Assembly (NCBI GenBank): GCA_019637755.1
Contig: JAHBVC010000002.1
Location: 293,342-357,341, forward strand
Reading direction: 5' to 3'
DNA from: Anaerolineales bacterium
GTDB lineage: Bacteria; Chloroflexota; Anaerolineae; Anaerolineales; UBA11579
Length of the DNA stretch: 64,000 bases
The notes beneath the pieces were generated by a model. That model saw nothing but the letters and a program-made list of their open reading frames with translations. It was not told the DNA's origin and ran no database searches. This document shows positions 1-64,000 of this stretch, in pieces. The stretch's first letter is position 1. Each line of letters opens with the position of its first letter. A program made the translations under genes and the position numbers.

Positions 1-355
1 GGGTATCGATGATCAGATCGGGTTGCAGCGCCGCCAGGGTTTCAAAATCCGGCTCGCCGCGCATGCCGACATCGACGACATCCGGCGAGAGCTCAGCGGG
101 CACATTGACCCAGGTGTTGAAGCCTTCGATATCGGCGACGCCGACGGGCTGGATGCCCAGCGCCAGCAGGTTCTCGACATAGGTCCATTCGAGGGCCACC
201 ACGCGCAGCGCCGGGCCGGGCAGCACCGCCTCGCCCATTGTATGGGGGATGGTGATGGCACCGGCGGTGTTGGGGTCTACGGGCTCACGCGGCACGATGA
301 CGGGGGCACATGCGGCCAACAGGCTGGCCAGCACGAGAATGAGTAGTTTGCGCAC
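1..355 (-). CDS. ABC-transporter substrate-binding lipoprotein of the siderophore/cobalamin (FecB/FhuD-like) class, N-terminal part; the gene runs off the left edge
   Basis: My minus-strand translation from GTG at 355 gives VRKLLILVLASLLAACAPVIVPREPVDPNTAGAITIPHTMGEAVLPGPALRVVALEWTYVENLLALGIQPVGVADIEGFNTWVNVP... It has a lipobox (LAAC) and the ALEW/LLALG-PVGV pattern of this SBP class. It is absent from the ORF track because its stop lies outside the window. Confidence 0.6.
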   Translation of the reverse strand, partial: MRKLLILVLASLLAACAPVIVPREPVDPNTAGAITIPHTMGEAVLPGPALRVVALEWTYVENLLALGIQPVGVADIEGFNTWVNVPAELSPDVVDVGMRGEPDFETLAALQPDLIIDT

Positions 356-547
356 AGTACAGCTCCTTAAGTTCGCAAGCGAGTGTATGCAGTGGGCCTT
401 CAATAATCTAGGCGTGCGGCTTAATCCCTATTTGCTCCCTGGTGAGGCAAAGTTTCAATGTGGGTGATAATTGGCTTTGCTCAGGTAGTGGATTTTTGAG
501 ATCGGCAGTGGTCTATTTGTGAAATCTTGCCCAAGCAAGCGAGGTAG

Positions 548-1597
548 ATGTTCGTGGCAGAAACAAAAGGTGTGATTTTGCTGAATTTGGGTTCGCCCGA
601 CGCGCCGGAGGAAGGCGCGCTGCGCGAATACCTGGAAGAATTTTTGATGGATGCGCGCGTGCTGGATTATCCGCGCCCGCTGCGTAACCTGGTGGTAAAG
701 CAATTCATCTTGCCCAAGCGGCCAGCAACTTCGGCCGAGGCGTATGCTTCGATCTGGTGGCCGGAAGGCTCGCCGCTGGTGGTGATCAGCGAGCGCACGC
801 GGCAGGCGCTGCAGGAACGCACGCAGCTGCCGGTGGAGCTGGGCATGCGCTACGGCCAGCCCACGGCGCGCGCCGCGCTGCAAAAGCTGCTGGCAGCGGG
901 CGCTCGCGAGATCTTTGCCATCCCGCTGTATCCGCATTACGCCATGTCTACCATCGAGAGCGCGGTGGTGAAGACGCAAGAGGAGCTGGCCAAGCTTGAC
1001 CCGGCAGCACGCCTAATCGTGCAGCCGCCCTACTATGATGAAGCGGGCTATTTGCAAGCGCTGTACGCCAGCGCCCGCCCGCACTTACAGGACTTTGAGC
1101 ACCTGCTGTTCAGCTATCACGGGCTGCCCGAGCGCCATCTGCGCAAGGCCGATCCCACCGGCGCGCACTGCCTGCGCAGCGCCGATTGCTGCGAGGTGCC
1201 CAGCGCGGCGCACGGCACCTGTTACCGCCACCAACTGTTGCGCACCACAGATGCGTTCGTGCGTGAGTTCAACATTCCGGCGGAGAAGTATTCGCTGGCC
1301 TACCAATCACGCCTGGGGAGCGATAAGTGGCTGCAACCCTCCACCGAGGCCAAGCTGGTGGAGCTGGCGCAGCGCGGCGTGCGCAAGCTCACCGTGATCT
1401 GCCCGGCGTTTGTGGACGATTGTGTAGAGACGCTGGAAGAGATTGGCATCCGCGGCAAGCAAGTGTTCCTGGCCGCCGGCGGCGAGGAATTTGAGTTAAT
1501 CCCGTGCATCAACGACCACCCGGCATGGATCGATACGTTGGCGGGCTGGGTGGAGGCGTTTGAGAAGCGTGGCGAAGTAGTGCTGGCCGGGATGTGA
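548..1597 (+). CDS. hemH: Ferrochelatase
   Basis: 349-aa ORF; ATG at 548 checked. GVILLNLGSPDAP N-terminus, SYHGLPERHL and CPAFVDDCVETLEEI match the ferrochelatase family pattern. Confidence 0.9.
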   Translation: MFVAETKGVILLNLGSPDAPEEGALREYLEEFLMDARVLDYPRPLRNLVVKQFILPKRPATSAEAYASIWWPEGSPLVVISERTRQALQERTQLPVELGMRYGQPTARAALQKLLAAGAREIFAIPLYPHYAMSTIESAVVKTQEELAKLDPAARLIVQPPYYDEAGYLQALYASARPHLQDFEHLLFSYHGLPERHLRKADPTGAHCLRSADCCEVPSAAHGTCYRHQLLRTTDAFVREFNIPAEKYSLAYQSRLGSDKWLQPSTEAKLVELAQRGVRKLTVICPAFVDDCVETLEEIGIRGKQVFLAAGGEEFELIPCINDHPAWIDTLAGWVEAFEKRGEVVLAGM

Positions 1598-1664
1598 GTG
1601 CTATTACTCGTGGGGGATAGTTAGAACGTCTTTTGGCAATAACAATTAAAGAGTCTTTCTTTGC

Positions 1665-1774
1665 CCTAAAGGATTCCTCCCTCACTGCGTTCGGTCGGAA
1701 TGACGTTTAAAGTTTGTTGTCATCCCGACGAGCCGCGTAGCGGCGAGGAGGGATCCTTTAGGCCATTGCAAATC
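1665..1774. repeat. Palindromic intergenic repeat unit, copy A
   Basis: Arm cctaaaggattcctccctcactgcgttcggtcggaatgac (1665-1704) is the near-complement of gtcatcccgacgagccgcgtagcggcgaggagggatcctttagg (1719-1762). The tail ccattgcaaatc is shared with copy B. Confidence 0.8.
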
Positions 1775-1791
1775 CAGCTTGAAGGTTTGCT

Positions 1792-1904
1792 CTTAGGTGA
1801 TTCCTAGCCTTCGGCTGCCGCGTTCGGAATGATGTTTTTTGGCTTACTGTCATCCCGAACGAGCCGTGCAGCCGAGGGAAGAATCCTTTAGGCCATTGCA
1901 AATC
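1792..1904. repeat. Palindromic intergenic repeat unit, copy B
   Basis: Same architecture as copy A (..cgttcggaatgat.. / gtcatcccgaacgagccgtgcagccgagggaagaatcctttagg). The 3' block atcctttaggccattgcaaatc is identical to copy A. Confidence 0.8.
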
Positions 1905-1926
1905 AACTAAGAATAACTGTCTGGAA

Positions 1927-2922
1927 TCACTCCCCCGGATAGCGCATGCCCCACTGGGTGCGCAGCGTATCCAGCGTGCGCAGGATGGCGAGCGACTCAT
2001 CGAGCGGCATGGTTTCGCTCTCCAGCAGGCCGGCTTGCAGGCAACGGCGCACCTCGGCGGCCTGGTAGCCGTAGCCATCGCCCTTGTAGGGCGCGGTGAG
2101 CACGCGGCTGCCGCCCCCTTGTTGCAGGTGCAGGCGGCGCATCTTCCAGCCGCCGCGGTCCATCTCGATACGAATGTTGCCCTCGCTGCCCAGCAGCATA
2201 ATGTCGTGACGCATGCGGCCAGCAAAGCCGGCCGCCAACTGCGCCACACCGCCGCCGGCATACTGGAAAATGGCCGAGAAGCGCGTATCCACGCCGGTGG
2301 GCGCCAGCTCGGCCTTGGAGAGAATCTCCTGCGGCTGGGCGCCGAAGACCAGGCTGGCGAAAGAGACGGGGTAGATGCCGAGATCGAGCAGCGCCCCGCC
2401 GCCGAGGGCCGGGGAATAGAAGCGATTGTCGTTGGCGATGGGCGGCTGGGAGTGGAAGGCGGCGTGCAGTTGTAGCGGCTGGCCGATGGCGCCGCGCTGC
2501 AGCAGCTCGCGCAGAGCGGAAACCAAAGGCAGCCACCGCACCCACATCGCCTCCATCAGGAACAGCTGGCGGCTGCGGGCAATCTCGATGAGCTCGGCCA
2601 GTTGCGGCGCGTTGAGGGTAAAGGTCTTCTCGCACAGTACCGGTTTGCCGGCCAGCAAGGCGGCTTTCGTTTGCTCGTAGTGCAAGTTGTTGGGCGAGGA
2701 CACGTAGACGACATCGATGCCCGGGTCAGCCAGCATGGCGTCCAGCGAACCGTAGGCCTGCCCGCCGAACTGGCGCACAAAGGCGGCGGCGGACTCAGGC
2801 GTGCGCGATACCACGCCGCCGATGCGGTTGCCGGGCGCGTGACGCATGTCACGCGCCATGGCGGCGGCCATCTTGCCGGCGGCTACGAAGCCCCAGGTGG
2901 TGGGTTGGCGGGATGCGGGCAT
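1927..2922 (-). CDS. Gfo/Idh/MocA-family NAD(P)-dependent oxidoreductase
   Basis: 331-aa ORF. N-terminal Rossmann segment WGFVAAGKMAAAMARDM, the EKTF motif (PVLCEKTFTL) and overall layout are typical of Gfo/Idh/MocA. ATG at 2922 checked. Confidence 0.85.
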   Translation of the reverse strand: MPASRQPTTWGFVAAGKMAAAMARDMRHAPGNRIGGVVSRTPESAAAFVRQFGGQAYGSLDAMLADPGIDVVYVSSPNNLHYEQTKAALLAGKPVLCEKTFTLNAPQLAELIEIARSRQLFLMEAMWVRWLPLVSALRELLQRGAIGQPLQLHAAFHSQPPIANDNRFYSPALGGGALLDLGIYPVSFASLVFGAQPQEILSKAELAPTGVDTRFSAIFQYAGGGVAQLAAGFAGRMRHDIMLLGSEGNIRIEMDRGGWKMRRLHLQQGGGSRVLTAPYKGDGYGYQAAEVRRCLQAGLLESETMPLDESLAILRTLDTLRTQWGMRYPGE

Positions 2923-2969
2923 GGGTGGGAGTATACAGGGAGCGGCGTCTCTCTAACCAATCAAGTATG

Positions 2970-3875
2970 CTAGCGCCAAAATGGCACTTCCATCCAGTTC
3001 TCAGGAAAACCAATCTGTTCCATTGGCAATTCAGGATAATGGCTTACAAGCGCTTTTAACTGCGAGCCCCAAGTGTTATCCACATCAATGACATTCAACA
3101 AATACTGGATAACTACCAAAGAAGGAAACACCCGGTTGCTCGCGGTAGTAATTTTGACGGGCTTGTGAAAATCTGAAAGATTTTTCTCTTTTGGAATCTG
3201 AAAACCAATCGGGAAATGACGATTCCATAGACGCCCATGATGAGCACAAATGTTTCTTACAACTGCAAGCATATGAAGCCAAGATCCAAACACCTTTCGG
3301 GTTAGCCCATAATGCCGAGAAAGAACTTCACGATCGACTTGATGCAAATTTGCATAGAATTTACTGAGAGCCCCGAATGTCATTTCTTCAAAGAGCATCC
3401 AGCACGGCAGGTGCGATTCACTGGTGTACTTACTCCGGTAAGCCTTAACGAAATCAGATGAACTTCTTTCTTTTGTCACTTCAGAAAACTTCAGGAAATC
3501 TTCGTGAAAATTCTCTATTTCATCTTGCCGAAATGAATTTCGTTCTAAGAATCCAAAGGCACCATATTTACTAGAAAAGAACTCAACAAGATGTGAGCGA
3601 AAAACAGAAATCTCAATTCTCTCAAGTGCATCAAAGATAAGTAACCTTAATTCTCTATCAAAGTAATAGCGGTCTTCTACCATACTGAAGGTGGTACCAT
3701 CAATAAAGTTGTCATCTATATCTGATTTGCGGTACGCGTACAGATAGCCAGTTAGCCTATAGTAGTTAACTTGCCTTAGGAAGGTAGCTAAGCGTTCTGG
3801 TTGACACGATAGGCCTCTGTCCGTAAGCAAGGCTACCTGTTCTACAATTGAAAGTGGTTCTTTTTTGTACTTCAT
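2970..3875 (-). CDS. Abi_2 (AbiD/AbiF-like) abortive-infection protein with HEPN-type Rx4H motif
   Basis: Starts MKYKKEPLSIVEQVALLTDRGL..VNYYRLTGYLYAY.. and carries VVRNICAHHGRLWNR (R-x4-H), the hallmarks of the Abi_2 family. AT-rich. The track ORF (to 4082) extends through a tRNA fragment; I place the start at the ATG at 3875. Confidence 0.75.
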   Translation of the reverse strand: MKYKKEPLSIVEQVALLTDRGLSCQPERLATFLRQVNYYRLTGYLYAYRKSDIDDNFIDGTTFSMVEDRYYFDRELRLLIFDALERIEISVFRSHLVEFFSSKYGAFGFLERNSFRQDEIENFHEDFLKFSEVTKERSSSDFVKAYRSKYTSESHLPCWMLFEEMTFGALSKFYANLHQVDREVLSRHYGLTRKVFGSWLHMLAVVRNICAHHGRLWNRHFPIGFQIPKEKNLSDFHKPVKITTASNRVFPSLVVIQYLLNVIDVDNTWGSQLKALVSHYPELPMEQIGFPENWMEVPFWR

Positions 3876-4054
3876 CCCCAAAAAGAGAAATCCGCCCATT
3901 TGAGCATGTCTAAGACAGAGGCTTGGCGGATTTGTTAAATAGATTATAGGTTGTTTTAGCAACAATGTCAATACTGGCAGGCAACTACGGTGTGCTGGCC
4001 ATAGCTGGGTACTGTCGTAGGTATCAGCGCCACACCTGTATAATAGAGGTCTAC

Positions 4055-4093
4055 TGCGCCCATAGCTCAATGGATAGAGCAACTGACTTCGGA
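4055..4093 (+). repeat. attL-like direct repeat: orphan 5' half of tRNA-Arg (acceptor stem to 3' end of anticodon loop)
   Basis: tgcgcccatagctcaatggatagagcaactgacttcgga is identical to 8174-8212. The two copies diverge immediately after the anticodon loop (ctgcaat versus tcagtgg). Confidence 0.9.
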
Positions 4094-4201
4094 CTGCAAT
4101 AGACGTTGTAAACCCTGTCTATTACGTGTTCTTGGGCCAAATTTACGGGTAAATTCGGGGAAAGCTAGTAAATAGAGTCTAAGATTTCAATAATTTTTCA
4201 G

Positions 4202-4228
4202 ATTAACTGCAGCAGATTTGCAGCAGCA
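4202..4228 (+). repeat. 27-bp direct repeat, left copy (candidate arm-type integrase site)
   Basis: attaactgcagcagatttgcagcagca is identical to 8099-8125. It lies 108 bp inside the left att repeat. Confidence 0.7.
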
Positions 4229-4289
4229 GGTGGTGGGAAAGGCAGTTTGGCAACAGCATTTCCTTGCTTGGCATCCTCAAAGGAGTGAT

Positions 4290-5246
4290 ATGAAAATCCG
4301 CTTAAGTGTTCTTCGAGAATCACTAGAAAACCTGACTTTTCGAAGAGATGGTGACAAGTATGAAAGGGCGTATGGCCATCTTCTCGCACCTAATTTCCCA
4401 AATTGCGAGATTTTCTGGAAATTCTTTGTAGGTCCTTATGCCCAAATGGCTTCTACGCAACCCCTAAACAGTGATCGCAACAGCAGCAAGTTAAAAGAGA
4501 TAGAAACACTACGGCTGGTTGGGTGGAGTCATTACACAATGTTTCTGCATCTTGTATTTGCCAGAGTTCACTTGCAAACAAGGATGATTTCTTCAATCGA
4601 AAACACTTACTCACATCTAGTATCGGCATGTGATTTGGCAGATAACACAGTCGCTCAATTCCATCTACTTATGCTAAAGGCAAGGAATGAGGAGACAAAA
4701 GTAAAGTGTAAAAAAAGAAAGCGCCTTCGAGAATGTGAAGAATTAAGGAAAGAATATTTTGGTGACAAATTCAGCGAGCAGTTCAACGGATATCTAAACC
4801 ATGTAAGAAACATAAAAGTGCTTAGGAACATTCTCGTTCACGATGTAATGCTAGCGCGCATATCTTCGCCTGAAGGATATCTGATACCCAAATCCGAAAA
4901 GGCCAGACTATATATGAAGAATAACTTGGGAGAAACCCAAAAAGCCGCAAACACAGGTGCGGAAATGAGTAATTTTCGGGAAGAATACGAACAGGCTGAA
5001 GATGATACGGTGCAGCTTGAAGTTAAGCTAAATGCTTTATGGGAAAAGATGATCTCAGATTTTAAGAATGAATTCTTTTCTGAGAAAGATTCACTTAGAA
5101 AGTTCTATGAAATAGAAGCCGAAAATCCCGAACATCTCATGCCACCTAGTAGTAGTTCCCAGTTTCTCCCTTCGCCCGTCAGACCACGCCAACCATATTC
5201 CGGTGGTTCTATCATAGTTGACTCGAGCAGACACGAACCTGATTAA
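4290..5246 (+). CDS. Hypothetical all-alpha protein with an Rx4H (HEPN-like) motif; cargo gene of the element
   Basis: AGGAG at 4281-4285 precedes ATG 4290 (MKIRLSVLRESL...). Contains ..HVRNIKVLRNILVHDVML.. (R-N-I-L-V-H). I recognise no family beyond the motif. AT-rich. Confidence 0.5.
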   Translation: MKIRLSVLRESLENLTFRRDGDKYERAYGHLLAPNFPNCEIFWKFFVGPYAQMASTQPLNSDRNSSKLKEIETLRLVGWSHYTMFLHLVFARVHLQTRMISSIENTYSHLVSACDLADNTVAQFHLLMLKARNEETKVKCKKRKRLRECEELRKEYFGDKFSEQFNGYLNHVRNIKVLRNILVHDVMLARISSPEGYLIPKSEKARLYMKNNLGETQKAANTGAEMSNFREEYEQAEDDTVQLEVKLNALWEKMISDFKNEFFSEKDSLRKFYEIEAENPEHLMPPSSSSQFLPSPVRPRQPYSGGSIIVDSSRHEPD

Positions 5247-5249
5247 TAG

Positions 5250-5380
5250 CCTTTCTTCCCGCAGCCGGGAGACGGCAGCGGGGGCCTCGGCTTGTCAAGG
5301 GGAGCGCATGACCAGCCAAACTAACAACCCTGCCCTTGACAAGCTGGGGTGCTGCCGTAGGCTGCGAAAGGGAAGAAAGG
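5250..5380. other. Long imperfect cruciform/stem-loop in the non-coding gap upstream of rep (candidate origin or structured RNA)
   Basis: Nested complementary arms: cctttcttcccgcagcc (5250-5266) / ggctgcgaaagggaagaaagg (5360-5380); ggcagc (5274-5279) / gctgcc (5351-5356); cttgtcaagg (5291-5300) / ccttgacaag (5334-5343). Confidence 0.6.
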
Positions 5381-5825
5381 CGAAAGAGTAGACACAATAG
5401 ACACTAATCAGATTGACACTTCCCGAAAGCTACAGTATCTTTTTTGTGGGGCTGGTTCTGGCTTCTTCAACCAGAGTACGTAAAGGACTAATCGTACAGA
5501 GTTCCCCCTAAAGGTCTATCGAGAGGCGCAGCCAGCGCCGAGTGGCTATTGCAGCCCCAGGGCAGCTATTTTGGTCGGCGGACGCCCTGAATTTCATGTG
5601 ACCAAGTGAATTGAATAGCTGATGTTCTCTGAGGCAGTTTGCCTGCTTTTTGGCACACCTGTTTCCCACAGACCACAGCAAGCAAGTAAGTAGCTGATGC
5701 TGAGCACCGAACCGGAGCGCACGTGAGGAGCACCGGAAGCGGAGCGGAAGTGCACTACTTCTTGCCAATTTCATCGGCAGCCCCCCAATACTGTTAGGGG
5801 GGCGTAAATTGGTCACGGAGTAAAT

Positions 5826-6722
5826 ATGGAATTCAGGATACATTGGTTTGCTGTAACTATTTGGGGAACAACAGATTTTGCGCTAAAACTCTGGGAAGTT
5901 TGGTTTCAAAAGAGCTTAGGCCACATGCAGCCACAGGGCTATGGTGGCAGGCTGTACCAGTCAATCTATAAGGCACTAGCAGAAAGCAAGCTCTACTGCG
6001 CTCCTAGACTGGCTACTGACGATTCTGAACAACACTTCCATTTTGAGCTACCTGGGTCAGCTTGCGAGGCTTTGCACCCAAAGCTGCTGCAGGACTTTAT
6101 GCTTGCGCTGGAGCATGTCGAACGCTTCCAGTTCACTCGCCTTGACTTAGCTTGGGATGGCGTGCCGTTCACGCCCGAAGATTTAGAGCAAGCTGGCGAA
6201 AGCAATATGCTGCGGACTTACGCAAGGCGGGAAACTCTTAGCTTCGAAAGCACACCATACAAGCCAAGAGAAGACGGGCAGATAGGCCACTCCATTTTCA
6301 GAATGGGTAGCCGGCAGTCTTCGCGCTATCTGCGCGTGTACAACCTGCATGGTCCAGTTCGCCTTGAAATTGAAACTCGTAGCAAGCGGGCTGACACTAT
6401 TGCCAGAGATGTGCTGGTTCATGCGCCTGATGATTGGGCAGCAAAAGCAATGGCGCACCTGCGGGATTTTGTAGATGTGCATGCAGATTATTGGCAGGAA
6501 TTTATTCAGGGTGAAGCTAGAGCCAATTGCACAGTTACAGATGCACGCACAAGTGAGATGTCTAGAATTTCTGATTGGCTTTACAAGCAGGTTGCTCCCA
6601 GCCTGTCAGTCTTAGCTGATGTTTACGGCGAGGATGCAGTAGATCGTCTGCTCAAAACTGGACGGCGCAAGCGAGGCAAACGCTTTGATAGCTTGCTATC
6701 TGGGGGCAACCATGAATCTTGA
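5826..6722 (+). CDS. Rolling-circle-type replication initiation protein (Rep_trans family)
   Basis: IHWFAVTIWG.., HFELPGSACEAL, FTRLDLAWDG and FRMGSRQSSRYLRVYNLHGPVRLEIETRSKRA follow the conserved Rep_trans blocks (xDWxxxT / hxExxGxxC / TRxDxAxD / GSRxSxxxxRxYxK..RxExE). GGAG lies 7 nt upstream of the ATG. Confidence 0.75.
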   Translation: MEFRIHWFAVTIWGTTDFALKLWEVWFQKSLGHMQPQGYGGRLYQSIYKALAESKLYCAPRLATDDSEQHFHFELPGSACEALHPKLLQDFMLALEHVERFQFTRLDLAWDGVPFTPEDLEQAGESNMLRTYARRETLSFESTPYKPREDGQIGHSIFRMGSRQSSRYLRVYNLHGPVRLEIETRSKRADTIARDVLVHAPDDWAAKAMAHLRDFVDVHADYWQEFIQGEARANCTVTDARTSEMSRISDWLYKQVAPSLSVLADVYGEDAVDRLLKTGRRKRGKRFDSLLSGGNHES

Positions 6723-6909
6723 AGCCTATCCCCCATTCCAATTATTGAAAGCTACGCAGGTTGCACAAATCCTCAATGTCAGTCGGGCGTTCGCATATCA
6801 GCTTATGAAAAAGGGTGAGCTACCCACAGTCAAGATGCAAGGGGCTGTACGGGTCAAGCTGGAAGACCTAAAGCGATACATTGAAGCTAAGCGAACAGCG
6901 ATGGTGTAG
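6712..6909 (+). CDS. Excisionase-type helix-turn-helix DNA-binding protein
   Basis: MNLEAYPPFQLLKATQVAQILNVSRAFAYQLMKKGELPTVKMQGAVRVKLEDLKRYIE is a typical Xis/HTH_17 pattern. It overlaps the rep 3' end by 11 nt and sits directly upstream of int. Confidence 0.7.
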   Translation: MNLEAYPPFQLLKATQVAQILNVSRAFAYQLMKKGELPTVKMQGAVRVKLEDLKRYIEAKRTAMV

Positions 6910-6992
6910 GTAGGTTTACAATGACTCAGACCACCTGCACTTTAACAATCCGGCCAAACTGCCTTTCCTAACTCTGGTAAAGGAGTCAAGGA

Positions 6993-8153
6993 ATGGCAAA
7001 AAGAAGAAACAATCAAGAAGGGGCTATCTATCAAAAGCCCAATGGTCGCTGGCAAGCACAATTCTCAATCGAGGGCAGAAGGTTTAGCAAGTCTTTTCCT
7101 TCGAAACGGGAGTGCGTAGATTGGCTGCGTGAAATGGCTAATCAAAAAGACCGAGGCCTGACCTCGAAAGGGGTAGACCTAACCTTTCATGAATTCTTTG
7201 AAAGATGGTTGCTGCTTACAAAGCCGAGGGTCAGGCCAAAAACATGGCTGCAATATCGAGGGATAGGCAGCTATCACCTCATGCCCAAGTTTGGAAAGAC
7301 GAAGCTAGTAGATATCAAGCCAGCAGCAATTCAAGACCTGTACGCCGAGAAACTTAGAGATGGTCTGGGTGCTCGCACCGTTCAGCTAATTCATGGGGTT
7401 TTGCGCTCATCGTTAGGGTTTGCCGAGCGTCAGGGGCTAATCTCTTACAGTCCCACAAAGCGAGTAGACAAACCAACTTTCATGCAACCGGAAATGAAGT
7501 TCCTGTCAGATGTTCAAGTAAAAGCCCTGCTTGCGCTCACAGAAGGCAGCAGCTTAGGAACATTGCTTCAGATGGCAGTTACTACCGGAATGCGGCAAGG
7601 CGAGTTACTTGGGCTTCGCTGGGCTGATGTGGATTGGGCAAGTGCTACTGTTCGTGTTCGCAGGCAACTGCAGCGAATTCCCTATCAAGGGCTTATCTTT
7701 ACTGAGCCTAAGAGCCGCAATGGTATTCGCACAGTCCAGTTGGGAAGCCTGACTTTGCGAGCGTTGATGCAGCACAAAGAGCGGCAAGGTGCCGAATTCC
7801 TAAATGGCGAGAACACAGAAGACCTGCTGTTCCCTTCCTCAACGGGAACGCCAAAAGAGCCACGCATCCTCTACGCTCAGTTCAAGAAAGCCTTAAAGAT
7901 GGCTAGAGTTCCTGATGTTAGGTTTCATGACCTGCGGCATACCGCAGCTTCGCTAATGCTCATGAGTGGGATGGAGCTAATCCGCATTGCTCGGCAGCTG
8001 GGACACTCTAAACCAAGTATCACGCTGGATATCTACGGTCACTTGATACCCGGCCTTGAAAATGCATCTGCAGAGCGTTTGGATGAGTTAGTAGCTCCAT
8101 TAACTGCAGCAGATTTGCAGCAGCAAGCGCAAAAATCCGTTTTTAAGGCCTAA
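6993..8153 (+). CDS. int: Tyrosine recombinase/integrase with N-terminal arm-binding (AP2-like) domain
   Basis: N-terminus EGAIYQKPNGRWQAQFSIEGRRFSKSF..; catalytic region ..GMRQGELLGLRW.., HDLRHTAASLML, LGHSKPSITLDIYGHL (R..HxxR..Y). Confidence 0.9.
   Translation: MAKRRNNQEGAIYQKPNGRWQAQFSIEGRRFSKSFPSKRECVDWLREMANQKDRGLTSKGVDLTFHEFFERWLLLTKPRVRPKTWLQYRGIGSYHLMPKFGKTKLVDIKPAAIQDLYAEKLRDGLGARTVQLIHGVLRSSLGFAERQGLISYSPTKRVDKPTFMQPEMKFLSDVQVKALLALTEGSSLGTLLQMAVTTGMRQGELLGLRWADVDWASATVRVRRQLQRIPYQGLIFTEPKSRNGIRTVQLGSLTLRALMQHKERQGAEFLNGENTEDLLFPSSTGTPKEPRILYAQFKKALKMARVPDVRFHDLRHTAASLMLMSGMELIRIARQLGHSKPSITLDIYGHLIPGLENASAERLDELVAPLTAADLQQQAQKSVFKA
8099..8125 (+). repeat. 27-bp direct repeat, right copy (inside the int 3' end)
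   Basis: Identical to 4202-4228. It lies 48 bp upstream of the right att repeat. Confidence 0.7.
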
Positions 8154-8158
8154 AACTG

Positions 8159-8164
8159 TATAAT
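8159..8164 (+). promoter_or_regulatory. -10 box (TATAAT) for tRNA-Arg
   Basis: ctgTATAAT lies 10 nt upstream of the mature tRNA 5' end. The same 9-mer ctgtataat (4036-4044) precedes the orphan 5' half at the left end. Confidence 0.55.
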
Positions 8165-8174
8165 TTACCCGTAT

Positions 8175-8247
8175 GCGCCCATAGCTCAATGGATAGAGCA
8201 ACTGACTTCGGATCAGTGGGTTGTGGGTTCGACTCCTGCTGGGCGCG
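8175..8247 (+). tRNA. tRNA-Arg (anticodon UCG)
   Basis: Manual cloverleaf: gcgccca/ta/gctc-aatggata-gagc/a/actga-cTTCGga-tcagt/gggtt/gtggg-ttcgact-cctgc/tgggcgc/g. Total 73 nt; anticodon TCG; no encoded CCA. Confidence 0.9.
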
Positions 8248-8254
8248 CTAAGGA

Positions 8255-8881
8255 ATGCTATGGGGATCCATGAAAACTGAAGAGAAGAATCACCAAACTG
8301 TCAAACTGACTGGTTACTACACGTTACTCGCAGCAGTCATCGGTGGGTTTTCACTGATACTAAATACGCTGATTGAACAGGGCTACTATTTTGCAGCAGT
8401 CATTTTGTTCATTGTATTACTGATAGCCATCATATTCTCTACTACTCGCCTCTCCAAGTTTCAAATAGCAAAGAGTATCGAAAGCATATCTGAAGCTCTC
8501 CCCTCTTGGAAGTTACTTTACGAGCATGATGAAAATGGACGGCAGCTAAAAGGAAGCTCCAAGGAGTTAATTGATGCTGTCAACAATGCTTATCCAATTA
8601 AGATCAAGTTACAACGCCCGAATGAACGAACTGAGGTTATGGAAGCTCAATGGGTGTTCACTGAGAACGGCATTGTTCATGCATCCAACATAGACCAGAT
8701 ATCCCTCGGGCCAGATGAAACTGGAAATTACCGATATTTTGCAGAGCCCTACCACTATTTTGTAATTGTTAACAGCGCAGGCTTCCATCACGCAAGCCGC
8801 TTTTTCTTTAATGGAGAACTCAAAAGCACTTCTGATGGAGCCCCCCACATGACTTGGTATGGCCTAGTGCCTCCCAACTAG
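8255..8881 (+). CDS. Hypothetical membrane protein (AT-rich, island-associated)
   Basis: 208-aa ORF with two N-terminal hydrophobic helices (YYTLLAAVIGGFSLILNTLI; AAVILFIVLLIAIIF). No family recognised. The start could be 8255 or 8270. Confidence 0.5.
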   Translation: MLWGSMKTEEKNHQTVKLTGYYTLLAAVIGGFSLILNTLIEQGYYFAAVILFIVLLIAIIFSTTRLSKFQIAKSIESISEALPSWKLLYEHDENGRQLKGSSKELIDAVNNAYPIKIKLQRPNERTEVMEAQWVFTENGIVHASNIDQISLGPDETGNYRYFAEPYHYFVIVNSAGFHHASRFFFNGELKSTSDGAPHMTWYGLVPPN

Positions 8882-8897
8882 ATAGCTGCTTTGTTGC

Positions 8898-10286
8898 CTA
8901 CAACCCCATAACCGCCTTGGCAATATACAGATAAATCGCCAACCCGGTCGCATCCACTAGCGTAGTGATGAGCGGTGCGCTCACTGCGGCGGGGTCGATC
9001 TTGAAGCGCTGCGCCAGCAGCGGGATCAGCGAGCCGATGGTGTTGGCCCAGGTGCAGATCACCAGCACCGAGAGCGAGACGGTGAGCGCCAGCGCATCGC
9101 TGGAGCCCCAGAACTTGGCACGCATGTACGACACGCTGCCCAGCAGCAGGCCAATTAGCAGGCCGCTGAGCAGCTCGCGGCCGATGACTTTCCAACTGTC
9201 ACGCAGGGTCACTTCGCCCAGCGCCAGGCCACGGATGAGCGTGGAGACGGTTTGGGCGCCGGTGTTGCCGCCGGTACCGATCAGCAGCGGGATGAAGAAC
9301 GAAAGCGCCACCACGGCGGCCAGCTCGCTCTCAAAATGGCGCAGCACCATACCAGTGAGCGTCTCGGCCACGAACAGCAGCAGCAGCCAGCCGATGCGGC
9401 GCGAGATGGCCGTCTTGAGCGGGATGGTGAAATAGGGCTGGTCTACCGGGCCACTTTCCACACCACCGAAGCGCAAAATATCCTCAGTACTTTCGGCGGC
9501 GAGCACATCGATGACATCGTCTACGGGAATGATGCCGAGCATACGCCCGCCGGGGTCAAGCACGGGCATGGCCAGGTAATCGTAGTGTGAGAGCAGGCGC
9601 GCCACATCTTCACGGTCGGTCTCTGGAGTGACGCTGACCAACTGCGTATTCATCAGCGCGCCCAGCTTCTTGCGCGCCGGCGCCACTACCACCTCACGCA
9701 GCGAGACCACGCCTTCCAGGCGCTCCTCGTCATCCACTACATAGAGATTATTGAGCGTCTCCACATCGGCGTTCATGCGGCGCAAGCGCACCAGCGTATC
9801 GGCGGCGCGCCACTCTTTATGCACGCGCACGAATTTTTCCGTCATCATGCGCCCGGCGCTGTGCACAGGGTATTGCAGCAGGCGCTGGATATCGAGGGCG
9901 TGCTTGGGCTCCAGAGCTTCGAGGATGGCGCTGCGGCGGCGCGGGAACATGGGGATGATGTAGGCGGCCTCGTCCATGGGCATGGCATCCACGATGGCGG
10001 CGATCTGGCCCACCTTCAGCGGGCCGGCCACATCGCGCACCAGGTTGGGGGCCAGCTCGGCGAGCACATCCGCCTGGCGTGGCAGCTCCAGCGCGTTGAA
10101 GACGCGGCGGCGTTGGGCTACGTTGAGGCGCTCGAGCACATCGCCAATATTGGCGGGGTGCTGGCCGTGCAGCGCCGCTTTGAGGGCGGTGCTTTGGCGG
10201 CGCTCCAGGGCGGCGCGCAGACTGCGTTCCAGTTCCTCGGTGTTGACCAGCTCATTTTTCTTGCCATTATTCATCTGACGTTTCAT
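8898..10286 (-). CDS. mgtE: Magnesium transporter MgtE
   Basis: 462 aa with the MgtE architecture: MgtE_N, tandem CBS and a C-terminal five-TM domain (GNTGAQT, DPAAVSAPLITTLVDATGLAIYL). Confidence 0.9.
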   Translation of the reverse strand: MKRQMNNGKKNELVNTEELERSLRAALERRQSTALKAALHGQHPANIGDVLERLNVAQRRRVFNALELPRQADVLAELAPNLVRDVAGPLKVGQIAAIVDAMPMDEAAYIIPMFPRRRSAILEALEPKHALDIQRLLQYPVHSAGRMMTEKFVRVHKEWRAADTLVRLRRMNADVETLNNLYVVDDEERLEGVVSLREVVVAPARKKLGALMNTQLVSVTPETDREDVARLLSHYDYLAMPVLDPGGRMLGIIPVDDVIDVLAAESTEDILRFGGVESGPVDQPYFTIPLKTAISRRIGWLLLLFVAETLTGMVLRHFESELAAVVALSFFIPLLIGTGGNTGAQTVSTLIRGLALGEVTLRDSWKVIGRELLSGLLIGLLLGSVSYMRAKFWGSSDALALTVSLSVLVICTWANTIGSLIPLLAQRFKIDPAAVSAPLITTLVDATGLAIYLYIAKAVMGL

Positions 10287-10373
10287 CGTGCCCTCGCGGC
10301 AGCGATTTTAACCCCCTATGGATTGCTGATACAATTTTTAGGCCTTTTTACAACCAAAGCTAGAGGAGCTTGA

Positions 10374-12038
10374 ATGCCGGCTAAAAAGAAGTTGCTACGC
10401 AAATCAACCAGCAAGACCAAGACCACTCCAGTGAAGAAATCCAAGACTGTCAAAAAGACAGCCGCCCGTAAGCCTGCCAAGGCTGCGGCATTAAACCTCA
10501 AGAAAGCCTTCTACAACCTAAACACAGCCGAAAGCTACGAGCACGCCGTACGCAATGGCGAAGTGATGCTCACGGCCGATGGCCCGCTGAACGCGGTGAC
10601 CACCCCGCACACCGGGCGCTCGCCCAAGGATCGCTTCGTGGTGCGCGAGAGCTACAGCGAGAACGATGTGCACTGGGGCAACGTCAATGTAGAAGTAGAC
10701 GAGAAGGTCTTCGACCGTCTACACCAGAAGATGGTGGCCTACCTCAACAAGCAGCCCAAGCTGTACGTGCGTGAGGTCTACGCCTGCGCCGACCCGGCTT
10801 ACGAAATGCCGGTGCGCTTCGTCTCCACCTCGGCCTGGCACATGCTCTTCGTCAAGAACATGTTCCGCCATAAAGCAGACATGAGCAGCTTCGACGCTGA
10901 GTTCACCGTGTTGCACGCGCCTGAGATGCAGGCCAATCCCAAAACGGATGGCGTGCGCTCAGGCACCTTCATTGTGCTCAACCTGGCCAAGAAAATGGTG
11001 CTGATCGGCGGCACGCGCTACGCTGGCGAGCTCAAGAAATCTATCTTCTCTTCGCTCAACTACCTGCTGCCCAAGCAGGGTGTGCTCTCGATGCACTGCT
11101 CGGCCAACGTGGGCAGTGACCGGCGCACGGCGCTGTTCTTTGGCCTCTCGGGCACCGGCAAGACCACCCTCTCGGCTGACCCGAACCGCGCCCTGATCGG
11201 TGACGATGAGCACGGCTGGAGCGAAAACGGGGTCTTCAATATCGAAGGCGGCTGCTACGCCAAGGTGATCAAGCTCTCACAGGAAGCCGAGCCGGATATC
11301 TGGGCCGCCTCGCACCGCTATGGCACCGTGCTCGAAAACGTGGTGCTGAATCCGGACCGCACGCTCAATCTGGATAGCGACGAAATTACCGAGAACACTC
11401 GCTCCGCATACCCCCTCAACTTCAACTCCAATACAGACCCAGACGGCATGGCCGGCCACCCCAACCACATCGTGTTCCTGAGCGCCGATGCGTGGGGCGT
11501 GCTGCCGCCGATCTCGAAGCTGACGCCCGAGCAGGCCATGTACTACTTCCTCTCCGGCTACACCGCCAAGCTGGCTGGCACCGAGCGCGGCGTCACCGAG
11601 CCACAGGCCACCTTCTCGGCCTGCTTCGGTGAGGTGTTTATGGTGTGGGACCCCACGGTCTACGCCGAGATGCTGGCCAAGAAGATGGCCGAGCACAACA
11701 CGCAGGCCTGGCTGGTCAACACCGGCTGGACTGGCGGCCCCTACGGCGTGGGCAGCCGCATGAAGATTGGCTACACGCGTGCCATGGTGCGCGCCGCGGT
11801 GGAGGGCCGCCTGGATGGTATCGGTACCCAGACTGACCCCATCTTCGGCCTGGCCATCCCCACCAGCGCACCAGACGTGCCCAGCGAGGTGCTGAACCCG
11901 CGCGAGACCTGGGCCGACAAAGCTGCCTACGATACGCAGGCGGCCAAGCTGGCGGCGGAGTTCCACAAGAACTTCAAACGCTTTGAAGGAAGCGCCAGCG
12001 CGGCCATCAAGGGCGCAGGGCCGATTTCAAAAGGATGA
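10374..12038 (+). CDS. pckA: Phosphoenolpyruvate carboxykinase (ATP) with a Lys-rich N-terminal extension of about 44 aa
   Basis: HTGRSPKDRF, GTRYAGELKKSIFS and the kinase-1a loop GLSGTGKTTLS are present. GAGGAG SD precedes ATG 10374. The N-terminus reads MPAKKKLLRKSTSKTKTTPVKKSKTVKKTAARKPAKAA. Confidence 0.9.
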   Translation: MPAKKKLLRKSTSKTKTTPVKKSKTVKKTAARKPAKAAALNLKKAFYNLNTAESYEHAVRNGEVMLTADGPLNAVTTPHTGRSPKDRFVVRESYSENDVHWGNVNVEVDEKVFDRLHQKMVAYLNKQPKLYVREVYACADPAYEMPVRFVSTSAWHMLFVKNMFRHKADMSSFDAEFTVLHAPEMQANPKTDGVRSGTFIVLNLAKKMVLIGGTRYAGELKKSIFSSLNYLLPKQGVLSMHCSANVGSDRRTALFFGLSGTGKTTLSADPNRALIGDDEHGWSENGVFNIEGGCYAKVIKLSQEAEPDIWAASHRYGTVLENVVLNPDRTLNLDSDEITENTRSAYPLNFNSNTDPDGMAGHPNHIVFLSADAWGVLPPISKLTPEQAMYYFLSGYTAKLAGTERGVTEPQATFSACFGEVFMVWDPTVYAEMLAKKMAEHNTQAWLVNTGWTGGPYGVGSRMKIGYTRAMVRAAVEGRLDGIGTQTDPIFGLAIPTSAPDVPSEVLNPRETWADKAAYDTQAAKLAAEFHKNFKRFEGSASAAIKGAGPISKG

Positions 12039-12065
12039 AGGATAAAGGCGGAAGGATGAAAATCC
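12032..12065. repeat. GGATGA-rich short repeat block
   Basis: aggatgaaggataaaggcggaaggatgaaaatcc overlaps the pckA stop. The same motif family occurs at 12493-12562 and 34198-34247 in the opposite orientation. Confidence 0.6.
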
Positions 12066-12080
12066 TTGCGTCCTCGCACT

Positions 12081-12118
12081 AACCAGAGACGGAAGGAGTA
12101 CTCCTTCCGTCTCTGGTT
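12081..12118. terminator. Bidirectional hairpin terminator between pckA and the four-helix-bundle gene
   Basis: Perfect 18-bp stem: aaccagagacggaaggag-ta-ctccttccgtctctggtt. Confidence 0.75.
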
Positions 12119-12122
12119 TAAG

Positions 12123-12485
12123 CTAGCGAGACTTAACTCGCTTTACGATGGTAACGAAGATGGCCAACAGCTCATTTGTTTCTTTTTGGACAGCCGCAAG
12201 TGTTTCTGAGCTGCTTGGATTAATCTCGATTAGCAGATCAAGCCAATACAAAACTTCTTCCAGTTCTTGAAGTGAACCTTCAATTTTTGTTACAAAATCC
12301 TTGTTCGATTTTGCGCGTTGGGCCTCCGCATACTGTGCTCCTACAGAGGTGCCAGCTCTAAGCAACTGTTTGCCAAGTACCTGTGCTTCGGTCGTCTTGG
12401 GCAAACTTGAATACATCCTGATAATCTGAATAGCAAAGGCTCTTGTTCGTTTCTTTAAATCCTGAGAGTTTTGATCTGTATTCAT
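12123..12485 (-). CDS. Four-helix-bundle protein (23S rRNA intervening-sequence protein family)
   Basis: 120 aa. ..RAFAIQIIRMYSSLPKTTEAQVLGKQLLRAGTSVGAQYAEAQRAKSNKDFVTKIEGSLQELEEVLYWLDLL is the canonical pattern of this family. AT-richer than its neighbours. Confidence 0.8.
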   Translation of the reverse strand: MNTDQNSQDLKKRTRAFAIQIIRMYSSLPKTTEAQVLGKQLLRAGTSVGAQYAEAQRAKSNKDFVTKIEGSLQELEEVLYWLDLLIEINPSSSETLAAVQKETNELLAIFVTIVKRVKSR

Positions 12486-12492
12486 TCTTCCG

Positions 12493-12562
12493 CCCTCATC
12501 CTTTGCCTTCTTGCTCTCATCTTTGCTTTTTCATCCTTCATCCTTCCTCCCTCATCCTTTGC
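12493..12562. repeat. GGATGA-rich short repeat block (reverse orientation)
   Basis: ccctcatcctttgcc..ctcatctttgctttttcatccttcatccttcctccctcatcctttgc flanks the other side of the four-helix-bundle gene and overlaps the 3' end of the DAO-like gene. Confidence 0.6.
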
Positions 12563-13494
12563 ACTACTTCTTCCGCGCACCCCCAACTGAGCGTAAAGCC
12601 TGCCCCGCCGTGGCCGTAGTTGTGCACAACGATCGCCTCGCCGATGCGCTCCGCCTCCAAGCGCACCTCGTGGCGCACCGGGCGCAAGCCCACACCGGCG
12701 GAGACAATTTGCACATCAGCGAAGGCCGGGTGCAGGTTGGCGGCCTTGCGCAGAATCTCGGCCTGGTCTGCAGCGCGCACGCGGGTATCCCAATCATCGG
12801 TCTGTGCCGTGCCGCCCAGCACCACATCAGCGCTGCGCGGGATGATGTAGCCCAACCCATTCGGCCCCTCGTCGTCCAGGATACTGTGCACGACCCCATT
12901 CGGGCGCACCTTCACCACCTGGCCGCGCACCGGGCGCACGCTCTCGTCGCCAAACAGGTTTCGCGAGCCCAGGCCAGTGCAATTTACAATATGCGTGCTC
13001 TCGGCGGCGGCTTCCTCGATGCTGCTCACCTCGCGCTGCACGATCTGGCCGCCCAGGCGCACGAACCACGGCACCAGATAATCCATGTACACGCTGGTAT
13101 CGATGACGATCGACTCGGTCTCGAAGCCGTCTGCATACCCAGCCGGCAGCTCGGCGGCGGCCAGCCGGCGGTAGCCTGCCACCGCGCCCGCCCACCACGG
13201 CGTCTCGACCGGGTGGGCGTACAGGTCTTGCACCAGGGTCGGGCGGCAACCGCTGGCCGCGTCCGGCAGCAGGTGCTGCTTGAAGTAGGCCAGCGTGCGG
13301 CTGGCCCACGGCGCCACCCGCTCGATGGGCTGTGCCAGATACGGGAACCACAGCGCGGCGGCCTGGTTAGAGGTGGTGTACGGCGGCAGCTCACGCGCCC
13401 AGATGGTGACAGCCCAGCCTGCCTGCAACAGCAGGATGCCGCTGCTCAGCCCAGACACGCCACAGCCGAGGACAAGCACAGATCTTTGCGTCAT
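12538..13494 (-). CDS. FAD-dependent oxidoreductase, D-amino-acid-oxidase family
   Basis: VLVLGCGVSGLSSGILLLQAGWAVTIWA..TTSNQAAALWFP at the N-terminus and HNYGHGGAGFTLSWG near the C-terminus are typical DAO signatures. Confidence 0.8.
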   Translation of the reverse strand: MTQRSVLVLGCGVSGLSSGILLLQAGWAVTIWARELPPYTTSNQAAALWFPYLAQPIERVAPWASRTLAYFKQHLLPDAASGCRPTLVQDLYAHPVETPWWAGAVAGYRRLAAAELPAGYADGFETESIVIDTSVYMDYLVPWFVRLGGQIVQREVSSIEEAAAESTHIVNCTGLGSRNLFGDESVRPVRGQVVKVRPNGVVHSILDDEGPNGLGYIIPRSADVVLGGTAQTDDWDTRVRAADQAEILRKAANLHPAFADVQIVSAGVGLRPVRHEVRLEAERIGEAIVVHNYGHGGAGFTLSWGCAEEVVQRMREEG

Positions 13495-13538
13495 GCGCCC
13501 ATTCTAGACCCACTTTGGTACCAATTTGGGCAAAACGC

Positions 13539-13567
13539 TTGACTCTGTGAAAAAGTACCTGTATATT
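13539..13567 (+). promoter_or_regulatory. Sigma-70-type promoter for the BMP/ABC operon leader
   Basis: TTGACT (13539-13544), a 17-nt spacer, then TATATT (13562-13567). Confidence 0.65.
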
Positions 13568-13574
13568 GTGGCCT

Positions 13575-13786
13575 TACTCTCTCTACCCGCCATGTATACG
13601 CCCAATCCCTGAGGACGCATGCGCGGTTTCTCTCCCCACTCCGAGACGAAATCGCTACTCGGGGAGGAGTGTAAGCCACAGCCGAAATCACGTCCCATCA
13701 TCTTGATGGGACGTTTGTTTTTCCCCATAAAGCAGCAAAGCTGAGGAGGTGACCGCAAACACGCTCACCGCTCTCAGCTTTTTTGT
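13575..13786 (+). promoter_or_regulatory. Long 5' leader with two successive intrinsic-terminator-like hairpins (candidate attenuator or riboswitch of unknown class)
   Basis: Hairpin 1 is acgtcccatcatcttgatgggacgt followed by ttgttttt (13690-13722). Hairpin 2 has outer stem agctgag/ctcagct, inner stem ggtga-c-cg/cg-c-tcacc, then tttttt (13738-13785). The SD and ATG of the SBP gene follow at 13806-13819. Confidence 0.5.
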
Positions 13787-13818
13787 TTTCTGACCAACTT
13801 TATTTGGAGGAAGAGAAG

Positions 13819-14994
13819 ATGCATAAGAAGGTACTGTTGTTGCTTGCCCTCACCGCCTTAGTGCTGGCCGCCTGTGGCGCTAGCACCCCCAGCGGAGAAA
13901 ACTTCACCTTTGGCGTGATTTTGGTTGGCCCGCAAAACGACCACGGCTGGAGCCAGGCGCATTACGAGGGCGGCCAGTATGTGGTGGAAAACCTGCCCGG
14001 CGCCGAGATGATCGTGTTCGAGTCGCTCAACCCAGCGGACAAGCCCGAAGCCACGCTGGAAGGCGTGGTGGATGAGATGGTGGCACAAGGCGCAACCCTG
14101 ATCATCACCACCTCCGATGAATTCGAGGAGGACACCACCACGGTGGCCGCCAAGTATCCTGAGGTCACCTTCGTCAACGTCTCCGGTGATGATGCGCTCA
14201 CCGGCGAAGGCCCGGCCAACCTGAGCAACATCATGGGCCGCATGGAAGAAATGAAGGCCATCGCCGGCTGTGCCGCCGCCCTCACCACGCAAACCGGCCA
14301 GCTTGGCTATGTGGGCCCGCTCATCAACCACGAAACGCTGCGCCTCACTGCCTCGGCTTATCTGGGTGCCCAGCACTGCTACGAAACCTACCGCGGCCTG
14401 GATGCCGATGATCTGGAGTTCACGGTGAGCTGGATCGGCTTCTGGTTCAACATTCCCGGCGTCACCAGCGACCCCACCGAAGTCACTACCAACTTCATCG
14501 ACACGGGTGTGGATGTGGTGCTCAGCGGCATTGACACCACCGAGGCCATCAACGTGGCTGGCCAGCGTGCCGCCGCGGGTGACGCGGTATGGGCTGTGCC
14601 GTATGACTACCTGGCCGCCTGCGACAACGCCCCTGACATCTGCCTGGGTGTGCCCTTCTTCAACTGGGGACCCGACTATCTGGCCCTGGCCACTGCGGTT
14701 GTAGATGGCAGCTGGACGCAGAGCTGGGTGTGGAGCGGCCCGAACTGGGCTGACCTGAGCGACTTGGACAGCAGCGCTGTGGGTTGGCTCAACGGCCCCG
14801 GCCTGAGCGAAGAGGCCGCCGCCGATCTGGCGGATTACATCAGCAAGCTAGCCAGCGGTGAAGTAGCCGTGTGGACTGGCCCCATCAACCTGCAAGACGG
14901 CTCTGCCTACATCGCAGCCGGTGAAGTGGGTAGCGATGAGCAGGTCTGGTACCTGCCGCAACTCATCGAAGGGATGAACGGCCCGAGCCAGTAA
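13819..14994 (+). CDS. BMP-family (PnrA-like) ABC substrate-binding lipoprotein
   Basis: GGAGG SD precedes ATG 13819. MHKKVLLLLALTALVLAACG is a lipoprotein signal. The FGVILVGPQNDHGWSQAHYEGG pattern is typical of the BMP family. Confidence 0.85.
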   Translation: MHKKVLLLLALTALVLAACGASTPSGENFTFGVILVGPQNDHGWSQAHYEGGQYVVENLPGAEMIVFESLNPADKPEATLEGVVDEMVAQGATLIITTSDEFEEDTTTVAAKYPEVTFVNVSGDDALTGEGPANLSNIMGRMEEMKAIAGCAAALTTQTGQLGYVGPLINHETLRLTASAYLGAQHCYETYRGLDADDLEFTVSWIGFWFNIPGVTSDPTEVTTNFIDTGVDVVLSGIDTTEAINVAGQRAAAGDAVWAVPYDYLAACDNAPDICLGVPFFNWGPDYLALATAVVDGSWTQSWVWSGPNWADLSDLDSSAVGWLNGPGLSEEAAADLADYISKLASGEVAVWTGPINLQDGSAYIAAGEVGSDEQVWYLPQLIEGMNGPSQ

Positions 14995-14999
14995 TCAAA

Positions 15000-15036
15000 C
15001 TGCCGGTGGGCGTATATACGCCCACCGGCAGTTTTT
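15000..15036 (+). terminator. Intrinsic terminator/attenuator after the SBP gene
   Basis: ctgccggtgggcgtatatacgcccaccggcag followed by ttttt. Confidence 0.75.
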
Positions 15037-15058
15037 CTGGTCTACTAGCACACACATC

Positions 15059-16549
15059 ATGCAGGTACATCTCAACACAATTCGCAAGCAATTTGGTGCT
15101 CAGGGTGCTAGCACCGAAGGTGCTAGCACCCTAGTAGCCAATGATGACATTACGCTGCTGTTTGAGCCTGGGCGCATATATGGGCTGCTGGGCGAGAACG
15201 GCGCGGGTAAAAGCACCTTGATGAAGATCTTGTCTGGCTATCAGCAGCCGGACAGCGGCGAGATCCTGTTGGGGGGCGTAGTGCAGCATTTCACCTCGCC
15301 GCGCCAGGCGCTGGCCGCCGGGGTGGGCATGCTGTATCAAGAGCCGCTGGATGTGCCCGTCTTCACCGTGCTCGAAAATTTTCTGCTCGGCCGCGCGCCG
15401 GATGGCCAGACGCCGCGGCAGGCTGCCACGGCGCTGGTGCAACTGGCGCAGCGCTATAGCTTTGAAGTAGACCCGCACGAGCGCATCGAAACGCTGAGTA
15501 TGGGTGAGCGCCAGCAGTTGGAGCTGCTGCGCCTGCTGGCAGGCGGCGCTCAAGTGCTGATTCTAGATGAGCCCACCACTGGCATCAGCGCCGAGCAAAA
15601 AGACCTGCTCTTCGCCTCCATGCGCACCCTGGCGCGCGAGGAAGGCAAGACCCTCATCCTGGTCTCGCACAAGCTGGATGAGGTGCAAGAGCTGTGCGAC
15701 CATGCCTACGTGCTGCGCAAAGGGCGCTATGTTGGCGGGCGCAACCTGCCCTGCCCCACGGCGGAGCTGGTGACGCTGATGTTCGAGCAATTGCCGCCGC
15801 GTCCAGAACGCCGCCAGACTACACACACGCAAAAGGCGTTGGAGCTGCGGTCCGCCAGCGTGCACACACCGCGCCTACAACTAGCCCCGGCTAGCCTGCA
15901 AGTGCAGGCTGGCCAAGTGCTCGGCCTCGCCGGGCTGGAGGGCAGCGGGCAGGAGCTGCTGCTGCGCGCCTGCGCCGGGCTGCTACCGCTGGCGGCGGGC
16001 AGCCTGTGGCTCAGTGGTGAGCGCCAGCCTGAATGGAATTACCCGCTGGCCCGCCAGCGCGGCGTGGGTTATCTGGCCGCCGGCCGCCTGGAAGAAGGCT
16101 TGATTGCGGGCCTGACCCTGACCGAGCACATGGCGCTGGTCAGCCATGCGCACGGGCTGCTGGTCGATTGGCCACAGAACCGCCAACTGGCCGCCGAGCA
16201 CATTGCCACCTATCAGGTGGTAGGCCAACCGGAATCTGCTATTGAGACATTATCAGGCGGCAACCAACAACGCTTCTTGTTCGCCATGCTGCCCAAGGAT
16301 TTGAAATTGATACTGATGGAACATCCCACCCGTGGCCTGGATATTCGCTCGACGGATTGGATCTGGGAGCAACTGGACCAACGCCGTGCCAATGGCACCG
16401 CCATCGTATTCATCTCGGCGGATCTCGACGAAGTAGCGGCGCGCAGCGACCAGATCGCCGTTTTCTCTGGCGGGCAGTTGCTACGCAGCGTGGCCGCCGC
16501 CGAAACCAACGCAGACGAACTCGGCCACCTGATCGGCGGTGCAGTGTGA
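15059..16549 (+). CDS. ABC transporter ATP-binding protein with two ABC domains
   Basis: 496 aa. Walker A GENGAGKST, signature LSMGERQQ, Walker B LILDEPT, and a second half with LSGGNQQR. Confidence 0.9.
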   Translation: MQVHLNTIRKQFGAQGASTEGASTLVANDDITLLFEPGRIYGLLGENGAGKSTLMKILSGYQQPDSGEILLGGVVQHFTSPRQALAAGVGMLYQEPLDVPVFTVLENFLLGRAPDGQTPRQAATALVQLAQRYSFEVDPHERIETLSMGERQQLELLRLLAGGAQVLILDEPTTGISAEQKDLLFASMRTLAREEGKTLILVSHKLDEVQELCDHAYVLRKGRYVGGRNLPCPTAELVTLMFEQLPPRPERRQTTHTQKALELRSASVHTPRLQLAPASLQVQAGQVLGLAGLEGSGQELLLRACAGLLPLAAGSLWLSGERQPEWNYPLARQRGVGYLAAGRLEEGLIAGLTLTEHMALVSHAHGLLVDWPQNRQLAAEHIATYQVVGQPESAIETLSGGNQQRFLFAMLPKDLKLILMEHPTRGLDIRSTDWIWEQLDQRRANGTAIVFISADLDEVAARSDQIAVFSGGQLLRSVAAAETNADELGHLIGGAV

Positions 16550-17601
16550 GCAGCAAGCGGCCCTTCATCCAACGTATTTGGCCGCTGCTGCCCGGGCTGG
16601 CCGCCCTGCTCATCACTACCCTGCTCCTGATGGGCATGGGTACCAACCCAGTCGATGCCTACGCCGCCATGTGGCAGGGCGCCTTTGGCAGCAGCGCCCG
16701 CTTGTATAGCGTGCTGGCCTTCCTGGTGCCGCTGCTGCTGGCCGCCAGCGGCCTGCTGCTCACCTTCAAAGCCGGTTTATGGAACATTGGCATCGAGGGC
16801 CAGATAATCATGGGGGCGATTGCCGCCTCATGGGTGGCCTTGCGCGTGGAGTTGCCGGCCGGCCTGCAAATTCCGCTGGAGCTGCTGGCCGCTATGGCGG
16901 GCGGCGGCCTGTGGGCACTGCTGGCAGGCGTACTAAAGACGCGTGGCGGCGTGCACGAGATCTTTGGCGGGCTGGCGCTCAACAATCTGGCGATCCTGTT
17001 CACGAATTACTTGATTGCCGGCCCGTGGCAGCCGCCCGAGGGCGGCAGCTTCCGCGGTACGCAAACTTTCGGCGCGCATGCGCTGCTACCTTTGTTTGAC
17101 AACTCACGCCTCAGCCTGCTCTCGCTGGCGTTGGCGGTGTTGGCCTTCGCCGGGGTGGCACTGCTGCTGACCAACAGCCACTGGGGGCTGCGCCTTAAGG
17201 CGCTGGGCAAGAATGCGCGCTCAGCGTTCTTGCTGGGCGTATCCAGCCAGCGCGAGCTGCTGCTGGCCATGGCGCTGTGCGGCGCGCTGGCTGGCCTGGG
17301 TGGCGGGGTGCGTGTACTAAGCTGGTTTGACAGCTTACGCCAGAGCATCTCTGGCGGCATTGGTTACCTGGCGCTGATGGTGGTGCTGCTGGCTGGCTTC
17401 CGCCTGGTGCTGACCCCGCTAGTGGCCTTCTTCTTCTCGGCCGTGCTCAATGGCAGTATCACCCTGCAACTGCGTACGCAGTTGCACTCAGCCCTGGGTG
17501 ATATTCTGACCGGCATCCTCGTACTCTTGGTGCTGCTGTTTGGCAACTACGAACGCGTGCGCAATGCGCTACAAAAACGCCGGAGGGCGCAGCATGGATA
17601 G
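16546..17601 (+). CDS. ABC transporter permease
   Basis: The GTG at 16546 overlaps the upstream TGA (GTGA). VSSKRPFIQRIWPLLPGLAALLITTLLL.. is multi-pass hydrophobic. The track ORF from 16357 is an upstream over-extension. Confidence 0.8.
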   Translation: MSSKRPFIQRIWPLLPGLAALLITTLLLMGMGTNPVDAYAAMWQGAFGSSARLYSVLAFLVPLLLAASGLLLTFKAGLWNIGIEGQIIMGAIAASWVALRVELPAGLQIPLELLAAMAGGGLWALLAGVLKTRGGVHEIFGGLALNNLAILFTNYLIAGPWQPPEGGSFRGTQTFGAHALLPLFDNSRLSLLSLALAVLAFAGVALLLTNSHWGLRLKALGKNARSAFLLGVSSQRELLLAMALCGALAGLGGGVRVLSWFDSLRQSISGGIGYLALMVVLLAGFRLVLTPLVAFFFSAVLNGSITLQLRTQLHSALGDILTGILVLLVLLFGNYERVRNALQKRRRAQHG

Positions 17602-18568
17602 CACTCAACTCATCGCCATTCTGGCGTCCATCCTGTTGCAATCGGCGCCGCTGATCATTGCCGTGTGCGGCGAAACCATCAGCGAGCGCGCCGGCGTGAT
17701 CAATCTTTCGATGGATGGCAGCCTGCTGCTCTCGGCGCTGGCGGGCTTTGTGGCCGCGCTGGTCACGAGCAGCTTGTGGCTCGGATTTCTGGCTGCCGCG
17801 GCGGTGGGCGCAGTCTTCGCTGCCATCGTGGCTTTCGGCAGCCTAAAGCTGCGCCAGAACCAAGTAGCGATCGGCTTCGTGCTGGCCATGCTGGGCGACA
17901 GCCTGAGCGCCTTCCTAGGCCAGAGCTACACGCGCCTGCCCGGGCCGAGCGTACCGGTCTGGCACATCCCCGTGCTCAAAGACATTCCCGTGCTCGGCCC
18001 CATCGTCTTCCGCCAGGATGCAGTGGTGTACTTTGCCCTGCTGCTGGTAGCGGCTACCTGGTGGTTCTTGTTCCGCACGCGTGCCGGGTTGGAACTGCGC
18101 AGCGCCGGCGAGCGCCCCGAGGCGGCTTTCAGCCGCGGTGTGGATGTGCGCAAGTTGCGCACTCTCTACGCCATCCTGGGCGGTGCGCTGGTGGGCATTG
18201 CCGGAGCGGCGTATTCGCTGGATATCAAAATTGGTTGGGCCGAAGGGCACACGCGTGGCATGGGCTGGATTGCGCTGGCAATCGTCATCTTTGGCGGCTG
18301 GTCACCGCTGCGCGGCGCCATCGGCGCGCTGTTGTTTGGCGCCACCAAAGCGCTGGCCACCCTACTGCAGCGCAGCTTCCCACAAGTGGCGCTGGTGGCC
18401 TTCAACGCCATCCCCTGGGTGCTAATGATCGCGGTGCTGCTCATCGTGAGCGGCAAGCTGGCCGCGCCCCTGCTGGCGCGTGCCCCCGCCGCCGTGCGGC
18501 GGCCGTTACGCAGCCTGCTGCAAGCCGCGCCCCCGGTGGCCCTGGGCCAGGAGCTGGAGGAGGGTTAG
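17594..18568 (+). CDS. ABC transporter permease
   Basis: ATG 17594 (MDSTQLIAILASILLQSAPLIIAVCGETISERAGVINLSMDG) is the typical BMP-system permease N-terminus. It overlaps the previous gene by 8 nt. Confidence 0.85.
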   Translation: MDSTQLIAILASILLQSAPLIIAVCGETISERAGVINLSMDGSLLLSALAGFVAALVTSSLWLGFLAAAAVGAVFAAIVAFGSLKLRQNQVAIGFVLAMLGDSLSAFLGQSYTRLPGPSVPVWHIPVLKDIPVLGPIVFRQDAVVYFALLLVAATWWFLFRTRAGLELRSAGERPEAAFSRGVDVRKLRTLYAILGGALVGIAGAAYSLDIKIGWAEGHTRGMGWIALAIVIFGGWSPLRGAIGALLFGATKALATLLQRSFPQVALVAFNAIPWVLMIAVLLIVSGKLAAPLLARAPAAVRRPLRSLLQAAPPVALGQELEEG

Positions 18569-19036
18569 ATGCTGCGTCACGCCTTGGCCGTGCTGCTGTT
18601 GCCTTTTGTGGTCACGGTAGCCATCCCCGCTTATCTGATAAGCCAATTTGGCACGGGCCAGCCGGGGCCGTGGCAACAGGCGGCAGGGGTGCTGCTGTTC
18701 GCCGCGGGACTGAGTGTTTTTACTTGGTGCGTAAGCTTGTTCGTGTGCGTGGGCCGCGGCACGCTGGCGCCATGGGACCCTACTACGGCGTTGGTGGCGG
18801 TGGGCCCCTACCGCTATGTGCGTAATCCGATGATCACTGGTGTGGCCGCGATGCTATTTGGCCAAGCGGTCTACTTTAGCTCTATCGCTTTGGGCATCTT
18901 CAGCGCGGTTTTTGTCGCCCTCAACCACATTTACTTTGTGTATTCTGAAGAGCCTGGATTGGAACAGCGCTTTGGGGACGGGTATCGGCAATACAAAGCC
19001 TCCGTGCCGCGCTGGCTACCGCGAGGGAAGCGGTAA
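18569..19036 (+). CDS. Isoprenylcysteine carboxyl methyltransferase (ICMT/PEMT)-family membrane methyltransferase
   Basis: GPYRYVRNPMITGV.., EEPGLEQRFGDGYRQYKASVPRWLP. Coupled to the permease gene (TAGATG). Confidence 0.75.
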   Translation: MLRHALAVLLLPFVVTVAIPAYLISQFGTGQPGPWQQAAGVLLFAAGLSVFTWCVSLFVCVGRGTLAPWDPTTALVAVGPYRYVRNPMITGVAAMLFGQAVYFSSIALGIFSAVFVALNHIYFVYSEEPGLEQRFGDGYRQYKASVPRWLPRGKR

Positions 19037-19053
19037 ATACCAGGCCGGTTAGC

Positions 19054-19095
19054 ACCCTCACCCCACGCAGCGAAGCTGCGTGGGGTGAGGGTTTT
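19054..19095. terminator. Hairpin terminator
   Basis: accctcaccccacgcagcgaagctgcgtggggtgagggt followed by ttt, between convergent genes. Confidence 0.7.
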
Positions 19096-19123
19096 AGCCA
19101 AAGCCAAATATAAAAAGTGCCTG

Positions 19124-20011
19124 CTAGGCGTTGGCTGTACGCTGGCGCCTACTAACCACGATCACATTGCCTAAGAGCACCAGCGCAATGCCCGCAAACT
19201 CAAACCAGCCCAACTGCAAGCCTTCAAAGATCACCGAGAGCGCCAGGGCGATCATCGGCACCATCACATTCACATAGGCGGCGCGGTCTGCGCCGATGCG
19301 CCCCAGCAGGGTAAGGTAGCTGCCGAAGGCAATCACCGAGCCGAACAGCGCCAGATAGAGCAGCGAGCCGACATAGCTCAGCGAGGGGTCAAAGGTGAAT
19401 TGCGTGCCGCGTGCGAGGGCAAACAGTAGCGTGAGCAGCGCGCCGTACAGCATGCCATAGGCGTTGGTTTGCATCACCGGCAGTTGGGCGCGCTGGTTGC
19501 GCGCCGAGACGATGTTGCCCAGCGAAGCCGAGAGCGCCGCCAGCATGCCGAGGGTGATGCCGATCCATCGCGTGCCTTGCATCTGTAGCCCGGCCACCTC
19601 CGGCCAGAAGATGAGCGCTACGCCGATCACGCCGACAAAGGCGCCCAGCAAAATGCGGGCACTGACGGCCGTGCGCAGGAACAGCGCGCCAAACAGCACG
19701 TTGAGAACGATCAGCGCAGAAAACAGCACCGCTACCAGGCCACTGGTGACGTACAGCTCAGAGAAGTACACCATCACATAGTTGAGCGAGAACAACAGCA
19801 GGCCTTGCAGCGCCATGAAGGCGTGCTGGCGGCGGTTGAAGCGCAAGGTCAGCCCGCGCCATTTGCTATAAACAAACAAGATCAACGCGCTCAGCAGAAA
19901 GCGATAGGCCACTGAAAGCTCTGGGGCCACCGCCCCCAATTGAAACTTGATCGCCAGCCAGGTAGAACCCCAAATGAACACAGGGATGAGATACAACAGG
20001 GTATTGCCCAC
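19124..20011 (-). CDS. EamA/DMT-family transporter
   Basis: VGNTLLYLIPVFIWGSTWLAIKFQLG.. with 10 predicted helices and two EamA halves. GTG at 20011 (or 20017) lies after GGAG. The track ORF to 20221 is over-extended. Confidence 0.8.
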   Translation of the reverse strand: MGNTLLYLIPVFIWGSTWLAIKFQLGAVAPELSVAYRFLLSALILFVYSKWRGLTLRFNRRQHAFMALQGLLLFSLNYVMVYFSELYVTSGLVAVLFSALIVLNVLFGALFLRTAVSARILLGAFVGVIGVALIFWPEVAGLQMQGTRWIGITLGMLAALSASLGNIVSARNQRAQLPVMQTNAYGMLYGALLTLLFALARGTQFTFDPSLSYVGSLLYLALFGSVIAFGSYLTLLGRIGADRAAYVNVMVPMIALALSVIFEGLQLGWFEFAGIALVLLGNVIVVSRRQRTANA

Positions 20012-20052
20012 AGTCACTCCAGAGGATGGGTGTGAATAACTAGAAAAGAAAC

Positions 20053-20301
20053 TTAGTTTGCTTCCGGCGCGCAGCCCGCAGGCTTGTACACCCGCTGCGT
20101 AGACGCGGGATGCTGGGCCAGCTCGTGCGCCGGCCGCACGGGCCGGCGCACGAGGTCTCCGCCACAATTGGGGCACACAAAGCCCAGCCGGTCGGCGGCG
20201 CAGGCCGCGCAGAAGGTGCACTCGAAGGAGCAGATGTAGGCTTCTGCCGCAGGCGGCAGATCCACATCACAACATTCGCAATTAGGGCGCAACTCTAGCA
20301 T
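20053..20301 (-). CDS. DUF1272 zinc-ribbon protein
   Basis: MLELRPNCECCDVDLPPAAEAYICSFECTFCAACAADRLGFVCPNCGGDLVRRP is the characteristic DUF1272 Cys pattern. Confidence 0.8.
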   Translation of the reverse strand: MLELRPNCECCDVDLPPAAEAYICSFECTFCAACAADRLGFVCPNCGGDLVRRPVRPAHELAQHPASTQRVYKPAGCAPEAN

Positions 20302-20348
20302 CGTAACCTCGTGGGCGCGTCTCAGATGAAGCTATGCCTCGATCGAAG

Positions 20349-21029
20349 CTACGCTTCGGGCGAGAAGTCCATCGTGCCGCCCTCGCCGCCGAGGTGCAAT
20401 TCCAGCACGCCGTCCGCGCTAATCGTGTAGCTCTCCACCAGGCCGAGCTGGGCGTAGAAATCGCCTTCGTTCGAGCCTTCGCAGAACATGCGCGTGGTGG
20501 CGATCACCGGCAGGCTCACGCGTTGCTGCGCGCCGACCACAAAGCCACCCCGGCCCGCATTGCAATCCGTTTCGATGAGCGCCAGGCCATCCTCATTGAA
20601 TGTGAGGATGAAGGCGCCTGCCGTGCTGGGATCAGTGGTCTGGCCGTTGGCCACCGTCTGCAGCCATACCCAACGATTTTCGAGCAGGGCGCTGACCGGT
20701 TGCAGGGTCAGGCCGGCGGGGGCGATGTGATTGAGGTCATCCACCAAAAAGAGCGAGTCGTCATCCTCGCGGCCAAAGGTGAGGATGCGGCCATCAAAAG
20801 TAAGATCCAGCGAATCGTTGCTGCCCAGCCAGGTGCCCTCATCGATCTGAGGCGGCTGGCCGTCGCCAGGGTCTTGCGTCAGGCGCACATTGCCATCCGC
20901 GCCCAGCCACAAACGGATCACCTGCCCCTCCAGGTTGCCTTGGTAGTATCCGGGGTATCCCCCATCCGGCGTGGCACAGCCCGCCAGCAAAAGCGTAAAA
21001 CAAAAACCCAGCACCAGCTTTTTAAACAT
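20349..21029 (-). CDS. META-domain (HslJ-like) lipoprotein
   Basis: Lipobox LLLAGC. NRWVWLQTV..FILTFNEDGLALIETDCNAGRGGF..ATTRMFCEG..Y..L..V.SY pattern. Confidence 0.75.
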   Translation of the reverse strand: MFKKLVLGFCFTLLLAGCATPDGGYPGYYQGNLEGQVIRLWLGADGNVRLTQDPGDGQPPQIDEGTWLGSNDSLDLTFDGRILTFGREDDDSLFLVDDLNHIAPAGLTLQPVSALLENRWVWLQTVANGQTTDPSTAGAFILTFNEDGLALIETDCNAGRGGFVVGAQQRVSLPVIATTRMFCEGSNEGDFYAQLGLVESYTISADGVLELHLGGEGGTMDFSPEA

Positions 21030-21209
21030 AGGTCTCCTGTTGCGTTGAGCCCAAAGGCCACGCGGCTTAAATCATACTGCGCAAATTGTGTGAAAAGCAG
21101 AACAAATGCCTCTGCTCTCTATTTCACAATGAGAACTTGCACATATTCTCAAGGGTTGTTTAAGGTGAGCGGCGATTGCCGTAATGCATCATTTCTCAAG
21201 GAGAGAAAG

Positions 21210-21557
21210 ATGGATCTTGGAAACATCGGTAAGTGGCTTTGGATCGTGGGTCTCGCGTTGGCCTTGATTTGGGGGCTGGCTGGGGCACTGGGCATGGGGC
21301 TGCCTGAGATTCTGGCGACCGTTGCCCAGGCTGCGGCCTTCCTGGGAGGCCTGCTGCACTTGAGCAGCATGAAGGACAAGACGGCATTTTACATTGCCGC
21401 GCTGGCCTTAGGCGCCTTTGCTGGTGGCGCCGGCTCCCTGTTTGTAGACATCCTGGGTGGCATTGTGGCCGGCCTGCTGGGTGGTGCCGCGGTGGCCGCG
21501 GCCGCCGGTGCGGCGGGTATGCTGCTCAAGACGGTTTATGAGTGGGTGATGCCCTAG
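21210..21557 (+). CDS. Small Gly/Ala-rich membrane protein
   Basis: GGAGAG SD precedes ATG 21210 (MDLGNIGKWLWIVGLALALIWGLAG..). Hairpin terminators follow. The rest of track ORF 20334-21557 is antisense to the META gene. Confidence 0.5.
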   Translation: MDLGNIGKWLWIVGLALALIWGLAGALGMGLPEILATVAQAAAFLGGLLHLSSMKDKTAFYIAALALGAFAGGAGSLFVDILGGIVAGLLGGAAVAAAAGAAGMLLKTVYEWVMP

Positions 21558-21576
21558 TCTTCGTTGTGGATTTATA

Positions 21577-21643
21577 CAAAAGAGCGGGGCCAACGCCCCG
21601 CTCTTTTGCTTAACAAGAAAAGCGGCCCTTCGGGGCCGCTTTT
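21577..21643. terminator. Two hairpins between convergent genes
   Basis: caaaagagcggggccaacgccccgctcttttg (21577-21608) and aaaagcggcccttcggggccgctttt (21618-21643). Confidence 0.75.
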
Positions 21644-21650
21644 AATGAAA

Positions 21651-21884
21651 CTAGGAGTTGGAAGCGCCAGACGAAGTGGGCCTGGGCTTGGGCTTCCAGC
21701 CCGAGAGCCGGCGTTGCGCTTTGCGGATGGCTTTTTGCTTCTCCATGCGGCGCTGCTCATTGGTTGAAATGAACCAGCGCTTGCGGCGCACCGTGCTGAG
21801 CACCTTGCTGCGAGCGACTTTCTTGCGGAAGCGCTTGAGCAGGGAGCCTTGCGACTCACCGGGCCTGAGAACAACTTTGGGCAA
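21651..21884 (-). CDS. rpsU: 30S ribosomal protein S21
   Basis: ..PKVVLRPGESQGSLLKRFRKKVARSKVLSTVRRKRWFISTNEQRRMEKQKAIRKAQRR matches the S21 pattern. I place the start at TTG 21884 after AAGGTGGTG; a GTG a few codons upstream is also possible. Confidence 0.8.
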   Translation of the reverse strand: MPKVVLRPGESQGSLLKRFRKKVARSKVLSTVRRKRWFISTNEQRRMEKQKAIRKAQRRLSGWKPKPRPTSSGASNS

Positions 21885-21996
21885 ACCTAACACCACCTTT
21901 CCATCGTGGACTGCCGCCTGCCTTACATAAATAAAGCGTTCGACGTGAACGCTATACCCAAATACAGCCGGAAGCGCAAGAATTATAACACGCGCG

Positions 21997-22002
21997 TATA
22001 AT
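21997..22002 (+). promoter_or_regulatory. -10 box (TATAAT) 6 nt upstream of the polX ATG; probable leaderless transcript
   Basis: gcgTATAATccgccaATG. There is no SD between the box and the start codon. Confidence 0.45.
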
Positions 22003-22008
22003 CCGCCA

Positions 22009-23736
22009 ATGACCAATAAAGAGCTGGCCGATACCTTTTTGCTGATCGCTAACCTGCTGGAGATCAAAGGGGAAGTGGTCTACAAGACCCTGGCCTACCG
22101 CAAAGCCTCAGAAAACCTGACCAATCTCGGCCGTGATGTCAACGTGATCTGGCAAGAGGGCGGCCAAAAGGCCCTGCTGGAGATCCCCGGCGTCGGCAAG
22201 GCGATCGCCGAAAAGATCGACGAGCTGCTCAGCAGCGGTCAGATGAGCTTCCTCGAGAAGCTCAAAAAAGAAGTGCCCGAAGAGCTGGCCAGCCTGCTGC
22301 GCATCCCCGATCTAGGCCCCAAGAAGATTGCCATGTTCTACAAAGAGCTGGGCATCAAGAGCATCGACGAGCTCAAAGCTGCCGCCCTGGATGGCAAGCT
22401 GCGTGACCTGCCCGGCATGGGCGCCAAGTCTGAGGCCAAGATCCTCACCGGCATCGAGGCGCTGGGCCGCCGCAGCGGGCGCCTGCCACTGGGCACGGTG
22501 TGGCCCTTTGCGCAGGAGCTGCTGGAGAGCCTGCGCACGGTGAAGGGCGTGAAGCGCGCCGAGGTGGCCGGCAGCCTGCGGCGCATGCGCGCCAGCATCG
22601 GCGATATTGATATTCTGGTGTCATCGACCGATCCGCAGCAGGTTATCAAAGCGTTCACCGAGGCGCCCAATGTGGCACGCGTCACCGGCAGCGGCACGGT
22701 CAAATCCGGCGTGGAGTTCCATAACGGCATGCGCGGCCAGATCTGGGTGCACGAGCCGGCGCGCTTCGGCACCGCGCTGCAATACGCCACCGGCTCCAAG
22801 GAGCACAATGTGCGCCTGCGCGAGATGGCGCTGGATCTGGGCCTCTCGCTGTCGGATCAATCCTTCCTGAAAGAAGACGGGAGCGAGATCCTGTGTGCCC
22901 GCGAAGAAGAGGTCTACCAACTGCTGGGCATGGATTGGGTGCCGCCCGAAATTCGTGAAGACCGCGGCGAGATCCAATTGGCGCTGGAGCACAAGCTACC
23001 CACCTTGATCGAAGTCAAGCATATTAAAGCCGAGCTACACAGCCACACCACCTGGAGCGATGGCCAGCTCAGCATCGCTGAGATGGCCACGGCGGCGATC
23101 GCCCGCGGCTACAAAGTGCTGGCGATCACCGATCACTCCGCCGCCATCGGTATCCTCAACGGGCTCACGCCGGAGAAGGTGCTGGAGCAACGCAAAGAGA
23201 TCGAGCAGGTGCGCAAGCAAGTGGGTGACCAACTGACCCTGCTGCAAGGCGTGGAAGTGGAAGTGCGCGCCGACGGCACGTTGGACCTGCCCGATGAGGT
23301 GCTGGCCTCGCTGGATATCGTGGTGGCCTCGATCCACCAAAGCATGCGCCAGCCGCGCGCTCAGATCACCGAACGCATGCTGGCTGCCATCCACCACCCG
23401 CATGTCGATATCATCGGCCACCCCACCAACCGCAAGCTGCCCGATCGCGAAGGCGCAGACCTGGATATGGACGCGGTGCTCAAAGCCGCCGCTGAAACGG
23501 ACACGGCGCTGGAGATCAACGCTAACCCGGCCCGCCTGGATCTGGACGATGTGCAGGCGCGCCGGGCGGTGGAGATGGGCATCAAGCTTTCGATCAATAC
23601 AGACGCCCACCACCCTGATCATATGGATTTTCTGTTCTATGGAGTGGCTACCGCCCGGCGTGGCTGGGTAGCACCCAAAAATGTTGTTAATAGCTGGACG
23701 CCCAAACAACTGCTAGACTGGTTAAACAGCGCATAA
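22009..23736 (+). CDS. polX: Family X DNA polymerase with C-terminal PHP domain (PolX)
   Basis: 575 aa. N-terminal HhH (NKELADTFLLIANLLEIKGE..YRKA), GVGKAIAEKI, the catalytic GSLRRMRASIGDIDIL, and PHP motifs ELHSHTTWSDG..ITDHS. Confidence 0.9.
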   Translation: MTNKELADTFLLIANLLEIKGEVVYKTLAYRKASENLTNLGRDVNVIWQEGGQKALLEIPGVGKAIAEKIDELLSSGQMSFLEKLKKEVPEELASLLRIPDLGPKKIAMFYKELGIKSIDELKAAALDGKLRDLPGMGAKSEAKILTGIEALGRRSGRLPLGTVWPFAQELLESLRTVKGVKRAEVAGSLRRMRASIGDIDILVSSTDPQQVIKAFTEAPNVARVTGSGTVKSGVEFHNGMRGQIWVHEPARFGTALQYATGSKEHNVRLREMALDLGLSLSDQSFLKEDGSEILCAREEEVYQLLGMDWVPPEIREDRGEIQLALEHKLPTLIEVKHIKAELHSHTTWSDGQLSIAEMATAAIARGYKVLAITDHSAAIGILNGLTPEKVLEQRKEIEQVRKQVGDQLTLLQGVEVEVRADGTLDLPDEVLASLDIVVASIHQSMRQPRAQITERMLAAIHHPHVDIIGHPTNRKLPDREGADLDMDAVLKAAAETDTALEINANPARLDLDDVQARRAVEMGIKLSINTDAHHPDHMDFLFYGVATARRGWVAPKNVVNSWTPKQLLDWLNSA

Positions 23737-23752
23737 GCTAAAAGGGGCCGAG

Positions 23753-25309
23753 ATGAGCGAAGAACACGAAAACCCACTGGTTCAGTTCATTACTTTGCTC
23801 CTCGCGTTTGTGGCCTACGCCCTGCTGGTGCATCTCGGCTATCCATACCTGGGCAACATCGCCGCTAGCGCGGCGGTGTTCCCAGTGATGGTGGTGGGCT
23901 GGCAAACCGGCCTGGGCGGCGGCATGCTGGCCGCCATGGCCTCGATCCCGCTCAACCTGGCCATGCTGTTATTGGCCGGCTCCAGCCCGCGCGAAGCCCC
24001 GTTGCAAGTCCTCTTCAGCACGCTGATCGTGTGCTTCTGTGCGATCAGCGCCGGCTACATCAGCGAGACACGCAAAGAGCTTTTGAAGGAAATTCGCCTG
24101 CGCGAGGCCGCCGAGAAAGCGCTGCATTATCTGAACGCGCGCTTGGAAGGCAAAGTACAAACGCGCACGCGCCAACTGACCAATCTGAATAGCCAACTGA
24201 CCAGCGAGCTACAGGCGCGCAAGCGCGCCCAGGCTGGCTTGAAGTATCGCGAGACGATCCTGGAAACGATCGCGGGCATCGCCGAAGATACGCTCAAGGC
24301 CGATAAGTACATCGAGCCCATTCCCGATATTCTCAAGAGCCTGGGCCGCGCCGCGCATGCCCAGCGCGTGCGCCTGTTTGAAAACGTGCCGCGCCGTGAC
24401 AGTACGCAGAGCGTGCTGGTGCTGCGCAAAGAATAGGTAGCCAGTGAGGCACGCCAGCACCCGCGCGGCCCACAGCGGCTCAACCTGGAGGAGCACGGCT
24501 TGCAGCGCTGGCAAGTGCAACTGGCCGCCGGCCAGCCAGTGCGCGAGCGCCTGCCGCTGGGGCCGGGGGCCAAGCGCGGCTCGCTGCTGGCGACGCCAAT
24601 CTTCGTCGGCGCCCAGTGGTGGGGCGGCATCAGCCTGGCCAGCCTGGACCGGCCGCGCCGCTGGGGCGGCGCCGAGCTGGACCTGCTGCGGGCGGTGGCC
24701 GATATCCTCGGGGCGCACATCCAGCGCGAGCTGGAATACGAGCGCACACTGCTGGGCTGGGCGCGCGCCCTGGAGCTACGCGACGAGGATACCGAAGGCC
24801 ACACCCAGCGCGTGGCGCACCTGGCCGTGGAATTTGCCGAGACGTTGGGCTACAGTGATTCAGACATTACTGACGTACGCCGCGGCGCCCTGCTGCACGA
24901 TATTGGCAAGATGGGCGTGCCCGATGCAATTCTCAACAAACCCGGCAAGCTCACCGAGAACGAATGGCGCATCATGCGCCGCCACCCGTTGTACGCGCGC
25001 GATATGCTCGCACCGATCGTCTTCCTGCATTCCGCCTTGCCGATCCCCTATGCGCACCACGAACGCTGGAACGGCAGCGGCTACCCGCGCCGCCTGAAAG
25101 GCAAGCGCATCCCCGCTGCGGCGCGCTTGTTCGCCCTGGTGGATGTGTGGGATGCACTGACCAGTGACCGGCCCTACCGCCTGGCCTGGTCCGCCGAGAA
25201 GGCCGCGCAGTATCTGCGCGAGCATGCTGGCATTCTATTCGACCCGCATATGACCCCGGCCTTTTTGCAAATGATGACCGAGTTGGGCGAATTGCCAGCC
25301 AAGGCTTAA
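23753..25309 (+). pseudogene. Membrane/coiled-coil/GAF/HD-GYP phosphodiesterase interrupted by one in-frame TAG (24434-24436)
   Basis: ORFs 23753-24436 and 24500-25309 are in the same frame. Read-through gives ..SVLVLRKE*VASEARQHP..LQRWQVQL.., a continuous GAF domain. HD-GYP motifs HDIGKMG and HHERWNGSGYP lie in the second part. Confidence 0.7.
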
Positions 25310-25746
25310 CGCGCGCCGAGCAGCCAGCGATTGAGTTGGCGTAAAAAGGGGCTCACCTCGGCCGGGGGCAGCCACACGCCAGGCGGTTGCGCATGGCCGA
25401 GCAGCAGCAGGCCAATACCCACATCTTCGAAGACAACTGAGCTGCGGTATTTGTTCAGCGCCGGGCGATACGAATTTGCCGGCGCTGCCGCGGCGTTGGA
25501 AAGATCGACCGCCAAGGCCAAGCGCACGTCTGCATCGCTGTGGCGCGCCGCCAACAGGCGCTGCAGCCCGGCGTCAAACGCCTGGCGGTAGTCCGTGGGC
25601 GGGGGCGTGGCGGGCAACACAGCCAGGCCGAGGCGCGCCGCTGCGGCCACATATCCGGCATCCAAGCCGGGCAGGGCTGCGCCGCGCCGGTAGCCCGCCG
25701 CGGCCAGGGCGCTATCGGCGGCAGCGAGCAGCTCGGCGGGCGTCAT
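25306..25746 (-). CDS. Hypothetical protein
   Basis: 146-aa ORF, translationally coupled (ATGA) to the upstream GNAT gene. No family recognised. Confidence 0.45.
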   Translation of the reverse strand: MTPAELLAAADSALAAAGYRRGAALPGLDAGYVAAAARLGLAVLPATPPPTDYRQAFDAGLQRLLAARHSDADVRLALAVDLSNAAAAPANSYRPALNKYRSSVVFEDVGIGLLLLGHAQPPGVWLPPAEVSPFLRQLNRWLLGAR

Positions 25747-26300
25747 GCCGCCACGCGCTTGGCCATCAGGATGTCGGGCTTGCCGGGGCCGTTGGCATCA
25801 GGGATCACGCCGATCACGGCATAGCCCAGCTTTCGGTAGAAGCCGAAAGGGTGCCCTTTGCGGTCTGCCAGCGCGGCCAAATGCTTCAGCGGATCGGGAA
25901 ACAGGTCTTGCCCGGCTAGCGAGGTCATGCCGTCTTCGTCATCACTGCCGAGCATCACAATACGGCCGCGGCGTGCCACCACCTGGCGCTCAAGATCGGC
26001 CACCAGCGCGCGCCCCACCCCCTGGCGCTGGTAGGCCGGGGCCACCGCCAACGGGTGCAGCTCCCACACCTCGCCATCATATTGGCGGATGCCGCCAACC
26101 CAGCCCAGCACCTCTTCGGCGGCCAGCGCCACGCGGCACACGCGCGCCGGATCGGCAAATTCCTCCAGCTCGGCCTGGGCCGCGGCCAGCGTCGGCCAGG
26201 CATCGGGCCAGTGGGCGGCAAAGGCCGCCACTAGAATATGCGCCATGGCAGCGCGCGGCGCGGCGGCCAGGCTGGCGGCATCCACAATCTGTATCTGCAT
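25743..26300 (-). CDS. GNAT-family N-acetyltransferase (AAC(6')-like layout)
   Basis: ..WELHPLAVAPAYQRQGVGRALVADLE.. is the acetyl-CoA-binding Q/RxxGxG/A motif, followed by a C-terminal FYRKLGY. Confidence 0.8.
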   Translation of the reverse strand: MQIQIVDAASLAAAPRAAMAHILVAAFAAHWPDAWPTLAAAQAELEEFADPARVCRVALAAEEVLGWVGGIRQYDGEVWELHPLAVAPAYQRQGVGRALVADLERQVVARRGRIVMLGSDDEDGMTSLAGQDLFPDPLKHLAALADRKGHPFGFYRKLGYAVIGVIPDANGPGKPDILMAKRVAA

Positions 26301-26317
26301 GCTGAGATTATTGCATA

Positions 26318-26350
26318 AAACGCGGGGCGGGCCATGCCCGCCCCGCGTTT
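26318..26350 (-). terminator. Intrinsic terminator for the two small minus-strand membrane ORFs
   Basis: aaacgcggggcgggccatgcccgccccgcgttt; on the minus strand it is followed by TTTTAT. Confidence 0.7.
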
Positions 26351-26358
26351 CAAGGGTG

Positions 26359-26511
26359 CTATTGGCTGAGCAGCTTATAGGCCAGGGTAGCGGCAGCCAC
26401 CGCCGTGGTGAGCCACAGGGCGGCGCGGCCTTGCCAGCCCAGGCGCTGCTTCAACCAATTCACCAACGGCACGCCCAGCGCGCCGGTAAGCCAATACAAT
26501 GCTTGTTCCAT
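26359..26511 (-). CDS. 50-aa membrane protein (below the ORF-track cutoff)
   Basis: GGGGGA SD precedes the ATG. MEQALYWLTGALGVPLVNWLKQRLGWQGRAALWLTTAVAAATLAYKLLSQ. A terminator follows directly. Confidence 0.45.
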   Translation of the reverse strand: MEQALYWLTGALGVPLVNWLKQRLGWQGRAALWLTTAVAAATLAYKLLSQ

Positions 26512-26560
26512 TTCATCCCCCTTTGGTTAGATAAACAGAAACCCATCCAATCTGTGTGCG

Positions 26561-26767
26561 CTATTTGTCTTGCATCACCTCCTCCAGCTTGGCTAGGATG
26601 CGCTGGCTCAATTCGCCGATCTGCTGCTCGTACAGGCGCAGAATGCGGTCGAGCAGGCTGCGGGCGATGAGATCGCCGCGATAGAAGGCCACGACCATAA
26701 AGGCCAGCAGGCCGATGACCCCTAAGGCGTTGATCGCCTCAAACATAGTGGTGAGTTCGATATTCAC
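26561..26767 (-). CDS. 68-aa single-pass membrane protein with an amphipathic tail
   Basis: AGGAGAG SD precedes GTG 26767. VNIELTTMFEAINALGVIGLLAFMVVAFYRGDLIARSLLDRILRLYEQQIGELSQRILAKLEEVMQDK. Confidence 0.45.
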   Translation of the reverse strand: MNIELTTMFEAINALGVIGLLAFMVVAFYRGDLIARSLLDRILRLYEQQIGELSQRILAKLEEVMQDK

Positions 26768-26816
26768 AATCTCTCCTTTCAAATGCACTACAATCCCCCT
26801 AAGGAGATTCGAGAAA

Positions 26817-27098
26817 ATGGCTAACGCAAAGAAATCTGCCAGCAAAAAGACGGTGAAGAAAGCCGCAAAGAAGACCCCCGCCAAAGTAGCTTCCAAGAAA
26901 TCGCTCGCCAAAAGCAAGGCCAGCAGCCAGCCAAGCCAGGTGGATGCTGGCGGGCGCTCGCTCGGCGCAGGCCTCGGCTTGGGCTTGGCGCTCGGTGTGG
27001 CCTTTGGCGTGGCGCTGGATAACCTGGCGCTGGGCATCGCCTTAGGTGTCGCGCTGGGGGCCGGCATCGGCGCAGCCAGCTCTGCAAACAAGAAGTAG
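26817..27098 (+). CDS. Protein with Lys-rich N-terminus and glycine-zipper membrane C-terminus
   Basis: AAGGAGA SD precedes ATG 26817. MANAKKSASKKTVKKAAKKTPAKVASKK...GAGLGLGLALGVAFGVALDNLALGIALGVALGAGIGA. Confidence 0.5.
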   Translation: MANAKKSASKKTVKKAAKKTPAKVASKKSLAKSKASSQPSQVDAGGRSLGAGLGLGLALGVAFGVALDNLALGIALGVALGAGIGAASSANKK

Positions 27099-27101
27099 GC
27101 G

Positions 27102-27260
27102 ATGGCGCCAACCCCGCGCGGCGTCAACCCGGTTTGGTTTGGGCTCGGCGTTGGCGTGACTCTCGGCCTGTTGCGAGACGACATTCTGCTCGGCAGCATG
27201 GCCGGGCTGGTTGCCTGGGCGCTGAGCACTGCCTACCTGCGCTACCGCCAACTGGGCTAG
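27102..27260 (+). CDS. Possible 52-aa membrane protein
   Basis: The ATG lies 4 nt after the previous stop. MAPTPRGVNPVWFGLGVGVTLGLLRDDILLGSMAGLVAWALSTAYLRYRQLG. No clear SD. Confidence 0.3.
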   Translation: MAPTPRGVNPVWFGLGVGVTLGLLRDDILLGSMAGLVAWALSTAYLRYRQLG

Positions 27261-27290
27261 CCAGTAGCCTGCCGTCCCCCAGCTGACTGG

Positions 27291-27617
27291 CTAACTTTCA
27301 GCGCTGGGGGCGACGATCTGCACGAGCAGCTTGCGCCGCTCCTGGTTGCCGTCTACCCAGGCATGGATCAGCACCACATAGCGCGCCCCGCCATCCGTGG
27401 CGAGGGCGCGCAGCTTTTTTAACGTGAGCACATTGCCGGTGACCACATGGCCATCCCCGGCGTCCATCGCCTCAGCGGTGATATCGACGCCATTGCGGTA
27501 GACCACGGCGGCCGGCGCACTGACGCTGGTAGCCCCCTGCCAATCGACGCTGTAAGCGATTTGCTCGCCGGCGATCATGCTGACCGGGCTGTCGATCAAC
27601 CAAACACTGTTTTCCAT
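27291..27617 (-). CDS. Hypothetical protein, last gene of the phage-like structural module
   Basis: AGGAGGGA SD precedes ATG 27617. 108 aa, beta-rich. Packed 7 nt from the upstream gene. Confidence 0.5.
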   Translation of the reverse strand: MENSVWLIDSPVSMIAGEQIAYSVDWQGATSVSAPAAVVYRNGVDITAEAMDAGDGHVVTGNVLTLKKLRALATDGGARYVVLIHAWVDGNQERRKLLVQIVAPSAES

Positions 27618-27626
27618 TCTTCCCTC

Positions 27627-28982
27627 CTAACGTAAGCGCACGGTGTGCAGCAAGGTCTTGCGGCGGCGAGCGCGCAGCTTGAGCCGCGTGTCTTGAATAC
27701 GCACCTGGGGCGTGGGCTGGGCGCTGCGCATTACTGCGCTCGGCACGGCAAAATAATCCACCACCAAGGCCGGGCGCAAGGCGGGGTTACTGTGGGCGGC
27801 CGCCGCCAGGCGCACGTACTCGGCGCCGTTAGCCGGCGGCGGGTTGGCGCCAGCGTCACGGCTGCTGCGCAGGCTGTAGTAGGCCATGCCGCCGGGCAGC
27901 AGGCCGCTCACATCCAGCGGCGCGCTGCTCAGCAGGCTGTTGGTCGCCACGCCGGCGGTATTGCGCCACAGCGCTGCCAGGCTGCCAGTCCGGCAGCCAT
28001 CGTAGGCCGCCTCGCGATTGCCATTGCTGAGCGGATCCTGCGCTGACCAATCCTGCGCTACGATCTGCACATCGAAATCAGACAGCGTCGAGGCATCCAC
28101 CACGCAGGCCAACCCCAAGGTGGCGGCGTAGATCTGCGCCATCGGGTTGAGCGAAGCCAGCGAGAACTTCACGAAGCCGCGATAGGCGTGATAGCGCGGC
28201 AGGCTGGCTTCATACGCCTGGCCGACGAAGAGATCCGCTCCGCCGGAGTCGTACAAGCTGGAGTTGAGCCGAGCGCCATCGTAGGTACTGTGCTGCCCGG
28301 CCACGAAGCCATCGCCCAGTGCCCCAAACGCGATCAGCGGATCGATCACTACCGGAAAACTGGCCGCAGCCAAATCCTCCAGCGCCAGGCCGGTGTAGTG
28401 CAGCTCGCCATCCTCAAAATGGTGCACGGCCAGCACGCGCCCGGCAGCATCCAGCGCGTGACCAGGGGTGAACTGCAAGCCCTGCGGCGTGCCCTGCCGC
28501 CGCGTGGCATACACCAGATAGCCCGCGCGGCTCTCCAGCGCGGGCATGGCAGCGATGCGCAATTCTTCCTTTACTCCGTTTTCCGTAAGCAGCAGCTCAT
28601 GGCAGAAGACGCCCTGCTCACGGCGCAGGCGCGTACCGGCGGCGCGTGCCACGGCGGGCAACTGCGCCAGCGCGGTGTAGCCTGCCTGCGCCCACACGCC
28701 CACACTGTAGGTGCGCTGCGCATAGCTGCCCACGCTCAGGCTGCCATCCGGCGCCAGGCGCACGGGCGAGCCCGCCGCGCCCCAGCGCGCCGCCGCATCG
28801 GGGCGCAGGTTAAGGTCATAGCTTTGCCAGCCGTGCGGGCCGCGGAAGTATTGCGGCGCGGTGGTGACCACCGCCCGGCGCAGGCCGCCGGCCAACGCAA
28901 AGTGCGTAGCGTGCGCACTGCGTTGGGTCACGCGGCCGGCCAGCTCAGGATTGTGCTCAAAAAACGTATCGATCCAAGTCAT
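27627..28982 (-). CDS. Hypothetical phage-like structural protein (451 aa)
   Basis: GGAGGGG SD precedes ATG 28982 (MTWIDTFFEHNPELAG..). Tightly packed in the structural operon. No family recognised. Confidence 0.5.
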   Translation of the reverse strand: MTWIDTFFEHNPELAGRVTQRSAHATHFALAGGLRRAVVTTAPQYFRGPHGWQSYDLNLRPDAAARWGAAGSPVRLAPDGSLSVGSYAQRTYSVGVWAQAGYTALAQLPAVARAAGTRLRREQGVFCHELLLTENGVKEELRIAAMPALESRAGYLVYATRRQGTPQGLQFTPGHALDAAGRVLAVHHFEDGELHYTGLALEDLAAASFPVVIDPLIAFGALGDGFVAGQHSTYDGARLNSSLYDSGGADLFVGQAYEASLPRYHAYRGFVKFSLASLNPMAQIYAATLGLACVVDASTLSDFDVQIVAQDWSAQDPLSNGNREAAYDGCRTGSLAALWRNTAGVATNSLLSSAPLDVSGLLPGGMAYYSLRSSRDAGANPPPANGAEYVRLAAAAHSNPALRPALVVDYFAVPSAVMRSAQPTPQVRIQDTRLKLRARRRKTLLHTVRLR

Positions 28983-28993
28983 CACCCCTCCTG

Positions 28994-29419
28994 CTACTCG
29001 CCCAGGTAGAGCACGCCTTCCGGGCTCCACTCCAGGTTGAAGTCTTCACCGCTGACCGTGTGGTCTGCGCCAAAGTTCATGTAGGCCAGCAGCGGGCTGG
29101 TGGCCGGGTTGCCGCTGTCTTTATAGAGCAGCGCCGCCCGTGCCGTGAAAGCGCCCACCGCCCACAGGGGGCTGTTCGCTTGCAACACGGCGCGGTCGTT
29201 GGCGTCATCCTGGGTGAGTACCACGCCGCTGAGCAGTTGGCCGCCGGCGCTGTAGCCGGTGCCCACCACCTCATGGCTGATATCAGCAAAGACTTGATGG
29301 CTATCTTTGTTGGCCACGTACTCCGCCGTCACCAGCGCCACGCGCAACGCATCCAGCAGCGGTTGCACCTCCCCCTTGAGCCAGGCCAGTTTGCCCGCGT
29401 TGTAGATAAAGCTGTACAT
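28994..29419 (-). CDS. Hypothetical phage-like structural protein (141 aa)
   Basis: GGAGGGGGAAG SD precedes ATG 29419 (MYSFIYNAGKLAWLKGEV..). Confidence 0.5.
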   Translation of the reverse strand: MYSFIYNAGKLAWLKGEVQPLLDALRVALVTAEYVANKDSHQVFADISHEVVGTGYSAGGQLLSGVVLTQDDANDRAVLQANSPLWAVGAFTARAALLYKDSGNPATSPLLAYMNFGADHTVSGEDFNLEWSPEGVLYLGE

Positions 29420-29445
29420 CTTCCCCCTCCGATCGTTTGATGGAA

Positions 29446-31998
29446 CTACCCTTCACGAATGCGCACCAGCGCCACGCCACCTTCGCCTTGCGGGGCACGC
29501 TGCAGGCTGGGCGCATCCACAATCACATAGCTGTCATCCAGCCCGGCCCACATGGCGCGCAGCCGTAGCCGCGTGGCGCTGCGCGCCGCTTGGCGCAGCC
29601 AGGCCAGGAAGGTTTGCGGGGCGGCATCCAGCCCTTCGCCGCCGTGCAGTTGCAGCGCATCCAGGCGCACCTGCAACTCCCACTGGTATTTTTGTGGCGT
29701 GCGCGCAAAGCCATCCAGCAGCGTCGCTTCCACGATGGCTGGGGTAGCGGCGCGCTGGCTGAGCAGGCGCAGGCGCGGGCGCAGCGCGAACAGCTCGCCC
29801 GTGTTCAGGGTCAGCCGGTCAACCGGCGAGGAGTAGAAGCTGCCCGCCTGGCGCCAGCTCGGCCCGCCGATCTCGGCGTCCAACTGGAAATCGAGTGCAA
29901 CCTGGGCGCCCTCCCCCAGGTTGCGGCTCACCAGGCTGAGCTGGGTGAGAAACTTGGGCAACAGCGTCGCTTCCATATCGATGCTGCTGCCCACCAGCAC
30001 ACCTTCGTGCTGGTAGCGCATGCCTGCATCCCCCAGCGGGTTCTCGCCTTCGGCCGGCAGCGGCAACCAGAGCAGATCGCCACCGCACTCCACCCACAGC
30101 CAGGCCGGCATCCCCGCCCCACCGGGTTGCAGCGCCAGGCTGCGTAGCGGGGCGGCCGGCCGCGGGGCACGCAGCAGCTCATGCCAGGCAGTGCCGTCCC
30201 ACACCAGCACGCTGGAATGGCCGCGGCCGGCGTCTTGCGCCACGGCCAGAGCATGCGCACCCAGCGGCAGCAGCGCGGCCAGTTGGCCGGCGCGGCCCGG
30301 CGGCAGGCCCTCACCCTGGCCGGGGCCGAAGCGCTTCAGCCCGCTGCCGCCAGTGGCGAGCAGTTGGCTGCCCCAGCCCAGCCAGAGCGCATCGTTCCAC
30401 ACCTGGGCGCTGGGCGTGATATGGCGCGGCAGCCGCGGCAGCCCGAGCGGTTGGCGCTGCACATGCTCGCTGCGCTCCAGTTGCCACAGGCTATCTGCCT
30501 TGAGGGTGCATAGCTGGCCGTTGAAATCAAACAAACGCAGCAAGGGCAAGCCGTCGCCCCCGAGTTGGATCGGCGTAGCAAAGCTGAGCGGGGTCAGCCA
30601 GGCGCTGGGCTGGGCGCGTGAGATCTGCGCGCTGGCAGCCAGCCCGCGCCACACTTGCGGGCCAAACTCCGCATGTTGAAAGATGTGCAACAGGTCGGCG
30701 GCGTTGCTGCCATCCGCATCGAACTCATGCGCCGGCGGCGTAGCCGCCGGGTTGAAGCGCATGCGCAGCAGCGGCAGGCTGGCACCCAGCGCCAACAAAG
30801 CCTGGCCGTTCATCACGGCGACATCGCTCACGCTACCATTCAGCGTATCGCCACTGCTGGGGCTGATGTCTTGCCAGTGCGGCGTGGCCGTGATGAGGTA
30901 CTGCGAGCTGGCATCCGGCAGGGCCTGCCACGCGGCGACCTGGAGCTGGGTGTCGTTATTGCCCACAATCTGGCGCAGTTGGCCCGCTCCCGCCCCGGCA
31001 TGGATGTACACCCATGCCCCCGCCCACTGATCGGCGGGCCAGAGTGCATTGGCATCGCTCAGGCTGGTGGCGCTGGCGCTGCTGGCCACGCCACGCGCCC
31101 CGTTGAGGTAGAGATGCGAGGGGCTGCCGTCAGCGCGCTGATCGGCAGCGTACAGCGCCCCATCCAACCAGAAGAACAGGAAGCGCCGGTCAAGATCGTT
31201 ATCCTCTATGCGGTAGTAGGCGCGAAAACTGGTGGCGTGCCACCCGCCATCGGCGGCGGCGCGCTGCCCGCCGGGGGCACGCCGCTCCACGCCAATCTCC
31301 CAATGGTTACTGGCGTTGTCGCTGGCCGCGCCACGCACGGCGAGGTGGTAGCTGCCAGCGCTCAACGGCGTGCTGTAGCCGGAGACATCAAAGCGCCGCC
31401 ACTGGCTGACCACATCGGTGATCTCAGTCACGGTCACCTGGCTGGCCGAGTTGGGCAACACCGCGCCGGGCTGCCCGGCAGCATCGGCGTGCAACTGCAC
31501 GCTGAGCTCGCCAGGCGAGCCCACCCGCCGCAGCCACACGCAGGCGTGCTTAGCGGCCAAGCCTTCGGCGCCCACGCTGAAGGCCGCCGCCAGGCTGCGC
31601 TGCTCGCCCAGCAAGGCCTGCCAACTGAGGTCCCCGGGCAGGCGCTGCACCGCGTGGCGCAGCCCTTGCGCATAGCTCCATTGTGGGGCGGCATGCACGC
31701 GGCCGGGGGTCAGCGTCCAGGCGTTTTGGCTATCGAAGAAATGGCGCGCCGTCTGAGTGCTGAAGCGCGCCACGCCGCGCCCGCCGCTCCAATCGCGTTG
31801 CTCGATCTGCGCCAGCCCCGGCTCCCAAGCGCCAAAGCCGCTGACCCAATTAAGCCGCAAGCCGGAGGGCGTCAGCAACGTTTCTTTGATGCCGGCCGCG
31901 CCGCCTTGCAGGTGCAGCCCCCAGGTGAGCACGCCATCGCTGAGGCTGAGTTCGTGGCTGGGATGGCTGGCGCCGGGATAGACCTGCAGCGCCGCCAT
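29446..31998 (-). CDS. Large phage-like structural protein (850 aa; in the position of a podovirus tail-tube/nozzle protein)
   Basis: ATG 31998 overlaps the upstream stop (TGATG). MAALQVYPGASHPSHELSLSDGVLTWGL.. The functional guess rests only on size and position. Confidence 0.5.
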   Translation of the reverse strand: MAALQVYPGASHPSHELSLSDGVLTWGLHLQGGAAGIKETLLTPSGLRLNWVSGFGAWEPGLAQIEQRDWSGGRGVARFSTQTARHFFDSQNAWTLTPGRVHAAPQWSYAQGLRHAVQRLPGDLSWQALLGEQRSLAAAFSVGAEGLAAKHACVWLRRVGSPGELSVQLHADAAGQPGAVLPNSASQVTVTEITDVVSQWRRFDVSGYSTPLSAGSYHLAVRGAASDNASNHWEIGVERRAPGGQRAAADGGWHATSFRAYYRIEDNDLDRRFLFFWLDGALYAADQRADGSPSHLYLNGARGVASSASATSLSDANALWPADQWAGAWVYIHAGAGAGQLRQIVGNNDTQLQVAAWQALPDASSQYLITATPHWQDISPSSGDTLNGSVSDVAVMNGQALLALGASLPLLRMRFNPAATPPAHEFDADGSNAADLLHIFQHAEFGPQVWRGLAASAQISRAQPSAWLTPLSFATPIQLGGDGLPLLRLFDFNGQLCTLKADSLWQLERSEHVQRQPLGLPRLPRHITPSAQVWNDALWLGWGSQLLATGGSGLKRFGPGQGEGLPPGRAGQLAALLPLGAHALAVAQDAGRGHSSVLVWDGTAWHELLRAPRPAAPLRSLALQPGGAGMPAWLWVECGGDLLWLPLPAEGENPLGDAGMRYQHEGVLVGSSIDMEATLLPKFLTQLSLVSRNLGEGAQVALDFQLDAEIGGPSWRQAGSFYSSPVDRLTLNTGELFALRPRLRLLSQRAATPAIVEATLLDGFARTPQKYQWELQVRLDALQLHGGEGLDAAPQTFLAWLRQAARSATRLRLRAMWAGLDDSYVIVDAPSLQRAPQGEGGVALVRIREG

Positions 31999-32819
31999 CA
32001 GAAGCTCCGCGCGCTGAGCAGGCGCGCCCCGCGCCGCGGGCGCCAGATGGGAAAGCGCCGCTGGGCCGCCTGCAACTCCTCGGCGGCCGCCTGCCACAAC
32101 GCGGCCAATTGGCCATCGCCGCCTTTGCGCACGCTATACCAGCGCAGGGCGCGCTCCACCACTGCCGCCACCGCCAGCTCCGGCTGAATGGCGGCGGAGA
32201 GTGTATCGCCTGCGGCCGCCAGGCGCGGGTGCGTGGCCGGATACCAAACGCGCAGCGGCCGCCCTGGCGGCAACGCGTCGGCAAAGCGCACGGTGCCGGG
32301 GGCGCCGGGCGGGGCGGGCACAAAATCCCAATCATGCAGCGTACGCCACGGGTCGCCGGCGCTCACCCCGGCAACGGCCAGGCAGTCGATGCGCAGCGGG
32401 CGGCGGTGCGCCCACTCCAGGGTGTGGGCGTGCGGAGCCACGGCGTATTCATCCACCAGCGGGATCTCGCCCAGGCCGCGCAGGGCGCTATTGGCCAGCT
32501 CCAGCATGGTGGCCAGCGGATACTGCGCCGAGGCTAGCGCGTAGGCCATGCCCGCCTCCACCGGCTCGCTGAGGCTGGGCGCCAGGGCCAGCGTGCCCGT
32601 GCTGGCGGCGAAGCCCGCCACGCGGGCGAATTCGCCCGCCGGCGGCGCCCCGCCCGCGGCGAGGAAGACACTGCCGCCCTTCCAGTCATCCTCGCTGTGC
32701 TGGCCGGCCAGCTCCGCATCGGTCAGGCTGCTGGCGCTGCCGCCGCTGGCCTGGCCGCGGCGCAACTGGCCGAGCTCGGTGTAGGCGTCTTGAAGCAACT
32801 CACTCAACGTGTATGACAT
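31998..32819 (-). CDS. Phage-like structural protein (273 aa; in the position of a head-tail adaptor or tail-tube A protein)
   Basis: AAGGGGGA SD precedes ATG 32819 (MSYTLSELLQDAYTELGQL..). It is the first gene after the capsid gene and its hairpins. Confidence 0.5.
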   Translation of the reverse strand: MSYTLSELLQDAYTELGQLRRGQASGGSASSLTDAELAGQHSEDDWKGGSVFLAAGGAPPAGEFARVAGFAASTGTLALAPSLSEPVEAGMAYALASAQYPLATMLELANSALRGLGEIPLVDEYAVAPHAHTLEWAHRRPLRIDCLAVAGVSAGDPWRTLHDWDFVPAPPGAPGTVRFADALPPGRPLRVWYPATHPRLAAAGDTLSAAIQPELAVAAVVERALRWYSVRKGGDGQLAALWQAAAEELQAAQRRFPIWRPRRGARLLSARSF

Positions 32820-32876
32820 ACATCCCCCTTGGTCTGCTGCGCGCTTAAATGACGCAGCCTGCGGCGTTAACAGTCG

Positions 32877-32950
32877 GGGCCCAGGCTCCCCCTCGCCTGG
32901 GCCCACCGCGCCGGGTGCGCGCCGGTGTGCTGGCGCAGGTCTGCGCCAGC
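32877..32950 (-). terminator. Two GC-rich hairpins immediately downstream of the capsid gene (partial terminator or RNA-stability element)
   Basis: gctggcgcaggtctgcgccagc (32929-32950) and gggcccaggctccccctcgcctgggccc (32877-32904). No clear U-run. Confidence 0.45.
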
Positions 32951-32967
32951 GCACCTCCTGATATCGT

Positions 32968-34098
32968 CTAGCTAGTAATGCCAAAGATCTTGCCGTGGGC
33001 CTTGTTGTTGGCCACCAGCAAGCTCAATTCGCCTACCACCTCGCCCTTCAGACTGTCGCCAGAGCGCGCCAGCTCCTTGGCCTCAAAGCCGCGCAGCGTG
33101 TAGAAGCCCACCTTGCCGCTCTCCAGAATGTAGGCGGTGTGCACCGGGCACCAGCGATTCATCACCAGCTCCAGTTCACCGTACTGCGTCACCACGCGCT
33201 CGATCGCATCCAGGCCCAGCTTGTGCTCGCCCTGGCCGACGCGTACGAAGCTGCTATTGTCGAGCAGATTGCGCAAATCATTCGCCACGCGCGGATTCAT
33301 CACCAGCAGATCGGGGTTGCCGCCATCCATCACGATCTCTTCCATCAGCGCGTCCACATCCGCCTTGGCGATCGCCCCGCCAGCATCCACGCTGTTGTTG
33401 GTGATGAAGCTACCCAGGCCGCCCATCGAGCGCGGCGTGCTGGCCGAACCAGCCGCCCGCACCCCGTGGAAGGCGGCGCCTTCCACCAGGCGCAGCAAGT
33501 GCGGCACGGCCTTATTGGCTTGGTACTGGAATTCATCCTCAATGCCGTGCTGGCTGATCGCCTGCTGGGTGCCGCTCACCTGCACTGCCTTCTGAAAAAT
33601 GCTGGTGTAGTTGAACGGTACACTGAGCGCGGTCAGCGGGCCGTAGTCGGCATCGTCACCCTCGAGGCGCGCCATGGCGCAAATCGTGATCGCGGCGGTC
33701 GCCGCGTGGGTAGCATTCGTGCCACCGTAGGCACGGCTATATACCGTCACGTTGTTGGTGCCCAGATCAACACTCTTGACCACCATGTACTCGGCGTCGA
33801 TCAGGATGACGTGGCCATCCTGAAACACCGAGGCGTCGGCCACCACGAAGCTGGTATCCGCCGCGCCGATCGTCTCGCCGTTGTTGGCGGCGGTCACCAG
33901 CGGGTCCAGCTCATCTTCGAGCAGCTCCACCTTATGGCCGTTCATGCGGATCTTGAACTTGTCGCGGGCGCTATCCAACCCCAGGCGCGCCAGCAACGGC
34001 GTATCGCGCGGGTCCACCATCTGCACCACATCGCTGATCACCCGCGCCTGGGCCGCCGTATCCGCATAGGTTGTTTTCATGCCATCGTAAATTGCCAT
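32968..34098 (-). CDS. Major capsid protein, HK97-fold (DUF5309 / SU10-type family)
   Basis: 376 aa. The N-terminal block ARVISDVVQMVDPRDTPLLARLG...HKVELLEDEL follows the xDLxDxIxxIxPxDTPFxSxxG...HEWxxDxL pattern of this capsid family. AGGGGGA SD. It sits right after a scaffold-like gene. Confidence 0.7.
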   Translation of the reverse strand: MAIYDGMKTTYADTAAQARVISDVVQMVDPRDTPLLARLGLDSARDKFKIRMNGHKVELLEDELDPLVTAANNGETIGAADTSFVVADASVFQDGHVILIDAEYMVVKSVDLGTNNVTVYSRAYGGTNATHAATAAITICAMARLEGDDADYGPLTALSVPFNYTSIFQKAVQVSGTQQAISQHGIEDEFQYQANKAVPHLLRLVEGAAFHGVRAAGSASTPRSMGGLGSFITNNSVDAGGAIAKADVDALMEEIVMDGGNPDLLVMNPRVANDLRNLLDNSSFVRVGQGEHKLGLDAIERVVTQYGELELVMNRWCPVHTAYILESGKVGFYTLRGFEAKELARSGDSLKGEVVGELSLLVANNKAHGKIFGITS

Positions 34099-34197
34099 AC
34101 AAAATCCCCCTATTCGCTGTTAGCTCTTAGCCGTAAGCTAAGAGTTCAAATCTCTGCCTTCTATTTACCAATTGCTATTTGCCATTTTTTATTCTTT

Positions 34198-34247
34198 ATC
34201 CCTCATCCCTCATCCTTCATCCTTCATCCTTGCCTTCCATCCTTGCT
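34198..34247. repeat. GGATGA-rich short repeat block inside an AT-rich spacer between the scaffold and capsid genes
   Basis: atccctcatccctcatccttcatccttcatccttgccttccatccttgc belongs to the same motif family as 12032-12065 and 12493-12562. The adjacent hairpin ctcttagc-cgtaa-gctaagag lies at about 34124-34144. Confidence 0.6.
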
Positions 34248-34712
34248 TTAGTACACCTCCAGTCCGCGCTGGCGAAATTCGCGCTTAAGCTCCACCACCG
34301 CCGCTAGGTTGCCCGGCCGCAAGGCGGCCATGCGCCGGCGGTACTCGGCGGGCAGATCGGCGGGCGGCGCCCCGCCGCCGCCCGGCGGGATCGCCAGGCT
34401 GGCACGCCCCTGCGGCGCGCCCCAGCGCGCCAGGCGTTGCAGCGCGTCGGCCGCCGTGGCCACCAGCGCCTGCACATCCGGCTCGGTGGCTTCATCCAGC
34501 GCCGCGCGCCGCGGCGCGGCAGGCGCCGCAGTCGTTGCCAGGCGCTGCTCCAATTCGCCCAGCAGCGCCTGCTTGAACTCTTCGCCCAGTTGCGCCTTCA
34601 CCAGATCCGCAATGCGTTGCTGCTTCTTACTCCCTCCCAATGCCGTGGCCGCCGGCGCGGCGCGCCCCTCGAAACCATCGGCCTGGGAACCCTCCAGTTG
34701 CTCTACGTGCAT
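34248..34712 (-). CDS. Scaffolding-like protein (154 aa, Ala/Glu/Arg-rich, helical)
   Basis: AGGAGGTG SD precedes ATG 34712 (MHVEQLEGSQADGFEG..KKQQRIADLVKAQLGEEFKQALLGELEQRL..). The call rests on position directly upstream of the capsid gene and on composition. Confidence 0.4.
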   Translation of the reverse strand: MHVEQLEGSQADGFEGRAAPAATALGGSKKQQRIADLVKAQLGEEFKQALLGELEQRLATTAAPAAPRRAALDEATEPDVQALVATAADALQRLARWGAPQGRASLAIPPGGGGAPPADLPAEYRRRMAALRPGNLAAVVELKREFRQRGLEVY

Positions 34713-34865
34713 AGCCCACCTCCTGTTGCGCAGGTATAGCATGGCAACGCGTCGTATAGTGCGCCTACATTTAAAAATCAAGCGGCTGGACAATGCACCT
34801 ATCACTTATGCAAGGTTATTGGAGCCAAAGCAAATTTCAACTATCATCCTTGACAGGACGCGTAT

Positions 34866-34994
34866 ATGGCAAACAAGCCCGCCAGCAAGACCAAAAAACC
34901 GAGCCCGAAGCCCAAGCTACCCAAGGCCAAGGCGAAGCCTGTAACCAAGGGCCCTACTGACAGCTTAGCGGCGCGGGCGGCGCGCCTGATATGA
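34866..34994 (+). CDS. Possible 42-aa Lys/Pro-rich micro-protein coupled to the next gene
   Basis: MANKPASKTKKPSPKPKLPKAKAKPVTKGPTDSLAARAARLI. Its TGA overlaps the ATG of 34991 (ATGA). Below the ORF-track cutoff. Confidence 0.3.
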   Translation: MANKPASKTKKPSPKPKLPKAKAKPVTKGPTDSLAARAARLI

Positions 34995-35755
34995 GCCCGT
35001 TCATCACCGCCATCCTCATTCACCTGGCCACCGCCGGCCTGTTTGCCTTCGTCGGCTGGCGCCTACGCCACCGCCAGCACGCCGATGCGCTGGATCAGCG
35101 CGCCTGGCGCGCCTTCCTGTGCTGGTGGTTTGGCATGGGCCTCAACGCCGCGCTGATGGGCCTTTCAATGCTGTTACGCGCCAGCGGCCTGAGCGCCCTG
35201 TGGTTCTTCGTAGCCCTCAATCTGCTCGGCACGCTGGCTGCCGGGGTGGCGCTATGGGGGCTGATCAGCTATCTCCTGTATGTGTTCCGCGGCGATTGGC
35301 GCCACAGCCGCTGGGTGGCCGCGTTCTACATTGCCTTTGGCCTATACCTGCTCTACACCGTGGTTGCCTTCGTGCCCACCGCTGCCACGCTCACCACCTG
35401 GCAAGTGCTCATCGAATATCAGCGCACGCCCAGGCCGCTCTACCCCGTGGGCCTGCTGCTGCTCTTCGGCCTGCCGCCGATCCTGGCCAGCCTGGCGTTC
35501 CTGCGCATCTTCTTTAGCCTGCGCGAGCGCAGCGCCCGCTACCGCGCCGTACTGGTTACCCTCGGTATTTTCCTGCAGTTTGCCGTGCCCTTCATCATGC
35601 CGATCATTCTCTACCTGTTCGGCATCCTCACCCCCAAACTCCCCTGGTGGCCGCTCACCTACCGCCTGGTCGGCCTGCTCGGCCTGCTCCTGCTCTACTT
35701 CGCCTATTCTCCGCCACGTTTCGTACAAGACTGGTTGCGCGTCAATCCGCTATAG
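34991..35755 (+). CDS. Multi-pass membrane protein, paralog 1
   Basis: 254 aa, about 7 helices. Shares AWRAFLCWWFGMGLN, LWGLISYLLYVFRG, LPPILASLAFLRIFFSLRERSARYRA and WWPL..RL.GL with the next gene. Confidence 0.6.
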   Translation: MSPFITAILIHLATAGLFAFVGWRLRHRQHADALDQRAWRAFLCWWFGMGLNAALMGLSMLLRASGLSALWFFVALNLLGTLAAGVALWGLISYLLYVFRGDWRHSRWVAAFYIAFGLYLLYTVVAFVPTAATLTTWQVLIEYQRTPRPLYPVGLLLLFGLPPILASLAFLRIFFSLRERSARYRAVLVTLGIFLQFAVPFIMPIILYLFGILTPKLPWWPLTYRLVGLLGLLLLYFAYSPPRFVQDWLRVNPL

Positions 35756-35826
35756 CGGCTCCTAAAAATCCACCCACATACGTTGCACCACCAGACCTAT
35801 GCTGGGCTTACCCTCTGGTATCCCGA

Positions 35827-36603
35827 ATGAACCTCCCCGCCCTCACTATCTTCTTCGCTAACTGCGCGCTGTATTTCTTCATCGGCCATTCGCTGCGCCA
35901 AAAACGGCTGGCCGATGCCGAAGATGCGCGCGGCTGGCGCGCATTCCTGTTCTGGTGGTATGGCATGGCTGCTAACACCGGGCTGAATGGTTTGGCCGTA
36001 CTTGCCATGGGCCTGGGCATTAGCTGGCTGCCGCTGTTAGTAGCGCTGAATGCGCTGGCCGCCCTGGCCGCCGCGCCGGCCCTTTGGGGTCTGCTCAGCT
36101 ACTTGCTGTACATCTTCCGCGGCAACCACACCGCTTCGCGCTGGCTAGGCCGCTTCTATGTGCTCTTCGGCATTTTCCTGCTGGTGTCCATTTACCTCTT
36201 ACATCCTGTCGGCGCCAGCATGGGCACCTGGGAGATGACGCTGCAATACGCCAACGTGCCCAGCGGGCTCTTCGGCCTGCTCTATGGCGTGTTACTGATC
36301 CTACTCTTGAGCCTGCCGCCGATCCTGGCCAGTATTGGCATGTTCACTTTGTTCTTCCGCGTACGTGAGCGCAGCGCGCGGTTCCGTGCCTTGCTGGTGC
36401 CGCTGGGCTTCTTCCTGCTCTTCGGCTTGGCCTACTTCATCCCGCTGATTCTGCTGCTCCTCGGCACCAACCTCAATACAGTCACCTGGTGGCCGCTAGC
36501 CATCCGCCTGATCGGCCTGGCGGCGCTGGTGCTAATTTACATTGCCTATTTCCCGCCACGCGCTGTACAACGCCTGCTACGCGTGCACTCAATATTGGTC
36601 TAA
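35827..36603 (+). CDS. Multi-pass membrane protein, paralog 2
   Basis: ATG 35827 (MNLPALTIFFANCALYFF..). It aligns along its whole length with 34991-35755. Confidence 0.6.
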   Translation: MNLPALTIFFANCALYFFIGHSLRQKRLADAEDARGWRAFLFWWYGMAANTGLNGLAVLAMGLGISWLPLLVALNALAALAAAPALWGLLSYLLYIFRGNHTASRWLGRFYVLFGIFLLVSIYLLHPVGASMGTWEMTLQYANVPSGLFGLLYGVLLILLLSLPPILASIGMFTLFFRVRERSARFRALLVPLGFFLLFGLAYFIPLILLLLGTNLNTVTWWPLAIRLIGLAALVLIYIAYFPPRAVQRLLRVHSILV

Positions 36604-36641
36604 AAAAAAGCGCCTGCGGAATTCGCAGGCGCTTTTTTTTT
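36602..36641. terminator. Bidirectional intrinsic terminator
   Basis: aaaaaaaagcgcctgcggaattcgcaggcgcttttttttt. Confidence 0.85.
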
Positions 36642-37890
36642 ACTTCTTTTCAGGCTCGCTGGTGGGCGGTGGCGTTGCCCCGCTATAGGTTTCTTCCGTA
36701 GTGCCCAATTGCGCCGCCGGCAACAAGCGCGAGTCGATCGCGTCGTAGGTCAACACCACTTTTTCACCCTTCTTGAATTCCTCATCCTCATCCAGATTAC
36801 GCACCAGCACAGTAAGCTCGGTACCCCCCTTGAGGGTCACCTCCACACGCGTATCGGTGCCCACAAACACCGAATCGAGCACGCGCGCGTTCATCACTGC
36901 ATTGATGCGCGGTTGCGGCGGCTTGGCCGGGTTGCTGGGCGCGGCTGGCGCGGGCACTTCGGCGCCGGGCGCCAGGTTGGGCGCCAGCTCGCGGGCAATG
37001 CCCAGCTTCTCCGGCCGGATCACCATGGTGACCTTTTCGCCGGGCATCAGCGGGAAGTTGGCCGGGGCGGCGGTGACATCCTCGCGCCCCACCTTCAAGA
37101 CGGTGCGGTCCTCGTGCATCGATACCACCTTGCCTTCGAGGAAGTTGGTATCGCCAATGAAATCAGCCACAAAGTGATTGGCGGGGAAGTTGTAAATCTG
37201 CTCCGGCGTGCCCACCTGCTGCACGCGGCCTTCGCTCATCACGGCGATGCGATCGCTCATCGTCAGCGCTTCTTCCTGATCGTGCGTGACATAAATAAAT
37301 GTAATCCCCACGCGCTTCTGCAGCTCTTTCAACTCATGCTGCATGCTCTCACGCAGCTTGAGGTCCAGCGCCCCCAGCGGCTCATCCAACAGCAGCACCG
37401 CCGGGCGGTTCACCAGGGCGCGCGCCAGCGCCACGCGCTGCTGCTGCCCGCCGGAAAGTTGGTTCGGCTTGCGCTCACCCAGTTGGCCCAGCTTCACCAG
37501 TTCCAACGCCTCACGCACGCGCACCTCGCGCTCGCCCTTGGGCACACGCTTGACCGCCAGGCCAAAGCCCACATTCTGGGCCACACTCAAATGCGGAAAG
37601 AGCGCATAGCTTTGAAACACAGTGTTGACCGCACGCTTGTAGGGCGGCACCTCGTTGGAGAGCTCGCCGTTCAAATAGATCTCGCCACTGGTGGGGAACT
37701 CAAAGCCGGCGATCATGCGCAGCGTGGTGGTCTTGCCGCAGCCACTCGGGCCGAGCATGGTAAAAAATTCACCTTGCTTGATCTGCAGATCCACGCCCTT
37801 CACGGCGTGCATCAGCCCTTCGCCGCGCCCCGCCCCGGAGAAGACCTTGCTGACATTCTTGAGTTCAACTGCCAATGGTTTCGCGTTCAT
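36640..37890 (-). CDS. potA: Spermidine/putrescine-type ABC transporter ATP-binding protein
   Basis: Walker [10 protein letters not shown], signature [15 protein letters not shown], Walker B LLLDEPL, and a TOBE-like C-terminus with a Pro-rich insert. Confidence 0.85.
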
Positions 37891-37943
37891 TCGTTATCCT
37901 TCACACTCTATTCGATCAGATCCACCAAAATAGCGGTGCCGCC

Positions 37944-38738
37944 TTATACCTTCGGCCGGCCGGCTCCCAACCGGCGTAGCCATTCACTGAACAGCAAGAT
38001 CACCACCGAAACCATGATCACTACCGCTGCCGTGGTCACCGCCAGCGGCAAACGGCTGGGGAAGCGCAATTGGGAGTACAAGTACACCGGCAGAGTGTTC
38101 TGCGTACCGGCCAGGAAGAACGCCAGCGAGAACTCGTCAAATGACATGGTGAACGAAGACAAGAACGCCGCCACCAGGGCCGGCATGGAGATCGGCAGGG
38201 TCACCCGCATCAGCGTGCCCCAGTAGGTGGCGCCCAGATCCATCGCGGCCTCCTCCAAATTATTGGCGAAGCCAGAAAGGCGCGCCGCTACGATCAACAT
38301 AACGTAGGGCATATTGATGATGGTATGGCCGATCATGATCGTCCACAGGTTGAGCTCCACCTTCAAGGCCTGGAACAGGATCAGCAGCGCCACGGCCAGC
38401 ACCACGTACGGGATCACCAAGGGCAGCGTGGCAATATTGAGGAAGAATTCGCGCCCGGGAAAGTTGTAGCGCGCAATTGCGATCGCCGCCGCCCCGCCCA
38501 ATACCGTGGCCACCACCGAGGACACCACGCCGATGATCAAGCTGTTCTTGGCCGCATTGATCAGTTCCGTGGCCTGCAACAGCTCGCGGTACCACTGCAA
38601 GGTAAAACCCTTGAGCGGGAAGACCAGCAAGACCGAGTCGTTGAACGAAAACACAATTAACAGCAGGATCGGCAGTTGCAGGAACAACAGCAACAGCAGG
38701 TAATACCCCAAGCCCAGCCACTTTCCGGTTTGTCTCAT
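37944..38738 (-). CDS. potC: Spermidine/putrescine-type ABC permease
   Basis: 264 aa, 6 TM, with the EAA-loop motif LEEAAMDLGATYW. Confidence 0.8.
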   Translation of the reverse strand: MRQTGKWLGLGYYLLLLLFLQLPILLLIVFSFNDSVLLVFPLKGFTLQWYRELLQATELINAAKNSLIIGVVSSVVATVLGGAAAIAIARYNFPGREFFLNIATLPLVIPYVVLAVALLILFQALKVELNLWTIMIGHTIINMPYVMLIVAARLSGFANNLEEAAMDLGATYWGTLMRVTLPISMPALVAAFLSSFTMSFDEFSLAFFLAGTQNTLPVYLYSQLRFPSRLPLAVTTAAVVIMVSVVILLFSEWLRRLGAGRPKV

Positions 38739-38763
38739 GCTCTGCGCCTTCTCTCGCTGCGCC

Positions 38764-39615
38764 CTAGGAGGACACCGGCACTTCAGTGATCGGAATAAAG
38801 CGATTGAAAATGTAGCTGAACACGCCCACCAGCACCAGCAACACCATGCTCATCAGCGCCCCCAGCGGCCAGTTGAGCGCGCGCCCAAACTGATCCTGGA
38901 TCAGGTTGCCATACATGATGCCGCTCACCCCGCCTACCAGGGTCGGCGTGACCCATTCGCCCAGCGTGGGGATGAAGACAAAGAAGAACGCCGAGGCCAC
39001 GCCCGGCATGGTCAGCGGAAAGGTCACCCGCCAGAAAGTGACACTGGGCGAGGCACCCAGATCGGCAGCCGCTTCGTGCAAGCGCGGGTCAATGCGTTCC
39101 ATGGCGGCGAAGATCGGCAGCGCCGCAAATGGGATCCATACATACACCAGCGTGATCAGCACCGCGGCCTGGCTGTAGAGCAAGATCGGCGCACCGTCCT
39201 GGATCAGGCCCGCCTGGATCAGCAGTTGGTTTAGCAAGCCCTCCGAGCCCAGGATCACTTTCCAGGCCAGCACGCGCAGCAGATAGCTGATCCACGCCGG
39301 CAGGATCAGCAAGGTGAGCAGCATCACGCGGCGTGCCCCGGTGTAAAACACCAGATAGTAGGCCACCGGGTAAGCCAACAGGATCGAGAGCACCGCGGTG
39401 AGCAAGGCCAGGCGGCTGGAGTTGAGCAGCAGCACGAAATAGGATGGGTTTGAAAAGAAGTTCTCGAAGGCGGTAAATGAGAACGGCAACAACGGCCCAA
39501 AGCTGCTGGCCTTCAAGGTGTACAAGGCCATGATGACCAGGGGCACCATAAAGAAGAACAGCAAAAACACCGATGGCGGTGTGATGAGAGCAAAGAGGCG
39601 GCGTTTGTTTTCCAT
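38764..39615 (-). CDS. potB: Spermidine/putrescine-type ABC permease
   Basis: 283 aa, with the EAA loop LHEAAADLGASP. Confidence 0.8.
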   Translation of the reverse strand: MENKRRLFALITPPSVFLLFFFMVPLVIMALYTLKASSFGPLLPFSFTAFENFFSNPSYFVLLLNSSRLALLTAVLSILLAYPVAYYLVFYTGARRVMLLTLLILPAWISYLLRVLAWKVILGSEGLLNQLLIQAGLIQDGAPILLYSQAAVLITLVYVWIPFAALPIFAAMERIDPRLHEAAADLGASPSVTFWRVTFPLTMPGVASAFFFVFIPTLGEWVTPTLVGGVSGIMYGNLIQDQFGRALNWPLGALMSMVLLVLVGVFSYIFNRFIPITEVPVSS

Positions 39616-39635
39616 TCGATAGTCCTAGCAGAGAA

Positions 39636-39668
39636 CAGGGCGGGATTACGTTGCGTAATCCCGCCCTG
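39636..39668 (-). other. Intercistronic hairpin between potD and potB
   Basis: cagggcgggattacgttgcgtaatcccgccctg is a 14-bp stem with no U-run. Such hairpins commonly follow SBP genes. Confidence 0.55.
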
Positions 39669-39720
39669 CTCGTCGTGTCAGTGTAGTGACAACCTGTTCA
39701 CCAAGTGCCAGCCAGCCAAG

Positions 39721-40782
39721 CTACTGCTCGGCCTTCACTTCGTTCCAGATGGTGGTCATCATCTGGCGCTGCTCCTGGGTGAGCGGGTGCTGGAAGTTGC
39801 TGCTCGCCAGCACGGCGGGATCATCAAACTGGAACACATCCACCAGATCCGGGTCGAGCAGGGGCACCGACTCCATGTTGGCCGCGCCGTAGTAGAAATC
39901 ATTCGCCATGTTGGCGTTCGACTGCGCATCGATCAGCGCGTTGATGTAGTCATACGCCAGATCCACATTGGTGGAATTGGCCGAAATGCCGAAGCCACAT
40001 GCGTAGCTGATGCGCCCTTCCTTCGGGTTGACGTATTCCACCTGATAGCCTTCATCGGCCAGGGTGGCCCAGGCATCGTTCCAGGTGTTAGCGCCCACCG
40101 CCACATCGCCGGCGGCCAGCAACTGGTTGATCTCGGTGTAGTCCACCCAGTAGGTCAACAGATTGGGCTTCAGCGCGATCAGGTGCTGCTTGATCGCTTC
40201 CTGCTGCTCCGGCGTGGTGTTGTACGGGTCATAACCCAGGGCATACGCCGCGGTCAGAAAGGTGGATTCGCCCGAGTCAAAGATGGCCACCTGGCCAGCA
40301 TACTGCGGGTCCCACAAGTCGGCCCATGAGTCCGGCACTTCGTCTACCAGGTCGGTACGTACCGTGATCGATTCGTAGGCCCAATCCCAAGGGATGAAGT
40401 ATTGCTTGCCGTCAAACTGGCCGTGCTCGGCCAGCGTGGGGAAGAGCTTGTCAAAATTAGAGAGCCGCGAAACGTCCAGCGGCTGCACCAACCCAGCCTC
40501 TACATACAGGCCCCACCAGCTCCCACACGGGTGCACCACGTCAAACTGGAAGCCGCTTTGCGCCTTGGAAAAGGCTTCGGCATCCTCACCAAAAAAGCTG
40601 TATTCCGGCGCAATCTCCGGGTGTTGCAGGGCAAAAGGCTCCCAATAGCTCGGCTCCTCATAGCCCGACCATTCCAGCACGATCAGCTGGGTGTTCGGGG
40701 CCGCGGCGCTACCCCCACAGGCAGCCAACACGGCCGCCGCCAACAGCAGCAATACAACGTTCTTGATTTTGTTTAACTTCAT
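39721..40782 (-). CDS. potD: Polyamine-type ABC substrate-binding lipoprotein
   Basis: Lipobox LAACGG. 353 aa with PotD/PotF-like layout (VLEWSGYEEP.., WDWAYESI.., NTWNDAW). Confidence 0.8.
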   Translation of the reverse strand: MKLNKIKNVVLLLLAAAVLAACGGSAAAPNTQLIVLEWSGYEEPSYWEPFALQHPEIAPEYSFFGEDAEAFSKAQSGFQFDVVHPCGSWWGLYVEAGLVQPLDVSRLSNFDKLFPTLAEHGQFDGKQYFIPWDWAYESITVRTDLVDEVPDSWADLWDPQYAGQVAIFDSGESTFLTAAYALGYDPYNTTPEQQEAIKQHLIALKPNLLTYWVDYTEINQLLAAGDVAVGANTWNDAWATLADEGYQVEYVNPKEGRISYACGFGISANSTNVDLAYDYINALIDAQSNANMANDFYYGAANMESVPLLDPDLVDVFQFDDPAVLASSNFQHPLTQEQRQMMTTIWNEVKAEQ

Positions 40783-40920
40783 TTTTTCTCTTTCTCCTTA
40801 TTATTGTTAAACAAAAAAACTGTACCTGGGGTTCCGCAGCCGTGGCCACGACTTCGCCCGTACAGTTTCGCTACTTGGCTCCCCCATAGCAGCTGGGACA
40901 GGACAGTCTCCATCCACCGT

Positions 40921-40955
40921 CATTTTGCATATTTTATTAGGTTGCAAGCAAAATG
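40921..40955. promoter_or_regulatory. AT-rich inverted repeat in the potD / nnrS-like divergent region (candidate operator)
   Basis: cattttgc-N19-gcaaaatg, with an internal TTGCA-N7-TGCAA. Confidence 0.35.
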
Positions 40956-40990
40956 CAATGCTCAAAGCTTAAAGAATTGGCAGCGGCCAC

Positions 40991-41022
40991 CCCCGGCGGG
41001 CCAGCACCCCGGCGGGCCAGCA
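40991..41022 (+). repeat. Tandem 16-bp repeat (2 copies plus a partial)
   Basis: ccccggcgggccagca ccccggcgggccagca cccc. Confidence 0.8.
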
Positions 41023-41061
41023 CCCCACCTGCCCCGCCCAGGCAGTAGTACACTCCCTTTG

Positions 41062-42138
41062 ATGAAGATCCCCTATTTCAAGTTTCGCCTGCCGATCCTG
41101 CTGGTGTGCGTTGCCCTGCTGGTACTGGCCGTGCTGGCCGGCTTGGCGCGCATCGGCTGGGCGCTGCCCAGCCTGCCGCGCCAACTACCCATCGCCCACG
41201 GCCCGCTGATGGTTTGCGGCTTCTTTGGTACCCTCATCGCCCTGGAGCGCGCCGTGGCGCTCAACCGCCGCTGGATGTACCTCGGCCCAGCCGCCAGTGC
41301 CCTTGGCGGCCTGCTGCTGGTGGCCGGCCACAGCCTGCCCGGCGCGTTGTTGATCGTGCTGGCCAGCCTCAGCTTTAGCCTGGTGGGCTGGCTGATCGTG
41401 CGCCAGGCGCCGGCCAACTACACCCGCGTGATGGCGATCGGCGCCACCAGTTGGCTGGTGGGCAACCTGCTGTGGCTATTTGGCCTGCCGCTCTCGCTGG
41501 TGGTGCACTGGTGGGCGGCCTTCCTGGTGCTCACCATCGCCGGCGAACGCCTGGAGCTGGGGCGCTTGCTGCGCCCCAGCCAAAACGCCCAGCGCGCCTT
41601 TCTGGCCGCCACCGCGGCGGTCTTGCTGGGCGCCGCGCTGGTAGCGTTCAACTTCTTGTGGGGTGCGCGCCTCTATAACCTGGGCATCCTGGCACTCAGC
41701 CTGTGGTTCCTGCGTTATGACGTCGTGCGCGTCACCCTGCGCACACGCGGCCTGCCGCGCTACATTGCCTGGGCGCTCTGCCTGGGCTATATCTGGCTGG
41801 GCGTCAGTGCGGTGCTCGGCTTCCTCAACGGGCCGCAGGTAGCCGGCCTGCTCTACGATGCCTACTGGCACGGCATGTTCGTGGGCTTCGTACTCTCGAT
41901 GGTGTTTGCCCACGGGCCGATCATCCTGCCCGCCATTCTAGGCCGCACCGCGGTCTACCATCCCATCCTGTACGCGCCGCTGGCGCTGCTGCATAGTTCG
42001 CTGATCGTGCGCATCATTGGCAATCTGCTGCTCGATCCGCTGATCCGCCGCTGGGGCGGCCTGCTGAATGGCTTTGCGATTCTGTTGTTCTTTATTTCGA
42101 TGGCGATCTCCTTCCGGCGTAACCGCTCCGGCCAATAA
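41062..42138 (+). CDS. Multi-pass membrane protein, NnrS-like by size, topology and context
   Basis: ATG 41062 (MKIPYFKFRLPILLVCVALL..). About 12 helices with conserved-looking His residues (HWWAAF, YWHGMF, FAHGPI). It converges with nirK. The family assignment is tentative. Confidence 0.4.
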   Translation: MKIPYFKFRLPILLVCVALLVLAVLAGLARIGWALPSLPRQLPIAHGPLMVCGFFGTLIALERAVALNRRWMYLGPAASALGGLLLVAGHSLPGALLIVLASLSFSLVGWLIVRQAPANYTRVMAIGATSWLVGNLLWLFGLPLSLVVHWWAAFLVLTIAGERLELGRLLRPSQNAQRAFLAATAAVLLGAALVAFNFLWGARLYNLGILALSLWFLRYDVVRVTLRTRGLPRYIAWALCLGYIWLGVSAVLGFLNGPQVAGLLYDAYWHGMFVGFVLSMVFAHGPIILPAILGRTAVYHPILYAPLALLHSSLIVRIIGNLLLDPLIRRWGGLLNGFAILLFFISMAISFRRNRSGQ

Positions 42139-42142
42139 TCAC

Positions 42143-42176
42143 AAAAAAAGAGCGCAGCCAAGCTGCGCTCTTTTTT
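42143..42176. terminator. Bidirectional intrinsic terminator
   Basis: aaaaaaagagcgcagccaagctgcgctctttttt. Confidence 0.85.
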
Positions 42177-42193
42177 ATCTTTTACTCACTGGC

Positions 42194-43672
42194 TCAGGGG
42201 TTGGCCGGGCCTTCTTTGAAGATGCTGGGGTCGGCTGCCCCACTCACTTCCAGCATGCCCACCAAGCCACGCTCCAGCCGGCTGAGGGCGTGATCCACCA
42301 GCACATAGTGGCCCGGGTAGTTGACGGTGAATTCCACCATCGTGGCCCCGCCCGGCGGCACACTGATGGTTTGCACATCGGTGAGCGGCGGCGAGCTGAG
42401 CGACCCAAAGGCATACGCCCGGTCAAAGATTTCGCCGATCACATGGAAGGAGGAGGTGAAGTTCGGCCCACCCACCCCGATGTAAATGCGCACCGTCTCG
42501 CCTACGTTGGCGCGCAGCATGTACTCTTCGCTGGCCAGGCCCACGGCGCCCACCGCGCCGTTGAAGACGAAGTACTCGGGGTCCTCATTGGCCATCTTGT
42601 CGTGGCTAAAGGTCAGCTCACCCAGGCTGCCGAAGGCTTGCTCGGTGTAGATCTCGCTCTGCATCACATAGAACTCACGGTCCACCACCGGCAACCCGCC
42701 TTCCGGCTCGATCAAGATCAGGCCGAACATGCCACTGGCAATGTGGTGCGGCACGCTGGGCGTGGCACAGTGATAGACGTAAATGCCGGGGTTGAGTGCC
42801 TGAAAAGTGAACACCTTGGTTTCGCCCGGCTGGATCTGCGATACCTCACCACCGCCACCCGGCCCCGTGGCGGCATGCAAGTCCACCGAGTGCACGAAGG
42901 CGTTGTCGGTTTCATTGCGCAGCGTGATCTCGACCGTGTCGTTTACCCGTGCCCGGATGAAGGGGCCGGGTATGCTGCCATTGAAGGTGAAGTAAGGATA
43001 GGTAGTGCCGTCGGCGAGTTGGCCCACCACTTCTTGCGCCACCAGTTCGGCCTGCACCAATTGCGGGCCGCGTGCGCCTACCGGCGCGGGGATATCGGTG
43101 GGGTCTTTCACCACTGAAGTGGCCGCCGTGCCGTCACCGCTGCCCACTTGCAGGGTGCCTTGCATGCCGGCCGCCTGGTGCCCCGGCACCACGCAGTAGT
43201 AAGTGAAGCTGCCCTCGCGGTCGGCCACGAACTTGATGCTGCGTTCCTCGCCCAGCGCGGTGAGCATACCGGTATCCACCCCGAAGTCATCGAGCTGCAG
43301 GTTGTGCTGCACCGCTTCGCTGCTCACCAGGGTGATCTGCACAATGTCACCCGGCTCGGCTACCAAGGTGGGGTTGAACATGCCGTCGATCTCGCCGCCC
43401 ACACCGATGAACACCAGGTTATGCCCGCTGGTGCCGGTGGTGAGGGTGTAAGCCACATCGGCGTCGCCATCGGGCACGGCCGCCTGGGCTACCGGCGTGC
43501 TGCTGCTGCCCGACATATCGCCCATGTCATGCCCGCCACTGCCGCCCACTTGGTCTTGCAGCGAGCTGAGCGTCGCTTTGATCGATGTTTGCTCGCGCTG
43601 GATGGAATAGCAGCCACTCAACAGTAGCGCCACCAGCAGCAAGCTCATCAGGACAAAAAATTTACGTTGCAT
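42194..43672 (-). CDS. nirK: Copper-containing nitrite reductase with an N-terminal extra cupredoxin domain; lipoprotein
   Basis: Lipobox LLLSGC. Extra blue-copper domain (..HNLQLDDFG..YYCVVPGHQAAGMQG). NirK core with HSVDLHAATG and YVYHCATPSVPHHIASGMFG (T1Cu/T2Cu ligands). Confidence 0.85.
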   Translation of the reverse strand: MQRKFFVLMSLLLVALLLSGCYSIQREQTSIKATLSSLQDQVGGSGGHDMGDMSGSSSTPVAQAAVPDGDADVAYTLTTGTSGHNLVFIGVGGEIDGMFNPTLVAEPGDIVQITLVSSEAVQHNLQLDDFGVDTGMLTALGEERSIKFVADREGSFTYYCVVPGHQAAGMQGTLQVGSGDGTAATSVVKDPTDIPAPVGARGPQLVQAELVAQEVVGQLADGTTYPYFTFNGSIPGPFIRARVNDTVEITLRNETDNAFVHSVDLHAATGPGGGGEVSQIQPGETKVFTFQALNPGIYVYHCATPSVPHHIASGMFGLILIEPEGGLPVVDREFYVMQSEIYTEQAFGSLGELTFSHDKMANEDPEYFVFNGAVGAVGLASEEYMLRANVGETVRIYIGVGGPNFTSSFHVIGEIFDRAYAFGSLSSPPLTDVQTISVPPGGATMVEFTVNYPGHYVLVDHALSRLERGLVGMLEVSGAADPSIFKEGPANP

Positions 43673-43785
43673 ATCTCTCCTCGATTGAGTGATGTTCCCA
43701 CCACTGTAGGAGAAAAGCGCGTTTCTTCTTAGGTATGATTGTCCTCAGCTAGGGGCTTATTTGTCCCGTTCACCCTGAGGAACCC

Positions 43786-44199
43786 ATGCCGATCATCTAC
43801 AAAGTGAATACCCCGATAGACACTGAAACCGCCATTGCACTCTACCGCGCCAGCACCCTGGGCGAACGCCGCCCGGTGGACGATGCCGCCCGTATGGCAC
43901 GCATGCTGCAGCATGCCAACCTGACGGTAAGCGCCTGGGACGGCGAAAAGCTGGTGGGCATTGCCCGCTCAGTCACCGATTGGGCCTATTGCTGCTATCT
44001 GTCAGACCTGGCCGTGGATGCTAGCCAGCAACGCAGCGGCATTGGCAAGCAACTGATCCGCGAGACCCAGGCCGCCCTGGAGCCCGACGCCAAGATCATC
44101 CTGCTGGCAGCCCCCGCTGCCGTGGGCTATTACCCGCGCATCGGCTTTGAGCAGCATCCCTCGGCCTGGGTGCTGGGCGCCCGCCAGGAACTGAGCTGA
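43786..44199 (+). CDS. GNAT-family N-acetyltransferase
   Basis: 137 aa. YLSDLAVDASQQRSGIGKQLI is the acetyl-CoA motif, followed by YYPRIGF. Confidence 0.8.
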   Translation: MPIIYKVNTPIDTETAIALYRASTLGERRPVDDAARMARMLQHANLTVSAWDGEKLVGIARSVTDWAYCCYLSDLAVDASQQRSGIGKQLIRETQAALEPDAKIILLAAPAAVGYYPRIGFEQHPSAWVLGARQELS

Positions 44200-44218
44200 T
44201 CTTTACGTAAAAATAAGC

Positions 44219-44262
44219 CGAGGGATCCTTCGGGGCATAGCCCCAAAGGATCCCTCGTTGTT
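44219..44262. terminator. Bidirectional hairpin terminator
   Basis: cgagggatccttcggggcatagccccaaaggatccctcg, with T-rich runs on both strands. Confidence 0.7.
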
Positions 44263-44289
44263 TAAACGGCCATCACCCCAGGGGCGCGC

Positions 44290-46011
44290 CTACTTCGTAT
44301 TGGCGCCGGCTACCGCATCCGGATTGGCCATCACCGGCGGCAAGCCGCCGGCCGCCGGGTCAAATCCGCGCCGGCTGGCGCTCGCCGGCGGTTCCGCGGG
44401 GCCATCCAGCTCGGCCAGCAGGCGGCGCTTGCGCAGCTCCAGTTGCGCCGCGGCCAATTGCTCCTGCTCGGCCTGCGCCATCACCTCCTTGGCATCCGTC
44501 TCGCCGATCTGCTCCAGCGCCCGCTCGCGGCTGTAGCCCAGATCGCGTACTGCCATGCTGGCGGCGTTGATGCGCGCCATGCGGTCAGTGGGCACATCGG
44601 CGGTCAGCTCCACATCGATCAGCACCTGGCTCAGATCCAGCTTGCGCGGATCCAACGTGATCGTCTCACTGCGTCCGCGCTGGCTGATGTGCGCCTCCAG
44701 CGGCTGCTGGCTGTGCTGCACCCAATTGAGCATCAGTTGGAACACCTCGGCCAACGCATCCTGGGCCAATTCCTTGTAGGGCGTCAGACTCTTGATGCCG
44801 CTCTGCGTCGCCAGGTTGAGCGTGGCGAACGCCGCCCCCAGCGGGAAATCAGCAGTTTGCAGCACGCGTGGCACGGTGCTCTTGCCCATGCGCTCCGCCA
44901 CGCGCTCGGCGATGCGTGCCAAGCTCTCATCCAGCCCCGGGGCGGCCAGCGGGTTGAGCTGGTGCCCCGGCGGCACGTGCACGATGCGGCCGGGTTCGCC
45001 GTAATCCACATCCACCTCGGCACTGGGGCCTTCTACCTTCAGCCGCGGCGCGGCGGCATAGGCGATGACTTCAGAAGCCAGTAAGGTCTCCACGATGTTT
45101 TGGGTATCCCACTGGCGCGATTGGTAGATGCTGGCCAGCAAAGGGATACGCTGGTGGCTGCCGCGATGCAGCGTGGTGCCGCCCACCTTGGCGGCCCAGG
45201 GCAAGAAACCCAGCCCGTGCTCCTCCTGCAGGATCAGCCGCGCCCCCGCCTCCGGCGTGCCACCCGGGTCGGCCAGGGCGCTGGCATCGCTTTGCGGCAC
45301 TGCCCACACGGTGCGCTGCTGCGTATCCATGTAGTCGTATACGCTCACATGCGTGAACGCCGCGCTCTTGCGCAACGGCCCGCCGCGGCCTGCCGGGCGG
45401 GCTTGCTTGAGCTGGCTGGCCAGGGCCTGCCCCCAGAAGGCCAGCGCTTCCTCCAGTGGCATCAGTTGCTTGAGCAGCACGGCCTCGGGCATCCAGTCGG
45501 AGTAGCGCACGTGCACATCCTGCGGGTTGCGCACGATGATGGCAAACGGCCCAAAACGCTGCGCCGCCGCGTGTGGCGCGCCGGCGCCCAACCATTGCGC
45601 CGCCTGCTGCTGCGCCGGCAGGTAGACCACCTGCGCCACTACCTCATCGTACAGCAGGGCACTCAGCACCACATCGCGCAGCACGCTAGCCCGCCGCCGG
45701 CGGCTGGCATTGCGGAAGTGCCAGGCCAGGGCGCGCTCAATGCGCTCGGCCTGGCTGCGGGCGCTGCGCCCGCCCAGCGGCTGCACGGTGATGCGCGGCG
45801 CCACCGAGCTGAGTACGCGTGTGCCCGCCCGCACCGCGTCGTGCGGATCGGTGCTGACCACTTTGTGCACCCAGCCCACCGCCTGCAGCGGCGGCGGTAG
45901 TTGCCAGCGGTTGTGCCACATGGCGTCCATGGCGCGCAGCATTTCATCGCGCTCGCGGTCGGCGGCGATCATGTGTGAAGCGACAGTTTGAAAGTAGGCT
46001 AGCTCTTGCAT
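44290..46011 (-). CDS. Portal-like protein (573 aa), solitary
   Basis: AGGGGGA SD as in the capsid module. Size, the acidic/helical C-terminal tail (..AQAEQEQLAAAQLELRKRRLLAELDG..) and overall composition are compatible with a podovirus-type portal. I could not anchor a diagnostic motif by eye. Confidence 0.4.
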   Translation of the reverse strand: MQELAYFQTVASHMIAADRERDEMLRAMDAMWHNRWQLPPPLQAVGWVHKVVSTDPHDAVRAGTRVLSSVAPRITVQPLGGRSARSQAERIERALAWHFRNASRRRRASVLRDVVLSALLYDEVVAQVVYLPAQQQAAQWLGAGAPHAAAQRFGPFAIIVRNPQDVHVRYSDWMPEAVLLKQLMPLEEALAFWGQALASQLKQARPAGRGGPLRKSAAFTHVSVYDYMDTQQRTVWAVPQSDASALADPGGTPEAGARLILQEEHGLGFLPWAAKVGGTTLHRGSHQRIPLLASIYQSRQWDTQNIVETLLASEVIAYAAAPRLKVEGPSAEVDVDYGEPGRIVHVPPGHQLNPLAAPGLDESLARIAERVAERMGKSTVPRVLQTADFPLGAAFATLNLATQSGIKSLTPYKELAQDALAEVFQLMLNWVQHSQQPLEAHISQRGRSETITLDPRKLDLSQVLIDVELTADVPTDRMARINAASMAVRDLGYSRERALEQIGETDAKEVMAQAEQEQLAAAQLELRKRRLLAELDGPAEPPASASRRGFDPAAGGLPPVMANPDAVAGANTK

Positions 46012-46107
46012 CGTTCCCCCTTTTTTGGCAGTGTAGCCAGTATCCAGCCAATCCCCAAGATTAAGCTCGCTTTGTCAAGCACCCCAAACACAAGCACACA
46101 AAGCAAT

Positions 46108-46140
46108 CTTTGTGTCTTTGTGTCCTTTGTGTCTTTGTGG
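46108..46140. repeat. CTTTGTGT tandem repeat (4 units)
   Basis: ctttgtgt ctttgtgt cctttgtgt ctttgtgg (reverse strand reads ..KDTKDTK..), upstream of the portal-like gene. Confidence 0.8.
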
Positions 46141-46162
46141 TGAAGAAGATGAAAATTCTTGC

Positions 46163-46191
46163 AAAAAAGACGGCCGTTAGGCCGTCTTTTT
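46163..46191 (-). terminator. Intrinsic terminator of the rhomboid gene
   Basis: aaaaaagacggccgttaggccgtcttttt. Confidence 0.8.
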
Positions 46192-46878
46192 CTAGTATCC
46201 GATGTAGCGCCCGCGATTTTGCGGCGGCGCAAGTTCGCGCAGCCGCTGGCGGTCACGAAAGATAAACGAGAGCAGTAGGCCAGCAATGAAGCCGCCGATG
46301 TGGGCCATGTAGGCCACGCCGCCGGTATCCGCCGCGCCGGGGTCCAGCGAGCCCAGGCCACTGAAGAGCTGCAGCACGAACCAAAAACCGATCACGATCA
46401 GCGCGTTCATCTGAGTGATAAAGCGGCCCAGCAGCACATTAATGCGCCGCCCTGGGAACATCACCAGATAGGCGCCCAGTACGCCGGCAATCGCGCCGGA
46501 GGCGCCCAGGTTCGGAATGTTCGAGGCAGGATTGAAGACAAATTGCAGCACCGTGGCGCCAATGCCACTGAGTAGATAAAAAATGAGGAACTTGAGCGAG
46601 CCGAAGTTGTCCTCAACGTTATCGCCAAAGATCCACAGATAGAGCATATTGCCGGCCAAGTGCATCAGCCCGGCGTGCATGAACATGGCGCTAAAGATCG
46701 TGGTCGATTCCCAAATGGGGTTCTGTACAAAGCGCGCCGGCACAAACGCCCATTCCACAATAAAAGCATCGCCCAGCAAATACTCCAACCCAAAGACCAG
46801 AATGTTCAGCGCAACCAGCGCATAGGTCACTACCGGGGTGCTGCGACGGCCCGAATTGTCATCACCAATTGGCATCAT
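46192..46878 (-). CDS. Rhomboid-family intramembrane serine protease
   Basis: AAGGAGA SD precedes ATG 46878. MMPIGDDNSGRRSTPVVTYALVALNILVF.., HAGLMHLAGNMLYLW, GASGAIAGVLGAY (catalytic Ser), AHIGGFIAG (His). Confidence 0.8.
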   Translation of the reverse strand: MMPIGDDNSGRRSTPVVTYALVALNILVFGLEYLLGDAFIVEWAFVPARFVQNPIWESTTIFSAMFMHAGLMHLAGNMLYLWIFGDNVEDNFGSLKFLIFYLLSGIGATVLQFVFNPASNIPNLGASGAIAGVLGAYLVMFPGRRINVLLGRFITQMNALIVIGFWFVLQLFSGLGSLDPGAADTGGVAYMAHIGGFIAGLLLSFIFRDRQRLRELAPPQNRGRYIGY

Positions 46879-46930
46879 AGCGGGAGTCTCCTTGGCAAAA
46901 TTATAAACTGGCCCATATTTTCTGCGGCGC

Positions 46931-48115
46931 ATGCGCTGGCCGCCACTTACACTGGGCGCAGTTGTGAAGAAATCCACCCTCTTGGCGCTGGTGCTAGTTA
47001 ACCTGGCCATCCTGGCCGGGATTGCCACGTTCAGCGCCGCTAGCATCGTGCCACAACGGCAAAACCGCTTCGATTTCTACCCGCACTGGGTAGCGGGCCG
47101 GGCGGTGTGGGCCGGCGAAACCCCCTACCAGCCCGCCGTCACCGAGCGCATCCAGCGCGGCATGTTCGGCACGCGATTGCCCGCCGGCACCGACCAGCAC
47201 CGCTTGGTCTACCCTGCTTACGCAAGCCTGCTGCTGGGGCCGCTGGTGGCGCTGCCTGCCAACCTAGCCATCCCGATATGGATGGCCTTGCAGTTGTGGG
47301 CTTTCTTGGTGACGCCGCTGGTCTGGCTGGCCATCTTACGGGTGCGCCCTTCGCCGCTGCGCCTGGCCTATTTGCTGGTCGGGCTGGTGCTGGTCTTCCG
47401 CTATCCAATGATCGTGTTTGTCATCGGTCAATTCACCGGCACACTACTGCTCTTGCTCTCACTGGGCATCTACTTGCTGACCCGGAACAAAGACGCCTGG
47501 GCCGGGTTGGCCTTCGCTCTTGCCACCGTGCCACCTTCGCTCTCCGGCCCGCTGGCGCTGGTACTGCTCGGCGCGGTGGCCCTGCGCGGGCGCTGGCGCG
47601 GCCTGGCCAGCTTCCTGGGCAGCCTGGCGCTGCTCACGCTGGCCAGCAGCCTGCGCATCGGCTGGTGGCTGCCTGATTTCCTCACCGCGGTGGGCAATTA
47701 CTCTGGGTATAGCAGCCTGGTATGGCCACCCAGTTTGCTCGGCGCCCCCTGGGCCGCCTGGGGCTTCACTGTGCTGGTGGCCGGCTGGCTGCTGCATTGG
47801 CTGCGCGCCTATTTGCGCGCCCCAGGCTCCCATTTTGTGGGGTTTAGCCTGGCGGCCCTGCTGGCTGCGCTGTTGTTGCTGCCGCAAACCGGAACCTATA
47901 CATTGAGTCTATTAATCGTGGTGTTATTTGCTTTATCATTGCAGCCACACCCGCACCGGCCGCAAGACGCTTTGCTGCTTGGCCTCATGCTCAGCCCCTG
48001 GCTGTTCTATCGCCTGGGCGATACGCCCTTGCAACTGCTGGTGCTACCACTGCTATGCCTGCTGCTCTTCCAATGGAACGGGGCACCTACGCAGGACGGA
48101 GTTGTTGATGGATAA
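46931..48115 (+). CDS. Polytopic membrane protein, DUF2029/GT87-like glycosyltransferase (tentative)
   Basis: 394 aa, more than 10 helices. N-terminal FDFYPHWVAGRAVWAGETPY resembles the DUF2029 family. The start is ATG 46931 or GTG 46964. Confidence 0.5.
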   Translation: MRWPPLTLGAVVKKSTLLALVLVNLAILAGIATFSAASIVPQRQNRFDFYPHWVAGRAVWAGETPYQPAVTERIQRGMFGTRLPAGTDQHRLVYPAYASLLLGPLVALPANLAIPIWMALQLWAFLVTPLVWLAILRVRPSPLRLAYLLVGLVLVFRYPMIVFVIGQFTGTLLLLLSLGIYLLTRNKDAWAGLAFALATVPPSLSGPLALVLLGAVALRGRWRGLASFLGSLALLTLASSLRIGWWLPDFLTAVGNYSGYSSLVWPPSLLGAPWAAWGFTVLVAGWLLHWLRAYLRAPGSHFVGFSLAALLAALLLLPQTGTYTLSLLIVVLFALSLQPHPHRPQDALLLGLMLSPWLFYRLGDTPLQLLVLPLLCLLLFQWNGAPTQDGVVDG

Positions 48116-48491
48116 AAACAAGATCACCCTACAAGACTACGCCTTTTTCAACCGCCTGTTGGAAGGCTGCCAGATCGTCAGCCGCGATTTTCGCTATTTG
48201 TTCCTTAACGAAGTGATCCTCGAGCACGGCAAACGCCCCTGGGAAGAGCTGCTCGGCAAAACGATGATGGAGGTCTACCCCGGCATCGAGAATACCGAGA
48301 TGTTTGCCAAGCTCAAAGAGGTGATGGAGACCGGCATGCCCGAGCGCATGCTCAATCACTTCACCTACCCGGATGGCAGCGAAGCCTGGTTCGATCTCAA
48401 CATCCTGCCCTGGCCGGATGGCGCCCTGATCCTCTCGCTGGACATCAGCGCCCAAAAACGCCTGGAACAGATCGAGGGCACCCAACGTTAG
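48108..48491 (+). CDS. Stand-alone PAS-domain protein
   Basis: ATG 48108 overlaps the upstream stop. ..CQIVSRDFRYLFLNEVILEHGKRPWEELLGKTMMEVYPG..WFDLNILPWPDGALILSLDISAQKRLE. Confidence 0.7.
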   Translation: MDKNKITLQDYAFFNRLLEGCQIVSRDFRYLFLNEVILEHGKRPWEELLGKTMMEVYPGIENTEMFAKLKEVMETGMPERMLNHFTYPDGSEAWFDLNILPWPDGALILSLDISAQKRLEQIEGTQR

Positions 48492-48607
48492 TGTTAACTC
48501 ACCCAGGCATTACGCTGGGTATAGTACGTATACGCTGAGTTGACAAAAGGTATTGTCTAATCTTGGTGGTATCGAAAGGGGTTAGCACGAACACAAGGAC
48601 GGCCCGC

Positions 48608-48985
48608 ATGGAGACGCTGGAATTCCCGGCTTGGTTGGAGCAAAAATACATTGAGTGGCAAAGTGCGCGCGGCAAGCGTGCTACCCTGGCCCAGTTTGCT
48701 GACCATCTAGGCCTCTCGGCGCCGCTGCTCAGCCACTACCTCAACGGCATTCGCAAGCCCACTCGCGAAAACACCCGCAAGCTCGCCCAGCGCTTAGGCC
48801 CAGAAGTTTACGATATACTGGGCCTTCAGCATCCTGACCCTAAGCTGCGTTTTATCACGCGCAACTGGAGCCAGTTGACAGCTGAACAACAGCAACAGCT
48901 TCTGGCCGCGGCCGAGAAGCTGCTGAAGGCGGGAAATGAAGAATCAGCCTCACGTACAGGTCGGCCTAAGAAAACTGACAGATAG
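48608..48985 (+). CDS. XRE/Cro-type helix-turn-helix protein
   Basis: ATG 48608. ..KRATLAQFADHLGLSAPLLSHYLNGIRKPTRENTRKLAQRLG is an HTH. The C-terminus is helical and basic. Confidence 0.65.
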   Translation: METLEFPAWLEQKYIEWQSARGKRATLAQFADHLGLSAPLLSHYLNGIRKPTRENTRKLAQRLGPEVYDILGLQHPDPKLRFITRNWSQLTAEQQQQLLAAAEKLLKAGNEESASRTGRPKKTDR

Positions 48986-49095
48986 CTGGGATGCGTTATC
49001 GCTGGCCCGGCGCTGGCAGCTATTCACCCTCACGCTGCTCTTCCTGACAAAGAATTGGCTCACCACCAACCGCAAAACAGAGTAGTTGCGCGCCC

Positions 49096-50952
49096 TTACT
49101 CCAGGGCTTGTTTGGCGCGCTTGGCCTCGCGGCCGCGCACATGCATATCCAGGATCTTCTTGCGAATGCGCAGACTCTGCGGGGTGACCTCAAGCAACTC
49201 GTCGTCCGCCAACTGCTCGATCGACTCGTCCAGGCTCATCACCCGTGGCGGGGTCAGGCGCTGCTCGATCTCGCCGCGGCTATCGGCGCGCACGCCGGTG
49301 AGCTTCTTGGTCTTGCACACATTGACTTCCAGGTCGCCTTCGCGCGGCTGCTCGCCCACGACCATGCCGGCATACACTTCCGTGCCCGCGCTGATGTAGA
49401 GGATGCCGCGCTCTTCGGCGGCGCGCAAGCCATAGGTCACCGCCGTGCCGGTCTCATAGGCGATCAATGAGCCGCGCGCCCGCGAGGTGATCGTGCCCGC
49501 CACCGGGCGATAGCCGGCAAACAGCGTGTTCATGATGCCGCGGCCGCGCGTGGCGGTGAGGAACTGCTGGCGAAAGCCGAGCAAACCACGCGTGGGCACA
49601 ACAAAGGTCATCAAGGTGCTACCGGCCGGGCCTTCCATCATCTGCTGCATTTCGCCGCGCCGCCGCCCCATCATTTCCACCACCACGCCGGCCGTGTCCG
49701 GCCCGGTTTCGATATGCACTTCTTCGAACGGCTCCAGCGTATTGCCTTCGCCATCTTTTTTGAGGATCACTTCCGGGCGGGCCACATGGAATTCGTAGCC
49801 CTCGCGGCGCATGGTCTCGATCAGGATCGCCAGGTGCAGCTCGCCGCGCCCGGAGACAATGAAGGTATCGGCGCTCTCGGTATCCTCTACGCGCAACGAA
49901 AGATTGCTACGCAGCTCGTTGTAGAGGCGCTCACGCAGCTTGCGGCTGGTGCCCCACTTGCCTTCGCGACCAGCAAACGGCGAGGTGTTGACGCCGAAGG
50001 CCATACGCACGGTTGGCTCTTCCACGGTGATGCCGGGCAGCGCCACAGCGTGCTCACGGTCGGCCAGGGTTTCGCCGATGGCAATACCTTCCAGGCCGGC
50101 CACGGCCACAATGTCGCCGGCGCGCGCCTCTTGCACTTCCACGCGCTGCAAACCATCCTGCAAGTACAGGTAGCGCAACACTTCGGGCAAGTTGCGCCCG
50201 TCCAGCGTCAGGCGCGCCACCGTCTGGCTCACTTGCATGCGCCCGGCGAAAATACGCCCGATGGCGGTCTGGCCGCGGTAGTTGTCATAATCCAGCGTGG
50301 TCACCAGCATCTGCAGCGGCGCGTCCGCATCCACCACCGGGGGCGGCACTTCGTTGAGGATCGTTTCGAACAAGGGCTGCAGATCCGGCCCAAGCTCCGG
50401 CGTCAGGCCGGCGCGCTGCTGGGCGCCGATGGCATACACCACCGGGAAATCGGCCTGGGCATCGGTGGCCCCCAGATCGACAAACAGGTCAAAGGTCTCG
50501 TTGAGCGTGCGCGCTACGTCGGCGTCTTTGCGGTCTACTTTGTTGATCACCACGATGGCGCGCAGGCCCATCTCCAGCGCCTTTTTCAGCACAAAGCGTG
50601 TCTGCGGGCGCGGGCCTTCGGCGGCATCCACCAGCAGCAACACACCATCCACCATGTTCATCACGCGCTCGACCTCGCCGCCGAAATCAGCGTGGCCGGG
50701 GGTATCTACGATGTTGATCTTTACGGGGGTGTTGGTTGCCGGGTTGATAATTTGAATGGCGGTGTTCTTGGCCAGGATGGTGATGCCGCGTTCGCGTTCC
50801 AAGTCATTGGAGTCCATCACGCGTTCGGCTACCTGCTGGTTCTCACGGAACACACGCGCCTGGCGCAACAAGCCATCCACCAGGGTGGTTTTGCCATGGT
50901 CTACATGGGCAATAATGGCAATATTTCGTAAATCGTCTCGAGGTGTTTTCAT
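49096..50952 (-). CDS. typA: Translational GTPase TypA/BipA
   Basis: [31 protein letters not shown] and NKVDR are present, with the BipA-specific C-terminal domain. ATG 50952. Confidence 0.9.
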
Positions 50953-51023
50953 AAAAGTCTTCCCATTAAAAAGACCCTGCACGGGGCAGGGCCTTGTAAG
51001 AAGGAGATTATAGCAGATGAAAT

Positions 51024-51938
51024 TCAGGGTTGCGGGCAGAGAAAGTACGGATCGATGGCATCGCCCCCTTCAGACATCCAGCCGGTTTGGCCGCTTTCAT
51101 CGCGCACCTGCCACCACGACCAGTCGTCGGCGCAAATTGGGCCATACATAACCTCCAGCGTGCTGCCGGGGGCATAGCGGCCGATGCGATCGGCTGAGCG
51201 GCTGGGCGAACTGCGCATGAACACGCTATCGCGCAGGGTGCATACCTGGGCATGCGCCCCCACGACTAAGCGCTGTGCGGGGGCTCCCGCGCAGCTCAAA
51301 TCTACAAAGCCGGCGCGTCCCATGCCGTTTTCGGGAGCCGTTATCGCGGAAGAGGTTACCTGGCTACATGCGATCAAATCATTGCCGCGCGATGGCGTGT
51401 TGTACACGCCGATCAATTCCCATTCCCCGCTCTCGCCATCGAAGACCAGCCCGGTACTGCTCGACTCCCAGGGTTCATCGAGGACGTAGCACCCGCTGAT
51501 ATCGCAATAGTCTGTTTGCACCCAGGCCGGGTTCCACCCCTCCACCCACACCAGCATCCACGGCATGGACGGCACAAACATATAGCCCTGGCACGCCGCG
51601 CCGTTGCCTACGCGTTGTTGCAAGGCTTCATAGAATTCCTGGCGGGTAACGATGGTATTGCCCTCACCCTCAAAGCGAGAGTAGAAGACATTCTCGGCCT
51701 GCACCATGTCTCGCAGGATGTCTGGCCGGTTATTCTGCAGCGCAAAATCGATGGCGCGGATGATTTCGTACGCATCACCGTGATCGTAGTCAGTTGCGGT
51801 TTCCCTGAGCGGCTCCTGGCTGGGTTGAAGCGCCTGCAGCGTAGGCGCCTGCACGCGCCCCGCTTGTGACACCGTTTTGCAAGCTACGGCGATCAACGCC
51901 GCCAGGATCAAGAGACCAATGCGCACCTTTGCCATCAT
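51024..51938 (-). CDS. Lipoprotein with C-terminal SH3b-like domain
   Basis: Signal/lipobox [13 protein letters not shown]-terminus ..[60 protein letters not shown]. Confidence 0.5.
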
Positions 51939-52030
51939 GTACCCCAAGCACTTGACATATTGCCCCAACTTTTACTGGAAAGATAAAAAGTCGTTATATC
52001 AGAAAAAAACTATTCACTACAGGGGGCTTT

Positions 52031-53470
52031 ATGGCAATCGATCTGCAGGATCACGCCGAAGATTTTGCGCGCTTTTATGAAATGCTCTACCAACGCCCAC
52101 TGCCGGCCCACGCGCGGCGCGATTGGGTCAAGCCGCTGTACGCCGCCCGCGCCGCCGGCAAAGGCCTGGTGGTCACCGCCTTCCGCGGCTCAGGCAAAAC
52201 CACCGCGCTCAGCATTGCCTTCAGCGCCTTTCGCATTGGGTTGCAGCCCAGCCAAAGCCACTTGCTGGTGCAAGCCAGCGATGCCATCGCGCACGACACC
52301 AGTGCCCAGATCGCCGAGCTGATCGCGCACAACCCCGGCTGGCAGGCGGCCTTCCCGCACCTGGTGCCAGACCGCAAAGTGAGCTGGGGCGCCGAAGGCT
52401 ACGAGCTCAACAATACGCACTACGACTATGCCGCATGGCGGGCGCGCTGTGCTCGCGACAAAGGCAAAGACCCCACACTGGTGGGCCTGGGTTACAAATC
52501 ACGCGCCATCATCGGCAAGCACCCTACCGGCTTGCTGTTGGTAGACGACATCCACGATGAGACCAATACGCGCTCGGTGCGCGAGCTGGACACAGTGGTG
52601 AAGATCCTCACCGGCACGATCCTGCCCACCGCCACGCCAGAGACCTGGCTGCTGGTGGTGGGCACGCCCTGGCAGGAGAACGATGCCCTGGCCTATCTGG
52701 CCGCCACCGGGCGCTTCAAAAGCGCCAGCACGCCGATCCTGCGCGGCCAGACCCCGCAATGGCCCAGCAAGTTTCCCAAAGCCGCCATCCGCAAGCTGCG
52801 CAAACTCAGCGGAGAGGCGGAGTTTGCACGCATGTACCTGCTGGATCTGGAAGCGGCCCAAGGCCTGCACCTCAAGCCGGAATGGCTGCTGCCCTACCCG
52901 CACGAAAAGATCAACCCGCGCTGGCCGGTGGTGATGGGGGTGGACTATGCCAGTACCGCGGATGAGCTGATTGGTCGGCGGCGCGATTATTTCGCCGTGG
53001 CCATCGGCCGCGTGCTGCCCGGCGGCGGCATCGTGCTGGTGGATGGCTTCCGCGCCCAAGTCAGCCAGGGCGAAGCCGAGCAGCAACTGCGCGCCCTGGC
53101 GGCGCAATATCCCTCGACCCAGATGATCGGCGTAGAGGCGGTGGGCAAAGGAGAGGAGTTCTATCACCTCATGCTGCGCACTTCCAGCCTGCCACTGCTG
53201 CCGCTGCACCCCGGCGGCAAAAGCAAGGGCCGCCGCTTCGAGGCGGGCATGGCGCCGCTGTTCCAAAATGGCCGCGCCCGCATTGCTAATGTAGAAACAC
53301 CGTTTCTGCGTGCGTTTCGGGATGAGTGGCTGCGCTGGCCCAACGGCGAGCATGACGATACGCTCGACGCGGTGGCCTGGATGCTGCACGTCGGCCGCAG
53401 CCACATTCCGCCGCGCCCGCCGCGCCCGGCTGCGCACGCCAACCCGTTTCGCAGCCTGGGGCGCGGCTAA
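52031..53470 (+). CDS. Phage terminase large-subunit-like protein, solitary
   Basis: Walker A FRGSGKTT, Walker B LLLVDDIHDE, coupling motif VVGTPW. C-terminal RNaseH-like nuclease residues VVMGVDYAS.. and EHDDTLDAVAWML. Confidence 0.7.
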   Translation: MAIDLQDHAEDFARFYEMLYQRPLPAHARRDWVKPLYAARAAGKGLVVTAFRGSGKTTALSIAFSAFRIGLQPSQSHLLVQASDAIAHDTSAQIAELIAHNPGWQAAFPHLVPDRKVSWGAEGYELNNTHYDYAAWRARCARDKGKDPTLVGLGYKSRAIIGKHPTGLLLVDDIHDETNTRSVRELDTVVKILTGTILPTATPETWLLVVGTPWQENDALAYLAATGRFKSASTPILRGQTPQWPSKFPKAAIRKLRKLSGEAEFARMYLLDLEAAQGLHLKPEWLLPYPHEKINPRWPVVMGVDYASTADELIGRRRDYFAVAIGRVLPGGGIVLVDGFRAQVSQGEAEQQLRALAAQYPSTQMIGVEAVGKGEEFYHLMLRTSSLPLLPLHPGGKSKGRRFEAGMAPLFQNGRARIANVETPFLRAFRDEWLRWPNGEHDDTLDAVAWMLHVGRSHIPPRPPRPAAHANPFRSLGRG

Positions 53471-53510
53471 GGCTGGCGATTCTGCTGATTGCGCCCGCCG
53501 CCGCTTTGCA

Positions 53511-53516
53511 TACAAT
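53511..53516 (+). promoter_or_regulatory. -10 box (TACAAT) 6 nt upstream of the ATG; probable leaderless transcript
   Basis: TTGCGC (53489-53494), 16 nt, TACAAT, gggcct, ATG 53523. Confidence 0.45.
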
Positions 53517-53522
53517 GGGCCT

Positions 53523-54260
53523 ATGGACAAACGAAAATTCATTATCGCATTACGCATTATTTTAGGAGTAGCGACCATCGCCGCGCTCATCCGCCAGTTT
53601 GGCAGCATGGGCGGCGAGGTGGTCAATTTCTTTAGCTACTTCACCCACCTCACAAACATTATTCTTGTGTTTGTGTACCTCAGCGGGGCGTGGACCCTGC
53701 TGCAAAACCGCAAGCCCACCGTCAAGCAAGAAATGCTGCGCGGCGGCTCGGTGGTCTTTATCCTCGTTGTCGGTCTGGTGTACGAGGCCTTGCTGCGCCG
53801 CAGCCTGGGTTCCGAACTCACCTGGAACAACCTGGTGGTGCATTACATCAACCCTGTCGTGGCTCTGCTGGACTGGTTGCTCTACCCGCCGCAGCAGAAG
53901 CTGCCCAAGAATGTGTGGGTCTACTGGCTGATATTCCCTCTCGGGTATCTGCTCTACAGCCTGGTACGCGGGGCGCTGGTGAATTGGTATCCCTACTCGT
54001 TCTTTGACCCGGTTCGCCAAGGTGGCTATGGCGGTGTAGCGCTGTACAGCGTGGGCATCACCCTTCTGTTCCTGCTGTTTAGCGGCCTGGTGCTCAAGCT
54101 CACCCGCACGCCAGCTGCGGCCCCGGTTGCGGCCACGGTGGCTTCGAAGGCGCCTGCCAAGGCGAAAGCCCCGGCCAAGAAAAAGGCTGCAAAGAAAGCT
54201 ACCAAGAAAGTCGCCAAGAAGGCAGTAAAGAAAGCTGCCAAACAAAAATCCCGCCGCTAG
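53523..54260 (+). CDS. Multi-pass membrane protein (possibly Pr6Pr/FAR-17a-AIG1-like) with Lys/Ala-rich C-terminal tail, paralog 1
   Basis: MDKRKFIIALRIILGVATIAALIRQF..FSYFTHLTNI..HYINPVVALLDWLLYPP..; tail ASKAPAKAKAPAKKKAAKKATKKVAKKAVKKAAKQKSRR. Confidence 0.5.
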   Translation: MDKRKFIIALRIILGVATIAALIRQFGSMGGEVVNFFSYFTHLTNIILVFVYLSGAWTLLQNRKPTVKQEMLRGGSVVFILVVGLVYEALLRRSLGSELTWNNLVVHYINPVVALLDWLLYPPQQKLPKNVWVYWLIFPLGYLLYSLVRGALVNWYPYSFFDPVRQGGYGGVALYSVGITLLFLLFSGLVLKLTRTPAAAPVAATVASKAPAKAKAPAKKKAAKKATKKVAKKAVKKAAKQKSRR

Positions 54261-54271
54261 GCGGGATTTTT
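54244..54271 (+). terminator. Intrinsic terminator whose stem encodes the last codons of the gene
   Basis: aaaaatcccgccgctaggcgggattttt; the stop codon TAG lies in the loop. Confidence 0.8.
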
Positions 54272-54322
54272 GTTATCCATCAACACCACTGCCGAATAGA
54301 CCATTTGCGCTATCATGGCGGC

Positions 54323-54799
54323 GTGGCAATCATAACCCTGCGCCCAGTAGAAGAAACAGACTTCCCCGTATTCCTCGTGCACCAGGCCGATGAAGGCTCG
54401 CGCTACATGGCCGCCTTCGGCACGCCAACCGCGTTGGACGCCGAGGCCCACGCCGCCCGCTGGGAGCGCATCCTCGCCAACCCAGACGGCGTAGCACGTA
54501 CCATTCTCGCCGATGGCGAGGTGGTTGGCAACATCATCACGTTTGTGATGTTCGGCGAGAACGACCTGGCCTACTGGCTGGGGCGCGAGCACTGGGGCCG
54601 CGACATCGCCACCCAGGCGGTACGCCTGTTCCTGCAGGAGTATCGCCAGCGCCCATTGTGTGCGCGCGCCGTCAAAGACAACCTGGCCTCATTGCGCGTG
54701 CTGGAGAAGTGCGGCTTTGTGCGCACAGGCGAAGAACGCAGCTTCTCTGACATCCGCAACGCCAATGTAGACGAAGTGCTGATGCGCCTGGACAGTTAG
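54323..54799 (+). CDS. GNAT-family N-acetyltransferase (RimJ/RimL-like)
   Basis: ..IITLRPVEETDFPVF.., ..YWLGREHWGRDIATQAV.., ..CGFVRTGE. The start is uncertain (TTG 54305 or GTG 54323). Confidence 0.75.
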   Translation: MAIITLRPVEETDFPVFLVHQADEGSRYMAAFGTPTALDAEAHAARWERILANPDGVARTILADGEVVGNIITFVMFGENDLAYWLGREHWGRDIATQAVRLFLQEYRQRPLCARAVKDNLASLRVLEKCGFVRTGEERSFSDIRNANVDEVLMRLDS

Positions 54800-54827
54800 C
54801 CTATTGCATTGCGCCGCCAAACCCGCC

Positions 54828-54833
54828 TACAAT
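54828..54833 (+). promoter_or_regulatory. -10 box (TACAAT) 6 nt upstream of the ATG; probable leaderless transcript
   Basis: TTGCAT (54804-54809), 18 nt, TACAAT, ggggtt, ATG 54840. The geometry parallels 53511. Confidence 0.45.
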
Positions 54834-54839
54834 GGGGTT

Positions 54840-55562
54840 ATGGACAAGCGCAAAACCCTCATCGTTGTTCGTTTATTCTTTGGCCTGCTCACTTTTTACG
54901 CAGTAGACTTGCAACTGGGCACTCATCTGCGGTTGGGTTATGACCCGGTCAACTACTTCAGCTACTTCACCAACCTAAGCAACCTGTTTCTGGCCGCCAT
55001 CTTTGTGATTGGCGGTCTGTTGCTGTGGCAGAAGCAAACTCCAACGCGCACCCAGGAATCGGCGCGCGGCGCTTCTGTGGTGTACATCGCCGTGGTGGGT
55101 ATCGTCTACGGCATTTTGCTGCGAGACATTGACCTGGGTTCGCTGGAGCCGTGGATTAATACCCTGCTGCATTATGTGAACCCTGTGGTGGGTGTGGTGG
55201 ATTGGTTTGTGTCACCGCCGCAGCACAAGCTGGCCAAAGACGCCTGGAAGCCGTGGTTCATGTTCCCCATCGCCTATCTTGGCTACACCCTGGTACGCGG
55301 CAGCCTGGTGGGCTGGTATCCCTACCCCTTCCTCAACCCGGGCAACGTGGGCGGCTACGCAATTGTTGCGCTGTATTGCCTGGCCATTCTGGTGGTGTTC
55401 TTTGCCATCAGCTGGGCTGTCATTCGGGTAGCCAACGGTAACGGCAGCTCATCCACGCCAACCGCGAAAACAAAGCCCAAATCAAAAACCAAGGCAAAAG
55501 CAACAAAGAAGGTTGCCAAGAAGGCAACCAAGAAAACTGCCAAACAAAAATCCCGCCGTTAG
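54840..55562 (+). CDS. Multi-pass membrane protein with Lys-rich tail, paralog 2
   Basis: MDKRKTLIVVRLFFGLLTFYAV..FSYFTNLSNL..HYVNPVVGVVDWFVSPP..; tail TAKTKPKSKTKAKATKKVAKKATKKTAKQKSRR. Confidence 0.5.
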   Translation: MDKRKTLIVVRLFFGLLTFYAVDLQLGTHLRLGYDPVNYFSYFTNLSNLFLAAIFVIGGLLLWQKQTPTRTQESARGASVVYIAVVGIVYGILLRDIDLGSLEPWINTLLHYVNPVVGVVDWFVSPPQHKLAKDAWKPWFMFPIAYLGYTLVRGSLVGWYPYPFLNPGNVGGYAIVALYCLAILVVFFAISWAVIRVANGNGSSSTPTAKTKPKSKTKAKATKKVAKKATKKTAKQKSRR

Positions 55563-55572
55563 GCGGGATTTT
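55546..55572. terminator. Intrinsic terminator, near-identical to 54244-54271
   Basis: aaaaatcccgccgttaggcgggatttt. Confidence 0.8.
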
Positions 55573-55574
55573 AC

Positions 55575-56213
55575 TTACTGGGTCTCCCCTTCGCGTATCC
55601 ATTGCAAATAGCGCGGCACCAAATCAGCAAAGAAGGCGTACTGGTCTACGCCGTCTTCGCCAGGCCCGGTCAGCAACAGGTAGAGATTGTGATAGGCAAT
55701 CTCCACACCAATGCCGCCGGAGCCGTCTTGCCAGACCAGGTGCTCAGCGTCTACACCGGGCAGATCGGGCCGCAGGGTCAGCTCGCCCATATCCAGCCGG
55801 TTCCAAACTTCGGCGTGCCATTCACGGCTGAGTACCGCCAGCGGGCCGGCCTCGCTCTCATAGACATTGACGACGTTCACCAGGTACAGCGGGCCAGCCC
55901 CGCTGCGGCGATCCAACTGGCGCTGCCAGCCCATCAGGCGGCCGGTGGCGGCGATGTAGGCTTCGCCATCGGGGCGCATCTCGATCACGCGGCTATTGGG
56001 TGCTTCGGTGCCGGCGCTGGTTAATGCGTAGGCTTCGCCGGTCAGCTCACTGGGCAGCAAGAAGTCTTGCGGGCCGCTGAGGAACACGCCGCCCGCCATC
56101 AGAAAGGGCTCGCGGGTAGCCTGGCTGGCCTGTGCCAGCTGTGGCTGGGCGCCGCAAGCGGCCAGGCTTAGCGTCAAAAGTAGCAGTACCAAAACACCTG
56201 TGCGAACCTTCAC
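55575..56213 (-). CDS. Hypothetical lipoprotein
   Basis: GGAGGG SD precedes GTG 56213. Signal/lipobox LLLLTLSLAAC. No family recognised. Confidence 0.5.
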   Translation of the reverse strand: MKVRTGVLVLLLLTLSLAACGAQPQLAQASQATREPFLMAGGVFLSGPQDFLLPSELTGEAYALTSAGTEAPNSRVIEMRPDGEAYIAATGRLMGWQRQLDRRSGAGPLYLVNVVNVYESEAGPLAVLSREWHAEVWNRLDMGELTLRPDLPGVDAEHLVWQDGSGGIGVEIAYHNLYLLLTGPGEDGVDQYAFFADLVPRYLQWIREGETQ

Positions 56214-56338
56214 ATACCCTCCGCGAGAGACGTACTATAGCACGCGGCAGGCCGCAACGGGGCGCAACCCCGCCGGGCAAGCCGTGTTTTATTTTGCAGG
56301 TACGGTATTCCGTATAGGGACCCCCCAAGGAGATTCTG

Positions 56339-56500
56339 ATGAACCTTCAGAAACCCACTACTGCATTGCAAGCAATCTTTTTCGTTTTGGCTGGCCTGAA
56401 GTACTTCGGCGTGGAAATCCCCTTCGCCGACACCCTGACCGGTATCGCCGGTGTGTTGGGTGGCGCGGGTGGCCTGCTGGGCGCCTTCACTGACAAGTAA
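56339..56500 (+). CDS. 53-aa membrane protein (below the ORF-track cutoff)
   Basis: AAGGAGA SD precedes ATG 56339. MNLQKPTTALQAIFFVLAGLKYFGVEIPFADTLTGIAGVLGGAGGLLGAFTDK. A strong terminator follows. Confidence 0.5.
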   Translation: MNLQKPTTALQAIFFVLAGLKYFGVEIPFADTLTGIAGVLGGAGGLLGAFTDK

Positions 56501-56514
56501 GTCAGTCACGCCAG

Positions 56515-56545
56515 AAAAAAAAGACCGGGCTTTGCCCGGTCTTTT
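56515..56545. terminator. Bidirectional intrinsic terminator
   Basis: aaaaaaaagaccgggctttgcccggtcttttt. Confidence 0.85.
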
Positions 56546-56548
56546 TGT

Positions 56549-58033
56549 TTAATCGCGATACAGCTGCACTTGATTTTTGCCGGATTGTTTCGCCTTGTAG
56601 AGCGCTTCGTCTGCCTGGTTAAGCAACTGGTTGAAATCCACGCTATCGCCGCGCCGGCCAGAGTAGCACGAGACCCCCAGGCTCACTGAGGCGTCTTCGC
56701 CGGCGCCGTTCACCAGCGGGCTCTGCGTGTACTGGTTGCGCACGCGCTCGGCCACATCGCCCGCCTCGCTGAGTGTGGCGCCGGGCAATACCAGCAGGAA
56801 TTCATCGCCGCCCCAGCGCCCGGCCCAGTCATAGCGGCGCTTCTGCATCTTGATGGCGCGGGCCAACTCCAGGATCACCTTGTCACCGGTGGTGTGCCCT
56901 TGCACATCGTTGATCACTTTGAGATTATCCAGATCCACCAGCACCAGGCACATCGGGCGGCCCTCACGCTGGGCGCGGAACCATTCGGCTTCGGCGTGCT
57001 CGGTCACGGCGCGGCGGTTGAGCAGCCCGGTCAGCGGGTCTTGCATCGCCAGGGTCTGCATCTCTTCCAGTGAGAAGCGCAACTGATCCTCCAGGCGTTT
57101 GCGCTCGGTAATATCGCGCACAATGCTCTGGTGATACAGCGGCATGCCGTCCTCATCCTTCACCAGCGACAAACCTACTTCGGTGATGATGCGGCTGGCG
57201 TCTTTGCGGATCATGGTGCGCTCAAACAGTGGCACATTGCCCTCGCGCTCCAGGCGGGTGAAGTTGGCCTTCATGGCGGCCACTTCGGTGGGCGCGATCA
57301 CCTCGGCGATCGGCTTGCCGAGCAGCTCCTGGCGCTCATAGCCCAGCAGGGCGGCGCCCTGCTGGTTGACGTCGAGGTAGCGCAACTGGGGATCGATCAA
57401 AAAGACGGCATCGTTGGTGTGTTCGAACAGGGAGCGGTAGCGGCCTTCATTGCGGCGCGCCCCCAGCAAACTTTCGCGTAGCACGATATCCCCCAAAAAG
57501 AAAATGAACACGAGGAAGAGCACGCTCATGATCAGCGGGGGCAACTCCCCCTCATAGGCCATCAATTGCAACCCCGGGAAAAGGCGCTGGCGCAGCGGCA
57601 GCGAAAAAATCAGGAAATCGAGGATGGCGGTCAGCAGCGCCATGAACACTGCCACCCGCCCACTGAGCAAGAAACGGGTCAGCACCACCAGCAGGAACTG
57701 CGGCACCATCCACATGCTATTGTGATTGGATTCGCCCAGTACCACCAGTAGGGTTAGCCCCCAGAAACTCCACACGATCAACGTGGTAGCGGCAGTGATG
57801 CGCCCACGCTTCCACAAGATCCACACCAGGCCGAGGAAGAGCAGCATCAGCCCCTGGCCTACGCGGGCGGCCGGGCTGGCTTGAAACAGGCCACCGGTGA
57901 CCACAATGCCGACGACGGCCAGCAAAAAGATTACCCAAAAAATGTAGCCGAAGAGACGGCCCCGCAGATCATCTGATATATCCCCAGCGCGGCTTAACCG
58001 CACCAAGTCCTTGAGGCGGCGCATCACTTGCAT
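56549..58033 (-). CDS. Membrane-anchored PAS-GGDEF diguanylate cyclase
   Basis: N-terminal multi-TM region, a PAS domain (..YRSLFEHTNDAVFLIDP..) and a GGDEF domain (RWGGDEFLLVL) with an RxxD-like I-site. Confidence 0.85.
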   Translation of the reverse strand: MQVMRRLKDLVRLSRAGDISDDLRGRLFGYIFWVIFLLAVVGIVVTGGLFQASPAARVGQGLMLLFLGLVWILWKRGRITAATTLIVWSFWGLTLLVVLGESNHNSMWMVPQFLLVVLTRFLLSGRVAVFMALLTAILDFLIFSLPLRQRLFPGLQLMAYEGELPPLIMSVLFLVFIFFLGDIVLRESLLGARRNEGRYRSLFEHTNDAVFLIDPQLRYLDVNQQGAALLGYERQELLGKPIAEVIAPTEVAAMKANFTRLEREGNVPLFERTMIRKDASRIITEVGLSLVKDEDGMPLYHQSIVRDITERKRLEDQLRFSLEEMQTLAMQDPLTGLLNRRAVTEHAEAEWFRAQREGRPMCLVLVDLDNLKVINDVQGHTTGDKVILELARAIKMQKRRYDWAGRWGGDEFLLVLPGATLSEAGDVAERVRNQYTQSPLVNGAGEDASVSLGVSCYSGRRGDSVDFNQLLNQADEALYKAKQSGKNQVQLYRD

Positions 58034-58126
58034 ACGTACGAACCCGCAGAACTATACCGCTGTTTTGGTTTTGCAATCCCACCCGCGGCCCGCCCCGGCG
58101 TTGGCGCGTGCGGCGGGCGCGGCATT

Positions 58127-60220
58127 TTAGGCCACGCCTACCCGGTTGCGCCCGGCTTGCTTGGCGCGGTAGAGTGCCCGGTCAGCCTTGGCGAACAGGC
58201 CACCCGGCGTTTCGGCATGCGCACCGGCCCGGTCTGACACGACTCCCAGGCTGACCTGCAAGGTCAGCGTCTCGCCATCTTCCAGGCGTACATGCGCCTG
58301 GCCAATGCGTTGGCGCAAACGCTCGGCCACCTGCAAAGCCACTTCCTGATCCGAACCGGGCAGCAGCAGCATGAACTCATCGCCACCCCAGCGGCCAGCC
58401 ACATCATTGCGGCGCATGCTGGTCTTGAGCAGGGTGCCCACCAGCTTGAGCGCTTCATCGCCCATCAGGTGGCCGTGGGTGTCATTGATCTCTTTGAGGT
58501 GATCCAGATCCAGCAAGATCAAGCTAAACGGCAGCCCCGCTTGCATGGCGCCGCGCCATTCCAACTCGGCGCGCTCAGTGATCGCCCGGCGATTGTGCAA
58601 GCCGGTGAGCGCATCGGTCATCGCCTGCGTTTCCGTCTCGCGCAAGTTGCGCTCCAATTGTTCGCGCAGGCGCACTTCGTTGTCCACATCGCGGCCGGCC
58701 GCTTGCACTTCCACCAGCACACCGTTCTCGTCAAAGATGCCGCGCGAGGTCCATTCGATCCAGCGCAGCACGCCATCGGCGCGCAAGCTCAGGTTGCGGC
58801 TGGTGGTTGCCGGGTGCTCAACGGAGATCGAGTCGATCTTGGCGCGCAGGGCCTCGGCCTCCTCTTGATTGAGCATTTGGTTCCAAATCGGGCGGTGCTC
58901 GGCTCCCTTAGGCGGCAAGTTAAAGAAGCGTTCATAGGCTTCGTTGGCAAAGGTGATCAGGCCCTGCGGCGAGTAGCGGCAAATCATATCGGTCTGGTCT
59001 TGCAGGATCGCCAGGTAGTGTTGCTGGCTGCGGTGCAGGGCGCGCTCGACCTGTTGGCGCTCGATCACGCCGCCCAGGATGCCAGCCGCCGCCCGCAGCG
59101 CTTCTTCTTCATCCAGCGTCCATTCGCGTTCGGTCTTGATCTCATCGAAGCCAATAAAGCCCCACCAGGCGGCGCGCACAAAGATCGGCACGAGCAGGAT
59201 CGATTTCAATCCCTGCGATTGCAAGCGGCGCCGCTCACCGTCTGGCAGGTCTTTCACCCGGCTGCTGACTACGCGATTGTTGGACAGCAGATCGACCCAG
59301 CGCGAGAGCCCCACCTCGCGAAAATGGGTGCTCTTGAAGCGCCCCAATTGCATGTATTCGGAGACGTTGCTATTGGCCCAGGCGGCCAACTCATGCGACA
59401 TCAAGTTATCACCACTGCCCGGGGCATTTTCAAAGATGCGCACCCGGTCAACCCCGGTGGCCTGGCCCAGATCACCCAGCACATCCTGAATGCTTTCGGC
59501 AAACGAGTGCTGGCGAAAAAGTTGCTCCGCGGCGCGTGACACCGCTTTGAGGATGGCTTCTTTGCGCCGCAGATGGCTCTCTTCCACGCTCTGGGCCTGC
59601 TGGGCAGCATGCAGCTCGCTCACCCGCGTGGTGAGCGAGTCTTCCTTGGCCTGGGCCTCATCAAAGGCTACCCGCAACCGGTTGACGTAGGTGAGGGTGA
59701 GCCCCACGCTCATGATGAAGAACAGCGATTGCACCGCCCAATAGGCGTGCATGTCCAACAGCAGCGTCGGCGGCTCCCCATTCTGGGTATGCAACAGGAC
59801 GGTGACGTAGTTCCACAGGATGGTGAGTAGTGCCAGCGTCGACGCAAACGATCCGTTCACCAGCAAGCCGGCCATGAAGATCATCAGAATCTGGCCGAGC
59901 ATCGAGACGCTGCGCACCCCTTCGCCCCAGTACATCGCCGCGCTAATGCAGCCCCACAGGGCCAGCAGCATACAGATGCCGGCAAACTGCACCCAGCCGC
60001 GGCGCAACAATGCCAGGGTAATGAACTCAACCAGGATGGCGCCCAGCGCGATATTACGGCCGGTCAGGTTGTGCGGGGCCAGCACCGTTAACAGCAGCGC
60101 CAAGCAGATGGTGGCGGGAATTAAGACCGCCAGAATACGGCTGAGAAGCCCGGCCTGACGTCTAAGCTCTGAATCTTCTAGTTCGGGGGCGCCTAACCAG
60201 CGTTGCACACGCGCTATCAT
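58127..60220 (-). CDS. Membrane-anchored GAF-PAS-GGDEF diguanylate cyclase
   Basis: 697 aa: N-terminal TM bundle, coiled coil, GAF, PAS, and GGDEF (RWGGDEFMLLL). Confidence 0.85.
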   Translation of the reverse strand: MIARVQRWLGAPELEDSELRRQAGLLSRILAVLIPATICLALLLTVLAPHNLTGRNIALGAILVEFITLALLRRGWVQFAGICMLLALWGCISAAMYWGEGVRSVSMLGQILMIFMAGLLVNGSFASTLALLTILWNYVTVLLHTQNGEPPTLLLDMHAYWAVQSLFFIMSVGLTLTYVNRLRVAFDEAQAKEDSLTTRVSELHAAQQAQSVEESHLRRKEAILKAVSRAAEQLFRQHSFAESIQDVLGDLGQATGVDRVRIFENAPGSGDNLMSHELAAWANSNVSEYMQLGRFKSTHFREVGLSRWVDLLSNNRVVSSRVKDLPDGERRRLQSQGLKSILLVPIFVRAAWWGFIGFDEIKTEREWTLDEEEALRAAAGILGGVIERQQVERALHRSQQHYLAILQDQTDMICRYSPQGLITFANEAYERFFNLPPKGAEHRPIWNQMLNQEEAEALRAKIDSISVEHPATTSRNLSLRADGVLRWIEWTSRGIFDENGVLVEVQAAGRDVDNEVRLREQLERNLRETETQAMTDALTGLHNRRAITERAELEWRGAMQAGLPFSLILLDLDHLKEINDTHGHLMGDEALKLVGTLLKTSMRRNDVAGRWGGDEFMLLLPGSDQEVALQVAERLRQRIGQAHVRLEDGETLTLQVSLGVVSDRAGAHAETPGGLFAKADRALYRAKQAGRNRVGVA

Positions 60221-60234
60221 CGCTGCGCCCGATT

Positions 60235-61002
60235 TTAGCGTGATTCCCAGTTTCGCAAGGCATCCTCCACGCAGGCGGCCACCTCCACCGGGCGCTCAAG
60301 CATCAGCATATGCCCCGCGCCAGGCACGGCTTGGTAGCGCGCCAGTGGCAAACGCTGCGCCAGCGCCTGCGAGAGGTGCGGCGCGACCATTTGGTCTTCC
60401 GCCCCGCTGAGCAGCAAAGCCGGCACGCGCAGCCCAGGCGCCGCTTCGCCAAAATCAAAGTGGCTGCAGGCCACGAAATCCGCATACAACTGGCCGGCAC
60501 GGTTGGCCAGCAGTTGGCGCGTGTACGCGCTGCGCAGCGCGGCATGGCTCTGCCGCGCAAACGACCATTGCACGATGTTGCGCACGCCCTCGTTGCCGCG
60601 GCCGGGGTGCAACAGCGTCTCCATTAAGTGGGGGTTCACTGAGAAGCGCGCCGCGCCGCCCAACAGCACCAGCCCCTGCGTGCGCCGCGCGGCACGCTGC
60701 GCCATCAGCAGAGCGATGGCTGCGCCCATTGAATGACCGGCCAGCACGGCCTGCTCGATCCCCAGGTCAGCCAGCCATTGCCACAAACAATCGGCGTAGG
60801 CGGCGAGCGTTTCCATTGAAGCCAGCGAAGAACTGCCATGCCCGGGCAGATCCGGCGCAATCACGCGCCAGCCCGGCAGGCGGCGCAGTTGGTACGGCCA
60901 ACTGGCCGTGCTACCCCCCGCGCCATGGATTAAAAGAAGCACCGGCATGGAATCACGGTGCCCGGTTTGTGCGGCGTAATACAAGCCCCCGCTTCTCGGC
61001 AT
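60235..61002 (-). CDS. Alpha/beta-fold hydrolase
   Basis: LLIHGAGGS, nucleophile elbow GHSMGA, and a C-terminal GHMLMLERP. Confidence 0.85.
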   Translation of the reverse strand: MPRSGGLYYAAQTGHRDSMPVLLLIHGAGGSTASWPYQLRRLPGWRVIAPDLPGHGSSSLASMETLAAYADCLWQWLADLGIEQAVLAGHSMGAAIALLMAQRAARRTQGLVLLGGAARFSVNPHLMETLLHPGRGNEGVRNIVQWSFARQSHAALRSAYTRQLLANRAGQLYADFVACSHFDFGEAAPGLRVPALLLSGAEDQMVAPHLSQALAQRLPLARYQAVPGAGHMLMLERPVEVAACVEDALRNWESR

Positions 61003-61052
61003 TTGCAGCCTCCCGAGATGCGGCCTACTGCCCCTTCAGCCCCCTTAGACCA

Positions 61053-61445
61053 TCATTTCTTCATCAATAAGATATGAGCACCAAGCCCCATCAAGCCACC
61101 CAGCAATGCACACAGCGGAAGCGCGGTGAGCACGGCGGCAAACTGGCGCAGCGCGAAATCAGGAAACCCGTGCGCATGCACCCCACTCTTGAACACCATC
61201 AGCCCCAGCGTGAGCACTGGCGCGCTGGCCAACCAGGCGGCGGCCACCAGCGTAGCCGCTACGCGGCCCAGTGTAGACCAAAACGGCCACATGCGCAGCG
61301 CCAGCCAGACACACAAATCCAACGCCAGTACTAACGGGAAGGTAAGCTGGGTATCTTCAAACGGCAGCCAGAGCAGAAAGAGCACCAGCCAAACCGCACC
61401 GAGCATGCGCAGCCTGCGCGGGGCGGCAGCCGGTGCGGTGCTCAC
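61053..61445 (-). CDS. Hypothetical four-helix membrane protein
   Basis: The GTG start overlaps the kinase stop (GTGA). The sequence is hydrophobic throughout. Confidence 0.45.
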   Translation of the reverse strand: MSTAPAAAPRRLRMLGAVWLVLFLLWLPFEDTQLTFPLVLALDLCVWLALRMWPFWSTLGRVAATLVAAAWLASAPVLTLGLMVFKSGVHAHGFPDFALRQFAAVLTALPLCALLGGLMGLGAHILLMKK

Positions 61446-63142
61446 AGCTCTCCGCGGCGCAGGCGCTCAGCGGCCTGCTCACTCAGCGGCACCCACACAC
61501 GCAGCTGCATGCCCCCTTCGGCTTGCTTATCCATGCGCAGCACGCCGTTGAGCAGGTTGGTGCGCTCGTGCAGAATATCCAGCTCACCGTCGGCGTTGCC
61601 TTCCGGCGCGGGGCCATCAGTCTGCACGGTGAGCAAGGTAATGCTGCCATCCAGGGGCGCCAACTGCACGCGGGCATGGCGTGCCTGGCCCTGGCGCTGA
61701 GCATAGGTCAGCGCCTGGTCCACGATCGAGAACAACAGGGTCTGCTTGCCTTGATCCATGCGCGTCTCGGCCGCCGGGTCTGCCTGTACGTCTACAGCCA
61801 GGCCGTAGCTTTCCTGCACATGCTTAGCCAGGTCTTGCAGGGCGGCGCCCAGGCCGCCGGTTTCCAGCACCTGCGGGCGCAGCGTAAAGAGCATATGGCG
61901 CATCTCTTTGGTGGTGCGCCGCGCCAGATCTTCGATCTTGAACAGCTCCTCGCCGGCAGCGGCCGGATCCTTGGCCAGCAGGCGGCGGGCCAGGTTAATG
62001 CGCATCGCCAGCGCGGCCACGTTCTGGGTGGGCCCATCGTGCAGGTTGCGCGCCAACTGCTGGCGAGCTTGCGTCTGCAAGTGGGCGATGCGCTCTTTTT
62101 CTTCGGTCAGTGCTTCGTAGAGCTGCGCGTTTTGTAGGGCGCTCATCAGTTGGCGGGCGATCAAGCCAGCCAGTTCACAACGTTCTGGGTCAAAGAAATC
62201 GGCATCCGGGTGCGCAAAGAACAGCACGCCGAACAGATCCAAGCCGGCCACCAACGGCAGGGCATACACACTCTGCGTATTGTGCAAACCGGCCAGCAGT
62301 TTCAATTCTTCATCGGCCAGCGGGTTGGGCACTTGGCGCGGTTCGCCATGTTGTAGCAGCTCAGCCAGCGCGCCGGCCTGCCCCGGCAGTACACGGCCAA
62401 TGTCCTGTGCCGCCAGGCCGCGCCCGGCGGCCAGGCGCAGGCCGCCTTCGTCAAACAGCAAGACGCCGCCCAGCGTGCGCGCCACATTCTCGTGGCTCTC
62501 CATCAAAGCTTTGCTGCCAGCATCTAGGGCAATTTCCAGCACCTGTTCATACACCAGGCTGGCATTCATTTGTTGGGTGATGTTAAACAGGGCTTCGTTG
62601 CGCTCGCGCTGGCGCTGGGTAGCTTCGAGACGCTTGTATTCGGCCATCTCGTGCTGCTCCTGCAGCGCAAAATCTGCCTGGCGGCCGAGGAAGCCTAAGA
62701 TGCTGCCCACGGCCAGAAAAGCCAGGGCGGGCAAAAGCATACGCAGGGGGATCTGCGCCACGGGCACATCGATGGCTGCCAGCGCCGCAAACGCCGCAGC
62801 GCTGCCCAAGCCGGCCGCCAACCCGCCGCCCAGGCCGAGCGACCAGGCCGCGCGCAGCACCGGCAGCACGCCGATCCACACCAACGGACCCAGCACGGTG
62901 CGGCTGAAGTAAAACAGCGCCAGGGCGATGGCGAAATCCACGATGAGTTCGATGGCGGTTTGCTGGCGCCAACGCTGGCCCTGCAGCCAACGCACACTGA
63001 GCCAGGCATTCCACAGCCCCGCCAGGGCCAGCAAGAGCGGAATGGTGAGCACGCCGGCGCCCGTCAGCGCCAGTTGCGCCGCGGCAGCCAACAGCACCAA
63101 CCAACGGCTCAGGATTGCATAGGCAGCGATGTCGGCGCGCAT
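61442..63142 (-). CDS. Sensor histidine kinase: multi-TM, GAF, HisKA_3, HATPase
   Basis: ATG 63142 (MRADIAAYAILSRW..). The H-box RNLHDGPTQNVAAL is of the NarX/LiaS (HisKA_3) type. No response regulator is encoded nearby. Confidence 0.8.
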   Translation of the reverse strand: MRADIAAYAILSRWLVLLAAAAQLALTGAGVLTIPLLLALAGLWNAWLSVRWLQGQRWRQQTAIELIVDFAIALALFYFSRTVLGPLVWIGVLPVLRAAWSLGLGGGLAAGLGSAAAFAALAAIDVPVAQIPLRMLLPALAFLAVGSILGFLGRQADFALQEQHEMAEYKRLEATQRQRERNEALFNITQQMNASLVYEQVLEIALDAGSKALMESHENVARTLGGVLLFDEGGLRLAAGRGLAAQDIGRVLPGQAGALAELLQHGEPRQVPNPLADEELKLLAGLHNTQSVYALPLVAGLDLFGVLFFAHPDADFFDPERCELAGLIARQLMSALQNAQLYEALTEEKERIAHLQTQARQQLARNLHDGPTQNVAALAMRINLARRLLAKDPAAAGEELFKIEDLARRTTKEMRHMLFTLRPQVLETGGLGAALQDLAKHVQESYGLAVDVQADPAAETRMDQGKQTLLFSIVDQALTYAQRQGQARHARVQLAPLDGSITLLTVQTDGPAPEGNADGELDILHERTNLLNGVLRMDKQAEGGMQLRVWVPLSEQAAERLRRGEL

Positions 63143-63183
63143 GGCGAGGATTATAGCTGGCCGCTGCGGCGCGTGCCGCGCGC

Positions 63184-63189
63184 TATAAT
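63184..63189 (+). promoter_or_regulatory. -10 box (TATAAT) 6 nt upstream of the ATG; probable leaderless transcript
   Basis: cgcTATAATgcgggcATG with no SD. Confidence 0.45.
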
Positions 63190-63195
63190 GCGGGC

Positions 63196-63759
63196 ATGCC
63201 ACGCCTGACCAAGATCTATACCAAGACGGGGGATGACGGCAGCACCGCGCTGGGCAGCAAACAGCGCGTTGCCAAAGATCACCCGCGCGTGCGCGCCTAC
63301 GGCGCAGTGGATGAGTTGAATTCGTTCATCGGCCTGGCGCTGGCCCAGGGGCTGTGCGCCAAACTGGCCGCAGTGCTGCCGGCGATCCAAAACCAGTTGT
63401 TCCACCTCGGCAGCGATCTCTCCTTCCCGCCCGAAGAAGCCGAAGAATTCAAGGTGCCGCGCATCGAGGCGCGCCATGTGGCCGCGCTCGAAGTACTGAT
63501 CGACGAAATGAACGCCGAGCTCGGCCCGTTGCAGAATTTCATTCTGCCCGGCGGCAGCCTGGGCGCAGCCACCTTGCAGGTGGCGCGCGCCGTATGCCGC
63601 CGCGCCGAGCGCCGCCTGGTAACCCTGGCGCGCCAAGATGCAGTGCGCCCTGAATCGGTAACCTATGTCAATCGCTTATCGGATGCGTTGTTTGTGATGG
63701 CGCGCTATGAAAATTTGCAGCGCCAGATCCAAGAACCGTTGTGGGATAGCCACGCCTAG
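63196..63759 (+). CDS. ATP:cob(I)alamin adenosyltransferase, PduO type
   Basis: [14 protein letters not shown].....V.KD..RV.AYG.VDELNS and FILPGGS match the PduO/MMAB family. Confidence 0.85.
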
Positions 63760-63765
63760 CCCTCG

Positions 63766-64000
63766 CTAGGGCTGGTACACCCGCACGTAGTCGACTCCAT
63801 CCAGCACCAGGGTATACACCGGCTGCAAATCAGCCAGCGCATCCAGCAGATTCTGCGGGGTGTGGCGTTGCCATTGGTGAACGTAGATCACCAGGTAGTC
63901 GTGCGCCAGCGTGGCTTGCAATTCCGCCGAGCTGAGCTGCGCGGCGATGGGAATATCGTCCACCGCCAGCGGGCTTTGAAAACTGAAGGCGTTGCTGTAC
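63766..64000 (-). CDS. C-terminal end of a larger protein that runs off the right edge (function not assignable)
   Basis: The frame stays open to position 64000 (..YSNAFSFQSPLAVDDIPIAAQLSS..GVDYVRVYQP*). Only 77 codons are visible. Confidence 0.4.
   Translation of the reverse strand, partial: YSNAFSFQSPLAVDDIPIAAQLSSAELQATLAHDYLVIYVHQWQRHTPQNLLDALADLQPVYTLVLDGVDYVRVYQP

Follow-up and report, generated by a model that had tools for sequence, protein, structure and literature searches.

Gene transfer agents (GTAs), or viriforms in the sense of Kogay et al. 2022 (PMC9662315), include the RcGTA-type Rhodogtaviriformidae, BaGTA and VSH-1. In GTAs, head, tail and packaging genes derived from Caudoviricetes reside in the chromosome, are inherited vertically under purifying selection and lack accompanying replication and integration genes; RcGTA is encoded by a head–tail cluster and distant loci. 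These traits are shared by a set of phage-like genes in the window, a stretch of 64,000 nucleotides from an Anaerolineales bacterium (contig JAHBVC010000002.1). The window set differs from GTAs in its independent origin, SU10-type major capsid protein (MCP), podovirus adaptor and nozzle, and Chloroflexota host. Whereas genetically defined GTAs are long-tailed, the window set has neither tape measure nor tail tube and, unlike in GTAs, even its head–portal–terminase core is split, and not in the same way in all lineages. PBSX-type defective prophages and phage-like bacteriocins are likewise chromosomal, non-replicating and phage-derived, and may package host DNA. PBSX, however, is contiguous, myovirus-like, repressor-controlled and found only in close relatives, whereas the window genes are scattered, podovirus-like and spread over a deep clade. 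No published description of such a domesticated particle system in Chloroflexota was found in the literature.

Temperate podoviruses related to the window set comprise MW202608 (Caudoviricetes sp., Manatee Spring), with the gene order TerL–portal ... scaffold–MCP ... adaptor–nozzle ... 108-aa gene, and the nearest phage contigs, the metagenomic L042 and L043. Homologues of the window genes for TerL (large terminase), portal, scaffold, MCP, adaptor, nozzle and the 108-aa protein are found in all three, with their relative order unchanged. Unlike the window, they are contiguous genomes of 33–42 kb, with 33–55% identity to it (for the portal, about 47–55% in the nearest phages and 52–55% in L042 and L043; for the MCP, 33–55% in the latter two), and encode an internal protein of 1874–2156 aa after the portal (1874–2097 aa in L042 and L043). 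Their extra genes include one for a replisome organiser in MW202608 and one for an integrase in L042, which also has many small ORFs, as well as genes for an endolysin and a decoration protein. GC content is 50–52% in L042 and L043, 50–56% when MW202608 is included and up to 58% in phage contigs more widely. IMG/VR yielded only three matches, at 34–43% identity, and none of 50,697 deposited phages matched the MCP at more than 34%. The SU10 (Kuravirus) and T7-like virions (7z44, 7z4b, 9jyz) provide the Pfam family of the MCP and the best fold matches of portal and nozzle, but structural alignments with the window proteins give only 7–13% identity, and the window analysis gave no sign of the prolate head or fibre set of SU10.

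The phage-like genes of the window lie in three separate loci that together span only 27 kb: 27291–34712 on the minus strand (a scaffold-position gene, the MCP gene and five further ORFs), 44290–46011 (minus) and 52031–53470 (plus). An ORF check upheld this three-locus split, as given in a preliminary description, with all ORFs long and unbroken; eleven intact phage-related ORFs are present in the window (Table 1). By Pfam, the loci are separated by genes for a potA/B/C/D-like ABC transporter, a multicopper nirK-like oxidase, a GNAT, a rhomboid protein, GT87, PAS, HTH_3 and TypA/BipA proteins and an SH3-domain lipoprotein. These agree with cellular genes previously named between the loci; the 'NnrS-like' label of 40804–42138, which has no Pfam or NCBIfam match, was not upheld. 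The stated resemblance in composition to cellular neighbours also held, with overlapping GC3 ranges (0.77–0.84 for phage-like genes and 0.64–0.84 for cellular genes between or beside the loci), and the GGAGG/GGGGGA Shine–Dalgarno (SD) sequences described at the phage-like genes are present. Codon usage of the phage-like genes is thus ameliorated to that of the host.

Table 1. Phage-related features of the window, with the basis of each assignment and approximate dN/dS
Feature	Coordinates	Strand	Basis	dN/dS
Small hydrophobic protein, 50 aa	26359-26511	-	Belongs to an 83-94 aa family; shortened in frame
Small membrane protein, ~68 aa; holin-like candidate	26561-26767	-	Hydropathy, conserved position	0.10-0.15
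Conserved virion-module protein, 108 aa	27291-27617	-	Homologues in MW202608 and chromosomal tail blocks	0.12-0.18
Fast-evolving protein, 450-467 aa; tail fibre/receptor-binding candidate	27627-29030	-	Divergence, position	0.20-0.29
Conserved virion-module protein, 131-141 aa	28994-29419	-	phrog_644 E 2e-29 (function unknown)	0.08-0.17
Tail nozzle protein, 850 aa	29446-31998	-	AF2 fold	0.16-0.26
Head-to-tail adaptor candidate, 273 aa	31998-32819	-	Syntenic homologues; position between MCP and nozzle	0.19-0.26
MCP, 376 aa	32968-34098	-	Pfam SU10_MCP/DUF5309 E 3.4e-62; phrog_1328 6e-53	0.07-0.15 vs relatives with dS >1; 0.09 vs L041; 0.23 vs L010
Scaffolding-protein candidate, 154 aa	34248-34712	-	Position directly upstream of MCP
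Portal protein, 573 aa	44290-46011	-	Fold match and synteny with MW202608	0.16-0.19; 0.27-0.35 vs more distant L007, L009, L010
TerL, 479 aa	52031-53470	+	phrog_38 E 2.7e-57; Terminase_6C E 8e-5	0.19-0.22

No integrase or other mobility gene adjoins the three loci, and a direct-repeat search found no att-like repeats flanking them, in agreement with the preliminary description. Its statement that an integrase is lacking applies to the surroundings of the phage-like loci and not to the window as a whole: a tyrosine integrase gene at 6993–8153, with 19 kb between it and the closest of the phage-like genes, belongs to a separate, unrelated low-GC island at tRNA-Arg that also has a Rep_trans gene. 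An assembly artefact is excluded as the cause of the split, because six independent relatives, one of them the closed chromosome CP075367.1, show the same portal context, and because the MCP/tail block is split further in the closed chromosome CP075526.1; the suspicion of artificially interleaved phage and host contigs is thereby removed.

The profile matches of TerL confirm its earlier designation, and so do its catalytic residues: across 14 homologues there is no variation in Walker A (RGSGKTT), Walker B (LLLVDDIHDE), GTPW, the coupling residues or the nuclease residues D305/E369/HDDTLDA. The earlier DUF5309-type designation of the capsid gene is likewise upheld. Among 120 listed of 548 MCP homologue clusters, nearly all members are 376–378 aa long and 67–94% identical. 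The portal ORF has no Pfam or PHROG match. Over 88% of its length it aligns, at 34% identity, with the product of the gene that immediately follows TerL in MW202608, and its AlphaFold (AF2) model (pLDDT 69) retrieved phage portals as all of the top 50 Foldseek matches in the PDB, led by Pan3 (2e-11) and SU10 (2e-10) and followed by N4. Modelled fold and synteny thus identify the predicted protein as the portal, as first suspected. Its gene has its own TTGACA element and SD sequence, both kept in relatives. The scaffold candidate starts at an ATG at 34712 preceded by GGAGG and has no profile match in Pfam, PHROG or NCBIfam. Its C-terminal ~36–50 aa are shared with the same-position gene in nine chromosomal loci, and the L032 homologue matches the same-position gene in L042; a scaffolding role is suggested by position.

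The tail is podovirus-type (adaptor and nozzle) and not RcGTA-like. In T7-like phages, the adaptor gene lies between the MCP and nozzle genes, and from this position 31998–32819 is a candidate adaptor gene; its true start corresponds to M56 of the long ORF, and syntenic homologues occur in MW202608 (35%) and in all chromosomal clusters. The 850-aa protein is predicted to fold like the podovirus nozzle of SU10 and T7 gp12: in Foldseek, its AF2 model (pLDDT 87, pTM 0.81) best matches 7z4b_DW, a tail chain of about 910 residues from the SU10 virion (1e-10), with other top matches to the T7 gp12 nozzle (9jyz_P, 7boy), Kp7 and P22 gp10. The 131–141 aa protein occupies the same position in L014, L032, L035, L040 and L041. 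The most divergent member is the 450–467 aa protein (63–66% identity in close relatives, 24–33% in distant ones), the slot of which is occupied by a Laminin_G_3 protein in L032; it may be a tail fibre or receptor-binding protein. The 108-aa protein (39% homologue in MW202608) ends every chromosomal tail block. Directly 3′ of its gene, L035, L040 and L041 have 69–82% identical homologues of the ~68-aa protein, in which an N-terminal TM helix is followed by a coiled coil and which may be holin-like. The 83–94 aa family is kept 3′ of the tail block in L014, L032, L035, L036, L040 and L041, and in L032 a single ORF separates it from a GH25 lysozyme gene on its 5′ side. Both small membrane-protein genes (26359–26767) probably belong to the phage-derived set.

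Neither a small terminase (TerS) nor an endolysin was found anywhere in the window, which extends their reported lack beside the phage-like loci. Five distant loci have a gene of a candidate TerS family (139 aa) upstream of TerL, but this family has no homologue in the window; as for lysis, L032 carries GH25 and M23 genes, unlike the window. The window also has no ejection protein, no LysM/M23-type protein (retained in L032) and no visible lysogeny-control or decoration genes. Wherever the portal-to-scaffold stretch is readable, chromosomal copies lack the giant internal (ejection) protein, and replication and integration modules are absent from the clade's clusters. Given the lack of TerS, endolysin and ejection protein, the visible set may be incomplete, or the rest may be encoded in another part of the genome.

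About 30 Anaerolineae genomes at species level, either MAGs or closed, contain homologues, and the contigs concerned reach 4.4 Mb; the 30 loci examined came from species-representative genomes. At 90% identity, the homologues form 198 portal and 548 MCP clusters, and those bearing a source name derive from Anaerolineales, Anaerolineae or Chloroflexi MAGs. All carriers of the gene set are uncultured. The portal context of the window is found in six relatives at ~79% portal identity, and TerL is within reach of the portal locus in L002, L005 and L006, at least two of which show it alongside. In L035, the tail block is flanked by the pot operon on one side and rpsU–PolX on the other; in L041, potA is upstream of the MCP gene and PolX–rpsU is downstream of the tail block. 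The scaffold or portal gene adjoins rpsU in L014, L024, L032 and L036, and next to TerL the window and L014 both have cobA and a hydrolase gene on that side. The chromosomal anchors are conserved to differing depths: rpsU is widespread, PolX and the pot operon are shared with closer relatives, and cobA with one distant genome. More distant relatives tend to have near-contiguous clusters, as in L014, with differing break points occupied by cellular genes. TerL adjoins the portal gene in L017 and L022; elsewhere, 1–6 kb containing GGDEF, LRR-Roc and further cellular genes separates the two. RHS cassettes split MCP from adaptor in L041 and, judged from locus content, in L040, and a Prim-Pol/D5 gene is beside the portal in L013. 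Fragmentation of the cluster is progressive across the clade. Occurrence in contiguous, inducible prophages only would have spoken against the preliminary description; with a shared portal context and interleaved cellular genes, the homologues go beyond such prophages.

Selection on the gene set is purifying. As anticipated for relatives, dN/dS is well below 1 for portal, TerL and MCP (0.07–0.23 for the last), and lies at 0.07–0.30 over all components, bar the portal in its more distant comparisons, and at 0.08–0.29 for the tail genes, all values being approximate because dS approaches saturation and GC3 bias lowers it. For portal and TerL, dS (0.66–0.85) equals that of the host flanks typA and pot (0.60–0.96). 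Portal and MCP pairwise identities correlate over 15 genomes (Spearman 0.81, Pearson 0.91), and the chromosomal copies are monophyletic to the exclusion of phage contigs in neighbour-joining trees of portal and MCP, built without bootstrap support. As far as gene comparison can tell, the set has been co-inherited vertically. Intact copies were found at 30 of 32 evaluable loci for the portal, 14 of 17 for TerL and 9 of 10 for the MCP; the disrupted copies (MCP truncated in L009, TerL split in L014, L027 and L031, portal split in L028) are either real losses or MAG errors.

Scattered, vertically inherited and selected phage genes are the signature of a domesticated GTA-like particle. The same signs of domestication would also apply to a particle with a non-transfer use, such as a PBSX-like killer or a means of DNA release in biofilms or filaments. 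With the internal and LysM/M23-type proteins lost from readable chromosomal copies and from the window, respectively, productive DNA injection could be lost, and RHS toxin cassettes lie inside the cluster in some relatives. RcGTA, for its part, lacks full phage ejection functions and depends on recipient competence genes, so that loss of ejection proteins is compatible with transfer. Purifying selection on the adaptor, nozzle and variable fibre-like protein moreover argues for continued cell attachment, and a non-transfer use is considered rather unlikely. That the genes are inactive remnants of a defective prophage in slow decay is strongly disfavoured, and very improbable. TerS, endolysin and ejection genes are indeed lacking nearby and a few relatives have truncated or split copies, but neutral decay over dS >0.7 would break reading frames, whereas the eleven ORFs of the window are intact, as are the genes in most of ~40 loci despite divergence to 55–70% identity; low dN/dS, invariant TerL catalytic motifs and the constant MCP length among the listed clusters also oppose decay.

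Independent recent insertions of a temperate phage family at one hot spot, or a still-mobile element, would accord with the related integrase-bearing phage L042 and the Prim-Pol/D5 gene of L013. This is scarcely credible given interleaved cellular genes, loci free of integrase and att repeats, dS matching that of adjacent host genes, monophyly with phage contigs outside, co-divergence of the unlinked portal and MCP, and codon usage ameliorated relative to the 50–58% GC of phage contigs. The tRNA-Arg island could in principle use host-encoded capsids, and the structural genes might then be kept because they are exploited by a satellite or integrative island in order to transfer itself. The island, however, is low in GC, was not seen in the relatives' loci examined around phage-like genes and has no link to these genes, and selection from a parasite would leave clade-wide vertical retention unexplained; hijacking is accordingly most unlikely.

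It is probable, though far from certain, that the three loci are what survives, under continued selection, of a single ancient podovirus-type prophage, now a GTA-like viriform packaging cellular DNA. Context, dS, dN/dS and monophyly sustain the domestication proposed in the preliminary description, whereas the likeness to RcGTA does not extend to the tail. A prophage with an SU10-type capsid and a T7/SU10-type adaptor–nozzle tail would have been fixed in the ancestor of a large uncultured Anaerolineae clade, and its genes then passed down like ordinary chromosomal genes. Rearrangements and insertions of cellular genes would have dispersed the remaining genes in ways that differ between lineages, a scattering that would be tolerated because the products act in trans. 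The set looks complete for the head, tail and DNA packaging of a short-tailed phage. Under host control, procapsids would be built from scaffold, MCP and portal and loaded with DNA by TerL, with its ATPase and nuclease motifs intact; adaptor, nozzle and three small or variable tail proteins would seal the particle and supply a short tail, and the small holin-like membrane proteins may aid release. The set may still be able to package itself: if the capsid has kept its ancestral size (related phages have 33–42 kb), one headful could hold the whole 27-kb set.

The tailed-phage genes of the window fall into three separate loci, which an ORF map and a GC3-guided gene call place where the preliminary description had put them: a scaffold, capsid and tail block, a portal gene and a gene for the large terminase subunit (TerL). 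The genes between them are cellular according to Pfam, as had also been stated. The tail block and the portal gene are separated by 9.6 kb encoding two paralogous membrane proteins, a potA/B/C/D-like ABC transporter, a 444-aa protein, a multicopper nirK-like oxidase and a GNAT protein; the 6 kb between portal and TerL hold rhomboid, GT87, PAS, HTH_3, TypA/BipA and SH3-domain lipoprotein genes. An earlier NnrS label for the 444-aa protein found no backing in Pfam or NCBIfam.

Coordinates of the phage-like genes and associated features in the window and in homologous loci (L-numbers)
Feature	Source	Position	Strand	Remark
Low-GC island	window	2970-8248		41-50% GC
Abi_2 abortive-infection protein	window	2970-4082	-	island
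Rep_trans rolling-circle initiator	window	5826-6722	+	island
Tyrosine integrase	window	6993-8153	+	island
tRNA-Arg(TCG)	window	8175-8248		adjoins island
rpsU	window	~21651-21887	-	
PolX	window	22009-23736	+	
GNAT and 146-aa protein	window	25306-25746 / 25743-26300	-	
50-aa hydrophobic protein	window	26359-26511	-	in-frame shortened member of 83-94-aa family
TM helix and coiled coil protein	window	26561-26767	-	kept after tail block in relatives
108-aa protein	window	27291-27617	-	homologue in MW202608
467-aa protein	window	27627-29030	-	no useful profile match
141-aa protein	window	28994-29419	-	phrog_644, function unknown
850-aa protein, tail nozzle	window	29446-31998	-	predicted fold
273-aa protein, adaptor candidate	window	31998-32819	-	position between MCP and nozzle
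Hairpins and leader	window	32820-32967		
Major capsid protein (MCP)	window	32968-34098	-	Pfam SU10_MCP 3.4e-62; phrog_1328 6e-53
154-aa scaffold-position gene	window	34248-34712	-	ATG preceded by GGAGG
Tandem six-TM membrane paralogues	window	34991-36603		adjoin scaffold gene
573-aa portal	window	44290-46011	-	no profile match; synteny and fold
TerL	window	52031-53470	+	phrog_38 2.7e-57; Terminase_6C
Second tandem membrane pair	window	53310-55562		Lys/Ala-rich C-terminal tails
81-nt repeat	window	54195-54275; 55497-55577		in tails of second pair
Two PAS/GAF-GGDEF genes	window	56549-60220		3 kb past TerL
Truncated MCP	L009	12604-13044		MAG TGS_CHL7
Prim-Pol/D5-type primase-helicase	L013	12243-14486		beside portal
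TM-GGDEF gene	L018	8316-9956		
TM-GGDEF gene	L020	355-1089		
TM-GGDEF gene	L025	2122-2850		
TM-GGDEF gene	L027	1757-2491		
TM-GGDEF gene	L031	9187-9957		
RHS cassettes	L041	3356-9052		between MCP and adaptor gene
RHS cassettes	L040	1-9007		immediately upstream of adaptor; MCP outside locus
RHS cassettes	L034	11249-12726		immediately after MCP; contig ends
rpsU	L014	12331-12534		
rpsU	L024	6579-6758		
rpsU	L032	8810-9013		
rpsU	L036	8748-8951		

Short-tailed phage ancestry is indicated by the MCP, which scores 211 bits against SU10_MCP (PF17236; gathering cut-off 24.1), together with portal and nozzle folds of the podovirus kind. The reading of the plus-strand gene as TerL is borne out by phrog_38, Terminase_6C and catalytic motifs: all 14 aligned homologues keep Walker A (RGSGKTT) and Walker B (LLLVDDIHDE), the coupling motif GTPW and the acidic residues of the nuclease (D305, E369, HDDTLDA). 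Over 88% of its length, the 573-aa protein shares 34% identity with the product of the gene right after TerL in MW202608, a complete 41.8-kb podovirus genome in which homologues of the 273-, 850- and 108-aa proteins follow the capsid gene in the same order. No PDB sequence was matched by profiles built from the nozzle, adaptor and portal alignments; fold comparison was needed. The portal model (mean pLDDT 69, 25-sequence alignment) has only phage portals among its best 50 Foldseek PDB matches, led by Pan3 (2e-11) and SU10 (2e-10) and followed by N4, lambda, SPP1 and P22; predicted fold and synteny thus both support the portal call of the preliminary description. The 850-aa model (pLDDT 87, pTM 0.81) best matches a ~910-residue tail chain of the SU10 virion, T7 gp12, Kp7, HRP29 and P22 gp10, and the protein is by its predicted fold a podovirus tail nozzle. 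The 273-aa protein sits between MCP and nozzle and is therefore most likely the adaptor.

Pfam, PHROG and NCBIfam gave no useful match for the scaffold, adaptor, 141-, 467- and 108-aa and small proteins, apart from phrog_644 and a sub-threshold DNRLRE match. Many fibres combine a conserved N-terminus with a variable C-terminus; the 467-aa protein lacks this pattern and diverges evenly along its length. The two small genes beyond the tail block, for the TM helix and coiled coil protein and the 50-aa protein, probably belong to the phage-like set; relatives keep both of them behind the tail block. In L032, a distant locus, a single ORF separates the 83-94-aa family gene from a GH25 lysozyme gene upstream of it. 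GNAT and 146-aa protein genes follow the small membrane genes, as they do in L040 and L041, and the C-terminal part of the 146-aa family, a possible further component of the system, is 32-48% identical to the product of a gene that lies beyond the cluster, on its downstream side, in the distant L032 and L033. The six-TM paralogues are also cluster neighbours in L003-L006, L010, L026 and L041.

Only sigma-70-like elements and Shine-Dalgarno (SD) sites were seen upstream of each locus, and a search for a regulatory motif common to these regions found only TTGACA-like elements and SD sites conserved. A conserved leader with a hairpin precedes the adaptor gene. In the window, two GC-rich hairpins come after the MCP stop, and the leader then extends to the adaptor start; the leader is conserved with L040 and L041, where it is preceded by a TTGACA element with RHS genes upstream.

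Clustered at 90% identity, homologues form 198 portal and 548 MCP clusters, and those with a named source come from Anaerolineales, Anaerolineae or Chloroflexi MAGs, on contigs of up to 4.4 Mb. Portal identity declines gradually between 99% and about 45%, and the 120 MCP matches listed run from 94% to 67%, nearly all at 376-378 aa; an exact look-up of the window portal and of the closest MCP cluster returned no record. A scan of one genome per species gave 30 loci, a lower bound because it used two short peptide patterns. The carriers are all uncultured, and their taxonomic labels are those of the deposited MAGs.

When all window proteins were mapped onto the relatives' loci, the result was a gradient of layouts. 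Six relatives (~79% portal identity), including the closed chromosome CP075367.1, had the window's portal context: typA, HTH (4/6), PAS, rhomboid, portal, GNAT, nirK, the 444-aa gene, potDBCA and membrane genes. In L002, L005 and L006, TerL can be seen next to typA. Artificial interleaving of phage and host contigs, which the preliminary description had named as a way for its reading to fail, is contradicted by several results, among them the layout in this closed chromosome. At 63-66% portal identity, the portal gene adjoins scaffold-MCP (L007) or lies one membrane gene away (L010). At 55-60%, L014 carries TerL, portal, rpsU, scaffold, MCP, adaptor, nozzle and 141-, 485- and 108-aa genes within 13.5 kb. 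TerL directly adjoins the portal gene in L017 and L022; in other loci the two are 1-6 kb apart, with GGDEF, LRR/Roc-COR, MFS or other cellular genes between. The MCP-adaptor junction is also broken in two close relatives, by 6.5 kb of RHS/YD-shell genes in L041 (closed CP075526.1) and, in the L002/L040 genome, with a 3114-aa RHS protein encoded upstream of the adaptor gene. In L035, the tail block has the pot operon on one side and rpsU-PolX on the other; L041 has potA on the upstream side of MCP, and PolX-rpsU follows the tail block. The rpsU gene adjoins the scaffold gene or portal in L014, L024, L032 and L036. On the side of TerL, the window and L014 have cobA (65% identical) and an alpha/beta hydrolase gene in common.

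Several companion genes were observed at these loci. In one subclade, a ~245-aa TM-GGDEF diguanylate cyclase family (39-68% identical) is encoded antisense immediately upstream of the portal gene, and between TerL and portal wherever TerL is in view; a part in controlling the system through c-di-GMP is conceivable. The window carries two larger GGDEF genes past TerL. The toxin-like RHS/YD-shell cassettes (TEN_YD-shell, SpvB, Laminin_G_3, M23, DUF6973) are absent from the window. The S21 gene rpsU is linked to the cluster in the loci checked, and lies antisense between portal and scaffold in distant genomes. S21 is encoded by some phages, and the linkage may be either an ancestral insertion-site mark or a phage-borne S21 gene.

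Relatives among phages are distant. IMG/VR holds only three, with portal identities of 34-43% and TerL adjoining the portal gene in each, and the best MCP match in 50,697 deposited phage genomes is <=34%. The portals of L042 and L043, two metagenomic phage contigs, are closer (47-49% full-length, 52-55% in the tblastn segment). These are typical phage genomes with many small ORFs and 50-52% GC, contiguous in the order TerL, portal, 380-aa protein, 1874-2097-aa protein, scaffold and MCP; L042 also has an integrase and an HTH gene. In portal and MCP neighbour-joining trees (no bootstrap), the chromosomal Anaerolineae copies form one clade with both contigs outside. A 50%-identity representative library revealed no clean gap, portal relatives being continuous from 51% to 30%, so the separation of chromosomal clade and phages rests on context and trees rather than an identity threshold. 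A phage-like element in a Planctomycetota MAG (L029, VRUF01000013.1) has an MCP 59% and a portal only 34% identical to those of the window, which suggests mosaic head-gene exchange among related phages.

Scans of 9-64 kb with Pfam, PHROG and NCBIfam, on ORFs called by length and GC3, detected no integration, replication or lysogeny module. The sole integrase and Rep of the window lie in the separate low-GC island (2970-8153), a small integrative element that has no relation to the podovirus-like genes. Unlike an intact or inducible prophage, the loci are split by cellular genes and have no such module adjacent, and no att repeats were found at them. A capsid-forming PICI is a compact island with integrase, replication and head genes and no tail genes; here, in contrast, tail genes are present, no integrase lies at the loci and the arrangement is not compact. 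The giant internal protein of the phages is absent from the chromosomal copies wherever the portal-to-scaffold stretch was read. The window has no decoration protein, no LysM/M23 protein and no endolysin; L032 retains the LysM/M23 protein and a GH25 endolysin. The small terminase subunit (TerS) was not found in the window; its positional candidate, a 139-aa family without a PHROG match, lies upstream of TerL in the distant loci L013, L014, L024 and L030 and elsewhere in L018; homologues are absent from the window and from the loci of close relatives. Genes for TerS, a lysis enzyme and regulators may reside beyond the 64 kb of the window. The primase-helicase gene of L013, a distant MAG, either survives from the replication module of the ancestral phage or belongs to another mobile element.

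Nei-Gojobori dN/dS and dS of window genes against close relatives; ratios are approximate because dS is lowered by GC3 bias and near saturation
Gene	dN/dS	dS
Portal	0.16-0.19	0.72-0.85
TerL	0.19-0.22	0.66-0.68
MCP	0.07-0.15 (relatives with dS >1); 0.09 (L041); 0.23 (L010)	
Adaptor	0.19-0.26	
Nozzle	0.16-0.26	
141-aa	0.08-0.17	
467-aa	0.20-0.29	
108-aa	0.12-0.18	
typA (host)	0.05-0.09	0.68-0.92
pot genes (host)	0.03-0.09	0.60-0.96
nirK (host)	0.12-0.14	
444-aa gene (host)	0.19-0.33	

Neutral decay of a former prophage and recent independent insertions are each contradicted by several results. Decay is at odds with purifying selection on every component, of a strength typical of ordinary non-housekeeping host genes, and the preliminary description had likewise judged the genes undecayed; the portal ratio rises to 0.27-0.35 in comparisons with L007, L009 and L010, which are more distant and for which dS reaches a plateau. 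Among evaluable loci, portal is intact in 30/32, TerL in 14/17 and MCP in 9/10. The MCP of L009 is truncated after about 147 residues and that of its relative TGS_CHL2 (L010) is intact, so that one lineage appears to have lost the system. Other disrupted copies include the TerL genes of L014, L027 and L031 and the portal gene of L028, which may be true pseudogenes or MAG errors. Recent insertion is at odds with dS values equal to those of the neighbours, by which the phage-like genes appear to have been diverging for as long as the genes around them. Their GC3 (0.77-0.84) matches adjacent host genes, in line with the compositional likeness noted earlier, and portal and MCP identities, from genes that are often unlinked, are correlated across 15 genomes (Spearman 0.81, Pearson 0.91).

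GTAs and other viriforms are defined by phage-derived resident particle genes that are vertically transmitted without an autonomous replication, integration or lysogeny module, by packaging of cellular DNA, with their own genes at best partly included, and by host-controlled production in a small subpopulation (PMC9662315). The chromosomal genes here, on contigs of up to 4.4 Mb, comprise tailed-phage-derived MCP, TerL, portal, nozzle and syntenic tail genes; flanking genes, dS, portal-MCP co-divergence and monophyly in neighbour-joining trees, read without a species tree, indicate vertical transmission; and no autonomous module was detected in 9-64 kb of the window. In genomic terms, the system therefore has the features of a GTA or viriform. 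Host genes are interspersed among its genes across 27 kb of the window and about 45 kb of the L002/L040 genome; the 27-kb span is below the 33-42 kb of related phage genomes, so inability to package the full set is not implied for the window genome. The GTA of Rhodobacter capsulatus type (RcGTA) has an HK97-type g5 capsid, a tape measure and a long non-contractile tail, whereas the window encodes an SU10_MCP capsid, an adaptor and a nozzle, with no tape measure or tail tube. By gene content the system is neither RcGTA-type nor a member of any described GTA family. No description of it was found in full-text literature on GTAs or capsid, portal and terminase genes in Anaerolineae/Chloroflexota, on GTA domestication in further phyla or on DUF5309, and within the literature searched it appears undescribed.

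The simplest account is a single podovirus capture followed by vertical descent. It is proposed that a temperate podovirus was captured once, long ago, and lost its autonomous functions, and that selection retained the particle-forming and DNA-packaging genes. Insertions and rearrangements would then have pulled these genes apart in a lineage-specific manner, because their products act in trans. The role of the putative particle is less certain. An independently exapted GTA, ancestral to a broad uncultured Anaerolineae clade, with trans-acting loci drifting apart and uptake through recipient functions, is given somewhat less than an even chance. A serious alternative, favoured by the loss of ejection proteins, is a role other than transfer, such as that of a killer particle resembling PBSX or of a device that releases DNA. 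Without such proteins, DNA uptake would need functions of the recipient; RcGTA, however, likewise relies on recipient competence functions.

Only a handful of independent GTA origins are known genetically, two alphaproteobacterial types and a spirochaete type (PMC9662315). If the GTA reading is true, Chloroflexota would have its first GTA, and GTAs their first genetically defined short-tailed (podovirus) architecture; this would widen the phylogenetic reach of phage domestication and demonstrate domestication of a short-tailed virion. The relatives would form a natural gradient, with almost contiguous clusters at one end and four or more dispersed loci at the other, of a prophage dissolving into its host while remaining functional. 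Virus-prediction tools should be used with care, since these loci could be called prophages. Chloroflexota abound in wastewater, sediment, soil and marine systems and are for the most part uncultured, and the finding would bear on gene flow in communities in which Anaerolineae are key filament-formers.
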